Source of the DNA: a virus
Taxonomy: Duplodnaviria; Caudoviricetes
Strand: one strand, 5' to 3'
DNA: 64,000 nucleotides
IMG/VR virus record: IMGVR_UViG_3300001528_000580
Span: 128,001-192,000 of that record
In this document: positions 1-64,000 of the stretch, piece after piece
How the letters are laid out: every line of letters begins with the position of its first letter
Numbering within the stretch: the stretch's first letter is position 1
The notes under the pieces: model-generated
What the model was told of the DNA's origin: nothing
The model's input: only the letters and a program-made list of their open reading frames with translations
Database searches by the model: none
Position numbers and translations under genes: made by a program

Positions 1-497
1 AAATTACGAATATCATCTTCAACAATATATGCAGAAGTGATATTACCAAAATGATTATAAAATTTTACCTTATATCCGTTCTCACCATAACAGCTAATTG
101 AATCACCGTTGTAAGTTTCATGATCTTCTGTTAATTTTAATTTATTAATAATTTCTGCATTAACATATCCTACATGATCCATAGTATAATCATAAAAACA
201 AATTATATCTCCAATATTATATTTATATTTATGATTATCTTTTTCCGAACAACTTAAAGCATCATCTATAGTTTCATATTTCTTTCCACAAGTTTTACAA
301 ATTTTTTGTTCTTCAATAATTTTATCTATTGTTAAATTCCATAAAGTTTCAAGTTCTTTTTGTCTATTAAAAATTTCTTTAATATCAGGACATGGAATAG
401 AAAATCTATTTGCTTTTCCACAATTACAATTCAATGAGATTATTTCAACATTATAATTAAAATTAGGTTCTTCATGACATCCAGTACATTTATACAT
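1..497 (-). CDS. Hypothetical Cys-containing protein, truncated by the window edge (not in ORF track)
   Basis: Manual translation from ATG at 497 with AAGGA RBS: MYKCTGCHEEPNF...CKTCGKKY..., open to position 1. Confidence 0.7.
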   Translation of the reverse strand, partial: MYKCTGCHEEPNFNYNVEIISLNCNCGKANRFSIPCPDIKEIFNRQKELETLWNLTIDKIIEEQKICKTCGKKYETIDDALSCSEKDNHKYKYNIGDIICFYDYTMDHVGYVNAEIINKLKLTEDHETYNGDSISCYGENGYKVKFYNHFGNITSAYIVEDDIRN

Positions 498-520
498 AAT
501 ATTTTTCCTTTTTTATTAAT

Positions 521-913
521 TTATGAAAAATCTCCTACAATATAATCATAAGTTCCATTTCCATGTCCAATACATCGTGAATCTAATGTTGACCTTTTTA
601 AATTATTTAACTCATATTCGGCATTATTTTTTTCACATGAAGAAATTTGATTAGAATTATCTATGTTTCTATTTTCGATAATTCTAATCATTTCGTTGTA
701 ACTGATCTTTCTATCATATTCATCTACAATATGTGATTTATTGTTATCAATTAATTTAAATATTTTTTTCCAATCATCCAAATTATTTATTCCCTTTTCA
801 GGAATAACATGCAATTGAAAACACCAACCATAACTTGATAATCCTATATGAATAAGATGATCAAATTTTTCTCCTAACATTGATTTTTCTTTAATATAAT
901 AATTTGTACTCAT
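521..913 (-). CDS. Conserved phage hypothetical protein
   Basis: MSTNYY...HIGLSSYGWCF resembles a recurrent phage family; AAGGA RBS. Confidence 0.7.
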   Translation of the reverse strand: MSTNYYIKEKSMLGEKFDHLIHIGLSSYGWCFQLHVIPEKGINNLDDWKKIFKLIDNNKSHIVDEYDRKISYNEMIRIIENRNIDNSNQISSCEKNNAEYELNNLKRSTLDSRCIGHGNGTYDYIVGDFS

Positions 914-931
914 AATTTTGAAATCCTTATA

Positions 932-1279
932 TCAGTTTTTGTATTTATTATGCCAACTTACATTCATATAATAACGCTCATTGACAATAATCTTAACATC
1001 ATATCCTAAAGTTTCAAGAGTTGATGCAATGCAACCAATTTCCTTATTATTAAGCCTGAAAAAAGTTTGAAGTAAATTTACATTTATCTCCGATTTTTTA
1101 TTTGATTCTTTTTTAATTTTGTTAATAATCTGTTTTAATTTTTTGTTAACACGTTTATAATTTATTTTGTCTTTACCATTATTAAAATTATTTTTAGCAT
1201 CTTCTGCTGTAAACATTTCAACATTGATATTTTCATCAATAATAAACGGAACATCTATCTTTATTGAATTACTCATCAT
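932..1279 (-). CDS. Hypothetical protein
   Basis: ORF coupled to upstream gene. Confidence 0.65.
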   Translation of the reverse strand: MMSNSIKIDVPFIIDENINVEMFTAEDAKNNFNNGKDKINYKRVNKKLKQIINKIKKESNKKSEINVNLLQTFFRLNNKEIGCIASTLETLGYDVKIIVNERYYMNVSWHNKYKN

Positions 1280-1791
1280 TATTTCCTTTTTGCAGTTTTA
1301 CAAAGTAGTACATTATCTTTCGGATAATATTCAACAATATAATCACCAATATTTTTATCATTTCCATCAAGAAGAGTAATAAGATCTATTTCTTTAACAA
1401 ATCTTCTAATCTTTTCAATTTTAAAAAATTGTCTACCGTTTTCTAAACTTGTTGTTACTTTATGTGTTAAAGCATATCTTTTCACAAATTTGTTTAATAA
1501 ATTACAAAATTGTGGTCTGATTTTTTCTAATTCTTCTTCTAACTTAATGTTATATATAGATTCAGGAATATTTTCTTCTTTAGTAATATTTAATCTATCT
1601 TGAAAAAATGAACCTTCGTAAATAAATTCTTTTCGTTTTTTGGACTTATTATTTATAATTGGTTTAATCAAATTTAAAGTTACATCTTCATTTGATTTTT
1701 TAAATCCTGATTTTAACAAAATAATTGTAACAGTTATTAAAAAATAACTAAAAATCATTACGATTAACAAAGCTGGGAAATTATTTGGCAT
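1279..1791 (-). CDS. Hypothetical protein with N-terminal membrane anchor
   Basis: Hydrophobic residues 6-27; AAGGA RBS. Confidence 0.65.
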   Translation of the reverse strand: MPNNFPALLIVMIFSYFLITVTIILLKSGFKKSNEDVTLNLIKPIINNKSKKRKEFIYEGSFFQDRLNITKEENIPESIYNIKLEEELEKIRPQFCNLLNKFVKRYALTHKVTTSLENGRQFFKIEKIRRFVKEIDLITLLDGNDKNIGDYIVEYYPKDNVLLCKTAKRK

Positions 1792-1803
1792 TAATCTATA
1801 TCC

Positions 1804-2244
1804 TTATTTAATTTCAAACAAAATAGTGACATCTTTATTTTCTGCATTCAAATCAAACTGTTTTTTCTTTAACAACTTTCTAAAGTCTAATCTTCCATAT
1901 ACAAAATCATCAAGATACGTTTTGGAAATTTCTTTGATTTTTTCAGGGACAATATTTTTATTATAAAATCTATCATAAATAATATCAAGATGATTTTTAA
2001 CATCTTCATCTTCTTCCATTTGCTTTTCATCAATCAACTCATAGCAAATCCACATAAAATAATGGCACATTTGTTTTAATGATACTGCAAAATTAATAAA
2101 ATTATATGCATCCAACAATTGATCGGGTGATGAAGTATTGTTTTGAATATCATTGGATACTTCTTTATATTTTTCTGACAAAAAGATGTTTTGTTCTTCA
2201 ATTATTTCTTTTTGACGACTGATTGCTTTTTGGAATTTATTCAT
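1804..2244 (-). CDS. Hypothetical protein
   Basis: ORF with GAGG RBS. Confidence 0.65.
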   Translation of the reverse strand: MNKFQKAISRQKEIIEEQNIFLSEKYKEVSNDIQNNTSSPDQLLDAYNFINFAVSLKQMCHYFMWICYELIDEKQMEEDEDVKNHLDIIYDRFYNKNIVPEKIKEISKTYLDDFVYGRLDFRKLLKKKQFDLNAENKDVTILFEIK

Positions 2245-2258
2245 ATAGATTAACCTCT

Positions 2259-2567
2259 TTATTTTTTTAATTCATCCAAACTTTGAATGAGATTTTCATA
2301 AACTTTGATAACTTCTTTTATCTCTTTTCTCATTTCACTAATCATATAATCAGTTACTTCTTTAATTTTATCTTTGTCTGGATTAATCAAATTAACCAAA
2401 TATTGACCGTCTGATTTTATGATTTCACCAATATTATCTTTGAAAACGTCCCAACCATTTACAACATATCGATCACCATCATCATAAATATCTGTGGTTT
2501 CTTTTTTAATAAAATCCATCCGTTTATTGGCTCTATTCCATGTAAGATACAATTGTACTACTTTCAT
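2259..2567 (-). CDS. Hypothetical protein
   Basis: ORF downstream of promoter 2596-2623. Confidence 0.65.
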   Translation of the reverse strand: MKVVQLYLTWNRANKRMDFIKKETTDIYDDGDRYVVNGWDVFKDNIGEIIKSDGQYLVNLINPDKDKIKEVTDYMISEMRKEIKEVIKVYENLIQSLDELKK

Positions 2568-2595
2568 AATATACCTTTATATTATAGTTATTAAT

Positions 2596-2623
2596 AATAT
2601 AACTCTTAAACAATTATTTTCAA
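2596..2623 (-). promoter_or_regulatory. Sigma70-like promoter, 16-bp spacer
   Basis: TTGAAA-N16-TATATT. Confidence 0.7.
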
Positions 2624-2633
2624 GTTATAAATA

Positions 2634-3320
2634 TTATTTTTCATTTAAAAAAGTTATAATTTCCATAACTTTTTTTGCAATTTTCTTCATTGAAGAAACA
2701 TATATTAAATTTATTTTATTATCTAATCTGTTATTATGTATTGTTAACATCAATTCTCTCATTGCAGAACCAAATGTTAAACAATCAGGAGCCATACTTA
2801 ATGTAATGGTAGGTATCTTATATTCACGAAATACATTACCATCATTAAATGGCATTTTTCCTTTTTTACAATCATATAAACAATCTTTTAATTTATAAAT
2901 ATTATTGTCAACATGTATAACACCATTTAATCCAACAACGTCTAAATTGATTACAGCGTTAATTTTCTTTTTGTTTAACTTCATATATAAATCAACACCA
3001 CGACCACCAAGTTCTTCTTTATCTGTAAAAACAATTTCAACATTATCAGGAACTTTGTTTATTAATTTTAACAAACAAACAAGGCTGCTACTATTATCAT
3101 TGTAACCAAAACTATTTGGAACAACATCATAATGAGCAACCAAAACAATAATATTATCACTTACTTTTGCAGGAATAATAATATCAAATGTATTTCTATC
3201 ATCATTCCATATCTCATGATATATACTATCATCAGATAATAAACTGATTATTTTATTTCTTCTTTCATCAGTTTTGTTATCTGAAATATATTTTAAAAGT
3301 TTTTTCCAAGATCTAATCAT
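2634..3320 (-). CDS. M28-family zinc peptidase
   Basis: Motifs AHYD, GYNDNSS, FTDKEELG, INLDVVG and a C-terminal His (IHN..D). Confidence 0.85.
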   Translation of the reverse strand: MIRSWKKLLKYISDNKTDERRNKIISLLSDDSIYHEIWNDDRNTFDIIIPAKVSDNIIVLVAHYDVVPNSFGYNDNSSSLVCLLKLINKVPDNVEIVFTDKEELGGRGVDLYMKLNKKKINAVINLDVVGLNGVIHVDNNIYKLKDCLYDCKKGKMPFNDGNVFREYKIPTITLSMAPDCLTFGSAMRELMLTIHNNRLDNKINLIYVSSMKKIAKKVMEIITFLNEK

Positions 3321-3897
3321 TCATTTTTTCTTTTTGTTTTATCATAGTTCCAATCGTAAAGTAATCTATTGGTTTGAATCCTTTTCTATGAAGTTTATAT
3401 GCAAATTTATCAATATGTCTCATATAACCGAAAATAGCGCCAAAATTCTTATAATGTTCTACGATTTTTTTATATAAGTCTTGTATTGAAACATTATAAT
3501 TGCATTCTGATATTACTTCTAAGATATGAAATTCATTTGTAACATCAAAATTAATAATTCCATCGATATATTTCATTAATCTTTCATCTGGCTTAACATT
3601 ATGTTCTTTCAAATAATGAATATATCCTGATGGAATAACAAACGATACATCTCCAAATTCTACTTTTGATTCAGAACTTCCGTTATTCATATCACAAATT
3701 CTGCAATATGAATCTCCATGATAACTGGTTATATATCCATTGTTATAAACTGTTTCAATAGCTTCAATTACAATCTTTTTATATTCTTCTGTAACATTCC
3801 AACTATTTTCAATAGGAATAGGAAATCTTTTTGAATCATAAGAGTTATATTTGATATCTTCCCAATAAAGATAAATTAAATTATTTCTATTGTTCAT
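3313..3897 (-). CDS. Conserved hypothetical protein
   Basis: GDSYCRICD..NGS.E and PSGYIHYLKEHNVKP motifs. Confidence 0.7.
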   Translation of the reverse strand: MNNRNNLIYLYWEDIKYNSYDSKRFPIPIENSWNVTEEYKKIVIEAIETVYNNGYITSYHGDSYCRICDMNNGSSESKVEFGDVSFVIPSGYIHYLKEHNVKPDERLMKYIDGIINFDVTNEFHILEVISECNYNVSIQDLYKKIVEHYKNFGAIFGYMRHIDKFAYKLHRKGFKPIDYFTIGTMIKQKEKMND

Positions 3898-4282
3898 TAA
3901 TTTTATTACTACTATTTAAATATTCTGAGTCTTTTAAGAAAAAGTATACATTACAAAACTGTATACCTCCTTTATATTTAACGTTTATTTTATATACTTT
4001 ATTATCTTGATCTTTTACATTACCAAAATATTGGTTTAATTCTTTTTGAAATTTAAAATCATTAAATTCAATTTTTTTATCATAATAGAACAAACAATAT
4101 TCAACTATCATTGATTTTATTTGATCTTCTGTATAATATTGAATTCTTTTTCCACCTCTACCAATTTCATGATCTACATTAACAAATTCTTTTGGAATAT
4201 TATTATCTGAACATCCGGTAATGATGAATGAGAATATTACAAAAAACATCAAAGATAACATTTTTATTTTATTCATTTTCAT
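3887..4282 (-). CDS. Putative lipoprotein
   Basis: Start revised to MKMNKIK (AAGGA RBS); basic N-terminus, hydrophobic stretch, lipobox-like ITGC. Confidence 0.6.
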   Translation of the reverse strand: MKMNKIKMLSLMFFVIFSFIITGCSDNNIPKEFVNVDHEIGRGGKRIQYYTEDQIKSMIVEYCLFYYDKKIEFNDFKFQKELNQYFGNVKDQDNKVYKINVKYKGGIQFCNVYFFLKDSEYLNSSNKINEQ

Positions 4283-4292
4283 GATTACATCC

Positions 4293-5789
4293 TTAATTTT
4301 TATTTTCAATTTTATAGTTAATAAAATCTCCAATAGTAACATCATAAATTTTCTTGTTGCTATTGTCATTACAAAAATGAACTAATTTTTCTACCATAGA
4401 CAAACGTTCAATAAACGTATTATAATCATAAGTAGATTTACAAAATCTAATTTCTACAGTATTTTCATTAGTGAAATTTACAGCATCACAATGAGCAGAC
4501 GAATCTCTTACTCCCCATTGATCTTCATTTTTATAATGTTTTTGGCAATAACCACCAAATTCTCTTCCCCCTATTTGTTGAAAATAATGTTCGTTATTAT
4601 TCACAATATAATCTAAAAGAGCAATAGAAATATTGTTTTTAAATGCCGTTCTATTTACGTGAAAATGCAGTCCACAATTGTTTACATCATTAACATCATT
4701 TTCATTTAAATGACGAAACAAATCTTTCCATTCATTATTACAATGATATTCGTATGTCGCTGGATGAGAAACAATCTCTACTCCACGAGTACAACTGAGA
4801 CTTCCATCTTGTTTGAAATAAAAGAACTTATTTTTATATACGTTTCTCAAAAAATTATTCCGTTCATATCTTTCATTTCCTTGAATTTCTAATTCAACAC
4901 CAATAAAGATGTTTTTATTTTGACCTACTACGGAATAAAAATGTGGATTAGGTTTATGAAAATAACTGGCAATAGCAATTTGTTCAAAACAACTATCACA
5001 AGGATCATTATGACCATTTTTATCTACATAATGACCACAAGTGTTACACTTTTTTGCATGATTGTTAATACAATTATCACAATACAAATACAAGATAAAT
5101 TCATTTTTTTTCGATATTGGATAATACTTATTACAGTCATAACATTCAAAATACTTGTTGTTGATACACGCAGTACAAAGACGTTTTTTTGTACCATCAA
5201 AAAGTGTGATAGTTTCAATATCATTCAGACTATTACATTCTTCACATGCTTCAAAATCTTTAGCGCACTTATTGCAATAAAATTTATTAATAATCCAATT
5301 TCTATCAACTTTATATTCATTTTTGAAAGTAGTGTCTATGAGACTATCACATTTTTCGCATTGAATAAGATAACTATTTGCACAACGTTTACAATAATAC
5401 CGTCCATTTATCTTAACAGTGTTAGGATTATTTTTCCAAACAATAGTAGTACAACGTTTACAATGTGCGCCAATATTGTTTAAGCATTGCTTACAAATAT
5501 ATTTGTCATTATAAGGATAGATTTCATCCGAAGAATGGTGTTTTCTGCAAGCCATACACTTGTATTTTTTATTTTTATCAAGATGAAAATGATTTTCAAA
5601 GCATTTATTACACATTTTCCAACCTCTAAATCTTCTGAAATTATCTTTGAAATCGTATGTACAGCAATTGCCGCACGAACAAATCTCATCGTTATTATTT
5701 AATTTATCATAACATTCACGACAGATATACTGGTCATTTCCGAAATTATAAAAGAAGGTAATAGTAGCTCCGCAATGACAACATTTCAT
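4293..5789 (-). CDS. Putative amidoligase (COOH-NH2 ligase fold), paralog 1, with about 16 N-terminal CxxC motifs
   Basis: GVELE, KQDGSL, EIVSHP, CGLHFH, AVN..TVEIRF; start revised to MKCCHC (RBS present; the longer start overlaps the promoter). Confidence 0.85.
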   Translation of the reverse strand: MKCCHCGATITFFYNFGNDQYICRECYDKLNNNDEICSCGNCCTYDFKDNFRRFRGWKMCNKCFENHFHLDKNKKYKCMACRKHHSSDEIYPYNDKYICKQCLNNIGAHCKRCTTIVWKNNPNTVKINGRYYCKRCANSYLIQCEKCDSLIDTTFKNEYKVDRNWIINKFYCNKCAKDFEACEECNSLNDIETITLFDGTKKRLCTACINNKYFECYDCNKYYPISKKNEFILYLYCDNCINNHAKKCNTCGHYVDKNGHNDPCDSCFEQIAIASYFHKPNPHFYSVVGQNKNIFIGVELEIQGNERYERNNFLRNVYKNKFFYFKQDGSLSCTRGVEIVSHPATYEYHCNNEWKDLFRHLNENDVNDVNNCGLHFHVNRTAFKNNISIALLDYIVNNNEHYFQQIGGREFGGYCQKHYKNEDQWGVRDSSAHCDAVNFTNENTVEIRFCKSTYDYNTFIERLSMVEKLVHFCNDNSNKKIYDVTIGDFINYKIENKN

Positions 5790-5834
5790 TTTGAATTTCC
5801 TTAAATAAAAAATTCTTGTTTTTGTTTGTAATAT

Positions 5835-5862
5835 ACTATACACCAAAAACAAGAAAATACAA
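5835..5862 (-). promoter_or_regulatory. Sigma70-like promoter of amidoligase 1
   Basis: TTGTAT-N16-TATAGT. Confidence 0.75.
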
Positions 5863-5889
5863 GTATATTTTTTATTTTTTTGCTATTTT

Positions 5890-6267
5890 TTATTTAAAAA
5901 ATTCTTCATAGTTAGGGTTTTTATACCAGTTAGTAATATAACCTTTTGAAATATTGAGATTAATATAATCTCCATATCCATCAGAATCAGGTATAGCTTT
6001 ATTAGGAACATAATTATCTTCAATAGAAGCAATTATGTTTTTGTTTTTGTCAAGAAGATAATAACTTCCAGAATCAACTGGTTTTGCAAAGAAATTATAA
6101 TCAATATCTTTAGGGAAATTAATTATTTCACCAGTTTCAACATCGACAATAATTTTCCAACGATCCCAACCATGTTTAGATTTTTCTCTACAAGGAAAAT
6201 CTTCTGGAATTTCATCATCATACATTACAGGAACATCAATTTTTAGGAATTTTATATCTTTCATCAT
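5890..6267 (-). CDS. Conserved phage hypothetical protein
   Basis: DGYGDYINLNI..G.I.NW motif; GGAG RBS. Confidence 0.7.
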   Translation of the reverse strand: MMKDIKFLKIDVPVMYDDEIPEDFPCREKSKHGWDRWKIIVDVETGEIINFPKDIDYNFFAKPVDSGSYYLLDKNKNIIASIEDNYVPNKAIPDSDGYGDYINLNISKGYITNWYKNPNYEEFFK

Positions 6268-6432
6268 TTATAACTCCATAAGATATTTTATTTTATTAAC
6301 AGAAAAAACAATCCATAACAATATACTTGTTAAATTCAAGATAATAGAAATAACAAATAACTTTTTATAGTTACAAATCATTCCAATAATCCAAAGCAAC
6401 AAAGCTACAATAGCAATAAAGTTATATATCAT
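6268..6432 (-). CDS. Small two-TM membrane protein (54 aa, not in ORF track)
   Basis: MIYNFIAIVALLLWIIGMICNYKKLFVISIILNL...; stop abuts next ATG. Confidence 0.5.
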   Translation of the reverse strand: MIYNFIAIVALLLWIIGMICNYKKLFVISIILNLTSILLWIVFSVNKIKYLMEL

Positions 6433-6559
6433 ATTAATTTCCTATTTATTATAAATTGATAAAAACAGAAAAATTGCAACAGCGATCATAATAATTGCGA
6501 TCATATTAACTCCATATATTTTTATAACATTAAAAGTTGCAATTTTTTCGTTTTTATCT

Positions 6560-6889
6560 TTAATAAGAATATTGTTTCCTTGATTTAACAATAAAAACTT
6601 TTCCGTTATCATAATCAATAAGATCAACATATTTCATCGAAAATTTTTCTTTCAATTGAATATCAAATTGATTAAATTTGTTAATCGTGTCAACATCAAA
6701 TTTTTTCAATCCATTGATATCTTGATCTGTTAAATCAATTTCAACATATTTCCAATCAGATTTGTTATAAGAATCATATTCTTCTGTAAGTCCTTCACAA
6801 TCAATTGTTTCAAAAATATCTTGTGTTACATTTTTGAATATTTTTGTATTGAGTTGTGAAAAATAATTATTGAAATTATAAACTGGCAT
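6560..6889 (-). CDS. Hypothetical protein
   Basis: AAGGAG RBS. Confidence 0.65.
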   Translation of the reverse strand: MPVYNFNNYFSQLNTKIFKNVTQDIFETIDCEGLTEEYDSYNKSDWKYVEIDLTDQDINGLKKFDVDTINKFNQFDIQLKEKFSMKYVDLIDYDNGKVFIVKSRKQYSY

Positions 6890-6958
6890 AATAGAATATT
6901 CTCCTTATATTTTGATATTAATATAATACATTAACAACTGTTTTGCAAGTTTATTTTT

Positions 6959-7180
6959 TTATTTTTTCTGTATTTCTCTAAATGTTTGTTTGATTAAAGA
7001 GAATATTTTTTCAAATTCAGGATGATTTCCGTTTTTTATAGGAAAATTTCTAATAAGCCAAGATACAGAACTTAATACTGTTCCACTATCTTTGCTTTTT
7101 AATCCTTCTTTTCTCATTTCAGGAATGAGTAATCCTTCTTCAATTTCAATAGCTTCAACAAGTTTATCGATAGTACTCAT
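6959..7180 (-). CDS. Hypothetical protein
   Basis: ORF with purine-rich RBS. Confidence 0.6.
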   Translation of the reverse strand: MSTIDKLVEAIEIEEGLLIPEMRKEGLKSKDSGTVLSSVSWLIRNFPIKNGNHPEFEKIFSLIKQTFREIQKK

Positions 7181-7203
7181 TTTTTCTTTCCCTATAAATC
7201 TAT

Positions 7204-7386
7204 TTATTCAACATCTGGCAACTTAATATCTGCAAATTTCTCAAGTTCATTTTTTGCATTAATCAATTCTTGTTTTTCTTGATTAAAGCATCCTAAATCA
7301 GTAATGCAAAAATCTCTATCTTCATTATACACATAATATTTTTCTGCATAGTTATGAATAAGTTTTGCAAGTTTGTCTTTATTCAT
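7204..7386 (-). CDS. Hypothetical protein
   Basis: AAGGAG RBS, overlaps upstream stop. Confidence 0.6.
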   Translation of the reverse strand: MNKDKLAKLIHNYAEKYYVYNEDRDFCITDLGCFNQEKQELINAKNELEKFADIKLPDVE

Positions 7387-7888
7387 TTACATTCTCCTTT
7401 TTAAATTTATCCTTTAAATTTAACAATACCTTCAATGTATTTTCATCAGAATGTTTTATAAATTCATCGACATCAACTTTTTTAATAGTATCTATAAAAT
7501 ATTTTGTTCCATTATATATCATAATTTTTTCATCATCTGAAAATTTAGGATTCATTGATGCAAATTCTCTTGTTCCTGCTGATCCAATATAAAAATCATT
7601 ATTTTTAAATGTTTCACGAAAATTATTTCTTATTTTTGTGCTTATGGCAGCATCTCTTGAAGCCATAAAAACAATTCCTGATGTAAGGAATGTCATCATT
7701 ACACATACCATTAAATGGGATGTTGTATCTGCTGAAACCGAAAACATTTGATAACAATGTTCAATAAATTTATTTTTATTTCCCAAAATGCCTAATAAAA
7801 GAATAAACAAACCATATAAGATTATAAAAGCTACAAAAGAAAAACCAATTGTCCCAATGATCAATCCAACATTCCAATCATATTCCAT
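7379..7888 (-). CDS. Membrane protein (two TM segments)
   Basis: Two hydrophobic helices; AAGGAG RBS; promoter 7938-7965. Confidence 0.7.
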   Translation of the reverse strand: MEYDWNVGLIIGTIGFSFVAFIILYGLFILLLGILGNKNKFIEHCYQMFSVSADTTSHLMVCVMMTFLTSGIVFMASRDAAISTKIRNNFRETFKNNDFYIGSAGTREFASMNPKFSDDEKIMIYNGTKYFIDTIKKVDVDEFIKHSDENTLKVLLNLKDKFKKENVNE

Positions 7889-7937
7889 TATAATTTCTCC
7901 TTAAAATAAAAATGGTGTATAGTTACCACATACGAAT

Positions 7938-7965
7938 AATATACACCAAAAATTGTAAAATTCAA
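7938..7965 (-). promoter_or_regulatory. Sigma70-like promoter
   Basis: TTGAAT-N16-TATATT. Confidence 0.75.
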
Positions 7966-7991
7966 ATGTTGTCATTGAATTTTTTATTTTT

Positions 7992-8523
7992 TTATGCGAA
8001 TTGAACTTTGCATCCTTTTACTGTTTTTATTTTCCCTGTTAAACACTTTCTAACTGATGATTCATCGACACCTAAAACAGAGGCTCCAATACCTATTGAT
8101 GGTAATTTTCTTTCAAGTCCATTTGAATAAATAAATTTAATTTCTTTACCACCTTTTAATCTTGATTGTTTTATTCTTTTTTCATAATCAGAAGATTTTT
8201 TAATAAAATTTTCTCTGCGATTATGAATAACATAATCTAAGTTGAGTAGTTCTTTTCTTGTAATCCATTTAAGATTTTCAACACTGTTATTTGTTTGATT
8301 AAAATCTTTATGAAATACATCATATTTTATATCATTTTGCAGGTTTAAGAATCTTTTCATGAACATTAGACCATTTGATTGTTCTATGCTGAATAGTTCC
8401 TGTTATTTTATTATCTAATTCCGCTATTCCTGTTATATTACATTCTACTCTTTTAACTCTACCAAAATTTGAAATTTGATACAATCCCTTATAACCTTTT
8501 ATATCTTTCCATTTTTCTTGCAT
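7992..8523 (-). pseudogene. Split NUMOD4-HNH-NUMOD1 homing endonuclease
   Basis: 8332-8523 is a NUMOD4 domain (EKWKDIKGYKGLYQISNFGRV); 7992-8366 in another frame has a degenerate HNH (HKDFNQTNNSVENLKW) and a NUMOD1-like HTH; the linker between them appears deleted. Confidence 0.75.
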
Positions 8524-8554
8524 TAATAAAACTCCTTTGTTAAGTTTAATATAT

Positions 8555-8582
8555 AATATAATACAAGAATAACAAAATACAA
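8555..8582 (-). promoter_or_regulatory. Sigma70-like promoter
   Basis: TTGTAT-N16-TATATT. Confidence 0.7.
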
Positions 8583-8592
8583 GCTAAAGTTA

Positions 8593-9159
8593 TTAATTTA
8601 TTAATTGTGTTTTGATAAAATCAGTTGAGTTCATCCATTGCTTATGTTCTAAAGAATAAACTTCTTCAAGCATTTCAATTAACAACGGGTTGTGGCAAGA
8701 TAAAATAAATTGATTGTTATTTTCACAACTATTTTTAATAGCATTTCCAAGCGTTTTGATTGACCTAATAGATAAAGACATATCAGGTTCATCAAGAATG
8801 ATAAGCGTATTCTTGACTTCTTCTATATGCTTTAAAATTGATTTATTAATTTCTCCATGAGATTTAAAATGTGAAAGTAATGCAAATTCATACAAATTTC
8901 CATCGTTTGCATATTTATCAAGATTACTTGTTCTTGTATTCATTTTTTCAAAATCAAAAAAGATAAAGTTCATTTTATCTTTCATAATAACTTTAATATA
9001 ACTTTTATCTTTATTTTTTGTATGTTCGACGATAGCTTTAATTAAAGAACTTTTGCCACAACCATTATCTCCAACAATAGGATTAATTTTTTTAAATTCA
9101 ATAACTAAATCTTTCTTTAAACATCTAAAATCTTTAACAAATGAAATTTTTTCAAGCAT
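8593..9159 (-). CDS. Small ABC/AAA-type ATPase
   Basis: Walker A GDNGCGKS, signature SHGE, Walker B ILDEPD, H-loop SCHNP. Confidence 0.85.
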   Translation of the reverse strand: MLEKISFVKDFRCLKKDLVIEFKKINPIVGDNGCGKSSLIKAIVEHTKNKDKSYIKVIMKDKMNFIFFDFEKMNTRTSNLDKYANDGNLYEFALLSHFKSHGEINKSILKHIEEVKNTLIILDEPDMSLSIRSIKTLGNAIKNSCENNNQFILSCHNPLLIEMLEEVYSLEHKQWMNSTDFIKTQLIN

Positions 9160-9190
9160 AATAAAAACCTTATATTTTTTAACTCAAAAA

Positions 9191-9220
9191 AAATATTGGA
9201 TAATTCTTTATCCAATATTT
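9191..9220 (-). terminator. Probable intrinsic terminator
   Basis: AAATATTGGATAA/TTATCCAATATTT stem with U-tract on the minus strand. Confidence 0.6.
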
Positions 9221-9240
9221 ATATTTTATTTGAGAATTAT

Positions 9241-9435
9241 TTATTCATAATATTCGTCATCGTCATCTTCTGCAAATCTTATGTGTTCACGTTTATATTT
9301 TTTCTTTGGCGGTTTTGCTCTATCTCTATCCATAAAAGATTTATTCTTTCCATGTTTTTTATTGTATCTGTTTTTATTGTGACTTTTATCTGGATCGTAA
9401 TTAAAATCCTCAATTTTTTCTTTCATTATAAACAC
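9241..9435 (-). CDS. Small charged hypothetical protein
   Basis: Basic core and acidic tail; followed by a hairpin. Confidence 0.55.
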   Translation of the reverse strand: MFIMKEKIEDFNYDPDKSHNKNRYNKKHGKNKSFMDRDRAKPPKKKYKREHIRFAEDDDDEYYE

Positions 9436-9486
9436 CTAGCAGTTAATACTTATCCTATTTTTTTACAAACCTACTTCATGTAGATT

Positions 9487-9792
9487 TTATTTTTTAATTC
9501 CTGTATGAGTTATAACAGTGAACCCATTTTGTTTAAATTTTGGTCTTGCTGTAATTGTGATGGTTTGTTTATTATCAAATGCATCTTTGAATTCTTGAAT
9601 TTTTGAACCATAGTAATTACAAACATATTTGTTGTTTTCTTCATCTTCAAATTCAATTGTATATTTATCTTTATAATCAGCTCTTTCATTTTCGATCAAG
9701 TTGATTTTGATAACTTTTACTTTGATTACCAAACGTACTGGCTCAAGATAGCCACGGTTTTTTGAATCAAAAAATTTCATCTTTAGCTCCAA
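9487..9792 (-). CDS. Hypothetical protein, possibly OB-fold
   Basis: Alternating beta-strand pattern only. Confidence 0.55.
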   Translation of the reverse strand: MELKMKFFDSKNRGYLEPVRLVIKVKVIKINLIENERADYKDKYTIEFEDEENNKYVCNYYGSKIQEFKDAFDNKQTITITARPKFKQNGFTVITHTGIKK

Positions 9793-10109
9793 TATTTGTT
9801 TGTCTTGTTCTTCTGATTATTATTTGTGTAATTATCTACAATTAGATTGTTTAATTTTTCAAACTTTTTTGTTTGTCCTCCGAATAATGATAAATCAGAA
9901 TATTTTTTTAATCCTAATTCTAGATATAATCCTGATCCCCATTCAGAATATAAAATATAAAGACTGCATTTAACATTTATCGAATTAAAATATATTATAT
10001 TTGCAAGTCCGCCTCTTGACGTTTTTATCGTTTCTTTATTATAATATTTTATTTCGTTTTCTTTTAAAAATTTTCTTAGATTTTTTTCTATTGTGTCACA
10101 AAAAAACAT
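9783..10109 (-). CDS. Hypothetical protein
   Basis: Promoter 10140-10167 and RBS. Confidence 0.6.
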   Translation of the reverse strand: MFFCDTIEKNLRKFLKENEIKYYNKETIKTSRGGLANIIYFNSINVKCSLYILYSEWGSGLYLELGLKKYSDLSLFGGQTKKFEKLNNLIVDNYTNNNQKNKTNKYWS

Positions 10110-10139
10110 TTTTTAAAATTCCTATTGCTTCTTATACTA

Positions 10140-10167
10140 AATATACACCATATTTTGTAAAATGCAA
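10140..10167 (-). promoter_or_regulatory. Sigma70-like promoter
   Basis: TTGCAT-N16-TATATT. Confidence 0.75.
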
Positions 10168-10251
10168 ATATTGAAAAACAAAAAACATGAAAAATAAAAA
10201 TATATAATTATGGATAATAATATAAATATTTAGGAAATAAAAAAATAAAAA

Positions 10252-10485
10252 TTATTTATCTTTATCCTTATCTTGATTTTTATTGTCTTTATCATTATTA
10301 TCTTTATCCTTATTGTCAAATAATGATGTTATCCATAAAATCGCTATATATAAAAAGCATATCAATGAAATGATATTCCAAAATATTGACATCTCATATA
10401 CTTTCATATAGAAATACTGATTTTTTAAAATGAGTGCGATTAATGCAAGAATTGCATAAAATCTTATCTCAACCATTCTCATCAT
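10252..10485 (-). CDS. Small two-TM membrane protein with D/K/N-rich tail
   Basis: AGGAG RBS, MMRM start, two hydrophobic helices. Confidence 0.65.
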   Translation of the reverse strand: MMRMVEIRFYAILALIALILKNQYFYMKVYEMSIFWNIISLICFLYIAILWITSLFDNKDKDNNDKDNKNQDKDKDK

Positions 10486-10648
10486 AATATTTTTTCTCCT
10501 AATCTACTGCATGTAGAAACTTTGCTTTAAAGATAAAAAATATAGAAAAAAATAAGTTTTAAAGCTCTTGTGATTGATGTTGCGTTTTTCCTATGCTTAT
10601 TTATTATATAGCTGTTAATTTTTCTCTATGGTGCTTTAAAACGCAAAT

Positions 10649-10684
10649 AAAAAGGAGCTTGTAAAATACTTTACAAGCTCCTTT
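10649..10684 (-). terminator. Intrinsic terminator after DUF932
   Basis: AAAGGAGCTTGTAAA/TTTACAAGCTCCTTT stem. Confidence 0.85.
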
Positions 10685-10697
10685 AGTAGCTTATTGA

Positions 10698-11675
10698 TTA
10701 AGCGGCAACATATTCCATTGCAGTATCAAAAGCGATATCTACAACCTTTTTACCGTTTCCGAAAAGGATGTTGTTACCACGATCTTTGATACGATTACCG
10801 CCAATATAATGTTCAACAGATTCTTCAACACCATTGAACAAACCATAAAGAGTGTTCACGATTCCAAGTTCCTTCGTGCCACTTCCCTTGTAAACGGACT
10901 CACGGAATGTCGAAAGAACATTGTTGGCAGTTGTCTTTGCCTTACCATCTTTCATTTCTTCAATGTCTTTGATGCTCATTCCATAGGCACGATCCATTAC
11001 CTTGTCAAGATAAGTATCAACAAATCCTGCATCGATTTTGACATCCAACATGCGCTTGAACGCATCGTTCTGCTTTTCAAAAGCAGCTTTGGTTTCAGAA
11101 TAAATCTTCCGAACTTCTTCCAAACGCATGTTCATCTTCATGGTATGTTTGATTTTATTCTTAATACCATCTTCGTTAAGAGCAACCTGCAACGTATTAT
11201 TGCAAACAACACGGATAGTTGTCGGCATAACCTGAACTGCACGACTTCCATCATGACTCCACATGAACAGAAGATACTGCTTCAAAACATCATCATGAAC
11301 AAGTTCAATCTCTCCTTGCTTGAGAAGAATCCAACACACTTCTCCATTACGCAAGGCTCCGGCAGTTTCATATGTCCACAAATCAGAAGTAATCAAAGGA
11401 TCACACCAACCAAATGCTTCTTTGTTCTGAAGGATATTATAACGTTCACGACAAGTTCCAAGAACTCTCATATCTTTATCACGAACAAGAGCAAACTCCT
11501 GTGTTTCATGGAGATTTCCATTGTGCTGAAACATAAGTGGAAATCTTTCCACTTTCCAATCAAGCCCACTTGCAACGTAGGCTTCATCTGTGTTGGGAGC
11601 ATCCGCAAGAACATTGCCAAGTCCATGCCATGCGTTTTGCCTGACGAAGAATCCAGATTCAAACAGAGCTGCCAT
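10698..11675 (-). CDS. DUF932/DUF945-family phage/plasmid protein
   Basis: AWHGLG, SGLDWKV, QNKEAF, ETAGAL..G, SHDGS, TTIRVVCNNTL motifs; own promoter, AGGAGG RBS and terminator. Confidence 0.9.
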   Translation of the reverse strand: MAALFESGFFVRQNAWHGLGNVLADAPNTDEAYVASGLDWKVERFPLMFQHNGNLHETQEFALVRDKDMRVLGTCRERYNILQNKEAFGWCDPLITSDLWTYETAGALRNGEVCWILLKQGEIELVHDDVLKQYLLFMWSHDGSRAVQVMPTTIRVVCNNTLQVALNEDGIKNKIKHTMKMNMRLEEVRKIYSETKAAFEKQNDAFKRMLDVKIDAGFVDTYLDKVMDRAYGMSIKDIEEMKDGKAKTTANNVLSTFRESVYKGSGTKELGIVNTLYGLFNGVEESVEHYIGGNRIKDRGNNILFGNGKKVVDIAFDTAMEYVAA

Positions 11676-11733
11676 AGTAATACCTCCTATTTTTATTGAT
11701 TACTGGCGACAAGTTTTCCTTGTTTCTACATAT

Positions 11734-11761
11734 ACTATACACCTAAAAAAGAAAAAATCAA
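11734..11761 (-). promoter_or_regulatory. Sigma70-like promoter of the DUF932 gene
   Basis: TTGATT-N16-TATAGT. Confidence 0.75.
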
Positions 11762-11798
11762 GTCCTATTTTTAAAAAATTGTTTTTTTCTTTAAATTT

Positions 11799-12818
11799 TT
11801 ATTCATCTAATTCAGAACAAAAATTTTTAAATTTATCAAACAAATCACTTTTGTCAATTAAAATAACATCATTGAAAGATATTGACTTACTAAACGATAC
11901 AATATTCATAATAAACTTTAATCTTTTCATGAATATTTCATAATTGTTAGTTGAATCACAAAATCTCAATTCAATAGTTTTTTCATTAGTTAAATTTACA
12001 GCTTCGCAATGATCGGAACAAAATTTTAACCCCCATTGATTTTCACTTTTTGAAGCTCTTTCACAGTAATCGGTTAATCTTCTCCCACCAATTTTTTGCA
12101 TTAATTCTTCATTATTATTAACAAAATAATCAATAACACGAAGATTTTCTTCATCAAAAAACTTTCTTGATAAATGAAAATGAAGTCCACATCCGTTAAT
12201 ATTACTCATATTATATTTTTGCATAAGAGTAAATATATTTTTCCATTCATTCGATTCAATATGATATCTTAATGTAGCTGGATGTGAAACTATTTCAACA
12301 CCATCCAAACTTAAACTACCATCTGATTTACAATAAACAAAATTATTTTGATTTGATATATCTTTAACAAAATTAATGTTATCATAATTATCAATACATG
12401 GATTAATTTCAAGTTCAATACCAATAAATAAATTGGTTTTTTCATTTTTATTTTTATGGAAAATCGGTTTTGGTTTAAAGAGATAATCATGAATTTTACC
12501 ATTATCATTATTATCATTATCTTTATTAAAACAATCAGAGCAAATTAAATTTCCTGCCATTTTAGTATTTGGCTTTTCTTTATGGCAACGGCTACATTGA
12601 AAATATTCATATTCACAAAATGAGCATACTATTTTATCATTAATATGATATTTTTCAAAGTCATATTCACAATAACTAATCTTACAAGAACTACATTTGT
12701 ATAAACGTGATCTTGCACATTCTTTACAAGAAAATTCAAAACCATTAAATGTGGCAAACTTCCGCATTTCATCTTCATTGTAAGTGTTCTTACAAAAAAA
12801 GCATGTTTTTTGTTCCAT
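11799..12818 (-). CDS. Putative amidoligase, paralog 2 (6 CxxC)
   Basis: GIELE, KSDGSL, EIVSHP, CGLHFH, AVN..TIELRF. Confidence 0.85.
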   Translation of the reverse strand: MEQKTCFFCKNTYNEDEMRKFATFNGFEFSCKECARSRLYKCSSCKISYCEYDFEKYHINDKIVCSFCEYEYFQCSRCHKEKPNTKMAGNLICSDCFNKDNDNNDNGKIHDYLFKPKPIFHKNKNEKTNLFIGIELEINPCIDNYDNINFVKDISNQNNFVYCKSDGSLSLDGVEIVSHPATLRYHIESNEWKNIFTLMQKYNMSNINGCGLHFHLSRKFFDEENLRVIDYFVNNNEELMQKIGGRRLTDYCERASKSENQWGLKFCSDHCEAVNLTNEKTIELRFCDSTNNYEIFMKRLKFIMNIVSFSKSISFNDVILIDKSDLFDKFKNFCSELDE

Positions 12819-12829
12819 AAAATTAATCC

Positions 12830-13819
12830 TTATTTTTTATTTTGATCAATAACTTCCGCAAGTTTATTGAAGCATTCAATATTATTTAAAAATGATACAT
12901 ATAATTTCAATAATTTTCCTTTTCTTGTTACAATATCCTTCTTATCAATAGCTGAAAAAAATCTATTATAATCTTTAATACATATTGCTTTTTCTTTTAA
13001 TGATTTATTGAACATCTTAAAATTGAAAAAAAGTATTAAGGAATAAATAAACATTATTCTAAGATAAAATTCATTAATATCATTTGTTGATTTACAAAAT
13101 CTAAATTCAATTGTATTGGGATTTTCTAAATTTAAAATACAATATCTGTTAAATGTTGTTGAACCCCATTGATCATAATTTTTTCTTATACGTTGACAAT
13201 AATGATTTAATTTTCTTCCACCAATCTTTTCTAACATTTGTACAACTTTGCTATCGTTGATAAATAAATCAAGTAGAAATAATTCTCTTGAAGAAAAAAT
13301 CTCTTTATTTACATGAAAATGTAAACCACAATTTTTGTTTTTTGTCATTTCATATTTATTAATAAGATTAAAAATTTTATCCCATTTTGCATTTCTTAAA
13401 TGAAAATCAAAAGTACCAGGATGGCTTACAATCTCAACACCTTCATCTCCAATTGAACCGTCTCGTTTGAATATAAAAAAATTATTTTTATTAATTTTAT
13501 TACATTCTTTAATAAATTCATTAAAATAATATCCATCACGATTAATTGAATTAATTTCTAATTCAACTCCAATGACTTCTTTATCAACTCCGAATCTTTT
13601 CCACTTTGGCTTATAATAATGTGATTTAATAACATTACATATTGAACAAGTATGCTCAATACATAATCCCAAAAACTTTTTAGGTTTAAAATACCGATGA
13701 CATTTTCCACATCTCTTAAAATATTTTTCAAAACATTCTTCGCATAATGGTATGTTATCTAAATATACAATTTTGCCATATACTTCTTCATTACATTTAT
13801 TGCATTTCATATTTATCAA
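12830..13819 (-). CDS. Putative amidoligase, paralog 3 (about 4 CxxC)
   Basis: GVELE, KRDGSI, EIVSHP, CGLHFH, RYCILN..TIEFRF. Confidence 0.85.
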   Translation of the reverse strand: MINMKCNKCNEEVYGKIVYLDNIPLCEECFEKYFKRCGKCHRYFKPKKFLGLCIEHTCSICNVIKSHYYKPKWKRFGVDKEVIGVELEINSINRDGYYFNEFIKECNKINKNNFFIFKRDGSIGDEGVEIVSHPGTFDFHLRNAKWDKIFNLINKYEMTKNKNCGLHFHVNKEIFSSRELFLLDLFINDSKVVQMLEKIGGRKLNHYCQRIRKNYDQWGSTTFNRYCILNLENPNTIEFRFCKSTNDINEFYLRIMFIYSLILFFNFKMFNKSLKEKAICIKDYNRFFSAIDKKDIVTRKGKLLKLYVSFLNNIECFNKLAEVIDQNKK

Positions 13820-14549
13820 AATCTTCTTTTTTAAGGTATTTCATTTTAAAATCAATTACAAATTCCTTAAACATATTGTAAATTTTTTCAGCAGAGTTAG
13901 ATGTAATTTCTGAAAAAGAATGACGCTTACAAAAATGTGCAATACAATAAATTAATTCCATACGTTTAAAAAATGTAGCCATGTGACTTGTTGTATTACA
14001 AAATCTTAATTCAATGGTTGAATTTGTAACGTGAAATGCAGAGAAATGATCTACATCTACACGACCCCATTCACTAATATTTTTCATTCTCCTATTAGAA
14101 TAAGATGAAAAATCTCTCCCACCAATAAAGGTAACGAAATTTGCTATTTTATTGTAGTTATTAATGAAGAAATCAATAGTTTTAATATTATCAGAATCAA
14201 AAAATGTTTTACTAAGATGGAAGTGAAGCCCACAACCATTACCATATGTGATCTTATATTTCTTAATATTATTGAAAATATTCTTCCATTCAAAGCAATT
14301 TTCATGAAATTTTATAGTTGCAGGATGGCTTACAATTTCAACACCGTTATAAACAGTACAATCTTCTTTGAAATAGATAAAATCTTCATCTTGATTAACA
14401 TTACTTAAAAAATCATTTAACATTCCATTTTCGCAATTATCAGTTGTTGTATTAACTTCTAATTCTACTCCGATAAAAAAATCATCTTTACATTTACCAT
14501 AAAAGACAAACTCATCTGGACGATATGAATCATAATGTATTTTTTTCAT
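13797..14549 (-). CDS. Putative amidoligase, paralog 4 (no CxxC array)
   Basis: GVELE, KEDCTV, EIVSHP, CGLHFH, TIELRF. Confidence 0.85.
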   Translation of the reverse strand: MKKIHYDSYRPDEFVFYGKCKDDFFIGVELEVNTTTDNCENGMLNDFLSNVNQDEDFIYFKEDCTVYNGVEIVSHPATIKFHENCFEWKNIFNNIKKYKITYGNGCGLHFHLSKTFFDSDNIKTIDFFINNYNKIANFVTFIGGRDFSSYSNRRMKNISEWGRVDVDHFSAFHVTNSTIELRFCNTTSHMATFFKRMELIYCIAHFCKRHSFSEITSNSAEKIYNMFKEFVIDFKMKYLKKEDFDKYEMQ

Positions 14550-14558
14550 TTTAATTTC

Positions 14559-15296
14559 CTAAATAATATTTTTGTTTTTCAAAAGTGTTTTGATATATAA
14601 AGATTCTTCAAATCCGTTATTATTCAAAAAATCAACAAACATTTTGATATTATTTTTTACAGCAATATCAATAAAACTAGTTTGTTTAACAAATAATATA
14701 ATATTTCTAACAATAAATAATTTTTGTAAAAACATATTATATTGTGTTGGAGATAAGAAAAATCTCAATTCAATAGTTTCACTGTTTGTTAAATTAATTG
14801 CGTCACAATGATCGGAAATTACAGAAGAACCCCAATCATGAAATCTTTTATTTCTTCTTTTACAGTAATATCCAAATTCTCTATCTCCAAATGCTTCCAT
14901 CATTTCTTTATTATTATTAATAAAAAAATCAAGTGTTGCAATATTATCAATAGAGAATCCATTTTTGTTAATGTGAAAATGAAGTCCACAACCAGTATTA
15001 TCATACATCATTGTTTCTGATAAAATATCATATAATTTTTTCCATTTATTACTTTTAAGATGAAAGTCAAATGAAGCCGGATGACTTACAATCTCTATTC
15101 CTTTGCTACCAATACTTGCATCATTTTTACAATAGAAAAAACTATCGTTATCTAACATATATGAACATGTATATTTATCTTCTCCAATAATTTCCAGTTC
15201 AATGCCATAAAATTCATTGATATTTTTATTTAATCTTTTTTCTTCATCAGTTGTGAAAAATATTGGTTCAGGTTTAAAGCTATGTGACTGAATCAT
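14559..15296 (-). CDS. Putative amidoligase, paralog 5 (no CxxC array)
   Basis: GIELE, KNDASI, EIVSHP, CGLHFH, AIN..TIELRF. Confidence 0.85.
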   Translation of the reverse strand: MIQSHSFKPEPIFFTTDEEKRLNKNINEFYGIELEIIGEDKYTCSYMLDNDSFFYCKNDASIGSKGIEIVSHPASFDFHLKSNKWKKLYDILSETMMYDNTGCGLHFHINKNGFSIDNIATLDFFINNNKEMMEAFGDREFGYYCKRRNKRFHDWGSSVISDHCDAINLTNSETIELRFFLSPTQYNMFLQKLFIVRNIILFVKQTSFIDIAVKNNIKMFVDFLNNNGFEESLYIKTLLKNKNII

Positions 15297-15312
15297 TTTA
15301 ATACCTTTAAAG

Positions 15313-16638
15313 TTAAATAGCTACTTCAAGAATTTCAACATTTTCCATCGATTTATTTGATTCCAAAAATGATTCAAACATTTTTATATTATCTTCAGTA
15401 ATAATTTCTTTGAATGTAACATTCATTGAAAAATTAACAATATCATGGATAAAATTAAGTCTTTTCATGAATGTAGTATAATCAGGTGTTGATTTACAGA
15501 ATCTCAATTCAATAGTTTCACTATTAGTCAGATTAACTGCATCACAATGACGAGAAGAATAGCTCATTCCCCAATTATTCATATCCTTTTCACGAGATGA
15601 GCAGTACCCATCCAGTTTTCTACCACCAATGTTAGCGATAAATTCAGGATTATTATTGACAAAATAATCTAATACACGAATTGCTTCTTCTGTAAAGAAA
15701 TTTCTGCTAATATGAAAATGTAAACCACAATTTTCAATATTATCCATACCATTGTTTTCAAGAATATCAAAAATTTTGTTCCAAATATTTGTTTTAGTAT
15801 GAAAATCAAAAGTACCAGGATGACTTACAATCTCAACACCATTATCTCCAATTGAACCATCATGCTTACAATAAACAAAGTCAATGTTATTGTTCAAATC
15901 ATAAGCGCAACAACTACGATCAGCGCCACGAATTTCTAATTCTACACCAATAAAAAGTTTGGTATATTCTCCATCATACCGTCTAAAACATGGTTCTGGC
16001 TTATATTCATATGGATAAATACCTTCTTCATCCTCTCCACCAGTTTCTTCATAACAATCATTACAAAGATTAGAACAACAGCTTTCCTGATCATTCGGAA
16101 AGAGTTGATCGCATCTTTCACACTGGAAAAAATATTCCCTACGACAATCATCACAAATGTAATTATTATCATAGTCAGTATTTGAATCTTCATATGGGCA
16201 AAATTCACCACATTCATTGCATTTAAAATGTGTTTTATCAATGCAATCAGCACAAATATGTTTGCAATCTGATGTTCTTATAATGTCATCGTTATTAAAA
16301 TGTTTTTGACAACTTTCACAAAAACTATACTCTTCAATACAGTTTTCGCATACCATCCCAATATTTTCTACATAATAATAATTGTCATTAATGGTATCAA
16401 TTTTTTCTCCACACTCTTCACAACAAGGTATCTCATTGTAACAGTCGGAACAATAGATATTTCCTTTGAACTCATTAATGTCTTCGGTCAACACGTCATC
16501 GCATTTTTCACATTTAGGAAGATTGTTATAACAATCGTCACAATAATGAAAATTTTTTACATTGTTATCTTCATTGTTATTAAATTGCTTTTCGCAATTA
16601 GAACAGACAAACATGTTTTTTTCATCTTCGTGCAACAT
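15313..16638 (-). CDS. Putative amidoligase, paralog 6 (about 12 acidic CxxC)
   Basis: GVELE, KHDGSI, EIVSHP, CGLHFH, AVN..TIELRF. Confidence 0.85.
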   Translation of the reverse strand: MLHEDEKNMFVCSNCEKQFNNNEDNNVKNFHYCDDCYNNLPKCEKCDDVLTEDINEFKGNIYCSDCYNEIPCCEECGEKIDTINDNYYYVENIGMVCENCIEEYSFCESCQKHFNNDDIIRTSDCKHICADCIDKTHFKCNECGEFCPYEDSNTDYDNNYICDDCRREYFFQCERCDQLFPNDQESCCSNLCNDCYEETGGEDEEGIYPYEYKPEPCFRRYDGEYTKLFIGVELEIRGADRSCCAYDLNNNIDFVYCKHDGSIGDNGVEIVSHPGTFDFHTKTNIWNKIFDILENNGMDNIENCGLHFHISRNFFTEEAIRVLDYFVNNNPEFIANIGGRKLDGYCSSREKDMNNWGMSYSSRHCDAVNLTNSETIELRFCKSTPDYTTFMKRLNFIHDIVNFSMNVTFKEIITEDNIKMFESFLESNKSMENVEILEVAI

Positions 16639-16693
16639 TTTTTATTCCTCTTTTTTAAAAAATATAGCTTGAACTTTCCTTTATACAGTATAT

Positions 16694-16721
16694 ACTATAC
16701 CATAAAATTAGAAAAATTCAA
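16694..16721 (-). promoter_or_regulatory. Sigma70-like promoter of the five-amidoligase array
   Basis: TTGAAT-N16-TATAGT with TG extension. Confidence 0.75.
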
Positions 16722-16739
16722 GCTGTATTATTAAAAAAT

Positions 16740-17714
16740 TCATTTTTTTTGCCGTAACAAAAGACAATCACAGCATATTTTTTTATTTACATCTTCAATT
16801 AACAAAGAATTATGATATTCTTTATTACATTCATCACAAGTAAAGAATTGTTTACTGATAGGAAGACTATCAATACCATATTCATCATAGCAATTCCAGC
16901 AAAAATCTTTTTTACCGATAGTTATTCCACCATAATCATCAAATCTTTCGTCACAAATACAACAAGTGGACAATTCTTTATGAATTTTACTGCCTCTTGT
17001 AAATCCAAGCATATTAATTTTGGTTCTCCAATTATCTTCATAGTCATGATTGGAATAAAAAACGCCATTATTGTTAATCCAATTACCAAATATTTTCCAT
17101 ATTCCATCATCTTTGAGAATAGCTATTTTATTATATCCAATTTCTCTACTAATTTGCTTTTGATATTTTGTTGAACCATTAATAGTTTCTTTAATCATAA
17201 ATTCCAAATTTTTATTAGGACTATCATTAATTAAATATTCCCACAAACTTTTTTCATTATTGGAATTTATATAAGTATCATTCAGCTCTTCAAACATCTT
17301 TAATGTAAAAAGCATTGTATCTGAAATAGTTCCTGTTGGATCGTATTTTTTAAAAGTAAATTTGGGATAGTGCAAAATACCGTTATGAATAAGTCCATAA
17401 CCATTGAAAGAAATATTCTTTTTTCTCAAATCAGAAATTGAATTTGTAATCGGAAAAGGATGGGTATTTCCTCCATCCCTTAATCCATGAGTTGCAATAC
17501 GAAAGTGAATAAATATAGTGTCTTGTTCAGTAAAATTTTCTGAACAAAATGCAGTATAGAAATCTTCAAAACTCATATACCCTTTTTTAATATGAAGTTG
17601 ATTGTTCCTAACAAACATGAATCCTGCACCATCAGGATTATTATTGAAACAATTTAAGAAAGATGCACGGTCAGGAATTTCAACATTTTTGGGTTTTACG
17701 ATAGCTATACACAT
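16740..17714 (-). CDS. Class II (Ntn) glutamine amidotransferase with C-terminal CxxC array, copy 1
   Basis: Cys2 nucleophile (MCIAIVKP), NPDGAG, HFRIATHG, NTHPF, HNG, SDT; 4 C-terminal CxxC. Confidence 0.9.
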   Translation of the reverse strand: MCIAIVKPKNVEIPDRASFLNCFNNNPDGAGFMFVRNNQLHIKKGYMSFEDFYTAFCSENFTEQDTIFIHFRIATHGLRDGGNTHPFPITNSISDLRKKNISFNGYGLIHNGILHYPKFTFKKYDPTGTISDTMLFTLKMFEELNDTYINSNNEKSLWEYLINDSPNKNLEFMIKETINGSTKYQKQISREIGYNKIAILKDDGIWKIFGNWINNNGVFYSNHDYEDNWRTKINMLGFTRGSKIHKELSTCCICDERFDDYGGITIGKKDFCWNCYDEYGIDSLPISKQFFTCDECNKEYHNSLLIEDVNKKICCDCLLLRQKK

Positions 17715-17747
17715 TTAATTTTCTCCAAGTTTTTGTTTTCTTATTAT

Positions 17748-17775
17748 AAAATACACGTGTTTCTTGTTTTTTCAA
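17748..17775 (-). promoter_or_regulatory. Sigma70-like promoter of GATase 1
   Basis: TTGAAA-N16-TATTTT. Confidence 0.65.
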
Positions 17776-17924
17776 GCGATTTTACAAAAAAAATTAAAAA
17801 AAATAAAATATTATTATGGATAATAATATATTTATATTATATAAAACAAACAAAAATAGTAAATCTAACTATTATTTTTAATCTATGATTTATTATATAC
17901 AATTAGAAATAATCTTTTTTATTG

Positions 17925-18145
17925 AAATCATAATCATAATCTATAAAACAATTAAATCATAATTAATGATCGTTAAAAATAAAAATCATAATCAATGATC
18001 ATCTTTTGTGAATATCATTATCATAATCAAAAAATATTAATTATCATATTCATAATCTATTAAATTAATACATCTCTATCATAATTTTTATTTTGTTATA
18101 TCTTAATCAAAATCTAATAATTATAACATCTTAATCATTATAATA
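17925..18145. repeat. Cluster of about 8 ATCATAAT-like short repeats
   Basis: Copies near 17927, 17933, 17956, 17984, 18020, 18049, 18078 and 18135 in non-coding AT-rich DNA. Confidence 0.5.
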
Positions 18146-18199
18146 AGTAATACAATATCTTATTGTAATTTTAGAAAAATTTTGTTGTATAATAAATAT

Positions 18200-19278
18200 G
18201 AATTTTAAAAAAATATCATAAATATTATAAATATAAATTTTATCTAGATATAAATTCTAGTTATCAAATTAACACAAAACATTACAATTGGATAGTTAAA
18301 TAATTTATAATCAAATTTTTATGTTATATACTGTAATTTAATATTATAATCTGATGATATTAAAAAAAACAAATAATAATTTATGTTTACTATATTAAAA
18401 GATATTTAATAGAACTTTAAAAGTTATAAATGTATGATTAGATTATTAAAATATATTAAGTATATAATAACTTATTAAAATGATATATAAATGTTATAAA
18501 TCATTTTTTAATAATAAAAAGTTAGATATAAAATTAAGAATATAAAAATTTAAAAATTATAAACATAAAATCTTTACATTAAAAAATCATAATTTAAGTT
18601 GACATAGAATAATAAAGTAATAATTTAATAAAAAATATAGATATTTTAAGAATTAATATTTTAAGAATTAATATTTTCAAAATATCTATATTAAATATTA
18701 AAAGAATAAGTATAAACAGAAATAGAAATAGTTTAGGATAATTATATTCAATAATTATTACGGATTTAGAAGAAACTAAAAGAATAAATGCTACTGGTAA
18801 ATCAGTGGGTTTTGACTTTGGTTTAAAAACTTTTTTAACCGCTAGTGATTATGAAGATATAAAAGCTCCTTTATATTTAATAAAAAACATCAAGAAGTTA
18901 AAAAAGTTAAGTAAAAATTTTTCTAAAATAGTTAAAGGTAGTAATAATTATAATAAAGCAAGGCTTTGCCTTGCAAGATTACATAAGAAAATATGTAACC
19001 AAAGAAATGATTTTTTATTTAAAGTTGCATTAGAAATAATTAGAAAATATGATATTATATTTTTAGAAACTTTAGATTTAGAAGCTATGAAAAAAAGATT
19101 TGGAAGAAAAATTAATGATTTAGGTTTTAATAACTTCTTAGAAATTTTAAAACAAAAAGCTAGTATTTATCACAAAAATATAATATTTAAAGATAAATAT
19201 TTTCCAAGTAGCAAAACTTGTAGTAATTGTGGATTTGTAAATAAAGATCTCAAGTTAAATGATAGAGAGTGGATATGA
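18200..19278 (+). pseudogene. tnpB: Decayed IS200/IS605-family tnpB
   Basis: 18742-19278 is open: TGKSVGFDFGLKTFLT (RuvC-I), IIFLETL (RuvC-II), FPSSKTCSNCG..REWI then stop, so RuvC-III is missing. Eroded upstream remnants (YKSFFNNKK, KFK..K.FTLK, RNSLG*) contain stops. Left boundary approximate. Confidence 0.85.
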
Positions 19279-19781
19279 TTTTTATATTTTTTTTAATGGA
19301 AGTAAAATGATTTTTTATTATTTATATAGATTGCTATCATGTCAGTAATAATAAAAAACAATATATAAACATAATTTATTTTGATTATTACCAGTAACAA
19401 ATATAGTTTAATATGTTTTAATCTATACAATACACCAATGATAAATTATATATTAATAATAAAAATAAGTATATTTTGGAAATTTCACCACAAACAAATT
19501 TATAAATATTATAGTTTATATTTTATTTGATTTTATTTTATACAGAAATGAATCGGATTCATTATAAGAATAAAAAATTTTAATCCGATTCATTTTTTAT
19601 TGTTATAAATAGATTTTAGATCGTACAAATAAAAGAACTATGATAAAAAATCATATTTATCATAGTTCTTAACTAACGTATAACAAAATAAGGAGTTTTT
19701 TAGTTATACCAATAACAATATAAAATAAATTATTGTTATTTTCTATTAAAATAGCATATAAAATTAATTTGTCAAATTAAA

Positions 19782-20315
19782 TTAATTAAATTTATAACTA
19801 TTTTCAAAATTGAGTGTTCCATTTTTAATTTTATAGAGTTCATCAATAGCTCCTGCTATTGTTTTATATCCATGTTTGGTAAAGTTCATAGCAATTCTGA
19901 TTAAAATTATTCCATTGTTTTTACAAAATTCATTTTTAATTTTATCATTTTTTATTTCTTCTTCACTACTATGTGTTCCTTTATCATCTACTTCCACAAT
20001 AACTTTTTTTCCGTTAATTCTCATAATAAAATCAGGACGCAATGGTCTTTTGTTATAACAATTTTCTAATGATTCATTATATCGATAATTAAACTGATTT
20101 TCTGTTAATTTTGAGGCAAATAATTTTTCATGTCTCGACATGTTTTCTGGATGACAATTACACTTAATTGAATCAATCTTACAAGTAAATGTATTTCCAC
20201 ACAAGCGACAATAAACAGTTACATTATTATTTACAATAATTTGATCCTTGCTAATTTTAATATTAGGATTCTTTTTTTCTTCTGCAAGGCATTTATTATA
20301 TTGTTCATCAGTCAT
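19782..20315 (-). CDS. Vsr/DUF559-like PD-(D/E)xK endonuclease with zinc ribbon
   Basis: CRLCG, SRHEK, LRPDF, IVEVDD..H, ND..KN.FC..NGI.LIRI. Confidence 0.75.
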   Translation of the reverse strand: MTDEQYNKCLAEEKKNPNIKISKDQIIVNNNVTVYCRLCGNTFTCKIDSIKCNCHPENMSRHEKLFASKLTENQFNYRYNESLENCYNKRPLRPDFIMRINGKKVIVEVDDKGTHSSEEEIKNDKIKNEFCKNNGIILIRIAMNFTKHGYKTIAGAIDELYKIKNGTLNFENSYKFN

Positions 20316-20353
20316 CTTTGAATATATCCTTTCTTATTTATATGAACATATAT

Positions 20354-20381
20354 AAAATAACACAATTTTTTAAAAAATCAA
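20354..20381 (-). promoter_or_regulatory. Sigma70-like promoter
   Basis: TTGATT-N16-TATTTT with TGTG extension. Confidence 0.65.
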
Positions 20382-20465
20382 GAATATTTTTGAAAAAAAT
20401 TCCTTTTTTATGTCCAATTTTTTGAAATGTTAATATTTTTTTATATTAATTATATTTAATGAAAG

Positions 20466-20487
20466 TTGTCCTACATTGTAGATACAA
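20466..20487. promoter_or_regulatory. Candidate operator (imperfect palindrome) upstream of an RHH-domain gene
   Basis: TTGTCCTACA-T-TGTAGATACAA about 24 bp before ATG 20511. Confidence 0.45.
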
Positions 20488-20510
20488 AATTAAAAAATGG
20501 AGATTAAAAA

Positions 20511-22631
20511 ATGGAAAATGAAATAGAAGATGAAATAAAAAAAATTATAAAAAAAGAAGCAGAAGAAGATAAAAGAATATTAAACTCAATTAGTGAAGTA
20601 TTAAATGATTCAGCAAAAAATGATGAAATAAGAATAAGAATAAATAAAAAAGATAAAGAATTTTTACAAGAGGCTGCTAAAAAGAATTATTTTGAAACAT
20701 TAAGTGATTATTTAAGATTTGCAGGATATAAATGTTCTACAATATCAAGTGATGGAAATATTTTACCGTTTAATCATTTAAGTAATGATAACAATTTAAA
20801 ACTTGAAAGTATATTAAGACAAATAGATTGTAAATTATATCAAAATGTTTTTTATGATAAATTAGTTTTAGTAGTTAATAAATATTCAGAAAAACAATAT
20901 TTACAAAACTACTTTTCTGATAATATTCCTGTTATCACTATTGAAAATTATTTAAATAATTCATATGATTTTTCTAATAATGCTGTTGTGTTTTATCCAA
21001 GTGTTTTATTATCATTTATTAATGAAAATATGAATTTACGTCAAGATATAAATTTATATAAAGAACAAATTAAAATTTTAAATGAAAAACTTGATTTTAA
21101 TATAAAAAAATATCTATATGACGATAGTTGTGAAACGATTAAAGAAAATATAGATGATATACTAATGTTTGCATGTAATAATGATTGGGAAATTGAAGAA
21201 GATGATCAATATAATTTAAAAATTATTAATGTTATTACAAATAAAAATGATAGAATTATTTATCTATTTGATAAACAAAAAAGCAAATATTATCTTAAAA
21301 CATTTGAATATGATAGTAATAATAAATATGATGAATTTAAGAATTATTTGTTAACTATTGAAAAGAAATCAGAAAACGATATAGAATATTTACTTAAAAA
21401 ACTTGGTTGTAAGTTGGATGAAAAAATATATTTAGGTGCAGAAAAAGTTAAAGAATTATGTAATTATTTTGAAAATCATGAAAAAAATTGGAAAGTAACT
21501 TTAAATAATGATGAATACCATTTTTGTGGAAAAGATAAATTTAATAATATTGATATAAATTCATGTGATTTATCATTGAATATAGTAATAAATATGATAG
21601 CACAAATAGTTCCATACGAAAATATGATTCAATATGAAATTAAAATTAATGTAAAAGAAAATAATGATATTAGTTGGAATGATCATAGTGATTTAAAAGA
21701 CTTTTTAGACTTTTTAAATAATGATTTCTTTTTTAAAAATATAGCAAATAAAATTATGCCATTGGCTAATAGAAAATTTACTAAATTATTATCAAAAAAA
21801 CATAGATTAAATAAATCAGATTATGATTATAAATTGCAAATGGCTATTGCAAGAAAAGATATAATATCAACAGAAAAATATATTAAAAAAGCCAGTTGTG
21901 AACTTATTACACAATTACTCAATGATGCTTTTACCAATAATGTTTCTCTTTATAATACTGACAATATTAATATGGAGTCATTTTTGAAAGTGTTAGTTCG
22001 TTTAATGTTAAATAGAAAAGTAAAATTCGATCCTTATGTAGCAATATTGTATTCTATTAATAATAATGATTTAGATTTATTAAATCAAATAATTAATTTG
22101 TTAAAAAGTGGATATAAAATAAAATCAGATTATTTTAAAAATAAAATAGATCTTGAAAAACCATTAAAAAATCAAATGCTTGACGATGTTTGTCAAATAA
22201 CTATTGGTTCGTTTATTCTCAATTTATTTGAACATGGAAATGATAAAGATTCTGTTAAGTTTTTAAAATATTTACATAACGCAGGATTTATTTTAAACTT
22301 ACCATTAATATTTAAAAGCCAAATATACACTGATGAAGTAATCAATTTATTTAAATTAGAATTTGGTTCTGAATCATTTGATATATTTAATAAAAAGAAT
22401 GAAAATTATTTAAAAAATGAAGATGTAGATAAAATAATAGAAAAAATTAATAATGGAAATATTGAAATGGAAGATGTAAATTTATTATATGAAGAACCAG
22501 ATGAACATGAAGAAGATATAGAATCAGTTGAATATCAAAATAATTTATTTGAAAAATCTAGTAATAAAATTTTGAAAATACGTAGCAACGAACGTAGTGA
22601 AACTATTCAAAAGATTATTCCATTAGATTAA
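20511..22631 (+). CDS. Large protein with an N-terminal ribbon-helix-helix-like domain
   Basis: KNDEIRIRINKKDKEFLQEAAKKNYFETLSDYLR resembles RHH (DUF1778/MobC-like); remainder unrecognised. Confidence 0.6.
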   Translation: MENEIEDEIKKIIKKEAEEDKRILNSISEVLNDSAKNDEIRIRINKKDKEFLQEAAKKNYFETLSDYLRFAGYKCSTISSDGNILPFNHLSNDNNLKLESILRQIDCKLYQNVFYDKLVLVVNKYSEKQYLQNYFSDNIPVITIENYLNNSYDFSNNAVVFYPSVLLSFINENMNLRQDINLYKEQIKILNEKLDFNIKKYLYDDSCETIKENIDDILMFACNNDWEIEEDDQYNLKIINVITNKNDRIIYLFDKQKSKYYLKTFEYDSNNKYDEFKNYLLTIEKKSENDIEYLLKKLGCKLDEKIYLGAEKVKELCNYFENHEKNWKVTLNNDEYHFCGKDKFNNIDINSCDLSLNIVINMIAQIVPYENMIQYEIKINVKENNDISWNDHSDLKDFLDFLNNDFFFKNIANKIMPLANRKFTKLLSKKHRLNKSDYDYKLQMAIARKDIISTEKYIKKASCELITQLLNDAFTNNVSLYNTDNINMESFLKVLVRLMLNRKVKFDPYVAILYSINNNDLDLLNQIINLLKSGYKIKSDYFKNKIDLEKPLKNQMLDDVCQITIGSFILNLFEHGNDKDSVKFLKYLHNAGFILNLPLIFKSQIYTDEVINLFKLEFGSESFDIFNKKNENYLKNEDVDKIIEKINNGNIEMEDVNLLYEEPDEHEEDIESVEYQNNLFEKSSNKILKIRSNERSETIQKIIPLD

Positions 22632-22647
22632 AAAGATAAATATTTTT

Positions 22648-22680
22648 AAAAAGGATTGCTAAAATTAGCAATCCTTTTTT
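22648..22680. terminator. Bidirectional terminator
   Basis: AAAAAGGATTGCTAA/TTAGCAATCCTTTTT between convergent genes. Confidence 0.85.
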
Positions 22681-22892
22681 TGTATCAAAGTTTTATTAAT
22701 ATTAAAAGGATATTTGTTTAGATTTATTTTATCATTTTCCTTTTGATATTTTAATTCTTTTAATTCTTGTTTTAATGTTCTGACTTCTTTATGTGATTGG
22801 TACAAATCATATATTAAAAATCCAAATACAACTATAAAATAGATAAATAAAACTACTTGTAAAATGAATGCAAATTTTCTTAGTCTTGTCAT
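22665..22892 (-). CDS. Bitopic membrane protein with coiled coil
   Basis: One TM helix followed by a heptad-like segment. Confidence 0.6.
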   Translation of the reverse strand: MTRLRKFAFILQVVLFIYFIVVFGFLIYDLYQSHKEVRTLKQELKELKYQKENDKINLNKYPFNINKTLIQKKDC

Positions 22893-22998
22893 AATATCTT
22901 TCCTGTTTTAAAAAATAATTTATTTATATTCATTTTAATCTTCATTTTATCAACTATGTTATATTATTATTATTATATAAAAAATACATAATATAAAT

Positions 22999-24639
22999 TT
23001 AAAATAAGCCTGAAATTTCTCCTGATTCATTTATTTTCATATTATCAGAATTAGGAATTGGTGGTAATCCTGGCATAGAAACAATACTTCCAGTATATAC
23101 AATAATAAATTTTGCTCCATTTGATATATCAATATCTTGAATAGTAATATCAAAATTAGTAGGAGCACCTAATAACTTTGGATTATCTGTAAAAGAATAC
23201 TGATTTTTTGCTATACATATTGTATAGTTGTCAATATCAATGAATTTTCTCATTGTTAATAATTTTGATTTTGCTTTACTACTATAATTGACACTATCAG
23301 CTTTATATATTTCTCTACATATTTTTTCTATTTTAATTTCAATGGGATCATTTATATCATATGTAAAATGAACATTTTTAACATTTTCGCAATATTGAAT
23401 TATTCTTTCAGCTAATTCAATACCACCTGAAAATCCATCTTTATAAGTACTATTTAATTCATATTTCATATTAAATTCATTACACAAACTATCAAATGTT
23501 TCATAATCATCTTTAGTATCAGAATCAAACATATTAAGTGCGATAATAACATTTGAACAAAACTTTTTCAAATTGTCATAGTGTCTCTTTAAGTTAGAAA
23601 ATCCTCTTTTAATATCATCTTTTCCATTATATTTAATAGATTGTATTGTTGCTACTAATACAATACAGTTAGGTATTATATTAGCATATCTACACTTAAT
23701 GTTAAAAAACTTTTCAGCTCCTAAATCAGCTCCAAAACCTGCTTCTGTAATAACATAATCAGCTAATTTTAATGCTGTTTTAGTTGCAATAATAGAATTA
23801 CAACCATGTGCTATATTCGCAAATGGACCACCATGAATTAAAGCACCTGTTCCTGCTAATGTTTGAACTAAATTAGGTTTTATTGCATCTTTCAATAATA
23901 TAGCCATAGCTTCATTAGCATTGATGTCTTTAGCCTTAATTAATTTATTATCATAACTATATCCAATTATAATTTCACCTAATTTATTTTTTAAATCAAT
24001 TAATGATTCTGACAAACAAAAAATTGCCATAATTTCAGATGCAGAAGTTATACTAAAATGTTCTTCTCTAGTATAACCATCAATATTATTCCCTAATCCA
24101 ACAACAATATTTCTTAACATTCTATCGTTTAAATCAATACATCTTTTAAATGTTATTGTTTTAGGATTTATATTTAATTTGTTACCATGAAATATATGAT
24201 TGTCAATTAATGATGCTAATAGATTATTTGCAGAAGTTATAGCATGAAAATCTCCAGTAAAATGTAAATTAATATCTTCCATTGGAATAACTTGAGAATA
24301 TCCACCACCAGTTGCCCCACCTTTGATCCCAAATACTGGTCCTAAAGATGGTTGTCTTAAAGCAAGTAATGCATGTTTATTTTTATTTTTTAAAACAAAA
24401 TTCAAAGCATCTGCTAGTCCAATAGAACATGTTGTTTTACCATTCCCATATTTTGTTGGACTAATAGATGTAACAAGAATTAGTTTACCGTTTTTATTGG
24501 TATTTATTTTTTCATAATCAATTTTTGCCATATTCTTTCCGTATGGAATAATATAATCTTCATTTATTCCATTGCTTTTGGCAATTTCATATATATCTTT
24601 TATTTTAACACTATGAGAAATTGTAATATCATCTTTCAT
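22999..24639 (-). CDS. fhs: Formate--tetrahydrofolate ligase
   Basis: GKTT, RQPSLGPVFGIKGGATGGGYSQV, NLHFTGDFHAIT, HGGPFANIAHGCNS, TEAGFGADLGAEKF, MPGLP; start revised to MKDDI (AAGGA RBS). Confidence 0.97.
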   Translation of the reverse strand: MKDDITISHSVKIKDIYEIAKSNGINEDYIIPYGKNMAKIDYEKINTNKNGKLILVTSISPTKYGNGKTTCSIGLADALNFVLKNKNKHALLALRQPSLGPVFGIKGGATGGGYSQVIPMEDINLHFTGDFHAITSANNLLASLIDNHIFHGNKLNINPKTITFKRCIDLNDRMLRNIVVGLGNNIDGYTREEHFSITSASEIMAIFCLSESLIDLKNKLGEIIIGYSYDNKLIKAKDINANEAMAILLKDAIKPNLVQTLAGTGALIHGGPFANIAHGCNSIIATKTALKLADYVITEAGFGADLGAEKFFNIKCRYANIIPNCIVLVATIQSIKYNGKDDIKRGFSNLKRHYDNLKKFCSNVIIALNMFDSDTKDDYETFDSLCNEFNMKYELNSTYKDGFSGGIELAERIIQYCENVKNVHFTYDINDPIEIKIEKICREIYKADSVNYSSKAKSKLLTMRKFIDIDNYTICIAKNQYSFTDNPKLLGAPTNFDITIQDIDISNGAKFIIVYTGSIVSMPGLPPIPNSDNMKINESGEISGLF

Positions 24640-24652
24640 ATTATTTTCCTTA

Positions 24653-25132
24653 TTATTTAACTTTATCAAAAATAAACAAATTTGGTATTTTGTTTAATAT
24701 TGGTTCTATATTATTTCTTACAAAACTTATTTCTAAATTACCATTACTACATCCTGGCATTGGCAAATATATATTATAATTATGATTTAAATATTTTTTT
24801 TCATATGCCATTAATAATTCTTTACATGACATTTTTATTAAATCAATATCTGAATCATCTTTCCAGTGATATTTTGTTTGAAATGATAATATTCTATTGT
24901 TATTATATTTTCCTAAAAAATGAACAAATTTAAAATCAGATGATATTTTATTTGATAAATATTTACCAAGTACAATTGAGGTTTCAGGATAATAAGAATT
25001 AATTATCTTAGCTATTCCTGCACCCATCACAGCATTACCATCTTTTTTTATTATACCGTTTGTCGTTACACAGAAATATTTATCTTCACTATCTGATAAT
25101 ATATCTTCTGCATTTTTATAAATATATATCAT
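24653..25132 (-). CDS. Macrodomain (ADP-ribose binding/hydrolase) protein
   Basis: TTNG..K.DG.AVMGAGIAK, FQTK.HW, PMPGCSNG.L. Confidence 0.85.
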   Translation of the reverse strand: MIYIYKNAEDILSDSEDKYFCVTTNGIIKKDGNAVMGAGIAKIINSYYPETSIVLGKYLSNKISSDFKFVHFLGKYNNNRILSFQTKYHWKDDSDIDLIKMSCKELLMAYEKKYLNHNYNIYLPMPGCSNGNLEISFVRNNIEPILNKIPNLFIFDKVK

Positions 25133-25404
25133 ATATTTGGTTCTAAAAATTTTAACTCATTTTGTTTACAAAAATTTAAAAAACTATTTTTGCTAGACTT
25201 TTGACCAAAATCATCTGATATATAACATGCAGGATTAAACGGAGCTAAATTTATTCTAATATTTTCTGGTTTATAATCATGTTTTTTAAAACAAGCAATT
25301 AATCCATGTTTTTTTGATGTACAATAAAGAACTGTATATTTTTTATTATCTAAAATAAATTTAAATATCTTTTCATAATCTTTTGTTTCTTTATAAGCTA
25401 GCAT
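25129..25404 (-). CDS. Hypothetical protein
   Basis: AAGGA RBS, coupled to macrodomain gene. Confidence 0.6.
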   Translation of the reverse strand: MLAYKETKDYEKIFKFILDNKKYTVLYCTSKKHGLIACFKKHDYKPENIRINLAPFNPACYISDDFGQKSSKNSFLNFCKQNELKFLEPNI

Positions 25405-25434
25405 TATTATTAAATCCTTATGTTAATTTATTTT

Positions 25435-25653
25435 CTAACTACCAAATATTATTTTTTCATATAAAACCATTTGCAAGATTGCAATTGTAACGAAAGACAA
25501 AATTATTATAATACAAAAAGAAACTCCAAATATATTTGGATGTTTATTATAATTTACAATCTTTTCTAAAATATAAATTGCTAAGAAAGCAAATATAAAT
25601 ATAAAAAATTGCATACAATTTATTGTTAAAATTGATTCTATAAGATTTTTCAA
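25435..25653 (-). CDS. Small two-TM membrane protein
   Basis: TTG start with AAGGA RBS; promoter 25684-25711. Confidence 0.6.
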   Translation of the reverse strand: MKNLIESILTINCMQFFIFIFAFLAIYILEKIVNYNKHPNIFGVSFCIIIILSFVTIAILQMVLYEKIIFGS

Positions 25654-25683
25654 AAAAATTCCTTAATCATTTAATAATGTATT

Positions 25684-25711
25684 AATATAGCACAGTTTAT
25701 ATTATTTTCAA
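25684..25711 (-). promoter_or_regulatory. Sigma70-like promoter of the macrodomain/fhs operon
   Basis: TTGAAA-N16-TATATT with TGTG extension. Confidence 0.75.
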
Positions 25712-25759
25712 ATAATTTTTTTGATATTTTATATGTTATATGAAATGGAGGACATAAAA

Positions 25760-26326
25760 ATGATTTTTAAACGCTCAATGAATAAACAGGAAACTATTTT
25801 ATATAATAGTTCCATTTCTTTTATTAAATTTAGAACTAAAGAATTAGTAGAAGAGATTGATTTTTTAATCTCAAATCCATCTAAAATAAATTTTGTAAAT
25901 AGTTTTAATGCAAAATTCTTTTTTGACCAGATGAAAAATGATGAAGAAAGAATAGAATATTTAAAACAATTAAAAGATAAACTATTATTGATGAATGAGT
26001 GTGAAAAGGTTAAAGTTAAAGTTGGAACTTTCTTACATCCTATGTGTTGGCTTTATGAATTAGGATTGCTATTAGAACAAACTGAAAATTTTAAAAAGAT
26101 AGGTACAGCATTAAAACAATTTGAGATGCATGGGTTTTGTGTTCCATTTAAAATTGGCAAACCAATTATGATTACATTTAGAGTATTTCAAAGAGGTGAA
26201 GAAGAATTAAATCAAATATTGAGTCATGAGTTAACCCATTCTCTTATGAATACAAAAGATATTAATGCTACCGATTATAAAAAAGCAATCAATGACGCTT
26301 GGACAATTTGCATGTTATATATTTAA
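25760..26326 (+). CDS. Putative zincin metallopeptidase (HExxH)
   Basis: ILSHELTHSLMNTKD resembles the M35/aspzincin motif; start revised to the ATG after GGAGG. Confidence 0.55.
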   Translation: MIFKRSMNKQETILYNSSISFIKFRTKELVEEIDFLISNPSKINFVNSFNAKFFFDQMKNDEERIEYLKQLKDKLLLMNECEKVKVKVGTFLHPMCWLYELGLLLEQTENFKKIGTALKQFEMHGFCVPFKIGKPIMITFRVFQRGEEELNQILSHELTHSLMNTKDINATDYKKAINDAWTICMLYI

Positions 26327-26394
26327 TAATATAATTTATTTATTTTAACTATTTTTTTATTTTTTTTAATTATAAAATGTTAAAGGAAGTTAAA

Positions 26395-28845
26395 ATGATA
26401 AAGGATATAATTATATTAGCAAAAAAATATAAAATTGCTGGTAATATCAATAGTATTTCAAATGCAATTCAAGAAGAATTTTTAAGAAAATACCATTATA
26501 ATTCTTATAAAGATATTCCACCAGATAAAATTGAAAGATTAGAAGAATATATTTCAATAAGAAAAGATGAAATTGATAATGAATTAAAAAAACAGGTTAA
26601 AAATCCACAATATATTAGTTGGATTTATGATATTATTAAAAGCGGTAATCAAGGAATTGAAGATATTCAAAAATTAATTAATGAAATTGAAAGATTTGAA
26701 TATATTAGAAATCATGTTGATGCTATAAATGATAAATTTGAAAAGCAAGATAAGAAAAAGATAAATAAAAATATATTTAATATATTTAATTTTAAAACAT
26801 ACAGTGATTTACATTCATTTGTTTCTGAATATACTAGTTATTTAGAAGATAACATTGAAAGAGATAAATTAAAAAGTAAACCTATCAATTTCCCATTAGT
26901 ATATGAAAATTCAAAATATAAAGTATATTCAATTGGAGAAATGGAAGCAGATGATTTTCAAGAATTATATGGCGAAAAAGGTTGGGATACAGGTTGGTGT
27001 ATAGCACAAGGAACTGTTGATTTTAATGAGTATTTAGGTGAATATGATAGTTATTATCTTATACTTAATAAATCAAATGAACCTATATCATTAATTAGTT
27101 TAGATGATTTACAATTTAAAAATGTTCATGATGATACAATGATAAAGTTAGATAAATATATTATTGATGCAGTAGATCATATTTTATCAATTAATGGATT
27201 AGAAGCAGAAGACATAGATGAAGATGAATATAATGATTTTGAAGGATATATGTTAACAAAAGCATTTGAGTCAAATGCACAACAATTAGAATTATTTGAA
27301 GAATATGATAATTATGTAACAGAACACATGTATCATGATGTTGCGTTTATAAAAGATAAAAATGATAAATATAATTATTTTGTAACTAAAAATGGTAATT
27401 TATCATTAATTATTTCAACTAATTTACAAAATATATTATATATTAATTCAATGGATCAAGATATTGTTGAGGCTTTTTATAATATATTTAATTCTGAACG
27501 TTATCCATTAAATTATTTTGTAGTTAGAAATTATTCATTATTGACAAATTTTAATTTAAAAGAATATTTTGATTTCTTTATTAAAAATAAATTTATAGAT
27601 GGATTATCAAAAATTTTATCAACAAATAAAAAACTTAGTAAAGAACAAAAAGAAAAAGGTATTGATTTTATTTTAGAAAATGCAAGATATAAAAGTGATT
27701 TAGCAATTCTTAATACTATATACAGTGAAACAAATGATAAATTTTTAAAGGAATATATTAATAGTAAGGTTTTAAGTAGTAAAAGAATTAAAAATATTTC
27801 TGAACAAATTAAAAAATATCATTCAAAAGAAGATATTGAAGCCATAATTGATGAATTGTTGTCTAAAGTTATGTTGGATGGAACTATTATTGATGTTTTA
27901 TCAAAATATATTTATGTTGTTAGTAAAGAATACAAAGAAAAATTTATCGATTTTATATATGATGAAAATAAAATTGAAGCAGTTTTTTCTAATAATTCAG
28001 ATACAGTATCTTTTTCTCATAATTTAGATAAAGAGTTTAATAATATGTTAATTGAAAAATGTTTGAATGGTGATAAAGAAAAATATAAATTAATGTTGTT
28101 GACACAATTTAATAAAATGAGTGAAGAACAAAAAAATAAAACATTAAAAGAAGTATCAGGAATTGATTATGTATCGAGTTATTTGACTAATTTAATAATG
28201 AATTATCATATAGAAGATAAATTGATTCCAAGAATAGTAGATATAATGGTAACAGATAGCGAAATTAATTTTAGTAATATTTTAAAGTTGATTAAAAAAA
28301 ATAATATTAAAAACAGATTATTCATAAGTGAATTCATAAAAAAGGCATTATTAAATGCATATTGGGCTGTTGTAGCTGACTTAATGGTTGATCGTGAAAT
28401 TGTGGCAGATAATAATTTAATGAACTTTATTATTAATGATAATTATCCATATAAAAATGATTTGTTACGTTATTTAATATTAAAACCGACTATACATTTA
28501 AAAGAAGAACAAGTAGAAAAAATTATTGATTTTTTTATAAAAAATAAAAATACAATGTTATTGACTGAACTTTTATTTGGAGATGAATTACATTATTATA
28601 AAGATATTTTAAGAAAAGTAGCAATATATTTATTAAAATATTCAGATAATGATGATCCTCATTTATTAAGACGTATTTTGTCAGAATTTAAAAATGACAA
28701 TAATATTTCAAATGATGTATTAGATAAATTTAGAAAATTTTATAATAAAAATGACAAATATTTTAAAGAAGAAATTCAAAGAATAATTGATAAACAATTA
28801 TATAATTCAGATAAACAATTAGAATATTATAAAAAACTTTTATAA
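26395..28845 (+). CDS. Large hypothetical protein with G..TGWC motif and helical repeats; leader-bearing
   Basis: LYGEKGWDTGWCIA..FNEY; start revised to MIKDIIILAKKYKIA (AAGGA RBS). Confidence 0.7.
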   Translation: MIKDIIILAKKYKIAGNINSISNAIQEEFLRKYHYNSYKDIPPDKIERLEEYISIRKDEIDNELKKQVKNPQYISWIYDIIKSGNQGIEDIQKLINEIERFEYIRNHVDAINDKFEKQDKKKINKNIFNIFNFKTYSDLHSFVSEYTSYLEDNIERDKLKSKPINFPLVYENSKYKVYSIGEMEADDFQELYGEKGWDTGWCIAQGTVDFNEYLGEYDSYYLILNKSNEPISLISLDDLQFKNVHDDTMIKLDKYIIDAVDHILSINGLEAEDIDEDEYNDFEGYMLTKAFESNAQQLELFEEYDNYVTEHMYHDVAFIKDKNDKYNYFVTKNGNLSLIISTNLQNILYINSMDQDIVEAFYNIFNSERYPLNYFVVRNYSLLTNFNLKEYFDFFIKNKFIDGLSKILSTNKKLSKEQKEKGIDFILENARYKSDLAILNTIYSETNDKFLKEYINSKVLSSKRIKNISEQIKKYHSKEDIEAIIDELLSKVMLDGTIIDVLSKYIYVVSKEYKEKFIDFIYDENKIEAVFSNNSDTVSFSHNLDKEFNNMLIEKCLNGDKEKYKLMLLTQFNKMSEEQKNKTLKEVSGIDYVSSYLTNLIMNYHIEDKLIPRIVDIMVTDSEINFSNILKLIKKNNIKNRLFISEFIKKALLNAYWAVVADLMVDREIVADNNLMNFIINDNYPYKNDLLRYLILKPTIHLKEEQVEKIIDFFIKNKNTMLLTELLFGDELHYYKDILRKVAIYLLKYSDNDDPHLLRRILSEFKNDNNISNDVLDKFRKFYNKNDKYFKEEIQRIIDKQLYNSDKQLEYYKKLL

Positions 28846-28900
28846 TTTATGAAAGTAATATTTGTTTGGTTTTTCAAACAAAAAATAAGGAGATAGAAAA

Positions 28901-29185
28901 ATGAGTGAAGAAGTAAAAAAAGAAGCGGAAGTTAAAGAAGAAGTAAAGAAAAGTTCAAAATTAAGAGAAATTATAAAATATATTATTGTTCTTCTTGTTG
29001 GAGCTGCCGCTGCAGCAGGAATAATTAAACACGAAGATATTAAAGATGCTGTAATAAAAGGTGAACAAGCAAATGTACAAATTCAAGATGCAATGTATAA
29101 GGTTGATGTTGTTATAACAAAAGTTAAAGAATCAAAAGATAAAGATAAAGTTGTTGAAGAAGTTATAACAGAAGAAGTAAAATAA
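28901..29185 (+). CDS. Small single-TM membrane protein
   Basis: AAGGAG RBS; IIVLLVGAAAAAGII; terminator follows. Confidence 0.75.
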   Translation: MSEEVKKEAEVKEEVKKSSKLREIIKYIIVLLVGAAAAAGIIKHEDIKDAVIKGEQANVQIQDAMYKVDVVITKVKESKDKDKVVEEVITEEVK

Positions 29186-29210
29186 TTTAATATTATTTTG
29201 TTGTTAATTG

Positions 29211-29252
29211 ATAAATGGTAATAAGTTGTTAATTGTTACCATTTATTTTTTT
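29211..29252 (+). terminator. Probable terminator
   Basis: ATAAATGGTAA/TTACCATTTAT stem and T-tract. Confidence 0.65.
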
Positions 29253-29284
29253 AATATTTTTCTTTATAAAAACAAAAAGGAATT

Positions 29285-30091
29285 ATGATGAAACTTCAGT
29301 ATAAATTATATCTTATTGCAAAAACTTTAGAAGCTGGTGATATTGCATTTGATGAATTAAAAATCAACGGAGCTACTAATCTTGGAAACGTAAAAAACGA
29401 TTTAGATTCATATAGAGCTTATGAACCATATGGATTAAAATTAGAAAAAGGATCAAAGGAATATAAAGCGGTTCCTATTAGTGGAATGTTATATACCAAC
29501 CAATTAGTTTCTATTGCTTTGAACAGGATAAAAAATATTGATAAAGAAGTATTTAATAAACTCGGTCAATTATTTATAAATAATATTTTCTTAGATGCAT
29601 GTTTTAAAGTTTTAAATATTCCAATAAATCATAATCAAAATTTTGAAGAAGCAAAAAGACAAGTATTGGAAGATGAAAATGAAACGGTAATTACTGATAA
29701 AACAAGATTGAAAAATGGTTATACCGTAACTGCACCTGCAATATCACAAATGAAAAAATTTACAATTTCAATTCTCAATACAAGTGAGAAAGGTAGCATT
29801 GATAGTCTTGCAGAAAGAATAAAAGAAATTATTGTAAGAGAAAATGCAAGAGATTTAAGAGATATAGAAATTACCGTTGAAAATAAAAAAGTTGATGAAA
29901 TTTTAAGCAAAATTGATAAATATATTTCAGAAGATTATAAAGAAACTGGTGTTGAAGATGTAATTTTAAAAGATGGAATAAAAATAATAAACCAAATGAC
30001 TAAATCTAAAATGAATGAAAACTTCGATTATTATATGAATATGGAGCCTGGCGATAAAGAAACAATATTAACTTTTAGAGCTAAGTTATAA
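29285..30091 (+). CDS. Hypothetical leader-bearing protein
   Basis: N-terminus MKLQYKLYLIAKTLEA. Confidence 0.7.
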   Translation: MMKLQYKLYLIAKTLEAGDIAFDELKINGATNLGNVKNDLDSYRAYEPYGLKLEKGSKEYKAVPISGMLYTNQLVSIALNRIKNIDKEVFNKLGQLFINNIFLDACFKVLNIPINHNQNFEEAKRQVLEDENETVITDKTRLKNGYTVTAPAISQMKKFTISILNTSEKGSIDSLAERIKEIIVRENARDLRDIEITVENKKVDEILSKIDKYISEDYKETGVEDVILKDGIKIINQMTKSKMNENFDYYMNMEPGDKETILTFRAKL

Positions 30092-31231
30092 TATATTATT
30101 CAACCAAGTTTTTAAATTTTTATCTAAATTATTTATTATATAAAGAGAGAAGAGTTCTGCAAAAAACTCTTCTTCATTTTTTAAACTATATGAAGTTGGA
30201 ACATTGACAAAATCAATACCATTTACTTTTTTAATTGAATCAAATGTAATATAATAATGCTTATTATCAATAACAGATTTGCAAAGTATTTTGCCATTTT
30301 CATATTTAAGAAAAATAAATTTTTCCCCATCATTATTGATTAATTTATCACCTGTTCTGAATTTTTTGTTTTTAGTAAAATTATATCTTGTTTTAATTCT
30401 TTCTTTTGTATGTTCACTTAAATATCTATCATATAATCTATGCCCTAATTCATGTATAAAATATCGTATTATTTCTTCTTTTGAATTTTTTGCATTTACT
30501 CTTATATAATCTTTTTCACTTGTGTAATCAGCTGCAGCATTAGTAATATTTTTAACAAATTCTACAATTCCATAGCAAAGAAAATTAAATTTATTACCTA
30601 ACTTATTTTCAATTTGATCTAATATATCTTTTATGTCATCTTGATTTATAATATTATCACTTGATATTATTTTCCACTTTTTATAATCAAATTTATAAAG
30701 TCCATTATTATTTTTATTATTAAAATCAATAGCAATTCCAAAATGCGTTTCAAAATCACCAATAGAAAATTCAATTTTCTTACTTAATTCAGAAAATAGT
30801 TGTTCTGCATTATAAGAATGTTGTGATTTAACGTATAAATTTAATCTATTTTTATCAATTCTATTAAAATTAATATTTCCAATAGTTGATAAAAAATCTT
30901 TTTTGTGGTTTTTAAGTATATCAATTAACTGATTTTTAGAAATTTGTAGATATGAATTTAACTGGTTATCTGGAATATCAATTTCAAAATCTTTTTTTAT
31001 AATTCTTTTTAATGATTCTTTAGGTATAGATAACTCATTAAATTTATTTAAAATTTCTTTAAAACTATTTATTTCAAATAATATGTATTCATTTTCGCTT
31101 TTGTTAAGAACTGTATATAATGGATATTTATTATTATTGAGAAATGTTATTTGATCTTTTAATTTTATATAATAATAAAATTTTCTTGATATTAATAGTT
31201 TAGCAATTTTAAATAATTTATTTGAAAACAT
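30086..31231 (-). CDS. Leader-bearing zincin metallopeptidase
   Basis: FIHELGH and distal TSYSLKNEEEFFAELF (anthrax-LF/MPTase-like pattern); N-terminus MFSNKLFKIAKLLIS. Confidence 0.75.
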   Translation of the reverse strand: MFSNKLFKIAKLLISRKFYYYIKLKDQITFLNNNKYPLYTVLNKSENEYILFEINSFKEILNKFNELSIPKESLKRIIKKDFEIDIPDNQLNSYLQISKNQLIDILKNHKKDFLSTIGNINFNRIDKNRLNLYVKSQHSYNAEQLFSELSKKIEFSIGDFETHFGIAIDFNNKNNNGLYKFDYKKWKIISSDNIINQDDIKDILDQIENKLGNKFNFLCYGIVEFVKNITNAAADYTSEKDYIRVNAKNSKEEIIRYFIHELGHRLYDRYLSEHTKERIKTRYNFTKNKKFRTGDKLINNDGEKFIFLKYENGKILCKSVIDNKHYYITFDSIKKVNGIDFVNVPTSYSLKNEEEFFAELFSLYIINNLDKNLKTWLNNIL

Positions 31232-31261
31232 ATCTATTCCTTTTTATAGAAATAAAAAAAT

Positions 31262-31299
31262 AAAAAAAATTGTAATGAAAAAATAATATCATTACAATT
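31262..31299 (-). terminator. Probable terminator
   Basis: AATTGTAATGA/TCATTACAATT stem and U-tract on the minus strand. Confidence 0.6.
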
Positions 31300-31320
31300 C
31301 TTATTAAAAAACAATAACTA

Positions 31321-31727
31321 TTAATTTATTTTGTTTCCTTTTTTAAAATTACATCTGGCGCACATTGTTTGTAAATTAACAAGTTCATTAAGACCACCTT
31401 TTGATTTTGGAAAAATATGATCTTTTGTAAAAAGAATTTCAACTCCTCTATTATTAAAACCATAAAGGTTAAAATGCCAACAATTTCTATTAGCTTGTTC
31501 TTGACAACCAGCTTCAATGCGAAAATATGATGCTTTACAGCCACATGAAGCACATGTAAGGCTTTTCCGAAAGTTTCATACCTTAAAGAATATTGCGAAA
31601 TAAGAGCACCGTCAACGTTTATTCTTGCAATTCCTTTTTTCTTTGCAGTATGCTTAGGAATATAGTTGATTGGTATTATTGAAAACACTTCTTCAATAGA
31701 ATATTTCTTGTCGTTATAACGAATCAT
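31321..31727 (-). pseudogene. HNH endonuclease with a single -1 frameshift near 31570
   Basis: After RYET, the -1 frame reads FRKSLTCASCGCKASYF...FTKDHIFPKSKGGLNELVNLQTMCARCNFKKGNK*, matching the intact paralog at 60782-61204. Confidence 0.85.
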
Positions 31728-31754
31728 ATTTTTCCCTTTTATATTGGACAATAT

Positions 31755-31782
31755 AATATATCATAAAAATTTGTAAAATCAA
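31755..31782 (-). promoter_or_regulatory. Sigma70-like promoter
   Basis: TTGATT-N16-TATATT with TG extension. Confidence 0.75.
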
Positions 31783-31837
31783 CTATATTTATTCATAAAA
31801 TTTAATATTTTTTATTTATAAAAAAGGAGTCAAGATA

Positions 31838-32491
31838 ATGGACAAAAAATTAATGATTGCAATTGCAAAATTAAAGAAACAAATAGATGCTTTTGAGGAA
31901 GAATTTAAATTTAATAATTTTAAGAAAGATTATGATAAGAATTCAAAGTCAAAAAAAGAAGATTTGAAAAAAGATGTTTTAAAACAAATTAAAAATGATC
32001 AATTAGAAGAATCTGATATTATAAAAATAATTAATTTAGCAAAGAGTAACAATGATTTATATTTTGTATATGAAATAGGAAAACTTTTAAAAGATAATGA
32101 TACAAAAGCATTACAAGCTGTAACATTTTATTTAAATAAATATGGTAACGAAGATCTTTTAAAGAAATTGATTAAAAGTGGAAACATCAGAAAAGATTTT
32201 GCTATTGAAGTAATTGGAGGTTATGAAGAAATAACTTATTTACAAGGTGATGAAGCAGATACATATATTGGTTATTTTGAAGAAGGTAAAAAAGGAAAGT
32301 TATTTAGTAGCTTAACTGAATTTGATTATGGTGATGGTGGAGAATGGTTTTTTGAAGATGAAATTAGACCTCGTGGTTATGATTTTTTAAGTAACAGTAA
32401 TTATGCAGTTGTATGTAATACAAAATTAGGTGATATTGGTTTTTATAAAGTAATTAAGGGAATCGGATTAAAAGGTAATCCAACTAAATAA
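31838..32491 (+). CDS. Hypothetical leader-bearing protein
   Basis: N-terminus MDKKLMIAIAKLKKQIDA; AAGGAG RBS; bidirectional terminator. Confidence 0.7.
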   Translation: MDKKLMIAIAKLKKQIDAFEEEFKFNNFKKDYDKNSKSKKEDLKKDVLKQIKNDQLEESDIIKIINLAKSNNDLYFVYEIGKLLKDNDTKALQAVTFYLNKYGNEDLLKKLIKSGNIRKDFAIEVIGGYEEITYLQGDEADTYIGYFEEGKKGKLFSSLTEFDYGDGGEWFFEDEIRPRGYDFLSNSNYAVVCNTKLGDIGFYKVIKGIGLKGNPTK

Positions 32492-32498
32492 TAAATAT

Positions 32499-32533
32499 AA
32501 AAAATGGGGAACTTAAAAAGTTCCCCATTTTTT
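32499..32533. terminator. Bidirectional terminator
   Basis: AAAAAATGGGGAACTT/AAGTTCCCCATTTTTT. Confidence 0.9.
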
Positions 32534-32534
32534 A

Positions 32535-33545
32535 TTATTCAATTTCTTCTTTTTTAGGTTTTAGTTTAAATCCTTCTTTACCATCTTTTTTAACGTTAGC
32601 TTTAAAGTCAATATTAAAAGTTTTTGCCCAAATTTTAATTTTCTTTTTTAGTTCATCAAGTTCAATTGGTTCAAACATTCCTGCATAACTTTCTAATAAA
32701 TCTATATTACTAAAAAATCCATCTCCTTTTAATATTCTTGATTTTAATTTTAACCAATTCTCTAAAAAGTATAAAAAGTCTTCGCCAACTTCTTTTTCTA
32801 ATTCTTCATATTTATTTTCTTTAGATGCTTTTATGAAATCAGCAAATAAATCTCTTTTTTTTCTTCCATCGCTAATTAAATCACATTCATAATAATATCC
32901 TTGAACATCTCTTATAAAAAATTGTTCTCCTAATCTTAAAGCCTCTATTTTTTCAAATTTAATTCTATTTTTATATTCAACAAAATCAAGACTAACACCT
33001 CTGTCAATTAGTTCTTTGCCTAAATACCACTTTTCTGTATATCTTCCTTTTTCAAGTTCTTCATCTGTAAGAATACCCTTTTCTCTTACAACATGTTCAA
33101 ATAAACTTTGATATTTTTCAATAAATATACCAAATTCTTGCATCTCATTTGCTTTTGCAAAATTTCCGCTACTAATACCATGATACATACAAAATGTTAA
33201 TTGACCTAAATATCTTTCGTCACCTAAACACCAAAGCATAAATCCACAACTATCAATTTCTCCTGTACCTATTGTAACAACATATTCAAATTCTTGTATT
33301 TGTTGCATAAGCAATATTAATGTACTACATGAACCACCTTGACTATTAATCCAAATATGCAATTCTTTATTTTTATCAGCTTCTTTTAGATCAATTAGTA
33401 GATCACTATATATTGAAGCAACTTGATCTGCTGTTTCAAAATCACTACTGAAAATTAGATCATATCTATCATTCATGTCATAAAATTTAATACTTTTATC
33501 GGCATACTTATCTAATAATTTGACTTCATTAATTTCTTCTCTCAT
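32535..33545 (-). CDS. ClpP-like serine protease with C-terminal extension
   Basis: WINSQGG, GEIDSCG (catalytic Ser), MYHG (His). Confidence 0.8.
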   Translation of the reverse strand: MREEINEVKLLDKYADKSIKFYDMNDRYDLIFSSDFETADQVASIYSDLLIDLKEADKNKELHIWINSQGGSCSTLILLMQQIQEFEYVVTIGTGEIDSCGFMLWCLGDERYLGQLTFCMYHGISSGNFAKANEMQEFGIFIEKYQSLFEHVVREKGILTDEELEKGRYTEKWYLGKELIDRGVSLDFVEYKNRIKFEKIEALRLGEQFFIRDVQGYYYECDLISDGRKKRDLFADFIKASKENKYEELEKEVGEDFLYFLENWLKLKSRILKGDGFFSNIDLLESYAGMFEPIELDELKKKIKIWAKTFNIDFKANVKKDGKEGFKLKPKKEEIE

Positions 33546-33624
33546 ATAGTAGATCTCCTTATCTATAGGAATTGATTTTCCTTTGACAATAGACTATTAT
33601 AAAATTTTGTTTAATGAAATCTTA

Positions 33625-33969
33625 TTAAAAATGATTTTTATTATATGCCATGCTTAAATAACTTTTTTTCATTTTATTAAAATATTCATCTTTATTAATT
33701 GAATCAAAATATTCAACTTTATTTAATAAATGAAAATTATCATTATCTTCAACTTCAATTGGAACATTTCTATTTTTATGTCTAATAAAACATTCCATTT
33801 TATAAACATTAACATATATTCTTTTAGGAACACCACCAATTTTAACCATAAATGGTGTATAAAAAATATGTTGTTTTCTTGTAACTCCAAAACGATCAAC
33901 AAAAAATGCATTTTGATTTAAAATATATGGAGTAATTTTTTTTATTATATTATATTTATTAATTTTCAA
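33625..33969 (-). CDS. Hypothetical protein
   Basis: ORF directly after rtcB. Confidence 0.55.
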   Translation of the reverse strand: MKINKYNIIKKITPYILNQNAFFVDRFGVTRKQHIFYTPFMVKIGGVPKRIYVNVYKMECFIRHKNRNVPIEVEDNDNFHLLNKVEYFDSINKDEYFNKMKKSYLSMAYNKNHF

Positions 33970-33970
33970 T

Positions 33971-35158
33971 TTATTTTCCCTTAATATTATATACTTCCTT
34001 CATAATATCAACAACATCAACAGTTGGTTCAATAAATTTAATAATCTCATCTTTGTTTTTATAAGCATCAGGAGCTTCATCAAGAGCATAATCAATAGAA
34101 GTTGTAAAAACACCATGTGCTTGCATGTCCTTTTTAACTTCTTCCAAATTAAGTTCTTTCTTGGCTTTTGAACGGCTCATTATTCTTCCTGCACCATGTG
34201 GAGCAGACCAATTGTATTCTTCATTTCCTTTGCCTGTACAAAGAGAAATTCCATCTCTCATATTGAATGGAATAAGAACCTTTTCTCCTTCTTTTGCAGA
34301 AATAGCGCCCTTACGAACAATCATATTGTCCAAATCAATATAATTATGTAAGGTAGTAATATATTCACTATATTCAAATTTTTTATTGTCAGAAAAGTTT
34401 TCACAAAGAAATCTTCCGATTTTATCAAAAAGCAAACGGTGATTTACTTCTGAAAATATTTGACAAGCATTTACACATGTCAGATATCTATCAAAATACT
34501 TAGAATTTTTATCTAAATATTTCAAATCTCTTTCACATCTATCATCACAATATTCTTCCGCTTTATTTTGATAAATATTTGCAACAACCAATCCAAAATT
34601 TCTTGAACCACAATGTAAACTAAGCCAATATTTTCCATCTTTATCTTGATTAATAGCTATGAAATGATTTCCAGATCCAATTGAAAATAATTGATTGATA
34701 ATATCAACTTTCATTTCATATTCTGCTTTTCTATCTTCTGAGATTAATTTTTTTGCATCTTCAAAAGCATTTAATTCACTTTTAAGAATTAAAGATTTTA
34801 AATCTTTTGAAATTCCATCTTTAACATATCCACCTGCTCCAAGTGGAACAGTTTGTCTGATCCATTTGTCAACTTGTGCAAAATCAATATTGTCAATTGT
34901 GTCTAATTTCATTGAACTAATTCTACAACCAATATCAACACCAACAACATTAGGACAAACTCTTGGATTATTTTTATCCAATCTTTGTGTAAATCCAATG
35001 ACTGAACCTTTTCCCTCATGATAATCAGCCATAATCCTAACTGTTGAATTTTCAGTTATTCCAGATGACATAATATGATATAGATGAGCAATAGCAAGTT
35101 CATCTCTCATATCAGTCATTATTTTTGCTACACCATTTTTCCCAATTACTTCAATCAT
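33971..35158 (-). CDS. rtcB: RtcB-family RNA ligase
   Basis: MADYH.GKG, VGVDIGC, SIGSGNHF, LHCGSR, HNY, RKGA, IPFNM, SAPHGAGR, DEAP.AYK. Confidence 0.95.
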   Translation of the reverse strand: MIEVIGKNGVAKIMTDMRDELAIAHLYHIMSSGITENSTVRIMADYHEGKGSVIGFTQRLDKNNPRVCPNVVGVDIGCRISSMKLDTIDNIDFAQVDKWIRQTVPLGAGGYVKDGISKDLKSLILKSELNAFEDAKKLISEDRKAEYEMKVDIINQLFSIGSGNHFIAINQDKDGKYWLSLHCGSRNFGLVVANIYQNKAEEYCDDRCERDLKYLDKNSKYFDRYLTCVNACQIFSEVNHRLLFDKIGRFLCENFSDNKKFEYSEYITTLHNYIDLDNMIVRKGAISAKEGEKVLIPFNMRDGISLCTGKGNEEYNWSAPHGAGRIMSRSKAKKELNLEEVKKDMQAHGVFTTSIDYALDEAPDAYKNKDEIIKFIEPTVDVVDIMKEVYNIKGK

Positions 35159-35652
35159 TCTTCTTCTCCTTCAAATTCAATTCTATAATCTGTTGTCCAA
35201 TTATTTAACATTCCTTGTGAATCTCTATAAATAAATTGTCCAAATCCATTAATAAAACAATCTCTTTGTTTTAAATAACATTTGTTCTCAATATCATAAA
35301 CTCTAAACTTAATCTTTTTATTATTTAATTTTTCTAATTCTTTATTTATTGATTTAATTGATTCATCAATATTTATTCTTTGATCCATTAATTCTTTTTT
35401 CTGTTTATATAATAGTTTTCTACATTCTTTATCTTTAATTATTTCAAATTCTGTCTCATTTATAAAATAACCAATAATTTTGTTTTGATTTATCCATGAA
35501 ATAGAACAAGTACTTTCAATATAATAATTATAATCATAAACTTCCCATTTATGACCATCAACTTCTTCTTCAATTTTAGTAATTACACCATGATATAACT
35601 TATCTCTATGTTTGAATATAACATGATCATTTGGTTTATATTTAGGTTGCAT
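35155..35652 (-). CDS. Hypothetical protein (SH3-like N-terminus, YopX-like C-terminal motif)
   Basis: PKYK..DHV; IKFRVYD. Confidence 0.6.
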   Translation of the reverse strand: MQPKYKPNDHVIFKHRDKLYHGVITKIEEEVDGHKWEVYDYNYYIESTCSISWINQNKIIGYFINETEFEIIKDKECRKLLYKQKKELMDQRINIDESIKSINKELEKLNNKKIKFRVYDIENKCYLKQRDCFINGFGQFIYRDSQGMLNNWTTDYRIEFEGEEE

Positions 35653-35664
35653 AATATCATTCCT

Positions 35665-36210
35665 TTAATTTATGGATTCTATAATTTTATTGATCATATT
35701 ATAAAATCGTTTGTTTTTTATATTATAAGCATAATAATATGGAAATTTAACATGTATCTTATTATATTCTATATATAATGTTTGAAATGGTTTAGTATAA
35801 GATTGATAATATAAAAATGGATAGCTTTCTTTATCAATATAACAATCAAAACCATTTGATTTTAAAATATCTATAAGATGTTTAATTGATTTGATTTCTA
35901 TCTTATCAATAATCATTGCAATGTATTTTAAAATATCTATATATTTAGAATACATATCACAATAATTTTCGGAAATTTTATATAATCTAAATGGAGAGCT
36001 ACTCATAACAAAGTCATCAAATTTAAACAAATTACTATTTATGCAGAGAAAATCTCCTAATTTATTATTTGATAATTCATATCTATTTGTATCATTTTTA
36101 TTACGAAAAAAGTATTTTCCTTTATATTCAAGATATTCAGGATTTATTTTAAAAAATAGATCGTTAAATTGTTCTATATTAATAATATTTGTTATTTCCA
36201 TTATAGACAA
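35665..36210 (-). CDS. Hypothetical protein
   Basis: ORF in operon. Confidence 0.55.
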   Translation of the reverse strand: MSIMEITNIINIEQFNDLFFKINPEYLEYKGKYFFRNKNDTNRYELSNNKLGDFLCINSNLFKFDDFVMSSSPFRLYKISENYCDMYSKYIDILKYIAMIIDKIEIKSIKHLIDILKSNGFDCYIDKESYPFLYYQSYTKPFQTLYIEYNKIHVKFPYYYAYNIKNKRFYNMINKIIESIN

Positions 36211-36536
36211 ATCTCTCTTTCTATTTCTTTTTTGTATTTTTCATACTCTTTATCATGTGTTATAATATCATTATCTTCTAAAAACTTATTATTGATAGAA
36301 TCAAAATAAATATCTACACTATAATTACAAGACTCACATTGGTATTCTACACAAGAGTCTAAATAATCTGGTTCAATTCTTTTAAATCTTTTTCCACATT
36401 TAGAACAAAAACCATTATTAAATTTTATTGTTTGTTTTCTCTTTTCAATTGAATTTATTTGAAACAAGGTTAATAACTCACTTATAATGTAAGAAACAAT
36501 AATTAAAGAAATGGCAAATCCAATCATGTTAATCAT
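36201..36536 (-). CDS. Membrane-anchored zinc-ribbon protein
   Basis: TM helix, CSKC and CESC. Confidence 0.6.
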   Translation of the reverse strand: MINMIGFAISLIIVSYIISELLTLFQINSIEKRKQTIKFNNGFCSKCGKRFKRIEPDYLDSCVEYQCESCNYSVDIYFDSINNKFLEDNDIITHDKEYEKYKKEIEREICL

Positions 36537-36702
36537 CCTTGTATAATTTTTTTAATTTTATTTTTGCATTCTTCTTCAAATACCCATCAAAATATATAGC
36601 ACCACATCTATTGTAAAATCCAGAATTATATTTGCTCTTTTCATAATATATAAAAAACACTATGAAAAGAGCTATTGAAATAATTAAAAACATAAATTCC
36701 TT

Positions 36703-37770
36703 TTATTTTTCTGCTAAAAGGTATTTGTTGTTAATACATTTAAAACTATTTCTACCATCAATACTTTTAAATACACAACCTTCTTTTCTATTACCTCTTT
36801 CAGTTTTACCATCAACAAATTTTAACATCTTTTCTAATGTATCAAGTTCATTAAAAACATCCATACTTGGATTAATAACTCTTACATGTTTCAAACCATA
36901 TTTTTTACAAATTTCATAGCGTTCATTTGGTGTAAAATACCTACGGTTATTAATGTCGAAAATATTGAATACAAAGAAATCATGTTCAGTGTAACGATCT
37001 CTATTTCCATTTATTCCAGGACCAACAAGTTCACCTTGAAAAGCGATTTCTTCACCATAGAATTTCATTTTTTCTGGTAATTCGTATTTATGAGCAACCG
37101 ACCAATAAATATTTTTATCTTTATCATAGTATTCTGTTTGTCTATTACAAACACCAACTGGATCATCTGGTCTATTTACAATAGAATGAAAACATGTCAT
37201 TGAAGCCCCATCATATTTATCAGTAACTTCCCACAATGTTCCTTTAAGTTCAGTGAAGAAATGAGCAAAATTTTGAATACGTTCTTCATCTGTTTTATTT
37301 ACAAATGAAGGAAATGATGCTTTAAATTCACCGTCAAGAGTTATTTTTCCAGTAATTTTATCCCATTCGAGAGCAACATCATCAAAATGTTTAACTCTCA
37401 AAATATTAGTTACATCATCGTCAATATTAAAATCTTTAAGTTCTGGGAACAATGCAATTGGAAGAATCAACCCTTGTGAAATAACTCCACGAAGGTTAAT
37501 TGTTCTAATTCTAATTGTTTCAAAAACATTTTTTTCTCCAATTGTCCAAGCACGTTTGCAACGCTCTTTAAGAAATTCATAGCGTTTGTCTTCAATAGGA
37601 AGCGCAGAATCAATTTCAAAGTAAACGGCAATATCATCCTTTTTAAAATTATCATTGATATGACAAACTACTTCCCAACCTTTACCACACATAGTGACTT
37701 TGACAAGAAAATCTGAATCTTTAATTTTTTCAACATTATTAATTTTCACAATACTGGCTAATTTTCTCAT
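36703..37770 (-). CDS. RNA ligase, DRB0094 (Rnl5) family
   Basis: MRKLASI N-terminus, LRGVISQGL, KTDEERIQN, KYDGAS (motif I), QGELVGPGI, EGCVFK, SFKCIN.KYLL. Confidence 0.92.
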   Translation of the reverse strand: MRKLASIVKINNVEKIKDSDFLVKVTMCGKGWEVVCHINDNFKKDDIAVYFEIDSALPIEDKRYEFLKERCKRAWTIGEKNVFETIRIRTINLRGVISQGLILPIALFPELKDFNIDDDVTNILRVKHFDDVALEWDKITGKITLDGEFKASFPSFVNKTDEERIQNFAHFFTELKGTLWEVTDKYDGASMTCFHSIVNRPDDPVGVCNRQTEYYDKDKNIYWSVAHKYELPEKMKFYGEEIAFQGELVGPGINGNRDRYTEHDFFVFNIFDINNRRYFTPNERYEICKKYGLKHVRVINPSMDVFNELDTLEKMLKFVDGKTERGNRKEGCVFKSIDGRNSFKCINNKYLLAEK

Positions 37771-37771
37771 T

Positions 37772-39046
37772 TTACCACTTCCTTATTTTGACATATCCAT
37801 TTTTGACACTTGTACTTTTTTGATTGTCATTATTTGATTTAATAGTTTTTTTCTTTTTAACTTTTGGTTTTACATAATAACATCCATTAGTTTGATAATA
37901 TTTTGGTTTAATATTATTTAAAACTGAACATGCAATTATTTGAACCAAAGAGAAAATAATAAATATAACAAATGCTATAACATAGTATCTTGGTTCTGTT
38001 GATTGTCTAATATAATCAAAGTCCTTAAATGATTTACGTTCCCAATTATTCATAATATTATCCATATAAATGTTTTTTATTTTTGTCGAATCAAACTGTT
38101 TACTCAATATAACTCCATCTTCAATAAGCCCATGAAGTTTTGTGTTGTCCAACCAACTTTGAACTTTACACCATTTTATGTTTTTATATTTATCTACACC
38201 AATAAAAACAACTAATTCATTTTTATTTAATCCTTTCCAAGAATTAATTATATCTCCAATAACATTGATATCTCTATCTTCAATTAATACAGTTATAATA
38301 TGAATTTCTTTTCTATAACCATAATAGGCATTCACCTTATTTAAAAGTGCAATGTCATTATTTGACACACTTGTACCAAATGTTATTATTGAATCAGCAT
38401 TATTTAATTCTACTGGATGTTTGCCAAAATCCTCATATGTTGATGAATATTTGAATACAGAGTTAGATTTTCTAACTTTATTTTTATATCTACTTATAAT
38501 TGGAAAATGATAAATATCTTCAAATTTATTATTCCAACTAGCTTCAAAACATCTTCCATCAATTTTTTGGTCACACCATTTTGCCGTTCCAAACTTAGTA
38601 GATATATGTTTTTCATTATCCCAAATACCAGACCAATAGTTATATTCATTTTCAGATATTATTCTTTGCTCTCCTGTTTCAAGTATGGCATAATAAAATG
38701 GCCCATGATAATCTGTTCTTGTTCTTGTTTCTGTTCTATATTTAGCATTTCCCTTTCTATCTGAACCTGCATATACTTGAACTGTATAAGTTACTTTTTC
38801 ACTCCATTTTTCTTGATGCTGAACATTTGTTACCTTATAATTTAACACTTCTTTGAAATAAAAAGATGACTCAGAAAAAAACCATGTTGTTACTAATGAC
38901 AATATAAAAATACCGAATATAGTAGACAAAGTTTTAATTTTTTCTTCAACATTTATATCATTATTCAAATACTTAAAGAACATGAACAATGTTCCAACAA
39001 GGAATAATGAGAATAATGCAATTAAAAAGTAAACAAATGTTGGCAT
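37772..39046 (-). CDS. Multi-TM membrane protein with possible TPM-like soluble domain
   Basis: Three TM helices; WKGLNKNELVVFIG motif. Confidence 0.6.
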   Translation of the reverse strand: MPTFVYFLIALFSLFLVGTLFMFFKYLNNDINVEEKIKTLSTIFGIFILSLVTTWFFSESSFYFKEVLNYKVTNVQHQEKWSEKVTYTVQVYAGSDRKGNAKYRTETRTRTDYHGPFYYAILETGEQRIISENEYNYWSGIWDNEKHISTKFGTAKWCDQKIDGRCFEASWNNKFEDIYHFPIISRYKNKVRKSNSVFKYSSTYEDFGKHPVELNNADSIITFGTSVSNNDIALLNKVNAYYGYRKEIHIITVLIEDRDINVIGDIINSWKGLNKNELVVFIGVDKYKNIKWCKVQSWLDNTKLHGLIEDGVILSKQFDSTKIKNIYMDNIMNNWERKSFKDFDYIRQSTEPRYYVIAFVIFIIFSLVQIIACSVLNNIKPKYYQTNGCYYVKPKVKKKKTIKSNNDNQKSTSVKNGYVKIRKW

Positions 39047-39056
39047 AACATACCTT

Positions 39057-39614
39057 TTATTTCAAAAGATTATCATCAAGAGTACCTGTTTTAACAGCCT
39101 CTTGAACAGCACTAGAAGTAATCATAATTGGTTCTGGACATTCATTCACTTTATCTCCAACGATCCAACGATATGGAACTTTAGAGCAAAATGTATTATG
39201 TTCTCTCCAAATATCAACCAATGTATCTTGACTACGTTTATATTCTGATAATTTACCTTCAATTGTATTAGACATTTTCATATACATATCCGATGTAATA
39301 CCAAGTTTCTCTGATTCATTTACTACCTTTGCAGACAATAATGAACCATTTCCACCTGATCTTCCTTTACTCTGTTCCTGAACTACAAGAACAAAATTTT
39401 TTGCAAAATCATCAGTGACTTTATATTCATTTTTCAAGGTTTTAATCATGTTATCCATAGTGGTTTCTCTAATTTTATATTGAGATTGATATCTTTTTCT
39501 AAGAGAAACTTCTTGATTAATAACTCCAAATGTCCAGAATGTTGAAATTATTCCTAAAATAACAACAATTCCAACAATTGTTGCACAACTAATCAAGCAT
39601 ACTTTTTTATTCAT
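39057..39614 (-). CDS. LemA-like membrane-anchored helical protein
   Basis: N-terminal TM, helical bundle, YKRSQ..L.D..REHN..C..P pattern. Confidence 0.55.
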   Translation of the reverse strand: MNKKVCLISCATIVGIVVILGIISTFWTFGVINQEVSLRKRYQSQYKIRETTMDNMIKTLKNEYKVTDDFAKNFVLVVQEQSKGRSGGNGSLLSAKVVNESEKLGITSDMYMKMSNTIEGKLSEYKRSQDTLVDIWREHNTFCSKVPYRWIVGDKVNECPEPIMITSSAVQEAVKTGTLDDNLLK

Positions 39615-39652
39615 CTTAAACTCCTTTGTTTAATTATTGATCAAGTTATTAT

Positions 39653-39874
39653 TTATTTTCTAAACGTTAGATATATGAGCATCCCTATAGTTATAGGGAA
39701 AAACAATGATAATATAACAATAAAAATGTAATCACTGATTTTTTTAGGTTTATAACAATATGACCAGATTAAAAAGCATATTACAGCAATTGAAAAATAC
39801 CACAGCATTAAAATTATTCCTTTATAATTTTCTGTTTCATATAAGTAATATAACACAAAAAAAAGAAAAAACAA
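39653..39874 (-). CDS. Small membrane protein
   Basis: Hydrophobic ORF; start uncertain. Confidence 0.5.
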   Translation of the reverse strand: MFFLFFVLYYLYETENYKGIILMLWYFSIAVICFLIWSYCYKPKKISDYIFIVILSLFFPITIGMLIYLTFRK

Positions 39875-39878
39875 GTCC

Positions 39879-40238
39879 TTATTTCAAATTTTTTATACTT
39901 TCTTGTAGGTGAAAATATGAATCTTCAAAAATAGCTATCATTTTTTTATACTCTTCTTCTGTATGATTTACACTATTAAATTCTTTTGCTTGAATAGAAT
40001 AAGATAATATGACATCTCCGACCTTATTACATAGTCGTTGATTATATATACAAGTTGCACATGGCATACTTAATATATTTTTGAAATTTTCTTTTCCCTT
40101 TTCTATTTCGATATTTGCACGATCAACCGCTTTTTCATATCCAACATAATACATTACACCGCCAAATAAGAAAAAAAGTGTTACAGTGATCAATGTTACT
40201 ATACCAAGTAACACGTAAGAAAAATACATCTTAAACAT
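39879..40238 (-). CDS. Membrane-anchored hypothetical protein
   Basis: N-terminal TM helix. Confidence 0.6.
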   Translation of the reverse strand: MFKMYFSYVLLGIVTLITVTLFFLFGGVMYYVGYEKAVDRANIEIEKGKENFKNILSMPCATCIYNQRLCNKVGDVILSYSIQAKEFNSVNHTEEEYKKMIAIFEDSYFHLQESIKNLK

Positions 40239-40318
40239 TTTTAAATTCCTGTGGTTGTTTGCCTTGATAAAGGACTTCTATAGATGAATAAATATAAAAA
40301 TAAATTATATGATATGTT

Positions 40319-40762
40319 TTATTCAGATGGTGTTGGATCTACAATTTCTTGGATTTGATCTTTTGTTGATTTATCATTTTCTTGATGATCATTTTCATTA
40401 TATTTATCTAACAATAGATTTGTTTCGTTTAATGTTTCTACAACGCTTTCTAACATTTTTTGATATTCTTCTGGTGTTCTTTCCTCTTTTAAAAATTTCA
40501 TTATTCGCACATTAAGATTACTTAATGAAATTCCTGTATTTTTGATAATATAATTATGAAGTAATATACATTCACTTGAAACTTTATGTCTTATTAAACG
40601 TTGTCTATTGTTATAATTATTTTGTTCAATAATTAATTGTTTATCTTTATTGTATGTTATATGAAAAACTCTACGTGTTAATGTTAATTCAACAATAAGT
40701 ATTGACAAAAACAATATACCTATTGCAATATAAGCTAATTTCTTTTTATCTTTCAGAAACAT
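40319..40762 (-). CDS. Membrane-anchored hypothetical protein
   Basis: N-terminal TM helix. Confidence 0.6.
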   Translation of the reverse strand: MFLKDKKKLAYIAIGILFLSILIVELTLTRRVFHITYNKDKQLIIEQNNYNNRQRLIRHKVSSECILLHNYIIKNTGISLSNLNVRIMKFLKEERTPEEYQKMLESVVETLNETNLLLDKYNENDHQENDKSTKDQIQEIVDPTPSE

Positions 40763-40879
40763 TTACATTAACCCTATATTTTTTGAATTAAACATTTTTA
40801 TATACAATTAGATGGATTTTTTATTTTTATTATAAAAATCCATCTCCTCACAATGAAAATATATTAAATTTTTTGTTAA

Positions 40880-41830
40880 TTAACAAACTTCACAATATTT
40901 GCAACATGTTACAAGAACATTATTATAATCTGAACTTAATACTTCTTTTTTAAATTCTTCAATTACCTCTTTTGAAATTTTTGCTACTCTCATTGCTTCA
41001 CAACATTTTCCAATTAAAGAAAATGCATTTCCATCTGTACCAACAAGTTTTACTTTTGGTTTTTTATTACTAATTTTTTTGTCGTTCCAATCATAAACTT
41101 TTGACATTGAACATTCATTATTAATAATATCGTTACACAAAGAGTTAATTAATTTTTCCCATTCATTTGATAATTCATAAAAGGCATTGTCAATAGTACC
41201 ATCACCAGTGAATGAAAAATCATTATAATATCCTTTTCCTGAACATTCAGAACATTGTTCATCATCTTCTTCATTGATAAAATATCCCATTCCATTGCAT
41301 TCTGGACATTCTTCTTTTTCACCATCTACATCAACATATCCACAACCATCACAATTACTGCAATTTTCTTCTGTTTGTTCTCCTGAAAAATAACCAATTC
41401 CATCACAATTATCACACGATTCATGATCAATATGACTTGCAAAATAATTCATAATATTATCAAATTTAATTGTAATTTCATTTTTTTCAAAATATTTTTT
41501 AAACAAACTATGCATTTCTTCAAAAAGATCAATATTATCTGACTTTTTTGAAAAAAATCCCTTACCAATAGTTTCAAACGATGCATATCCATTATCAAAA
41601 TATTGTTGATGTCCACCGTTATTAACTTGATAAGTATAATTCATAAGGTTAATAATTAAGAAAATTCTTTCATCAAGTTCAAGAAGATAATTATAACATT
41701 CTTCTGTTTCCATATCTTCAGAAAATAATTTTCTTGTTTCATGAATGATCGCAGAAATTTTATCGTTTTCTTTAAATTCTTTTGAGTTAATAATATTATT
41801 GATAAAAACATTCCGTTCAAAATTAATCAT
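40880..41830 (-). CDS. DUF4375/DMP19-like domain, DnaJ-type CxxCxGxG zinc finger and small C-terminal domain
   Basis: YQVNNGGHQQYFDNGY; four CxxCxGxG repeats; VKLVGTDGNAFSLIG. Confidence 0.75.
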   Translation of the reverse strand: MINFERNVFINNIINSKEFKENDKISAIIHETRKLFSEDMETEECYNYLLELDERIFLIINLMNYTYQVNNGGHQQYFDNGYASFETIGKGFFSKKSDNIDLFEEMHSLFKKYFEKNEITIKFDNIMNYFASHIDHESCDNCDGIGYFSGEQTEENCSNCDGCGYVDVDGEKEECPECNGMGYFINEEDDEQCSECSGKGYYNDFSFTGDGTIDNAFYELSNEWEKLINSLCNDIINNECSMSKVYDWNDKKISNKKPKVKLVGTDGNAFSLIGKCCEAMRVAKISKEVIEEFKKEVLSSDYNNVLVTCCKYCEVC

Positions 41831-41860
41831 GATTTTATTCCTTATATAATTAGATCGTTA

Positions 41861-43372
41861 TTATATGACATTGCTTATATCATATTTATTTGCAAATGCG
41901 AAGTTGCTTTTGCAAAAATCAATATAAGATTTCAATATCATATCATTTGCTACATAAACATCATTTGATTTATGAGGTTCTGCTTTAACAAATTGAATAA
42001 GAGAATGAATAAACTCAAGTCTATCTACAAATTTCTCGTATTTGTTAGTAGAAGCACAAAATCTAAGTTCTATTGTAGAACCATTAGAAATATTAACTGC
42101 TGAATGTCTTCCGTAATCAGATACTCCCCACTCTGTTCTTCTTTTCATAACATGACTGCAATAATTATTGAATTCTCTACCACAAAAAACTTCCATCAAT
42201 TCAAAGTTTAAGTTAATAAAACAATCAAGGAATGAAATTTCATCAGAATTCAATTTATCTCTGCCAATGTGACAATGAATACCACAGTTATTATAATTTG
42301 TAATTCCTAATTCTTGAATAGTACCAAATAATCCTTCCCACGGAATCTTATTCATATGAGCTTTAAATGTTGCAGGATGAGAAACAATCTCTACCCCATA
42401 ACTGGGAATACTGGAATCCTTCTTAAAATAAAGAAGTTTTCTATTTGTGAAAATTTGTACTAATCGATCTATATTTGAACTATTGGAACAACCACCAATT
42501 TCAAATTCAACTCCAAGAAAAATAGGATTTACCTCACCATCTGTGGAAGTAAACTTCAATTTAAATGGTTTATAAGAATAGTTTAATATATGTGAATCTG
42601 GATTACATTTATTACAATGAGAACCATCCATATCAATACATTTGTAGTTAAGGTTATATGTGAATTCGCAATCTTCACAAGTAAAATAATTTTTTGAAAA
42701 ACATTTAGAACAAAACTTTTTAGTTCTTGTCATACCATCATTGAATCGAAAAGTATTCACATTATTAATATAAAAATGTGAACAACAATCACATTTTTTA
42801 ATATCAAGATGTTTGCTATCCTTACAATTTAAACATGTAAAGAATTGATTATTATTTTTATCATGGTAAACAATACCATTTTCTTTTAAAATAAATACGT
42901 TACAATGATTACATTTACGATATTTGTTTTCAAAGCATCTTTTGCAAATATCTGCAATAATTTCATCTTCTTTTAAATGAAGATTTCCACATGAAACACA
43001 GTTAACATATTTATCTTTACAATTATGACAAAGGATTTCATTTCTTTTTGTAATGCTAACATCTTTAATGTGAAACTTTTTACAACAACCACGGCATTCA
43101 AATTTAGCCTTTTCAAAACATTCATCACAAAAATCTTTCCCCATAAAAGATTTTTTAGATTCATCGGTTAATTCTTTGTCACAAAAACAACATGTATCTG
43201 CAAAACAGAATTTTGCATCTCCACTTCTAAGATAAATATCTTTTAATGTCTCATACAATTCTGCTTCACCATAATACCTATCATTTTCATTTTTATAGGT
43301 TTTAAACTTATTCATCTGCTTCATCATTCTCATGAACTCATCACTATCAGGTATATTAGGCATAATTACCAT
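41861..43372 (-). CDS. Putative amidoligase, paralog 7 (about 12 CxxC)
   Basis: GVEFEIGG, KKDSSIP.YG, EIVSHP, CGIHCH, RHSAVN..TIELRF. Confidence 0.85.
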   Translation of the reverse strand: MVIMPNIPDSDEFMRMMKQMNKFKTYKNENDRYYGEAELYETLKDIYLRSGDAKFCFADTCCFCDKELTDESKKSFMGKDFCDECFEKAKFECRGCCKKFHIKDVSITKRNEILCHNCKDKYVNCVSCGNLHLKEDEIIADICKRCFENKYRKCNHCNVFILKENGIVYHDKNNNQFFTCLNCKDSKHLDIKKCDCCSHFYINNVNTFRFNDGMTRTKKFCSKCFSKNYFTCEDCEFTYNLNYKCIDMDGSHCNKCNPDSHILNYSYKPFKLKFTSTDGEVNPIFLGVEFEIGGCSNSSNIDRLVQIFTNRKLLYFKKDSSIPSYGVEIVSHPATFKAHMNKIPWEGLFGTIQELGITNYNNCGIHCHIGRDKLNSDEISFLDCFINLNFELMEVFCGREFNNYCSHVMKRRTEWGVSDYGRHSAVNISNGSTIELRFCASTNKYEKFVDRLEFIHSLIQFVKAEPHKSNDVYVANDMILKSYIDFCKSNFAFANKYDISNVI

Positions 43373-43415
43373 TTCACTCCTTAATGAAATTTTTATTTTA
43401 ATTTGTCATAACTAT

Positions 43416-43443
43416 AAAATAGCATTGATTTTATTTATTACAA
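43416..43443 (-). promoter_or_regulatory. Sigma70-like promoter of amidoligase 7
   Basis: TTGTAA-N16-TATTTT with TG extension. Confidence 0.65.
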
Positions 43444-43513
43444 GCATAAAAACAAAAAAAATGAAAAAAATTTTATAAATTTAATAAATTAAAAAGATAA
43501 AAGGAGATTTGTT

Positions 43514-44059
43514 ATGAATTTAATAAGTAAAGAACTTATGAAGTTATCAAAAGAAATATACAAAATAGCATCAACTGGAAATTCAGGAATTGATTTTGAG
43601 TTGCACACAGAAGGTGAATTTGTTTTTAAAGTTGAATTTGATGGTAAAAAAATAAAATTTGGTAAAAAACCAATTGAAACACCAAGATTATTATCATTTG
43701 ATGCTATTGGAGATGAAGAAGGTTCTGAAAATATCAAAGAAAAGTTAATTGAAATTAAAAATGCATTCTTCAAAAAGGATGAATTATTTGATTACTTTGG
43801 TTCTTTAGCTCGCAATAAAGAAATAGAAGTTGGAACATATGAAGTAAAATTAACATTAGATAAAAATCCAGTAAAAACATTATTTAATGGTGGAAGAAGA
43901 GGATATTTAACTGGTGGTGAAGATATTACTTTTGATGAAGTTCCTTATACATTAACTTTTGAAGATGATGAAATTGAAAAAGGAAAATGTGAAGTTCAAA
44001 TTGTCTTTACAAATGCAATTGAAAAATGGTATGATGAAACATTTAAGAAGTACAGATAA
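43514..44059 (+). CDS. Hypothetical leader-bearing protein
   Basis: N-terminus MNLISKELMKLSKEIYKIAS; AAGGAG RBS. Confidence 0.7.
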   Translation: MNLISKELMKLSKEIYKIASTGNSGIDFELHTEGEFVFKVEFDGKKIKFGKKPIETPRLLSFDAIGDEEGSENIKEKLIEIKNAFFKKDELFDYFGSLARNKEIEVGTYEVKLTLDKNPVKTLFNGGRRGYLTGGEDITFDEVPYTLTFEDDEIEKGKCEVQIVFTNAIEKWYDETFKKYR

Positions 44060-44084
44060 TATAAAAAAATAAAATGCAAATAAT

Positions 44085-44114
44085 AAAAATGACTGGAATT
44101 TTCCAGTCATTTTT
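44085..44114. terminator. Bidirectional terminator
   Basis: AAAAATGACTGGAA/TTCCAGTCATTTTT. Confidence 0.9.
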
Positions 44115-44505
44115 AATTTAATCTTAAAAAATTATTGTTTTCATTATTCAATTCATCAAGAACTTTCTTACAAGCATCCTCTGCTATTTTAACACCAATT
44201 TTATAATATTTATCATTTCTTATGTCAAGATATTTTTGAAATATATTAAAAACTTCTTTTTTGAATTTTAAGTCATTAGAAATAATATATAAATATGGTG
44301 GATAACCAACTACATTATTTAATTCTAACTCTTCAAAATCTCTGATTAAGTGTTTTTTTCCACTTGAGGTTTCTTCGACATATATATCATGTGTATTAGG
44401 ATGTTGAGAATATTTAATTACTTTATCTTTTATTATTCTAAAAATAAAATAATTACCTTTTTTATCTGTATCTATTACAGCTATATATAGATATAAGTTA
44501 TTCAT
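44113..44505 (-). CDS. Hypothetical protein
   Basis: AGGAG RBS. Confidence 0.65.
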   Translation of the reverse strand: MNNLYLYIAVIDTDKKGNYFIFRIIKDKVIKYSQHPNTHDIYVEETSSGKKHLIRDFEELELNNVVGYPPYLYIISNDLKFKKEVFNIFQKYLDIRNDKYYKIGVKIAEDACKKVLDELNNENNNFLRLN

Positions 44506-44565
44506 ATTTATCTCCTAGTTGTCTATAGTACAAATAATATACAATAAAATTAAAAAAATATGAAT

Positions 44566-44754
44566 TTATTGCTCATCTTTTTCATATTTTTTCATTATAT
44601 TTACTATCTGTTTTCTTTGATTAGCAGATAAGTTTGATTTTTTCTGCTTTATAAGTTCATATTCTTTTTTTATATTTATTCCTATCATTTCAAACTCTGC
44701 TTCAATTTGTTTAAATGGGAATTTTATATCAATATCAAATAAAGATTTATTCAT
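44566..44754 (-). CDS. Small hypothetical protein, tandem paralog of 44747-44932
   Basis: EYELIKQKKSNLSANQRKQIV; start revised to MNKSLF. Confidence 0.7.
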   Translation of the reverse strand: MNKSLFDIDIKFPFKQIEAEFEMIGINIKKEYELIKQKKSNLSANQRKQIVNIMKKYEKDEQ

Positions 44755-44932
44755 TTTCCATTTCCATAAGCATAACAATTGTTCGACGATCATTTGCAGA
44801 AAGATTTGATTTCTTTTGTTTAATCAATTCATATTCAGCAACAATATCAAATCCATTATTTTTAAATTCTTTAATAATTTCATCTTTTGTTTTGCGTTTT
44901 TCGTGACCATGATTTCCACAACTGCAACACAT
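44747..44932 (-). CDS. Small hypothetical protein, tandem paralog of 44566-44754
   Basis: EYELIKQKKSNLSANDRRTIV; AAGGAG RBS. Confidence 0.7.
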   Translation of the reverse strand: MCCSCGNHGHEKRKTKDEIIKEFKNNGFDIVAEYELIKQKKSNLSANDRRTIVMLMEMENE

Positions 44933-44964
44933 AATTAAAGCTCCTTATTTGTTTGTTTATAAAT

Positions 44965-45038
44965 AATATAATGTATTTTGTATGAAAGTCAAGTTTTTTT
45001 CTAAAAATATTTGATTTTTTTGAAATCTAAATTATATT
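44965..45038. promoter_or_regulatory. Back-to-back divergent promoters
   Basis: Minus: TTGACT-N16-TATATT (44965-44992); plus: TTGATT-N16-TATATT (45011-45038). Confidence 0.75.
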
Positions 45039-45056
45039 ATAGTATATGGATAAAAA

Positions 45057-45455
45057 ATGGAGATTAAAATGATTATTTATATAGAACTATCAAAGATTTT
45101 AAAAGAAAGATTAAATTTAGAAGGAAAAAATTTAAATGAATTATATGAAGATAATGATTTAAGACATATTATTGACTTAAGTAACTATCCAGAATTAAAA
45201 ACAAAATATAAAGATTATATTAGTAAACTAGATAATAAAGAATATTTAATAGATGAAGTAATTGATTGTTTTGAATTTGAAAGTGATAAAAAAATTGATT
45301 TATTTAGAAATTATATATTAACAAAAAAAGAATTAGAAAAATATGTCATTCCACTATTGAAAAAAGATGAAGATATTAAAAATTTTAATGAATTTATATT
45401 AAAAAATTTTAATGAAGATGAAGATTATATATTTTTTGAATATTATCCATTTTAA
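45057..45455 (+). CDS. Hypothetical acidic protein
   Basis: Promoter 45011-45038; true start probably 45069 after GGAG. Confidence 0.65.
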   Translation: MEIKMIIYIELSKILKERLNLEGKNLNELYEDNDLRHIIDLSNYPELKTKYKDYISKLDNKEYLIDEVIDCFEFESDKKIDLFRNYILTKKELEKYVIPLLKKDEDIKNFNEFILKNFNEDEDYIFFEYYPF

Positions 45456-45517
45456 TTAAAATTTCAAAATACAATAAAACAATTAAATAAAAATGCCATA
45501 AAAAATAAAAAAATCGC

Positions 45518-45545
45518 TTGTATTTTTATAGAAAAGCTGTATATT
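45518..45545 (+). promoter_or_regulatory. Sigma70-like promoter
   Basis: TTGTAT-N16-TATATT. Confidence 0.75.
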
Positions 45546-45596
45546 ATATAAATACAAGGAATAAAAATATATAATTATTCTTAAAAAAGAGGTTTT

Positions 45597-46142
45597 ATGT
45601 CAAAAATAAAAAGTTATACAGAACTATGTAAATACATTACAGATGGTTTGCCAATTTCAACTATTTCAGTAGATAAAAATGATTTATCTTTTTGGAATAC
45701 TGATACAGTTGGGTATTTTCCAAATTTACAAAGATGGTTATCTTTAAATCCATCTAAAGAAGTTGGGCAAATACATTGTTCCAACTGGAAAGATACATTT
45801 GGTTTTATTAAAGATGTGAAAAATATTTCAAGTTTATTTTTTACAAAATTAGATAATAATATCGAATTTTTTGATTTAAACGATATTGATAGGATGAGAT
45901 GTTTTTTATTGATAATGTTCAATATTCTACCAAATGCCAAAAGAATTGTAATAGAAAATAATTATATCTATATTCTTGAAGATGATAATGTACAAATAGG
46001 ATATTTCATTAATTTTCTAAAATTAAAAAACATTGAAAATAAAACAATTACTTTTAGAAAAGAAAACATGGAAAAACAATTAGAAGTATTTGGATTAGGT
46101 GGTTCAGATAATACAAGAGTTATTCCTATAATTCAAGAGTAA
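45597..46142 (+). CDS. Hypothetical protein
   Basis: Promoter 45518-45545, GAGG RBS, terminator. Confidence 0.7.
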   Translation: MSKIKSYTELCKYITDGLPISTISVDKNDLSFWNTDTVGYFPNLQRWLSLNPSKEVGQIHCSNWKDTFGFIKDVKNISSLFFTKLDNNIEFFDLNDIDRMRCFLLIMFNILPNAKRIVIENNYIYILEDDNVQIGYFINFLKLKNIENKTITFRKENMEKQLEVFGLGGSDNTRVIPIIQE

Positions 46143-46160
46143 AAATAATTAAAATTTTAT

Positions 46161-46193
46161 AAAGGACGTTATTCAAATATAACGTCTTTTTTT
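46161..46193 (+). terminator. Intrinsic terminator
   Basis: GACGTTAT/ATAACGTC stem and T-tract. Confidence 0.75.
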
Positions 46194-46229
46194 ATATTTT
46201 TTTATTATTAAAAATAAAAGGAATAAATA

Positions 46230-46913
46230 ATGAAATTATCAAAAGGATTAACTAATATTGCTAAAATTCTAGTAGCAACAGATGAACGTAGAGGAAATGG
46301 ATCTTCATTTGAAGAGTATACTGGTGCTGTTACTTATACCTATAAGGGTCAAGAATATGAATGCACTGTTAAGAATGCATATTTTAGTATGGATAAAGAA
46401 GGTAATTTTACTTGGGAACAAGGAGATTTTATCAGTGGTGATTGGTGTAATGGAACATGGAAATCAGGTGCATGGAAAAATGGTGTTTGGCATAATGGAA
46501 CATTTGAAAATGGTACATGGGTAAAAGGCGTATGGCATGATGGTGTATGGTTAGATGGAATTTTTAAAGAAGGTTGGGTTTCAAATATTATTTGGCACAA
46601 AGGTATTTGGAAATATGGCGTATTTGAAAATGGTGAATGGTATGATGGAACATGGTTAGGTGGATTTTTTCATGGTGGTGTTTGGAAAAATGGTGAATGG
46701 GAAGGTGGAAAATGGTATGGTGGAGAATGGAACAAAGGAAGAATTAGAGGAACAGAATATACTATAAGTCCAGCAGAATTTGCCGATGGAGATGATGAAC
46801 TTGATGAAGATGATCCAGTAATAGTTGATCAAAAACAAATTCCAGTAGAAGAAAATGATTCTGATAAAGAATCTGAAACACCTTCAACAGATGATCAAAA
46901 TGGTGAAAACTAA
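46230..46913 (+). CDS. Leader-bearing G-x-W/F pentapeptide-repeat protein with acidic tail
   Basis: About 20 repeats such as NGTWK, NGVWH, DGVWL; N-terminus MKLSKGLTNIAKILVA. Confidence 0.8.
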   Translation: MKLSKGLTNIAKILVATDERRGNGSSFEEYTGAVTYTYKGQEYECTVKNAYFSMDKEGNFTWEQGDFISGDWCNGTWKSGAWKNGVWHNGTFENGTWVKGVWHDGVWLDGIFKEGWVSNIIWHKGIWKYGVFENGEWYDGTWLGGFFHGGVWKNGEWEGGKWYGGEWNKGRIRGTEYTISPAEFADGDDELDEDDPVIVDQKQIPVEENDSDKESETPSTDDQNGEN

Positions 46914-46938
46914 TGGTTTAGTCTAATAATTAATATTT

Positions 46939-46972
46939 AGAGTTTATCCTTTAAAAGATAAACTCTTTTTTT
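46939..46972 (+). terminator. Intrinsic terminator
   Basis: AGAGTTTATC/GATAAACTCT stem and T-tract. Confidence 0.75.
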
Positions 46973-46984
46973 ATATACTTATAA

Positions 46985-47242
46985 ATGAATTTAGGAGAAA
47001 ATATGAGAAATTATTTAATGATTAAAAATATGTCAATAAAAGAAAATATGAAATTAATTATTGAATGTTGTGAATATAAAAATTGTAAAAAATATCTTAA
47101 TTTATTTAACTTAAATTTTTCTAAAAATGATATGTTAGAATTTTTATGGAATAATGGATTTGAAAAAGGATTAAAATATTTAACAGATGAAGAAATAAAA
47201 ACATATACATTATTTTTCTTATGTAAAAATTATGTTGAGTAA
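46985..47242 (+). CDS. Hypothetical protein
   Basis: Probable start 47003 after AGGAG. Confidence 0.55.
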   Translation: MNLGENMRNYLMIKNMSIKENMKLIIECCEYKNCKKYLNLFNLNFSKNDMLEFLWNNGFEKGLKYLTDEEIKTYTLFFLCKNYVE

Positions 47243-47343
47243 AATTTCATTAAGAATAAATTCGTTTTATTTTTTAAAAAAAATGAATTTGTTTTATTTT
47301 TTTATAAATTCCTTTATAAAACTATAAAAGGAAAATAAATAAA

Positions 47344-47736
47344 ATGAAATATATTGAAATAGCAAGAGAAGTATATAAAATTGCGGCAAATGAAGCTACC
47401 GTTGATGCTTCAATGTGGGAAGATATAATTTATTTAATCAAAAATTTTAAAGGTGAACAAGACAGAAATGGTAAAATTATCTTAAAATTTAATTTTTGTG
47501 AATGGACAATTGATTTAAAAATAGATTATTTATTAGAAGAAAATGATGATACAAAAGAAATTTCAATAAATGAAAGTATTATTGAATTTAAAGTAAAAAA
47601 TGATGTTTATAATAAAGTAACAGAAAAATTAAAAGAAGATTTTGATAAAATAGATAATTTTGTATCAGAAATAACATCTATAAATAAAGATTTAGGAACT
47701 CAAATACAAAAAAATACATTTATGCAGTTTAGATAA
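47344..47736 (+). CDS. Hypothetical leader-bearing protein
   Basis: N-terminus MKYIEIAREVYKIAA. Confidence 0.7.
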   Translation: MKYIEIAREVYKIAANEATVDASMWEDIIYLIKNFKGEQDRNGKIILKFNFCEWTIDLKIDYLLEENDDTKEISINESIIEFKVKNDVYNKVTEKLKEDFDKIDNFVSEITSINKDLGTQIQKNTFMQFR

Positions 47737-47739
47737 AAT

Positions 47740-47770
47740 AAAAAAGGAGCGAATATTCGCTCCTTTTTTT
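47740..47770. terminator. Bidirectional terminator
   Basis: Perfect palindrome AAAAAAGGAGCGAATATTCGCTCCTTTTTT. Confidence 0.9.
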
Positions 47771-48741
47771 TATACTAATAAATCAATATATTTATTACAA
47801 ATATCTTCAATCATATCTTTACCTTGAAGACAATGAATCCATTGTTTAGGAATACTATCAAAACCAAAATATGCTCCAGCAAGTGAACCATATATTGCAC
47901 CATAAGTATCTGAATCTCCTAATTTATTAATTGCCATTATCATTCCTGTTTTAAAATCATTAGCTTTTTCAAAACATTCCATTGCTAAATAGTAACTATA
48001 TACAATATTACCAGAAGCAGATTTTTCATAAAGTTCTTCAACTGTTATTGTATCTGAAAGAACTTCATTACAAACATTCATAAAAGAATATCTTTCTGGT
48101 GTGATACATTCTTTATCTACACATAAAAATGCATCTCTAATAGCTAAAGCGTATAACATTGTGAAATTCTTACAAATATTATTATTATGAGTCGTTTTTG
48201 CACTTTCAGAGGCAAAATAAGCGCACTCAACAGGAGAATCGATGAAGTATAAGGGTATTGGCAATATTCGCATTAGAGAGCCGTTTCCAAGCGTTGTTTC
48301 ATTACCATTAAAAATAGTTCCATTATCTTTAAAATTTTTTAATGCGTCTCTTGTTGCTCCACCTGATCCTATTGATTTTTCACAGCAAGATAAATATCCA
48401 TTATAAAGCCACTCATAATATTTTTTTAACTGGTCATTATAATTAAAACCATTTTCAATTAATGAATATGCAAGACATAGCATCATAGAAGTATCATCTG
48501 TCCATGTTCCAGCAGGTAAATCTTTAAAATTGTCATGACCATTTAAAGTTCCACCATGTAACATTTGTGTTACTAATCCAATTCTATCTCTCTCACTTTT
48601 ATTTTGAAATTCTACTGGCATACCAAGAGCATCACCAACTGCGCAGCCATAGAAAGCACCTTTTATTTTATTAATAATTGCATCTTTATTGCCAAACATT
48701 AGATATGTAAATTCTTTTTTTGTCATTTTTATGGTTCCCAT
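47770..48741 (-). CDS. ADP-ribosylglycohydrolase (DraG/ARH family)
   Basis: AVGDALG, WTDDTSM, GNGSLMR, TH, GDSDT.GAI.GSLAGA; start may be 48726. Confidence 0.93.
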   Translation of the reverse strand: MGTIKMTKKEFTYLMFGNKDAIINKIKGAFYGCAVGDALGMPVEFQNKSERDRIGLVTQMLHGGTLNGHDNFKDLPAGTWTDDTSMMLCLAYSLIENGFNYNDQLKKYYEWLYNGYLSCCEKSIGSGGATRDALKNFKDNGTIFNGNETTLGNGSLMRILPIPLYFIDSPVECAYFASESAKTTHNNNICKNFTMLYALAIRDAFLCVDKECITPERYSFMNVCNEVLSDTITVEELYEKSASGNIVYSYYLAMECFEKANDFKTGMIMAINKLGDSDTYGAIYGSLAGAYFGFDSIPKQWIHCLQGKDMIEDICNKYIDLLV

Positions 48742-49472
48742 ATATATTGTCTAATTTTCATTAACTTTATTAACATTTTATTATCAGTATAATCTATTTT
48801 ATTATCTAACATATTATGAACACCAATTACTTTTTCTCTATCTGTTATATCGTTATCTGTTAAATATTTATAAATATATTCTGATTTGAATAATTTAGAA
48901 TTTTTAATTTCATCTAAAGAAGGATTTTTATATTTTGAATTTAATACATAGTAACCATCTTCTGATTTTTCAAAACATTCTTCTAGTGGATAACAAAAAG
49001 TTTCATGCCAGAAATGTAAAAAATATTCTGATTCTTTTTCTAAATTCTCACGTTCAATTTTCCACCAATTATATATTTCCAATACTTCATCTTTAATTGA
49101 TACTTCATTTATATTGATGAAGTTTTTTTCTTCCTGTTCACCAAATGGCAAATAGGAAATAAATCTATATTCATCTTCAAAATATGCAGCATCCAATTGT
49201 TTACTTTCTACAAATTGACAAAGTAAATTCATATTTGCATGTAAAATTCTATGTGGTGTATCTGCAAAATTCAATCTATCTACTCCACATTTAACTACAT
49301 CATATCGATCAAAGCCAAATACTCTTTTAAGTTTATATGCAGGAAAAATCCATTCTACAATAAAATCATAAATACTAACTGGCAACCAATCTATATTATA
49401 TAGCCATCCTTTAAATTTTGATATAGATGATTTTTTTTCTATTTTATCATCTTTTATTTTTAAAACTCTCAT
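48729..49472 (-). CDS. Conserved phage hypothetical protein
   Basis: EIYNWWK..R and D.KML.KL.KIR..IW motifs. Confidence 0.65.
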   Translation of the reverse strand: MRVLKIKDDKIEKKSSISKFKGWLYNIDWLPVSIYDFIVEWIFPAYKLKRVFGFDRYDVVKCGVDRLNFADTPHRILHANMNLLCQFVESKQLDAAYFEDEYRFISYLPFGEQEEKNFININEVSIKDEVLEIYNWWKIERENLEKESEYFLHFWHETFCYPLEECFEKSEDGYYVLNSKYKNPSLDEIKNSKLFKSEYIYKYLTDNDITDREKVIGVHNMLDNKIDYTDNKMLIKLMKIRQYIWEP

Positions 49473-49473
49473 G

Positions 49474-49935
49474 TTATACCTTTTTAAAATTCATAATTTT
49501 TGTTAAATAACTATTTGTATAAATATGTGTTTCAATATCAGAATTGACACTTTCTACATATGACAATACCTTTTTGAAATTAATTGTTTTTAATTTTTCT
49601 CCAAAAATAAAAAATCTTTTTGAATATCTTATTTCATAATCCAATAAATTACTTTCAAATTCTGGATCATCTAACATATTTTGATGATGTTCACTACATA
49701 CAAAAAAAAGATTTTCTGTATATGGATAGAATATATTACATTTTTTACCAACTACTTTAACAGTATTTTTATCTATATATAAATTACAATCGTAAAAAAT
49801 ATAGTCATAATATCCTTTAATCGTTTTTAATGTTTCATTATATAAATAAAAACAATCTTGTGATGAATATCTATTTATCAATAAAGTTTTTACACCTATA
49901 ATTTCTTTACTTCCTACATCATACATTTTTAGCAT
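49474..49935 (-). CDS. Hypothetical protein
   Basis: ORF with AAGGA RBS. Confidence 0.6.
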   Translation of the reverse strand: MLKMYDVGSKEIIGVKTLLINRYSSQDCFYLYNETLKTIKGYYDYIFYDCNLYIDKNTVKVVGKKCNIFYPYTENLFFVCSEHHQNMLDDPEFESNLLDYEIRYSKRFFIFGEKLKTINFKKVLSYVESVNSDIETHIYTNSYLTKIMNFKKV

Positions 49936-50551
49936 TCCTTTGTCTATTGCATTTTTGACAGATTCTTCTTATCCAACCACTTGTTTCAATAATTTTATTA
50001 TTTTCTGTCTCTGAACAACCACATATTTCACATATATTATAACATTCTTTTTGTGCTTCTTTTATTAATTGGTTTACCTTTTTATAATATTCTATCTGTT
50101 CCTCTTTTGAAATATTTTTCTTTGTTTTTAAATATAAATAATTAATAAATCTTATTATTGTATTAATCGGTTTTTTCATAAAACCAATTTTTTTAGTTAT
50201 AATATATTTATAATAATAAATTTTATTATTTCTTTTTATATAACTAATTATATTATCACATAAATGTTGACCATCAGGAATTTCATATAATAATACTTTT
50301 TCATTTAAATTAAAATAAAAGCATAAAGATCCAAACTTTTCTTTAACTTGTTCTGCTTCTATGTTAAATTTAAATGGTTTCAATTCTTTATTTATTAATT
50401 CCAATTTAATGGTTAGTTTTTCTAAAGGAATAAACCACCCATCTCCACAAGTAAAACCAGATGACATACATGAATTATATGAATCTAATTTTCTTTGTTT
50501 ATATAAAATTTTACCTAATTTATACAATTTTTTTTCATGTATTATGTTCAT
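49919..50551 (-). CDS. Conserved phage hypothetical protein
   Basis: GFTCGDGW, QVKEKFGSL.FY, CEICG..GWI...C..C. Confidence 0.7.
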   Translation of the reverse strand: MNIIHEKKLYKLGKILYKQRKLDSYNSCMSSGFTCGDGWFIPLEKLTIKLELINKELKPFKFNIEAEQVKEKFGSLCFYFNLNEKVLLYEIPDGQHLCDNIISYIKRNNKIYYYKYIITKKIGFMKKPINTIIRFINYLYLKTKKNISKEEQIEYYKKVNQLIKEAQKECYNICEICGCSETENNKIIETSGWIRRICQKCNRQRNAKNV

Positions 50552-50579
50552 TATATGCTCCGTATTTCAATAATATATT

Positions 50580-50607
50580 AATATAACACATGAAATAAAA
50601 AATACAA
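50580..50607 (-). promoter_or_regulatory. Sigma70-like promoter
   Basis: TTGTAT-N16-TATATT with TGTG extension. Confidence 0.75.
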
Positions 50608-50608
50608 A

Positions 50609-51604
50609 TTAAAAGTTAAAATTTGTATTACTTCTCATATATTCTTTAAACTCTTGACGACATTTTTGAATATCTTTAAGAACATCATTAAAATTATGTG
50701 ATTTAATGAAATAGCACAAATGTTTAATAAAATCAACTTTATTCATTAAATTTTCAATGTCAGTAGTCGATTTAAAAAATCTAAATTCTAATGTATTTTT
50801 TGATGTAAGATTAAGAGAATCATGATGTTCACTTGTATCAGATCTCCCCCAACAACTTACAGTTTTACTTCTTTTTATACAGTATCTATTAAATGCTCTT
50901 TCTCCTACAATAGACATCAAATCAGAAAACTCATTTACAATAAAATCGGCAGTTCTAATATTATCATCTTCAAAAAAAGAACGATTTACGTGAAAATGAA
51001 TACCACAATTATCTGTAGATTGAATATCAAGTTCTTTCAATCTTTCAAATATACTTCTCCACGGCATAATTGATTTATGTGCCATTGCTGTTGCAGGATG
51101 ACTAACAATTTCAAATCCATAATTGGGAATACTTGTATCATATTTAGAATAAACATGTGGATTTTTAAAAAATTCATACAAAAACTTTTCAGCATTTGAT
51201 TTTTCTCCACCACTAATTTCATATTCAATACCGATAAACAAGTCTTCATCATCTTTCATTTTATAAAAAATTGGCTCTGGTTTATAGAAGTAATCTCTGA
51301 TATATTTTGGATTACGACAATCATAACACAAACACCATGATGTATCACGATCAAATACATTTCCACAACTTTCGCAAATGTTCAGATTTTTTTTACAATC
51401 ACAACAAAGAAATTTGCAACCACCTTCATTTAACCAAATCCGGTATGAACAATCTTTTTCAAGAAGAATATTACAGTTACAACATTCTTCATAAGATCTT
51501 AAATCACAGCACTTTTTACAAATTTTAATTCTTTCAACTCCCAAATCTTTTACAATTTCTACATCGATTGTGGCGTTTTTAGAATTACAGAAGAAACAAT
51601 TCAT
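50609..51604 (-). CDS. Putative amidoligase, paralog 8 (6 CxxC)
   Basis: GIEYEISGG, KYDTSIP.YG, EIVSHP, CGIHFH, SLN..TLEFRF. Confidence 0.85.
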   Translation of the reverse strand: MNCFFCNSKNATIDVEIVKDLGVERIKICKKCCDLRSYEECCNCNILLEKDCSYRIWLNEGGCKFLCCDCKKNLNICESCGNVFDRDTSWCLCYDCRNPKYIRDYFYKPEPIFYKMKDDEDLFIGIEYEISGGEKSNAEKFLYEFFKNPHVYSKYDTSIPNYGFEIVSHPATAMAHKSIMPWRSIFERLKELDIQSTDNCGIHFHVNRSFFEDDNIRTADFIVNEFSDLMSIVGERAFNRYCIKRSKTVSCWGRSDTSEHHDSLNLTSKNTLEFRFFKSTTDIENLMNKVDFIKHLCYFIKSHNFNDVLKDIQKCRQEFKEYMRSNTNFNF

Positions 51605-51608
51605 CTTA

Positions 51609-52562
51609 TCAATCCTTATATTTGATATTTAATAATTTAATAATATTTTCTTTTGCTTGTTTATTGTGTTGTTCATAAACTGAACGATATATATCTTTAT
51701 TACTTAAATCTGTAAGAAATTTTTTTCTTCCATTGTAAAATTGTTCTTTGGTTATAAAGGTCAAATATTCATTTTCAATATTTTCATCAGCATTACATAA
51801 TTTATCGAAATTATAAAAATAAGAATAATCTAAGTCATGCATGATATTACAGAGTTTCATTATCATGTTAAAAAGTTTTGGACTATCACAAAATAAATAT
51901 TCTTTTTTTTCTTCAAATGAAATTGTACTTTTAATAATACTAGATGCAATATCTGTTTCTTTGCTTTCAATAATATTATTTTGTAATTTAACAGTTGATT
52001 GGTATTCGTTATCATTATCTATTGCTCCTGGAACATAAACACAATCATGATAACAAATTGCAGCACAAAGAATATTATATTCTTCATTTGTAAGATCAAT
52101 ATGTTCAAGTTGATTAAGTAAATCGATAATATGATCAATATTATGATAGTTATTGGAATTATTATAAAAACGCTTTGCTTTATTAAATACGATTTGTTTA
52201 AAAATATTTTTTTCAAGAATATATGGATTATATTCTTTTTTTTCACCAGAATCATTAATACAGACAAAAACTAAATCTGTGGACAAGACAATTTGTTCAT
52301 TTCTTACAACTTGAATTTTAAATGAGAGAGATGTTTTTCCGCAACATGGTTCATTAACAATAAATTTAATAACATCATTTGCGTGTACCGGATTGTGAAA
52401 AATTGTTTCTGCTATCTTTAAAGTTACAAATTTTTCATTTGGGAATAATTCTCTTGTAAAAAGAGCACCTGCTTCATCAATCCAATCAAGCATTCTTCCA
52501 CCATAGAGATTATTATTCAATCCAATATCAAAATTTTTCACTAAATGAGTTGTAATAAGCAT
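51609..52562 (-). CDS. Hotdog acyl-CoA thioesterase fused to an HD-type phosphohydrolase
   Basis: N-terminal NNNLYGGRMLDWIDEAG and GKTSL; C-terminal YHNIDHI, YHDCVY, DNE..S, DLDYS. Confidence 0.8.
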   Translation of the reverse strand: MLITTHLVKNFDIGLNNNLYGGRMLDWIDEAGALFTRELFPNEKFVTLKIAETIFHNPVHANDVIKFIVNEPCCGKTSLSFKIQVVRNEQIVLSTDLVFVCINDSGEKKEYNPYILEKNIFKQIVFNKAKRFYNNSNNYHNIDHIIDLLNQLEHIDLTNEEYNILCAAICYHDCVYVPGAIDNDNEYQSTVKLQNNIIESKETDIASSIIKSTISFEEKKEYLFCDSPKLFNMIMKLCNIMHDLDYSYFYNFDKLCNADENIENEYLTFITKEQFYNGRKKFLTDLSNKDIYRSVYEQHNKQAKENIIKLLNIKYKD

Positions 52563-52594
52563 TTCAAAAATCCCTTTTATGTTTCAATATAAAT

Positions 52595-52622
52595 AATATA
52601 GCACATAAAAAGAGAAAATCAA
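52595..52622 (-). promoter_or_regulatory. Sigma70-like promoter of thioesterase-HD and amidoligase 8
   Basis: TTGATT-N16-TATATT with TGTG extension. Confidence 0.75.
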
Positions 52623-52643
52623 CCATATATATAATTATTTTAG

Positions 52644-52964
52644 TTATTTTTTTGATTGTAAAGAAGATATTTCAGTTAACAACTTGTTATAATTATTTAT
52701 CTTTTTACAGATATCTTTTTTAAGTTCTAAAAATAATTTATTTTTATAATCATCATAATTTTGATTATCAATTGATGCAATTTTATAACTATTATTTTCT
52801 TTAATAACATTACCAATAATTTCATTATCAATTTCAAATAATTTTTTTAATCTATCATTATATAAATACATATAATGATTTCCATTTTTTCTAACATTAG
52901 AAAATTTGTGTTCTAATAGTTTTAATTTATCACCAAATGATAACTCAATGATTGTAATATCCAT
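52644..52964 (-). CDS. Hypothetical protein
   Basis: Coupled ORF. Confidence 0.55.
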   Translation of the reverse strand: MDITIIELSFGDKLKLLEHKFSNVRKNGNHYMYLYNDRLKKLFEIDNEIIGNVIKENNSYKIASIDNQNYDDYKNKLFLELKKDICKKINNYNKLLTEISSLQSKK

Positions 52965-53563
52965 TATATATTTAACTCTATTTGTAATTGATAATCTTGC
53001 ATAAAATATGTTTTTAATTTATACTTTTTTTGCAAGTAAAATCTTATAAACATAATATTTTCTTTGAAAACCAATTCATTTATATCTAAATCTTTGTAAC
53101 TAATAATTATAGAACTTGAAAATATATTATCGTCAATTTTTAGCAAGTAATAATGACAAATATTGTTTTTTATAAAATCTTTTATTTTACTTACAATCAT
53201 TTTTTCATTATCATTGTATTTTTTCAAGTTTTTATTTATTCTTTTATTGATTTTTGTACAAGTATTGATTGTAACTTCAAATTTTTCAAATTCTCTATCA
53301 TATTCTAAAACAATACCATATTTATCTCTAATCTTTTTTATTATATATGATATTGCATAATCATTATTTAAATAATCATCAAAAAATGAAATTGAATTTT
53401 TAGATATAATGCATTTATTAACATCAAAATTATTTTTAATCTTATTTGCTATATATTTAGGTAAAAATTCATTGATAAACTTTGATATATTATTGTTTAA
53501 TCTTTTTAAAACTTTTCTTTGTTTTTTCTTGTATGTTTTTCTTAATTTATCTATTGTATTCAT
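52964..53563 (-). CDS. Hypothetical protein, possibly internally duplicated
   Basis: Two similar halves (..FI...CIIS..KYGI / ..FI...IIIS..KYKL). Confidence 0.55.
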   Translation of the reverse strand: MNTIDKLRKTYKKKQRKVLKRLNNNISKFINEFLPKYIANKIKNNFDVNKCIISKNSISFFDDYLNNDYAISYIIKKIRDKYGIVLEYDREFEKFEVTINTCTKINKRINKNLKKYNDNEKMIVSKIKDFIKNNICHYYLLKIDDNIFSSSIIISYKDLDINELVFKENIMFIRFYLQKKYKLKTYFMQDYQLQIELNI

Positions 53564-53574
53564 TTTTATACCAA

Positions 53575-54150
53575 CTAAGAATTTAAATAATTACAAATAT
53601 CTTGTGCAATTTCAGAAGTAATACCTATTTCTTCTTCTGTTTGAAAAAATTTGGCATTATTAGGTATTCCGAATCCAGCATCTTCTCTATCATCAATTAC
53701 TGCACACTTTTCAATGTGTCCAAATGTATTATTAAATAACCACATTCTGATTTCTGAACCTCTTGCACAACTTCCGCTAAAATATTGTTTAGATAAATCA
53801 GGAGTATAACCAATTAACCTATTTCCTGGAAGTCCTCTTCTATTAAACATTTCTTTTGCATCTTCAATATTACTATATCTTTTCAACTTTCTCCATGTAC
53901 TACTCCAAAGAATATTTGCATCAGTTTTTTCACAAATATCATAAATTATTTTTGCAAGTTCTGGAAAAACCAATTCTTCACAGTTACAAAATTCTTTAGC
54001 ATATTTACTACGAACTGCTTTTCTTAATTTTTCATAGTCACAAGAATATTCTGGATTATTTTCTAATTCTTTAAATTTGTTATTTATCCAATTTCTAATA
54101 AGATAATTCGAATTAATTACACCATCCATATCTAAACAAATTAGCTTCAT
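53575..54150 (-). CDS. HAD-family 'Swiss Army knife' RNA-repair-type phosphatase domain
   Basis: LDMDGVINS, ILWSSTWR, RGSEIRMWL, AVIDD. Confidence 0.85.
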   Translation of the reverse strand: MKLICLDMDGVINSNYLIRNWINNKFKELENNPEYSCDYEKLRKAVRSKYAKEFCNCEELVFPELAKIIYDICEKTDANILWSSTWRKLKRYSNIEDAKEMFNRRGLPGNRLIGYTPDLSKQYFSGSCARGSEIRMWLFNNTFGHIEKCAVIDDREDAGFGIPNNAKFFQTEEEIGITSEIAQDICNYLNS

Positions 54151-54365
54151 AATTTTACCTTTTGTTTGTTATATTCTTTTAATAATTTGGATTTATCAAG
54201 TTTATCTCTACTCCAATTCATAGCAAGAATACAAAAATCAATCTTATTTTGTATACCATACCACTCAATTAAATCATGAACAATTAATTCATAATCATAT
54301 TTTCCAATTTCATCTTTACAATATTCTTCTAATTTTTTCATTTTATTAATCCATTCATTCCCCAA
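54147..54365 (-). CDS. Hypothetical protein
   Basis: Coupled ORF. Confidence 0.55.
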   Translation of the reverse strand: MGNEWINKMKKLEEYCKDEIGKYDYELIVHDLIEWYGIQNKIDFCILAMNWSRDKLDKSKLLKEYNKQKVKL

Positions 54366-54925
54366 ACACGATGCTTTTCTCTTATTATCTCATTACAACC
54401 TTCTGGTTGATCAACTTCCCATTCAATATCATCAGGAATTTCAACAACTTTCATAGGATATTTACCATACCAATTTTCTTCATCACCAGAACATGTTTCG
54501 CAATATTCTTCAATTAATTTAATTAAATTTGGATCTGTCCTGTTTTTATCATTAATATCTAAACCATAATGACTAAAGTTAAAATGTTCATTAAATAACA
54601 TAGTATATTCTTCAATATTATTATCATTTTTTTCTAATAATGAAAATAATATTTCATTTTTTTGAATTAATTTTAACTCTTCATTATTGCAATAATAATA
54701 ATTACAACAATTATCGTTAGGTTTCATTACCTTGTAAGTATGTGAATAGCAATCTACATTTTTTTTAATATGTTTATCTTTGTATTTTTCTATATCATCA
54801 GATGTTAGTTTCACTGACTTAATATAAATTGGAAACATATTTGTAATTCCATTTAATTCAAACCATCTTTTTTGTACATAATATGGAACTTGTGATTCTC
54901 CTAATCTACATAAAATTACTTTCAT
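54338..54925 (-). CDS. Conserved phage hypothetical protein
   Basis: RTDPNLIKLIEE, KVVEIPDD.EW, E.IREKHR.W. Confidence 0.7.
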   Translation of the reverse strand: MKVILCRLGESQVPYYVQKRWFELNGITNMFPIYIKSVKLTSDDIEKYKDKHIKKNVDCYSHTYKVMKPNDNCCNYYYCNNEELKLIQKNEILFSLLEKNDNNIEEYTMLFNEHFNFSHYGLDINDKNRTDPNLIKLIEEYCETCSGDEENWYGKYPMKVVEIPDDIEWEVDQPEGCNEIIREKHRVWGMNGLIK

Positions 54926-54934
54926 AAAAAATCC

Positions 54935-55300
54935 TCAATTTATTTTATATTTATCACAAAAATTAAAAACTTCATTTTTTAAATAAGGATAATATTTGAT
55001 GCAAGTTTGACGTGCATTCAGTGGTTTATCTGGTTTCGTAAATCTAGCACTTTCCCAATCAAATATTGCTTCTGAAATTCTAAACCAACCTATAATATTT
55101 TTTGGGTGATGCCAAGAAAACATACGATGTATTTTACTAATCATTTTATCAGGAATAAATAACAACATCATAATCATTTTATCCATATCATGAATATAAG
55201 TTAAAAGAGTATTACGACCAATATATTGTTTTTCAATACGAATCACTTCTCTACGGTGGGCAATATTATAATTTAACTTATATTTTAATCTTTCAAACAT
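54935..55300 (-). CDS. HD-like conserved phage protein
   Basis: H...IHDMDK...HR..S.HH...DWESARFTKPDKPLNAR. Confidence 0.7.
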   Translation of the reverse strand: MFERLKYKLNYNIAHRREVIRIEKQYIGRNTLLTYIHDMDKMIMMLLFIPDKMISKIHRMFSWHHPKNIIGWFRISEAIFDWESARFTKPDKPLNARQTCIKYYPYLKNEVFNFCDKYKIN

Positions 55301-55336
55301 GTTTATCCCTTTTATTTTTATATTGCAATATATAGT

Positions 55337-55364
55337 AATATAGCATTATTTTTTCTTTTTTCAA
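55337..55364 (-). promoter_or_regulatory. Sigma70-like promoter
   Basis: TTGAAA-N16-TATATT with TG extension. Confidence 0.75.
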
Positions 55365-55402
55365 ATTTTTAAATAATTTTCTTTCTTTAAAAAAGGAAAA
55401 AT

Positions 55403-55750
55403 ATGAAATATAGTAAAAAATTATTATTAATTGCAAAAATATTATTTGCAAATGATAAAATTATTCAAACTATTTTAGATGCTGCTGTTAATAAACATGC
55501 TGTCAATATGGACTATGTAACTAAAACAGCAAATGAGTTAAAAAATTATATTGTAGTTCCATTAGAAATAAAACAGAGAAAATTAACAAATGGAACTACA
55601 ATGGTATTATATGCTGAAGATATAAATGATGGAAATAGAACAAAAACTTTTATTTTAAAAAATATTAAAAGAATTAATGAATTAGATAAAAGTTTTAGAA
55701 CAAAACACCCAATAAAAATACATCAAAAATTAGATAATTCATCAAAATAA
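55403..55750 (+). CDS. Leader-bearing WYL-like domain protein
   Basis: V.M.Y, YIVVPLEI, LYAED, KTFILKNI pattern; N-terminus MKYSKKLLLIAKILFA. Confidence 0.65.
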   Translation: MKYSKKLLLIAKILFANDKIIQTILDAAVNKHAVNMDYVTKTANELKNYIVVPLEIKQRKLTNGTTMVLYAEDINDGNRTKTFILKNIKRINELDKSFRTKHPIKIHQKLDNSSK

Positions 55751-56016
55751 CTTTTTGCAATATCAAAGTTATTAAAGTATTTTTTTGTTATATTATCAGT
55801 ATTATTATTTTTATAATACATTGATATAACAAACATTTTTTTATGTAAATGTTCAACATATTCATAAGAAAAAACATATTTAAATTTATCATTTCTTACA
55901 AACACATCTATTTCATCATCAATTATAATGTATATTGAATCATTTCTTATGTTAGATTCATCTTTTACATATATATAATCAATGTCATCTTTATATAAAA
56001 TAACATGATCAAACAT
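55723..56016 (-). CDS. Hypothetical protein
   Basis: ORF downstream of amidoligase 9. Confidence 0.55.
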   Translation of the reverse strand: MFDHVILYKDDIDYIYVKDESNIRNDSIYIIIDDEIDVFVRNDKFKYVFSYEYVEHLHKKMFVISMYYKNNNTDNITKKYFNNFDIAKSYFDELSNF

Positions 56017-56030
56017 TTTTATACCTACTT

Positions 56031-57050
56031 TTAAAATATTTTTCTAGCTTTAGCTTTTTTATATAATAAATTATATTTATCTTTATTGTTAAAGATATAT
56101 GATGCATACTCTGCAACAGTTTTATTATTTTCCCATACAGAAATAGTTTTTATAAAATTAATTAAAGAATGTACTAATTGGAGTCTTTCAATAAATGTAT
56201 TATAACAAAAAGTAGAACTAAAAATTCTAAATTCAATAGTATTTTTACCCATAAAATTTATCATTTGATATCTATTCATTGATTTTCCCCAACCATCATT
56301 ATGTTTATTTGCTCTATAACAATAATAGTTAGGATTTCTGCCTGTAAAATTTCTCATGAATTCAAAATTATTATAGAAAAATAAATCAATATTTCTATTA
56401 TCTTTTTCAGTTAATATATCTTTATTAACATGAACATGCATACCGCATCCTCTTCTACTATTAATTTTGTAGAGAGATAAATCTTTCATTATTTTGTTCC
56501 AACCAAGTTTATTTTCATGAAATTTTAATGAACATGGATGACTAACAATTTCAACACCATATGCAGGTATACTACAATCACTTTTAAAATATAATAATTT
56601 GTCTGATATATCATCAAAATATGATCTACAAAAATTATTAACATTTTCTATTTTATCACAACCACCCACTTCTAATTCTACACCCATAAATATATTATCA
56701 GTATCATTTTCATCTAAATGAAATACTGGTTCAGGCTTATAAGAATATTGGAAAATAGGGTGTTTAAAACAATTGAAACAAACATTTTCATAATCAGTTT
56801 TAAAATTATCAGTAATAAATTTATTACAAATTTTACATACAGATAATTTACTAGAACATTCTTTACATATCAATAAATTATAACAACTTATATATAATTC
56901 ATTTACTTTAAAACAATTTCTACATAACTCACACCGACAAAAATTAAATGAACAACGTAAACATAAATATGCTTCTTTTTTAAACTCACCGTTTATCATT
57001 ACATTTTCATACTTTTTACCTTCATGATTATGACATTCAAAACACAACAT
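56031..57050 (-). CDS. Putative amidoligase, paralog 9 (6 CxxC)
   Basis: GVELEVGG, KSDCSIP.YG, EIVSHP, CGMHVH, RYQMIN..TIEFRI. Confidence 0.85.
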   Translation of the reverse strand: MLCFECHNHEGKKYENVMINGEFKKEAYLCLRCSFNFCRCELCRNCFKVNELYISCYNLLICKECSSKLSVCKICNKFITDNFKTDYENVCFNCFKHPIFQYSYKPEPVFHLDENDTDNIFMGVELEVGGCDKIENVNNFCRSYFDDISDKLLYFKSDCSIPAYGVEIVSHPCSLKFHENKLGWNKIMKDLSLYKINSRRGCGMHVHVNKDILTEKDNRNIDLFFYNNFEFMRNFTGRNPNYYCYRANKHNDGWGKSMNRYQMINFMGKNTIEFRIFSSTFCYNTFIERLQLVHSLINFIKTISVWENNKTVAEYASYIFNNKDKYNLLYKKAKARKIF

Positions 57051-57113
57051 ATTAACTTACCTTTAATTTACTTTTTTTTATATTTTACTTTAAATAAAAA
57101 ATGAGGTTCAATT

Positions 57114-57302
57114 ATGAGAAAATTAGCAAAAGAATTAAAGAAACTTGCAAATGAGTTAAACATGTTTTTTATAGCAGAAGATCTTGAACAAATGAGTGAA
57201 GAATTAAAGGAAGCTGTTTCCGATAAAACTCAAGATAACTTCATGAAAAATATGAAAAACATGATGAAAAAAAATAAATTTAATGTCACTCAAGGCAAGT
57301 AA
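57114..57302 (+). CDS. Small leader-bearing protein
   Basis: MRKLAKELKKLANELNMFFIA; GAGG RBS; bidirectional terminator. Confidence 0.65.
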   Translation: MRKLAKELKKLANELNMFFIAEDLEQMSEELKEAVSDKTQDNFMKNMKNMMKKNKFNVTQGK

Positions 57303-57308
57303 TTTATC

Positions 57309-57340
57309 AAATGGCTATCAAAAAATTTGATAGCCATTTT
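57309..57340. terminator. Bidirectional terminator
   Basis: AAATGGCTATCAAA/TTTGATAGCCATTT. Confidence 0.85.
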
Positions 57341-58533
57341 TATTTTCTTATAGATAATTTCATTTCTTTTGCATATTGATTAATAAAATTTAAATTTTCT
57401 TTGGATACAACCTTATTATATTTTTCTTTCATTTGAACAATACTATTGTTATTAAGATTAATTTCAATTGTAACTCTTTGTGTAACATCACTTCTTAAAG
57501 ATACAATTGCACATCTTCCATTTTTACAAGAGCTAATATAACTATAAACGCAATTACATTGTGATTGTCCCTCTTTTTTTAATTCTTGTGCTTTTGTTAA
57601 TTCTATAAATTTAACACTATCATTTAATGTATAACTTAAACCAAATTCATCCCATGATGAATTATCATTTCTTGTATTTTCTCTTGTTAATTCATTGTGC
57701 CACTCCTCACAAAGTCTAATCATACTATTAATATTTCTTCCTGAAAGATTAAATTTATCTATATTATTACCATTAATTATATAATCTAATATTTCTGTTA
57801 TACAATTATAATCAAATAATGGTTGTTTTGATAACCATGTACAAAATCTTCTTGAAAAATTAATAACTCTACTTTTATCATAATTTGCAAAAGTCTTTTT
57901 ATCAAAATAACTCGATATTTCCATTGATAAATCAATATTACAACTTTGTGCTCTTGCAAATAAATAAACAAGAAATCCTAATTCTGAATCGAATGGATAA
58001 TTAGTTTCATAAAGGTACTTATTTTCAGTTTTAGAAAGTCCATATACTTTTCTGGCAGAAGTACCATTTCCAATTAATATCGTTCTTTCTAAAATTGGAT
58101 TTTCAACAATAGAATAAGATTTTCTCCAAAAATTATAAAAACATGCAGGAACATTATATTCAAAAATATAATGAAAAATAAACTGATTTAACTGATTATC
58201 ATAATTATGAGATTTAAAGTTGATATTATCATCTATATTATCTTTTATATAATTATTAAAAATAGATAAATTTTTTAATACACGAAAAAAATCATTACTT
58301 CTATCAGTTTTATTTGCAAAATAACTATAATTACGATTCAGCCGTTCTTCTGAACACTTCATTTTATTTTTTATTGCAGAAGTTATTAATCTAGAAAAAC
58401 AAGATAAAACCTTATCATCATTTCTTGAAATATAATCAATATTTACATTCCATGAATCTAAATGAAAATTTTTCAAATATTTTTTTGGTAAATTGATAGG
58501 GTATTTTTGAAAAATTAAAACATCTTGCATCAT
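57340..58533 (-). CDS. PcfJ-like protein
   Basis: EWH, EL....L.KEG..Q.NCVYSY...C..G...I.SLR, TIEI, IVQ...YN. Confidence 0.8.
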   Translation of the reverse strand: MMQDVLIFQKYPINLPKKYLKNFHLDSWNVNIDYISRNDDKVLSCFSRLITSAIKNKMKCSEERLNRNYSYFANKTDRSNDFFRVLKNLSIFNNYIKDNIDDNINFKSHNYDNQLNQFIFHYIFEYNVPACFYNFWRKSYSIVENPILERTILIGNGTSARKVYGLSKTENKYLYETNYPFDSELGFLVYLFARAQSCNIDLSMEISSYFDKKTFANYDKSRVINFSRRFCTWLSKQPLFDYNCITEILDYIINGNNIDKFNLSGRNINSMIRLCEEWHNELTRENTRNDNSSWDEFGLSYTLNDSVKFIELTKAQELKKEGQSQCNCVYSYISSCKNGRCAIVSLRSDVTQRVTIEINLNNNSIVQMKEKYNKVVSKENLNFINQYAKEMKLSIRK

Positions 58534-58536
58534 TTG

Positions 58537-59391
58537 TTAAACCTCAATGATATTAAAAATTACTTTTTGTGTATAATAAAAATAATCATTTCCTATATTC
58601 CAACAATGAGTTAATTCATTACCAGAAATATAATCTTCCATTGCTGGTAAATGTGTGTGACCACTTATCGATACATCAACATGAATATCATAATCACGAA
58701 ATAAATTTCCATGTCCACTATATACATTCCAAATAGAACTTGGTTTATGTGTATTGTAAGCGTTTAATCCATATAAAGGAACCATGTGCGTAATAAGAAT
58801 ATTATCTTTATGTTTAATAATTCCATTTTTTATTTGTTCAATACATTTTTTATTTTCTTTTAATGCATCAAAATTTATAATACTTGCATCTAACCATCCT
58901 TCATCTATATTTTTAACATAATTTAATGCATCTTTTCTGTTTGAACAAGAACCATCATACCATAGAACATTTCCTACAAAATTAATGGTATCAAATTCTA
59001 CATTTCCTACAATATCAAGGCAATGTATATTATATTTATTTCCATTTTGATTTTCAGCATAAGTAAATGCTTCAATAGTTTCTTCAATAGAATTATGTGC
59101 AAACTCATGATTTCCTAAACAAAAAATTATAGGAATATCACAGATAATTTCATTTGTACTTCTTGGAGTAAAGAAATTATTGATAAATTTATATAGATTT
59201 ATTGGTTTAGCACTTCTATGTTTATAAAAATAAACATACCTTTCAACAACATCACCTGATATTGTAATAACATCAGGCTTATATGTATTAATTGCATTTT
59301 GTATCTGCATTTTTTGTGCAAACATATAAAAATCATTTCTATCATTTTGTGATAGATCGATATGTAAATCTGCGAGAGCTAATATTTTCAT
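58537..59391 (-). CDS. Calcineurin-like metallophosphoesterase
   Basis: ADLH, SGD, GNHE, THMVP, GHTH. Confidence 0.9.
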   Translation of the reverse strand: MKILALADLHIDLSQNDRNDFYMFAQKMQIQNAINTYKPDVITISGDVVERYVYFYKHRSAKPINLYKFINNFFTPRSTNEIICDIPIIFCLGNHEFAHNSIEETIEAFTYAENQNGNKYNIHCLDIVGNVEFDTINFVGNVLWYDGSCSNRKDALNYVKNIDEGWLDASIINFDALKENKKCIEQIKNGIIKHKDNILITHMVPLYGLNAYNTHKPSSIWNVYSGHGNLFRDYDIHVDVSISGHTHLPAMEDYISGNELTHCWNIGNDYFYYTQKVIFNIIEV

Positions 59392-59430
59392 TTTATTTCC
59401 TTAATAAAAAACATATTTTTTCTTTGCATT

Positions 59431-59458
59431 AAAATAGCATGTTTTTTAAAAAAATCAA
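59431..59458 (-). promoter_or_regulatory. Sigma70-like promoter
   Basis: TTGATT-N16-TATTTT with TG extension. Confidence 0.65.
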
Positions 59459-59468
59459 GTCATTTTAT

Positions 59469-59957
59469 TCAAATGAGTTCAAATTTTTTCAATAATTTTT
59501 GTTTTACCCAAACATTCGGTATAATATAATGATGAGTTAAACCGAAATCAAGATAATCATCATTTGGTAATTTATCACTTTCAAGAAATTTATTGAAATA
59601 TTCATTCAATACATAGCCAACTGCTCCACTTCTGCTAATTCCTGCTGTACAATGAATAAGTAATGTTTTTGTTTTATCAATCTTATTAGTTACAAAATCA
59701 AATATTTTATCAGCATCATCATCTGACATTAATACAACACCTTCCATTGGTTTATCCCAATCATGAAAATATTCAACAAGAACATTATCATTATCTAAAT
59801 ATTTTCTAGAAAAAGGTGGTTCTTCTCTAATAATATTTCTTGGTTTATATTCAGGAGTATTAATTGATATGACATTAGACTTTTTAAAAACTAATGCTTC
59901 TTCATCTGTTCCTTTTATGTTTATAAAATATTTTCTTGGTAACACTTTTATTCTCAT
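59469..59957 (-). CDS. Protein tyrosine / dual-specificity phosphatase
   Basis: HCTAGISRSGAVG P-loop; F.D loop; PN. Confidence 0.9.
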   Translation of the reverse strand: MRIKVLPRKYFINIKGTDEEALVFKKSNVISINTPEYKPRNIIREEPPFSRKYLDNDNVLVEYFHDWDKPMEGVVLMSDDDADKIFDFVTNKIDKTKTLLIHCTAGISRSGAVGYVLNEYFNKFLESDKLPNDDYLDFGLTHHYIIPNVWVKQKLLKKFELI

Positions 59958-60172
59958 TATTTTTTCTCCTTTTTACTATGTAATATCTGAATAATTTTTC
60001 TTATAATAGCAATAAGAGTTACAAAATCAACTAATATCCACAATAAAGCACAAGTAAATCTAATTGAACTTGAAATTTCATTTTCAATACCAGCATTTTT
60101 ATCCATTAAATAATAAACATAATGATGAAGTGCTCCAATTATGCAATAAATCAACAAAACATAAAGTAACAT
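59957..60172 (-). CDS. Small membrane protein
   Basis: Two hydrophobic segments. Confidence 0.6.
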   Translation of the reverse strand: MLLYVLLIYCIIGALHHYVYYLMDKNAGIENEISSSIRFTCALLWILVDFVTLIAIIRKIIQILHSKKEKK

Positions 60173-60173
60173 A

Positions 60174-60764
60174 TTAATTCCTTGATTTTATAATATTTAA
60201 AATTTCAATAGCATTTTTTTTCAAATCATTTAAGTTTCCATTATTATCAAGAAAAATATGAACTAGATTATCGTCAATACCTTTTTCTGATTCATGAGAA
60301 ATATCTACTATATTATCACTATTTCTCAAAATTTTAATAACAATTCCATTATTTCTTGAAACCATTTCAGCTTCATTATTAAATCTTATATCAGAAACAA
60401 TAAAAAAGTCGTTTGGATTATTCAATACTTTTTTTTCAAAAACCTTAACCCAAACGTCATATCTAAAAATTTTTCTGAACATTTCAGTTCCAATTAATTG
60501 CATTAATTTTCTAGGAGTAATATCCCAAAATTCATCTTTCAATTCTTTTAATTCTTGGTTATATACTTGTTCTCTCGAAAAACCAAAATAGTTTATCATC
60601 ATATCTTTAATTGGTGTAGCAAATGAATCAAGAATTATATCGTTTTTTTCTTCTTTAAAAAAATTTGCTAATGTATCTTTTCCTGTATGTGCTAAACCTG
60701 AAATACCAATTAGCTTGATATTTTTAGGTAATTCTTTGTTGATATAAAAATTATTTATTTTCAT
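60174..60764 (-). CDS. Deoxynucleoside monophosphate kinase (T4 gp1-like)
   Basis: IGISGLAHTGKDT, SFA.PIK, TPRKLMQLIGTE.FR, SDIRFNNE, HESE. Confidence 0.9.
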   Translation of the reverse strand: MKINNFYINKELPKNIKLIGISGLAHTGKDTLANFFKEEKNDIILDSFATPIKDMMINYFGFSREQVYNQELKELKDEFWDITPRKLMQLIGTEMFRKIFRYDVWVKVFEKKVLNNPNDFFIVSDIRFNNEAEMVSRNNGIVIKILRNSDNIVDISHESEKGIDDNLVHIFLDNNGNLNDLKKNAIEILNIIKSRN

Positions 60765-60781
60765 AAACCTTCTACTCTTAG

Positions 60782-61204
60782 TTAAAAATTAACAACTTTC
60801 AATTCTTTTTTATTTAAAAACATATTATCTGATTTTTTTGCATTACATATTGCGCACATTGGTTGTAAATTGTTTACACAACCAGGTCCACCTTTTGATA
60901 CTGGATAAATATGATCTCTTGTAAGCAATTTTTCTTTTAAACCATTATTATTTATATACAAATGCATAATCCAATTATTACCACTTATCTTAGATTTTTC
61001 AATTGCAATATAACTTGCTTTTTCTCCACAACAAGAACATTGACAACCTTTTTCTGTATAAACCCTTAATTTTTTTCTGTTGATATGAACATCAACACCA
61101 TTCAATTTGATAGAATCACCACCTTGAAGAATAACATCTCGAACTTTTTTTAGAGTATCTTCAACATTGGTAAGAATAGAATGACGAACGTAACCTTTCA
61201 GCAT
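60782..61204 (-). CDS. HNH endonuclease
   Basis: CSCCG, TRDHIYPVSKGG, NLQPMCAICNAKK. Confidence 0.88.
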   Translation of the reverse strand: MLKGYVRHSILTNVEDTLKKVRDVILQGGDSIKLNGVDVHINRKKLRVYTEKGCQCSCCGEKASYIAIEKSKISGNNWIMHLYINNNGLKEKLLTRDHIYPVSKGGPGCVNNLQPMCAICNAKKSDNMFLNKKELKVVNF

Positions 61205-61238
61205 ACATTTTTCCTTACTTTTTGTTTTGACTTTAACT

Positions 61239-61266
61239 AATATAGCACATGGTTTGTAAAAAGCAA
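61239..61266 (-). promoter_or_regulatory. Sigma70-like promoter
   Basis: TTGCTT-N16-TATATT with TGTG extension. Confidence 0.75.
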
Positions 61267-61288
61267 ATTTTTTCAGAAATTTTTTTGC

Positions 61289-61377
61289 ATATATATAATT
61301 AATATTTATTAATATAATTAATTAATAATTAATAATATAAATATAATTAATATATATATTATAATTATATTTTATAT
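61289..61377. other. 89-nt tract containing only A and T, imperfectly palindromic
   Basis: No G or C between C61288 and C61378; lies between divergent promoters. Confidence 0.85.
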
Positions 61378-61410
61378 CTATATTTTTTAATAAAAAATAA
61401 CAAAAAAAAT

Positions 61411-61438
61411 TTGCAATTTTCTAAAAATGTAATATATT
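61411..61438 (+). promoter_or_regulatory. Sigma70-like promoter of GATase 2
   Basis: TTGCAA-N16-TATATT. Confidence 0.7.
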
Positions 61439-61474
61439 ATTCTAAATTGAATAACAAAATAGGAATTTTGCCAA

Positions 61475-62473
61475 ATGTGTATTGCTATTGTAAAACCTGT
61501 TAACAAATCAATTCCGAGTAATGATATTTTAATAAAATGTATGAATAACAATCCTCATGGAGCTGGATATGGTTTTTTCAGAAATGGTGAATTAAATATA
61601 AAAAAGGGATTTCTTTCTTTTTATGATTTAAAAAGATCATTAGATGAAGATAATATTCAAGAAGATGAACCAGCATTTTTTCATTTTAGGAAAGCATCTT
61701 TTGGTGGATTAGATATAAGAAAAACTCAACCATTTCCATTATCTAATTCTACTGATTTTATGATGAAGAAACATGTTATAGGATGTCGGTTTATTTTCAT
61801 GCACAATGGTACGGTAAAATATACTGATGAAGAATATGAACCGTTTAAAGAACGTTATGCATATGAAAGAAGCATTTCAGATACTATGCTGTTTGGAATA
61901 AATGTTTGGAATAAAGTTATTAATCCTTATGCAAAAAATGATTATTCTATTGAATCATTAGTTTCAAAATATATTCTTAAAGGTGATAAAGTAACAAAAA
62001 AGCAAATAGATTATTGTATAGAAAATAATAAGTTTGCTTTTATGAATGATGAAGGTAAAATTACATTATTTGGAAGAGGATGGAAGGTAAGGGATGGACT
62101 TGTTTATTCAAATGATAAATATTTTAATGATAAATACGAATCATCAAATTTAAAGCCAGTTAGACAATGTAATTTTTGTTATACAAAGACAACTAATTAT
62201 GAATATGGTGATGATGTAGTTTATTGCAAAAATTGTGAAAAAGAAAGATTGAATAAAGAACCAAGTAATTCGTTTAAGTGTCAAGAATGTGGAAATTTGT
62301 TTTTAAAAAGTGAACAATCTTCATTGATTAAAGACATATGTTCTGAATGTGAAAAAAATAATCATACATGTAGTCATTGTGAATCAGTATTTATAAGCGA
62401 AAGTTCTCTTGCTTATGGTAATGAAGGAAATGAAAAATATTGTCAAAAGTGTTTATTGCAGGTATGTTATTAA
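61475..62473 (+). CDS. Class II glutamine amidotransferase with C-terminal CxxC array, copy 2
   Basis: MCIAIVKP, NPHGAG, HFRKASFG, TQPF, HNG, SDT; 6 C-terminal CxxC. Confidence 0.88.
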   Translation: MCIAIVKPVNKSIPSNDILIKCMNNNPHGAGYGFFRNGELNIKKGFLSFYDLKRSLDEDNIQEDEPAFFHFRKASFGGLDIRKTQPFPLSNSTDFMMKKHVIGCRFIFMHNGTVKYTDEEYEPFKERYAYERSISDTMLFGINVWNKVINPYAKNDYSIESLVSKYILKGDKVTKKQIDYCIENNKFAFMNDEGKITLFGRGWKVRDGLVYSNDKYFNDKYESSNLKPVRQCNFCYTKTTNYEYGDDVVYCKNCEKERLNKEPSNSFKCQECGNLFLKSEQSSLIKDICSECEKNNHTCSHCESVFISESSLAYGNEGNEKYCQKCLLQVCY

Positions 62474-62530
62474 TAAATTTAATATTTTTTAATTTTAAAC
62501 TGTAAAATTAAAAAACGTAGGAATAAAATA

Positions 62531-63946
62531 ATGTTTAATTATGATGAATTTGAAAATTTATCTTCTGGTATAGAACAAGGAGATTATATAAAAGAGTATT
62601 TAAAGCCAACAGGAAGTTCAACTGCTGATGAAAAATACCAAATTATTACTGAAAGAATTAATGAAATAAACTGGAAATATATTAGTCATAAATGTGATTT
62701 AAAACCAGAATTTTATACATATAAAATATCATTAACTGAATATGGTTTTACACAAGGATATGAAACAAGATATAATGATATTGGAATGGTTGATTTATTG
62801 TATGGTGATATAATTTGTGAGTTTAAAGATCTATCAATTATACACGAAAATAAAATGATCATGGAATATATCATTGATTATATAAAAAATAATCAACAGT
62901 GGGTTGAACCGCCATTTGGTAAAGTTGAAGGTGTCGCATATCCACCATATAGAAAATATTGGTTTGGTTATTTTTTAACATATGATTTTTATCATACTTA
63001 TACTTATGAAATTGTCAGACAAAGTTCAAGCTCTGGAATATCTTCATCTAGTATAAGTTCTAATTCAAGTGATTTTAAAGAAGTAAAAACAGAAATAAAT
63101 GATTTTATATATAAATTTTGCGGTTGTCCACAAAACTATTTGATAAAATATCAAACTTTACCAATTGATTTTATAACAAATAATATTGAAAATCTTTCTA
63201 TTGATGACTTATGTAAACATCAGTTATTTGACAATCAATTTTTTTCTGATAATATTTATGGAATAACTTATTTTAAATCAAATGATAACAATGATAGTGA
63301 ATCATCAAGTAGCTCATCTTCTGAAAGTAGTACAGAACAAGTTTTAGTCAATTGGAATTTTGAATTGTTATCAAAATATCAAAGATGGGATTTAACTGAT
63401 AATGATTTCATAAATAATTTTATTAAATCTAATTGGGATAAAATAAATTGGGATAATGTTTGTAAATATCAAAACGTACCATCTGGATTTAGTGATAGTG
63501 TAATATTTGAAGATAGTCAAACCTTAACTGAAAAAATTGGATTTGATACAGATGTTAAAATTGAAGAATATAGAGATATTAATCCGTATTTTCAAACATT
63601 GGATAATAAATTAGAAAAAATATCTTCATGGTTTAATATCGAAAATCCAGATGATTCTAATGATCAGAAATATTTTTTCGCTTATAAATCAGTTACAAAA
63701 GATAATAAAGAAAATTATAGACCAAGAGAATCTTTTATACAAGGTAATAGTTACGATTGTTCTATGAAAAATACAAATGAACGTTATACAAATAGATATG
63801 CAGTAGGGATACAAGAATCATTTTTTGAACATTATGGAACTGATAAATTTATAAAAGTGAAAGTATTTGTAAGAGATATTTTTGAAATGACAGATTTTGG
63901 ACGTTTATATGTAAATAAATTTGAGGTTGTAGAAGATGTAGTTTAA
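62531..63946 (+). CDS. Tryptophan-repeat-like protein with two poly-Ser inserts
   Basis: INWKYIS, NWNFELLSKYQ, INWDNVCKYQ; SSSSGISSSSISS and SESSSSSSSESS. Confidence 0.65.
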   Translation: MFNYDEFENLSSGIEQGDYIKEYLKPTGSSTADEKYQIITERINEINWKYISHKCDLKPEFYTYKISLTEYGFTQGYETRYNDIGMVDLLYGDIICEFKDLSIIHENKMIMEYIIDYIKNNQQWVEPPFGKVEGVAYPPYRKYWFGYFLTYDFYHTYTYEIVRQSSSSGISSSSISSNSSDFKEVKTEINDFIYKFCGCPQNYLIKYQTLPIDFITNNIENLSIDDLCKHQLFDNQFFSDNIYGITYFKSNDNNDSESSSSSSSESSTEQVLVNWNFELLSKYQRWDLTDNDFINNFIKSNWDKINWDNVCKYQNVPSGFSDSVIFEDSQTLTEKIGFDTDVKIEEYRDINPYFQTLDNKLEKISSWFNIENPDDSNDQKYFFAYKSVTKDNKENYRPRESFIQGNSYDCSMKNTNERYTNRYAVGIQESFFEHYGTDKFIKVKVFVRDIFEMTDFGRLYVNKFEVVEDVV

Positions 63947-64000
63947 AATCTCTCCTATTTTAAATAAAATTTTATATTTTTTTGTAGTTTAGCTTGATAT

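Follow-up and report, generated by a model that had tools for sequence, protein, structure and literature searches.

A complete 441-kb gut jumbo phage genome encodes 18 ligases of the Amidoligase_2 type and 13 class II glutamine amidotransferases (GATases), which together make up 7.4% of the genome, and the copies, whose finger arrays differ, probably have different protein substrates inside the infected cell. The best guess, put forward tentatively, is that the ligases may attach gamma-glutamyl groups through amide bonds to intracellular proteins, each paralog to its own, and that the GATases may take them off again; a two-subunit amidotransferase is the main rival. The share of the genome given over to the two families and their conservation in diverged relatives suggest a major role in infection.

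The window, a stretch of 64,000 nucleotides, falls inside this genome. The nine ligases and two GATases described there in the initial annotation are all real, but the family reaches far past the window. The copy number is, as had been proposed, far above the norm, since 49 of the 50 phages surveyed hold one or two copies of the pair, with CxxC arrays being the norm in them. The phage amidoligase family was reportedly predicted in 2009; neither the pair nor its CxxC arrays are new, and the expansion is the novel part. Each of the two enzyme families in this phage forms a single clade; one of the ligases and three of the GATases are inactive as enzymes. The ligase family as a whole is very large, counting 13,863 clusters at the 50% identity level, and neither RecA nor DUF932 led to a close relative of the genome in the viral collection.

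Genes of the window and their neighbourhood

The nine ligase reading frames were recovered at the positions given below, all on the minus strand and with the five core motifs intact, and their cores are 31-48% identical to each other. The likely starts were corrected to ATG at 5789 for paralog 1 and ATG at 13810 for paralog 3.

2634..3320, minus strand: M28 peptidase (PF04389, E 1e-13); adjoins the paralog 1 region, judged not to be part of the system
4293..5789, minus strand: ligase paralog 1; 16 CxxC (8 fingers); frame open from 5852, likely ATG 5789; ortholog P0007/L229
11799..12818, minus strand: ligase paralog 2; 6 CxxC; ortholog in L101
12830..13810, minus strand: ligase paralog 3; 4 CxxC; PF12224 E 2e-6, above the cut-off; ortholog in L101
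13400..13459, minus strand: in the core of paralog 3, a gene-conversion patch sharing 57 of 60 nt with paralog 6
13797..14549, minus strand: ligase paralog 4; no fingers
14559..15296, minus strand: ligase paralog 5; no fingers; model pLDDT 96, GS/GCS fold
15313..16638, minus strand: ligase paralog 6; 12 CxxC, acidic LIM-like array
15799..15858, minus strand: in the core of paralog 6, the partner of the gene-conversion patch at 13400..13459
16740..17714, minus strand: class II (Ntn) GATase 1; Cys2 nucleophile, 4 C-terminal CxxC; L101 ortholog 63%
41861..43372, minus strand: ligase paralog 7; 12 CxxC; ortholog in L228
50609..51604, minus strand: ligase paralog 8; 6 CxxC; PF12224 E 4.5e-7; ortholog P0008 at 50%
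56031..57050, minus strand: ligase paralog 9; 6-7 CxxC; PF12224 E 4e-5
61475..62473, plus strand: class II GATase 2; Cys2, 6 C-terminal CxxC; altered glutamine-binding loop (HFRKASFG, QPF)

GATase 1 does stand at the head of the tandem array, ending 101 nt before paralog 6. Besides this adjoining pair, GATases are interleaved with ligases at genome 270-283 kb, and several paralogs stand alone. The M28 peptidase, which had been placed in the operon of paralog 1 as a possible eraser, lies in an overlapping gene run, three genes downstream of that paralog; the eraser role was rejected because there is just one copy of the peptidase and it does not recur beside the ligases, and its link to them is incidental. 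No conserved small neighbour protein was found across 83 locus groups. Enrichment of early promoters at the family genes is weak (6/31 against 43/512, and 13/31 against 155/512), and a regional early-promoter scan remained at chance level. A TAG read-through fusing paralog 5 in frame to paralog 4 was discarded, a relative having TAA and a second stop there, and genome-wide recoding in this phage was ruled out. A CUA tRNA is encoded in the phage genome.

Catalytic cores and finger arrays

The COOH-NH2 ligase fold first assigned to the cores is borne out by the model of paralog 5, which matches the GS/GCS fold. YbdK is the best match (Z 11.2, rmsd 3.6 over 204 aa), with GS at Z 10.7; all of the top 18 structural matches at Z>=8 belong to the GS/GCS/Pup-ligase family, and the next unrelated fold stands at Z 6.0. 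The special link to the Pup ligase PafA drawn earlier is not supported, PafA ranking 17th (Z 9.0) and Dop sixth (Z 10.0). The common fold and a proposed gamma-glutamyl-to-amine chemistry are shared with PafA/Dop, whereas the phage ligase is no closer to them than to GS or YbdK, has a minimal core of 245 aa and is partnered by an Ntn GATase; no Dop or proteasome gene was identified here, nor any Pup-like tag, for which the neighbours in the 83 locus groups were considered. PDB sequence searches with the ligase gave no matches, and in the PF12224 profile search three of the nine window ligases passed the cut-off, with four more matching weakly; the nearest Atlas models (TM 0.84-0.86) are 92-93% PF12224. 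The metal/ATP residues ExE, E, HxH and ExR are invariant in 17 of the 18 paralogs, the exception being the dead ligase (genome 271187), which has lost every one of them. The family-conserved Arg159 position is occupied by His in six window paralogs, so that the pocket, too, has diverged.

The two window GATases carry Cys2 and four or six CxxC at the C-terminus, much as first described. The N-terminal Cys, HxR, the HNG oxyanion hole and the Asp of SDT are kept in 10 of the 13 GATases (Cys1, Arg71, Asn110-Gly111 and Asp125 being invariant), and these 10 retain the Ntn Cys together with the residues holding the free glutamyl alpha-amino and alpha-carboxylate groups. GATase_4 (PF13230), a family which takes in stand-alone gamma-glutamyl hydrolases such as EgtC, is matched, weakly, by 36 of 43 GATase members, and the PDB sequence search places the GATases nearer to GFAT (1xff, E 4e-8) than to solved YafJ-like proteins (E 9e-5). 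EgtA and EgtC are a GCS-type ligase and a class II gamma-glutamyl hydrolase with small-molecule substrates, acting in a pathway of further enzymes and having no finger arrays; they and the phage pair both combine a GS-fold ligase with a GATase_4-type Ntn enzyme, but fingers are found only in the phage pair.

These features are also relevant to a possible, though less favoured, explanation, in which the two enzymes form a glutamine-dependent amidotransferase with GatCAB- or MurT-GatD-like logic. The GATase would free ammonia from Gln and the ligase would activate and amidate a macromolecular carboxylate (Glu/Asp side chain, C-terminus or charged tRNA), with the paralogs forming different heterocomplexes. 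The glutamine-binding residues are all kept, the GATase gene directly follows the ligase for 60 of 99 ligases in outside loci, the outside-locus neighbour survey found no conserved third enzyme beside the pair, and GatB/GatE are distant fold relatives (Z 4.0-4.6). A dead, finger-less GATase overlapping the stop of a live ligase is under purifying selection (82% identity, dN/dS 0.15), as expected of a structural subunit; ligase and GATase also co-diverge (Mantel r 0.87), though linkage alone explains that. Against such an amidotransferase, the two families lie mostly in separate arrays and in unequal numbers in this phage, the GATases' own diverse finger arrays are left unexplained, and the position of GFAT Arg26 is Asn in 97% of GATase members. 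Complex prediction for the adjacent pair at genome 278811/279956 returned a score of 0.00, which is not evidence either way.

The CxxC counts of the ligases are 16, 6, 4, 0, 0, 12, 12 and 6 for paralogs 1 to 8, as initially given, but 7 rather than 6 for paralog 9, where one overlapping CxxCxxC supplies the seventh; shuffled arrayed ligases have a mean of 0.7-3.3. The spacers mostly alternate between ~12-24 and 5-9. Although the arrays had been taken for zinc ribbons, LIM/treble-clef profiles match better, and they look like treble-clef fingers of the LIM type, a kind that binds proteins: LIM is the best Pfam match (E down to 1.7e-13), the top PDB matches are CRP1, PINCH and FHL, PF00412 (LIM) is matched at E<=0.1 by 11 of 46 arrays, and one Atlas cluster is 92% PF12224 and 65% LIM. 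The LIM matches may simply reflect CxxC spacing, and full-length paralog 6, folded without an alignment, gave a pLDDT of 38.5, uninformative on the fingers. The arrays are not a special design of this phage, being present on 174 of 203 outside ligases, mostly in one-pair loci.

Treble-clef fingers can bind nucleic acids too, and the matches of the arrays include GATA, XPA and DksA/TraR types. The fingers might accordingly bind nucleic acid, with DNA, tRNA or a nucleotide as the target (for example through modification of phage DNA, of tRNA or of a signalling nucleotide), an idea favoured by the mostly neutral to basic charge of the arrays and the phage's wealth of tRNAs and RNA-repair genes. 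It is nevertheless improbable, as the paralog 6 array is indeed strongly acidic (net -30, pI 4.1), several GATase arrays are likewise acidic (pI 4.1-4.7 with paralog 6) and no linkage to nucleotide-modifying genes was found among 83 independent locus groups. The array of paralog 1 is basic (pI 8.5), as noted earlier, but several others are at least as basic.

Retention and divergence of the copies

Related phages hold orthologous copies in the same order and under purifying selection, dead copies among them, and the paralogs are maintained as distinct orthologous lineages. An explanation by redundant amplification, in which tandem duplication yields many copies of one activity that are kept for dosage while their arrays drift, would fit the tandem arrays, the patchy gene conversion between cores and the copy gain seen in one relative, L101, where a sixth gene is present. 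It is the least probable of the explanations weighed here, as every copy, dead and finger-less ones included, holds its place in phages that share only 45-85% identity, core dN/dS being 0.03-0.46 and array sizes fixed.

In 20 of the 23 ortholog pairs the arrays have diverged further than the cores, and the paralog 6 array shows more within-species variation than its core (p 0.0004). Array dN/dS is below 1 (0.13-0.64), and the faster change may therefore reflect relaxed constraint rather than an arms race. Exchangeability of the arrays, as proposed in the initial annotation, is not supported, since the CxxC count is constant in 17 of the 23 pairs and the arrays, although evolving faster, stay with their cores. 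Array swapping was rejected, no DNA patch being common to any two arrays; gene conversion was found in the cores, and at the paralog 3/6 patch the L101 orthologs match at only 46-48 of 60 positions, compared with 57/60 in this phage.

Probable functions and related systems

According to the preferred explanation, a two-gene phage ligase/GATase module would have undergone lineage-specific expansion into a set of writers and erasers. Each ligase would use ATP to phosphorylate the gamma-carboxyl of free glutamate and join the activated glutamate to an amine (probably Lys or the N-terminus) of a host or phage protein bound by its finger array, and a GATase, led by its own fingers, would hydrolyse the gamma-glutamyl amide again. 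The targets would differ from copy to copy, host takeover or counter-defence being the most plausible setting, with the dead and finger-less copies serving as non-catalytic or partner-dependent subunits. The presence of fingers on both enzymes and the clustering of five GATases without an adjacent ligase fit independent target binding. A clearly hydrophobic stretch of 19 residues is absent from every copy, which makes a cytoplasmic location probable for all of them. Related phage amidoligases adjoin gamma-glutamyl cyclotransferase, another gamma-glutamyl remover (PMC11318856, PMC3890496). Against writing and erasing, the two enzymes co-expressed without a third risk a futile ATP cycle, the GATase sequence is nearer to GFAT and two paralogs are entirely without fingers. 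The fullest version, reversible multi-target protein gamma-glutamylation in a gut jumbo-phage clade by 17 writers, 10 erasers and 4 pseudoenzyme regulators, with LIM-like arrays aiming each at different host proteins, is conceivable but rather doubtful. If true, this would amount to a phage code of post-translational modification with no relation to ADP-ribosylation or to phosphorylation. Within a single genetic background the number of fingers ranges naturally from 0 to 8, arrays are acidic or basic, pockets vary and dead copies occur, so that the part of the fingers in target choice and the role of the GATase as donor or eraser can be tested directly.

Modification of the cell envelope or of small metabolites, in which cytoplasmic wall precursors or small amines would be amidated or glutamylated to block superinfection and the paralogs would widen the range of substrates or hosts, is what the literature currently proposes, the idea having been put forward in 2009 for phiEco32 (PMC10580990, PMC11706807). 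Small molecules are the substrates of the closest fold relatives with solved structures, and an Asp/Glu racemase-like gene and GGACT are present in the genome. This function is unlikely here: neither gene is linked to any paralog (the single GGACT lies ~9.4 kb from the nearest ligase), and up to eight fingers per array are hard to justify for small substrates. Moreover, the pair spans hosts with very different envelopes: it is detected in phages infecting Mycobacterium, Methylophilales and C. difficile, and archaeal viruses are reported to have it as well. This breadth speaks for a substrate that every cell possesses and counts in favour of the writers and erasers.

Mycobacteriophage Marvin (gp105/gp106) and the OM43 phages MEP401 and MEP402 (PMC10580990) carry the same PF12224 ligase family (tblastn E 1e-8 to 1e-11) with the same partner gene, and the CxxC arrays of the Marvin pair are at the same positions as here (5 and 4 CxxC). 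Those phages have one pair per genome, whereas the copies here are partly uncoupled, with retained pseudoenzymes and finger-less copies. The phiEco32/LUZ24 cassette, as reported (Iyer et al. 2009, via PMC3890496, PMC11318856), places Amidoligase_2 and a class II GATase in early regions together with a PF14395 ligase, an ATP-grasp enzyme and GGCT; in this phage there is no linked GGCT, the ligase neighbours are other paralogs, and a search for PF14395, run without a positive control, gave no match. In a survey of Bacillus phage G (PMC7824862), searched by term, the word amidoligase appears only in a reference entry, and a lineage-specific zinc-ribbon expansion of ~35 copies is described, possibly transcription factors or DNA-binding proteins. 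Both jumbo phages hold large zinc-binding paralog families, with the fingers fused, in the present phage, to enzymes of two families.

Census and expansion of the ligases and amidotransferases

The observation holds, and the gene set exceeds what the initial annotation stated. The nine amidoligases (Amidoligase_2 type, N-terminal CxxC arrays) and two class II glutamine amidotransferases (GATases) of the window were all found as it described, and searches with a profile of the nine window cores and with a GATase profile identified further members, giving 18 ligases and 13 GATases (31 genes, 32.4 kb, 7.35% of the genome). The window covers bases 128001-192000 of the virus record, and genome coordinates are window positions plus 128000.

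Window 4293, 11799, 12830, 13797, 14559, 15313, 41861, 50609, 56031: ligases, paralogs 1 to 9 (4 and 5 without fingers)
Window 16740, 61475: GATases
Genome 220218, 240565, 270183, 271187, 277490, 278811, 281039, 285505, 296141: nine further ligases
Genome 231928, 233172, 233937, 234880, 235963, 272906, 274005, 275092, 276647, 279956, 282223: eleven further GATases

The CxxC counts exceed the shuffled-sequence means, and long spacers (about 12-24) mostly alternate with short ones (about 5-9), as expected of C4 fingers joined by short linkers. No catalytic motif is left in ligase 271187, and both the Cys nucleophile and the HFR/HNG motifs are missing from GATases 272906, 276647 and 282223. All members are probably cytoplasmic, since the most hydrophobic 19-residue window among them averages just 1.58.

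The ligase family comprises 13,863 clusters at E<=0.001. Among 196 outside loci, representing 83 independent groups, one ligase with one GATase is the usual state (130/196), with no conserved third gene beside the pair. At least two N-terminal CxxC motifs occur in 174 of the 203 complete outside ligases (range 0-14), mostly in single pairs, and CxxC motifs are also carried by 72 of 159 outside GATases; the finger-plus-ligase architecture is thus the norm of the family, and neither the pair of enzymes nor their fingers are new. Counts over 50 whole viral records gave 38 with one ligase, 11 with two and one with four, and all 25 cultivated-phage matches are single-copy; each of Marvin (gp105/106), MEP402 (gp06/07) and one C. 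difficile phage has a single ligase. In the literature searched, the pair appears with untested proposals only and no account of a comparable expansion was found. To us, the expansion and its retained pseudoenzymes are the new part, within a known, uncharacterised phage module. Smaller independent expansions were observed in unrelated contigs: four ligase-GATase pairs in L059 (IMGVR_UViG_3300035698_009306), four ligases and two GATases in L141, and three ligases and two GATases in L143.

The trees put all 18 ligases into a single clade (FastTree support 0.96) and likewise the 13 GATases (0.996), with the outside loci excluded and metagenomic orthologs included in each case. Loci of related phages retain the blocks gene by gene: in L101, the GATase and five-gene ligase array (47-69% identity) together with a sixth ligase; the five-GATase array behind Cas12a in L109; and the mixed ligase/GATase cluster, dead copies included, in L227 and L103. 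Core dN/dS lies at 0.03-0.46 where the copy is catalytic and at 0.15 in dead GATase 282223; with dS near saturation, these are rough figures.

Arrays and cores

The initial annotation had read the genes as a candidate protein-tagging system of ligases with exchangeable zinc-ribbon adaptors. The array is less conserved than the core in 20 of 23 ortholog pairs (33% vs 59% in paralog 2), and near-identical variants of paralog 6 differ at 38 of 193 array sites vs 16 of 215 core sites (p 0.0004), an excess absent in three of four other clusters of near-identical variants. Exchange of the arrays was not borne out: the CxxC number is the same in 17 of the 23 pairs, finger-less copies remain finger-less in orthologs, array dN/dS is below 1, and no DNA patch common to any two arrays was found. 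Gene conversion falls in the cores, where paralogs 3 and 6 are identical at 57 of 60 nt (46-48 in their orthologs). The active-site region has also diverged, as Arg159, 92% conserved outside, is aligned to His in paralogs 1, 2, 4, 5, 6 and 8. The copies look, from their sequences, like stably specialised enzymes rather than a cassette-swapping system, and protein tagging is plausible but unproven. In one comparison, identity is higher in the array than in the core of dead GATase 276647 (70% vs 61%), which points to a binding role.

Fold, and probable substrate and chemistry

The predicted structure of paralog 5, based on an alignment of 122 sequences (pLDDT 96), supports the COOH-NH2 ligase fold proposed initially: every one of the 18 solved chains that score Z>=8 is a GS, GCS or Pup-ligase protein (YbdK Z 11.2, GS 10.7, Dop 10.0, PafA 9.0). 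In the Atlas, its closest models belong to Amidoligase_2 clusters, of which one is 65% LIM. LIM is also the most frequent match of the finger arrays, with top scores against CRP, PINCH and FHL proteins, and the arrays are probably treble-clef fingers.

The GATases, matched most often by the Pfam family GATase_4, align with GFAT (E 4e-8) and retain Cys1, Arg71, Asn110-Gly111 and Asp125. As these residues grip the alpha-amino and alpha-carboxylate groups of a free glutamyl in GFAT, the substrate should be Gln or a gamma-glutamyl amide and not peptide-bound Gln. The position of GFAT Arg26 (GATase position 25) is Asn in 97% of the GATase family.

In amide ligases of this family, ATP turns a carboxylate into an acyl phosphate, which an amine then attacks; the chemistry of the phage ligases is taken from this family knowledge. 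Two arrangements fit. In the slightly preferred one, held tentatively, the ligase would attach free glutamate to an amine of the target, and the GATase would take it off again. In its favour, the GATases bear finger arrays of their own and cluster separately from the ligases, their position 25 is Asn, and related amidoligases have a gamma-glutamyl cyclotransferase in use beside them (PMC11318856, PMC3890496). In the other, a little less likely, the GATase would instead feed ammonia to the ligase; here the arguments are the tight coupling of the two genes with no third enzyme, and a dead GATase without fingers that is conserved behind a live ligase. Proteins are preferred to envelope precursors as the target, because the pair is found across hosts whose envelopes differ, reported archaeal viruses included, and because long arrays of fingers point to a macromolecular surface. 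The system may serve takeover or counter-defence; promoter evidence for early expression is weak.

Genomic surroundings

The virus is a gut jumbo phage: the record (440,868 bp, direct terminal repeats, 25% GC) encodes 33 tRNA genes, PolIII alpha subunit, RecA, NAD-dependent ligase and Cas12a, and pig, bovine and other gut sequencing runs contain near-identical DNA. Further genes are as follows (L001, L003, L012 and L014 are stretches of the record).

Window 8593-9159: ATPase, shorter, of the AAA/ABC type
Window 10698-11675: DUF932 gene closing the ligase array, then a strong terminator (10684-10651)
Window 14550-14561: the stop of paralog 5 is a TAG that lies in frame with paralog 4
Window 22999-24669, 32535-37770, 47770-48741, 57340-58533: formate-tetrahydrofolate ligase, ClpP-like, RtcB, RNA ligase, ADP-ribosylglycohydrolase and PcfJ-like genes
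Window 40880-41830: directly downstream of paralog 7, one protein whose N-terminal part weakly matches DMP19-like DNA mimics, fused to a DnaJ/anti-TRAP-type zinc region
L012:18412-18771 (genome 210412-210771): the one gamma-glutamylamine cyclotransferase (PF06094, E 8e-24), unlinked to any ligase
L001:15292-19850 (genome 227292-231850): Cas12a with an array of 14 repeats, immediately upstream of the five-GATase cluster
L003:9939-10898 (genome 271939-272898): AAA/ABC-type ATPase, flanked by the dead ligase and one dead GATase
L014:12370-13335 (genome 312370-313335, - strand): Asp/Glu racemase-like gene (PF01177, E 1e-6, below cut-off)

The 13 spacers of the Cas12a array have no second match anywhere in the phage genome; the Cas12a gene and its location are kept in relatives L109 and L232. 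The larger ATPase gene is missing from the same position in L103, and the in-frame arrangement of paralogs 4 and 5 is not kept in L101. Orthologs of genome 282826 and 283665 in L103 (11244-12608) carry many in-frame stops under table 11, which suggests stop-codon recoding in that relative; the present genome reads normally, yet has a CUA-anticodon tRNA at genome 256421. The DUF932 gene shares 86% identity with its L101 counterpart, and four outside groups likewise have DUF932-like genes beside the pair.

Follow-up and report, generated by a model that had tools for sequence, protein, structure and literature searches.

A short basic N-terminal helix common to unrelated proteins of a huge gut phage, a candidate head-docking tag comparable to the capsid-targeting sequence of phage T4

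Encapsulin cargo-loading peptides and the scaffold fusions used for loading phage P22 are modular devices, in which a short peptide or domain docks cargo inside an HK97-fold shell; the peptides of Family 1 encapsulins are C-terminal. The capsid-targeting sequence of phage T4 ends ...FIAE, and Alt of this phage is an ADP-ribosyltransferase. T4 capsid-targeting sequences are N-terminal propeptides of 10–20 residues (PMC5694885). The head proteins of phiKZ, 201phi2-1 and SPN3US have cleaved propeptides with the motif A-X-E or S/A/G-X-E (PMC5694885, PMC10052503). The rule for the SPN3US head protease is A-X-E, and the giant-phage head proteases cited cut after Glu (PMC5694885).

The DNA analysed here (the window) is a stretch of 64,000 nucleotides from the 441-kb genome of a gut phage (G000), in which about 20 otherwise unrelated proteins have a short basic N-terminal helix, the leader, in common. 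The original prediction named nine such N-termini in the window, and all nine were found in their places (Table 1), each with an AAGGA-type ribosome-binding site before it; an ATG further upstream of the gene at 26395, at position 26377, has none. The observation was thereby confirmed. Four of them form, together with the genes at 33930 and 40762 of the genome (both plus strand), a tight core of six members with the consensus x-K-L-x-K-I-A-K-x-L-x-A-x-D at residues 4–17 (in the 29285 protein the motif starts after the second Met), and the other five are looser, though also N-terminally enriched. The N-terminus of the ortholog P0166, SKELKNIAKIIIATD, bridges the core and the looser forms. The wider core of the putative docking helix reads [KR]-x-L-x-[KR]-[IL]-[AS]-[KR]-x-[LI]-x-[AS], usually with an acidic residue next.

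The leaders form a genuine family whose place is fixed at the N-terminus. In a leave-one-out PSSM analysis every core member ranked first or second among 121,101 positions in 628 called proteins. The strict pattern L..IAK.L occurs five times in the first 25 residues versus once internally (about 36-fold), and the core-leader pattern was observed six times versus 0.25 expected when each N-terminus was shuffled. For the looser members, whose patterns were composed post hoc with the data already inspected, 43514 and 57114 match [KR]E[LI]xx[ILV][AS]xx[LIVY] (six N-terminal occurrences versus 0.1–0.3 expected), and 26395, 43514 and 47344 match K[IL]A[AGS][NTGS] (four versus 0.3–0.4 expected). Enrichment over background, which the original prediction had proposed to check, was found for both core and looser patterns.

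Table 1. Genes with the leader, and two-way terminator hairpins next to them, in the window
Feature	Position	Strand	Evidence
Core leader gene, 115 aa (MKYSKKLLLIAKILFAND...), body weakly WYL-like	55403..55750	+	Leave-one-out rank 1 of 121,101
Core leader gene, 227 aa, WxNGxW beta-solenoid repeat body, acidic tail	46230..46913	+	Leave-one-out PSSM
Core leader gene, 268 aa	29285..30091	+	Leave-one-out PSSM
Core leader gene, 381 aa, zincin-like body (HELGH, distal EEFFAELF)	30086..31231	-	Leave-one-out PSSM
Looser member, 181 aa (KELMKLSKEIYKIAS)	43514..44059	+	N-terminal pattern enrichment
Looser member, 62 aa (KELKKLANEL...FFIAED)	57114..57302	+	N-terminal pattern enrichment
Looser member, 130 aa (YIEIAREVYKIAANE)	47344..47736	+	N-terminal pattern enrichment
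Looser member, 217 aa (KKLMIAIAKLKKQIDAFEE), core present but shifted one residue	31838..32491	+	Low score, ungapped model
Looser member, 816 aa (DIIILAKKYKIAGN)	26395..28845	+	N-terminal pattern enrichment
Additional candidate, not in the original prediction, 210 aa (EKKLYKLGKILYKQ)	49919..50551	-	PSSM score 9.7, the highest at any N-terminus not used as a seed
Two-way terminator hairpin closing 31838-32491	32497..32535		
Two-way terminator hairpin closing 43514-44059	44084..44115		
Two-way terminator hairpin between 47344-47736 (+) and 47770-48741 (-)	47740..47769		
Two-way terminator hairpin closing 57114-57302	57309..57339		

The bodies behind the leader are mutually unrelated in all 21 tagged proteins, as had been predicted, the matches between them being weak coiled coil alone; a resemblance of the 40762 protein to the head gene 430136 was rejected, there being nothing in it beyond a K/E-rich coiled coil. 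Orthologs of two candidate cargoes (57–86% identity) retain the tag. For example, orthologs of the 46230 protein (62–86% identity) keep the leader and its distant homologs start with other N-termini; four orthologs of the 29285 protein keep it as well, and three LR745208.1 homologs of the zincin-like body are all without it. On this comparison the leader is a modular add-on, in agreement with its proposed nature as a transferable N-terminal module. Pfam and PHROG contain no family for the leader, for most of the bodies or for the tagged proteins of the head module. The 29285 body belongs to no sequence family and gave no match in a Foldseek search against the PDB, and a PDB sequence search with the zincin-like body gave none either. 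Of the body labels given earlier, the zincin has its HELGH, but both WYL (E 0.001) and M78 (E 0.006) miss the Pfam cut-offs. The peptide gene at 57114 had been given a product of 40 aa and encodes a longer one (Table 1).

The leader is amphipathic, carries a net positive charge and lacks a hydrophobic core. A Sec or lipoprotein signal peptide was rejected: one of the 21 tagged proteins has an uncharged run of up to 9 residues, in the other 20 the longest is 2–6, and Lys or Arg interrupt the helix. AF2 models show the leader apart from the confident body, either helical or as an extension of low confidence; in that of the 29285 protein, for example, the helix comprises residues 2–14 and is followed by a low-confidence stretch (18–38), the body being confident. 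A complex prediction for the G000 capsid protein with the leader, run without controls, scored 0.00 and is counted neither for nor against docking.

Copies of the leader have the same residues with differing codons, and the tag is also found in G001 (GC 50%), G002 (47%) and G004 (43%), the tag-bearing phages covering 23–50% GC overall. Because the tag recurs in phages with 43–50% GC, AT-richness does not explain it, and because codons vary between copies while the tag recurs in these three phages, it is selected at the protein level. This bears on the possibility that the leader has no common function at all, being instead either a relic of common ancestry or a gene-start cassette, comprising terminator, T-run, ribosome-binding site and first codons, that is inherited and has been spread by recombination. 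Indeed, the tagged genes have an upstream layout of hairpin, T-run, TATAAA and AAAGGA in common, and a T-run with an ATAT motif lies upstream of 9/15 tagged genes versus 82/292. Such a cassette is nevertheless very improbable, since residues are kept while codons differ, position and register are fixed, and orthologs keep the tag, as do phages across the whole GC range. The promoter argument made earlier proved weak, the T-run with ATAT being just about 4-fold enriched upstream (p 0.016) and overlapping the terminator tails; the promoter classes among the tagged genes do not discriminate expression timing. The gene arrangement was described correctly, with eight of the nine genes on the plus strand within minus-strand blocks and two-way terminators at four of them.

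The closest relatives of G000 by capsid protein (70% identical) are G002 and G004. When a PSSM seeded solely on dispersed genes of G000 and G001 was applied to these relatives, three of the four top N-termini in G002 (proteins of 77, 242 and 86 aa, flanking the protease) and all three in G004 (113, 255 and 105 aa, beside the protease) lay between the portal and capsid genes; internal matches were 1/1809 and 0/925 windows. The leader sequences, including these head-module copies, align in register. In G000 itself the distal half of the motif, K-x-h-h-A-(x)-D/E, stands at the N-terminus of 4/12 portal-to-capsid genes versus 4/611 others (Fisher p 5e-6), it being noted that this pattern was devised post hoc and that the G000 head-module versions are degenerate. 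The predicted tie of the leader to head morphogenesis is thus seen in three genomes, the head-core or prohead status of the carriers being judged from gene position. The tag is absent from the relatives Tunturi_5 and G005; Tunturi_5 has one leader-like N-terminus and no tag family. Since the same helix is found on proteins of the head-assembly cluster in related phages, the leader probably brings proteins into the forming capsid.

A helix of this kind could also be a tag by which proteins dock onto, or oligomerise with, some shared partner that is not the capsid (a phage-specific complex, a membrane surface or a host hub), the carriers in the head module being mere further clients. A basic amphipathic helix with small residues on one face would suit helix-helix packing or peripheral membrane binding, and many tagged genes are distant from the structural genes, amid genes for RNA repair and amidoligases. 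However, this does not agree with the clustering of the top matches of G002 and G004 in the portal-to-capsid block. Nor does it agree with phage G, which has its own tag, MKRLIKK[AS], on 26 proteins, with 5 carriers among 13 head-block genes (p 4e-5). We consider a partner outside the capsid rather unlikely.

The explanation that we favour, with a probability of about one half, is that the leader is a head-docking tag of the type of the T4 capsid-targeting sequence. A short, basic, amphipathic N-terminal docking helix would be borne by the scaffold or internal-core candidates that the head-morphogenesis module encodes next to the head protease, and would have been gained by a set of dispersed, otherwise unrelated genes. 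We infer that the helix binds some constituent of the core or shell of the prohead during its assembly, that the tagged proteins would thereby be built into the prohead, and that they might be delivered from there into the next host.

Trimming of the leader might then follow. The original prediction placed a cut after x-x-Ala; conservation points elsewhere, as an acidic residue follows the Ala (A-N-D, A-T-D, A-G-D, A-N-E, A-E, A-D). Most leaders are followed by A-(x)-D/E, with Asp rather than Glu dominant, a feature that resembles the A-X-E rule of SPN3US with Asp often replacing Glu. The head maturation protease of G000 (phrog_18299) has no Pfam match to S77 (T4 gp21) or S78. That this protease trims the leader at A-(x)-D/E is suggested by analogy and is less likely than not, the docking itself being the more probable part. 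The N-terminal VKILENP of the protease was considered as a tag of the LR745208.1 type and rejected, as it belongs to the conserved protease sequence.

Phage G and LR745208.1, which are more distantly related to G000, have tags of their own. In phage G several of the tagged proteins have a YHGT motif, which may be ADP-ribosyltransferase-like; the tagged proteins go unmentioned in the text of the phage G paper of 2025. In LR745208.1 a different tag of 28 aa is found on 11 proteins, one of them encoded between the protease and capsid genes. Among LR745208.1-like huge phages this 28-residue module, TLRSKLIRLAHxNPxLRPxLLPLLKxA, which has no Pfam family, is found on 31 proteins in 29 body clusters; it consists of two helices, and a protein often has 2–5 copies of it, placed at both ends and separated by acidic linkers. 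The idea that the G000 leader is homologous to this module was dropped because neither a PSSM of helix 1, which put only 40762 among its top matches, nor a 297-copy HMM, which gave nothing significant, singled out the G000 leaders; the module HMM reached a best domain E-value of 1.6 in G000, as compared with 1e-13 to 1e-18 for LR745208.1's own proteins. A 21-column leader alignment found nothing in phage G, LR745208.1 or Tunturi_5, the initial filter probably being too coarse. As they are not detectably homologous to the G000 leader, the tags of phage G and LR745208.1 are treated as analogies only.

These phages also bear on a reading in which the tag is the recognition site for a phage enzyme, either a processing or degradation protease or an amidoligase/amidohydrolase paralog, and would serve modification, as in RiPP-like logic, or timed destruction rather than packaging. 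G000 has two ClpP-like genes, one of which (window 32535-33545, minus strand) adjoins three tagged genes, and 13 Amidoligase_2 matches, and the tagged genes 43514 and 57114 are divergently paired with such paralogs. However, most tagged genes are not adjacent to such enzymes, and in a region rich in paralogs chance adjacency is expected. Moreover, Amidoligase_2 is found in G000 alone, being absent from phage G and from the G001 fragment (13% complete) despite their tagged genes, and ClpP is found in G000 and phage G; LR745208.1 has tagged genes and neither enzyme. We regard such a recognition site as distinctly unlikely.

It is possible, and put forward tentatively by analogy, that in phage-G-like huge phages each clade has its own N-terminal address tag, which derives by copying from the phage's own head-core or scaffold proteins and serves to load a swappable repertoire of effectors into the capsid. 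If so, G000 would have about 20 capsid-loaded proteins, among them a zincin, a beta-solenoid and a protein with ankyrin repeats, and sequence alone would suffice to tell which proteins uncultured huge phages package and inject. A head-loading tag would mark orphan megaphage genes as virion-delivered, first-minute weapons, would extend the handful of capsid-targeted proteins of T4 to a larger, exchangeable set in another phage lineage, and would be a short natural tag for packing foreign proteins into large capsids. Whatever its function, the link between dispersed orphans and the head module offers a testable approach to proteins without a family.

When compared with known systems, the leader is like the encapsulin and P22 loading devices in being a modular docking tag, which is its candidate role in G000, and unlike the Family 1 encapsulin peptides in position (theirs being C-terminal) and in sequence. 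With phiKZ, 201phi2-1 and SPN3US it has in common the A-x-acid motif and the circumstance that N-terminal regions of giant-phage head proteins are thought to target the prohead; however, most of their propeptides exceed 100 residues and no single short tag is common to them, and these phages are of another lineage, G000 having a phage-G-type capsid protein. The LR745208.1-type module likewise stands N-terminally on unrelated bodies, with one carrier between the protease and capsid genes, but it is non-homologous, longer (two helices) and often multi-copy. From the T4 capsid-targeting sequence the leader differs in that sequence similarity is confined to the last residues, that Asp is frequent where T4 has Glu, that the G000 protease is not Pfam S77, and that the set comprises about 20 proteins, known from their sequences, rather than T4's handful. 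In both, an N-terminal tag of 10–20 residues stands on unrelated proteins (in T4 the internal proteins IPI-III and Alt; PMC5694885, citing Mullaney and Black 1996). Both tags, in G000 as judged by gene position, are common to head-core proteins and cargo (candidate cargo in G000), both have a hydrophobic-A-acid ending, and in both the cargo looks effector-like, such as the zincin in G000 and, in the analogous system of phage G, the YHGT proteins with their putative ADP-ribosyltransferase-like motif.

The nine N-termini originally listed at window 26395–57302 as sharing a short basic helix (the leader; x-K-L-x-K-I-A-K-x-L-x-A-x-D in its tight core family) are correct in sequence, each of the nine genes is preceded by an AAGGA-type ribosome-binding site, and the orientations originally described for the genes hold, as do the four two-way terminators. 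The motif was tested against chance in the K/I/L-rich proteome of G000, the whole phage genome (a 440,868-bp virus contig of 25% GC that is flanked by direct terminal repeats and uses the standard genetic code; the window covers its bases 128,001–192,000), for which 628 genes were called. L..IAK.L occurs five times within the first 25 residues versus once in approximately 113,000 internal positions. A position matrix sets six proteins (see table) far above all others, the motif beginning at residue 4–6 in each, and upon leave-one-out all six rank first or second among 121,101 positions. The predicted enrichment over background is borne out: shuffling of each protein's own N-terminus leaves 0.25 matches expected versus 6 observed. 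Membership of the proposed nine is less uniform. Four of the window proteins are top-ranked and the other five are weaker under the rigid matrix, their sub-patterns being still N-terminally enriched (K-E-L-x-x-[IL]-[AS], 6 N-terminal occurrences versus 0.1–0.3 expected; K-I-A-[AGS]-[NTGS], 4 versus 0.3–0.4; both composed post hoc on data already seen). An ortholog of the 46230 protein, SKELKNIAKIIIATD, unites both leader forms, and all forms align in a single register. Members in and beyond the window together amount to about 20 of the 628 proteins. As to upstream DNA, the motif GGTGTATAGTATA precedes approximately 24 G000 genes versus 2 expected (genome-wide upstream regions), and among 15 tagged genes a single one carries this motif or a related sigma-70-like element upstream.

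Tagged genes and head-module features of G000 (single coordinates are gene starts)
Feature	Coordinates	Strand	Remark
Core leader gene	window 55403		position matrix
Core leader gene	window 46230		position matrix
Core leader gene	window 29285		position matrix
Core leader gene	window 31231	−	position matrix
Core leader gene	genome 33930		position matrix
Core leader gene	genome 40762		position matrix
Tagged gene	window 49919–50551	−	absent from original list
Tagged gene	genome 35776		beyond window
Tagged gene	genome 96526		beyond window
Tagged gene	genome 116462		beyond window
Tagged gene	genome 116856		beyond window
Tagged gene	genome 238675		beyond window
Tagged gene	genome 244618		beyond window
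Tagged gene	genome 415623		beyond window
Large terminase	genome 422410	+	head module
Portal	genome 426040	+	head module
Head maturation protease	genome 432391	+	phrog_18299
Decoration-like protein	genome 435987	+	head module
285-aa head protein	genome 436491	+	head module
ClpP-family protease	window 32535–33545	−
ClpP-family protease	genome 22613–23035	+

The leader is a protein module, neither a composition effect nor a DNA element. Its copies use different codons, and it is kept in orthologs of two cargoes at 57–86% identity; such conservation at the protein level speaks against a functionless inherited gene-start cassette, which we consider improbable. The bodies behind it are indeed unrelated, all-against-all BLAST yielding only weak coiled-coil matches. 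Tagged proteins span 62 to 858 aa and include a zincin (HELGH), an ankyrin-repeat protein and a WxNGxW beta-solenoid; further tagged bodies gave no family match. More distant homologs of the beta-solenoid have other N-termini or the tag doubled (IKIAKQLVRLAKSLVAIDEE). The tag is also borne by two adjacent counter-oriented genes of G001, a 42.8-kb huge-phage fragment (50% GC) in which approximately 30 small genes, paralogs encoding CxxC zinc fingers, form a long array at 27.9–42.7 kb (L013–L014). Leaders are amphipathic, their hydrophobic moment averaging 0.57 versus 0.41 in other N-termini, and carry a positive net charge; they have no hydrophobic core and are therefore not secretion signals. 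AF2 predicts a helix for the 29285 leader and a low-confidence extension for that of 46230, both apart from the confident body. Directly after the 29285 leader (residues 25–45, window 29360–29420), GATNLGNVKND is invariant in four orthologs, although its AF2 pLDDT stays under 50, and might represent another functional motif.

The G000 major head protein (285 aa) is of the phage-G type, sharing 39% identity with gp27 of Bacillus phage G, 61% with its counterpart in LR745208.1 (an uncultured phage of 485 kb) and 46% with that of Tunturiibacter phage Tunturi_5. The head module lies at genome 422–437 kb on the plus strand. Three of its proteins (genome 429043, 434355, 435120; L009) have basic N-termini and 27–33% Asp+Glu; without a family match, they would, this scaffold-like composition suggests, be the likeliest scaffold or core proteins. 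One of the two ClpP-family genes found besides the head maturation protease converges on tagged gene 31838–32491.

Leader and head modules are genetically linked. Every N-terminus of the IMG/VR contigs with the head protein closest to that of G000 was scored with a matrix seeded solely on dispersed G000 and G001 genes. These contigs were G002 and G003 (head protein 70% identical, GC 47–48%, one phage where they overlap), G004 (69–70%, GC 43%) and G005 (60%). For G002, three of the four top-scoring N-termini are encoded between the portal and head-protein genes, either side of the protease (77 aa, ARELLRIAKELIAVSD; 242 aa, RELLRIAREILAVD; 86 aa, ARALLAIAKDLLVA); for G004 the top three all fall within this block (AKRLLKLAKALSAG, RLRRLASLLVAE, AKRLVRLAKELSSA), and G005 gave no match. 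Internal windows passed the same threshold in 1 of 1809 and 0 of 925 cases. At the equivalent G000 positions, 430136 (before the protease) and 433366 (after it) encode degenerate copies, and K-x-h-h-A-(x)-D/E, a post hoc pattern covering the motif's distal half, is N-terminal in 4 of 12 portal-to-capsid genes versus 4 of 611 others (p 5e-6). The leader-bearing head-module proteins belong to no known family. Docking to a partner other than the capsid is unlikely, given this concentration of matches in head modules.

More distant relatives carry tags of their own. In phage G (L015, 9.3–38 kb, and the whole record), MKRLIKK[AS] stands on 26 proteins out of 718 called (KRL within the first 22 residues, 23 versus 3.2 expected), including 5 of the 13 head-block genes (p 4e-5); several of the tagged proteins have a YHGT motif, which may be ADP-ribosyltransferase-like. 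LR745208.1 has a 28-residue tag, TLRSKLIRLAHxNPxLRPxLLPLLKxA, on 11 proteins, one of which has its gene between those for the protease and the head protein. Tags of this type occur in many huge phages, at 42 IMG/VR loci (including L068:2501–2782 and L069–L108; 31 distinct proteins, 29 unrelated body clusters). The module has no Pfam family; searched against a library of 1.84 billion proteins, it hits 3,670 cluster representatives, and among the top 150 matches listed (by summed score), it is N-terminal, internal or C-terminal, with 2–5 copies per protein and very acidic linkers between them. A second motif, EPYMKGxFTxxExxELxDxQ, is common to linkers of multi-module proteins (P0018, P0025, P0044), and a BLAST match connects such linkers to a 315-aa protein of a 381-kb phage (L126:6803–7750), whose gene lies upstream of that for the head protease, three genes away with one open reading frame intervening. 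Since the 28-residue profile has no match in G000, the phage G and LR745208.1 tags appear, at the sequence level, to be analogues of the leader rather than relatives.

In T4, a 10–20-residue N-terminal sequence (CTS) directs internal head proteins to the prohead core and is then removed by the head protease; the giant-phage proteases described alongside it cleave A-X-E-type sites behind the Glu (PMC5694885). We give about even odds (0.5) that the G000 leader is an address tag, as the original prediction had it, and one that resembles the T4 CTS. Tagged genes would then be expressed late and their products packaged into the head, trimmed thereafter as in T4, and injected. A-(x)-D/E terminates most leaders, and cleavage there is plausible. 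It should be noted that the G000 head protease lies outside the Pfam family of the T4 protease. The leader could instead be recognized by a phage enzyme or protease, G000 having ClpP-like genes and many amidoligases; the distribution of these enzymes argues against this, and we rate it as somewhat less probable still than docking to another partner. No description of the leader was found in Pfam, PHROGs or the jumbo-phage literature consulted.
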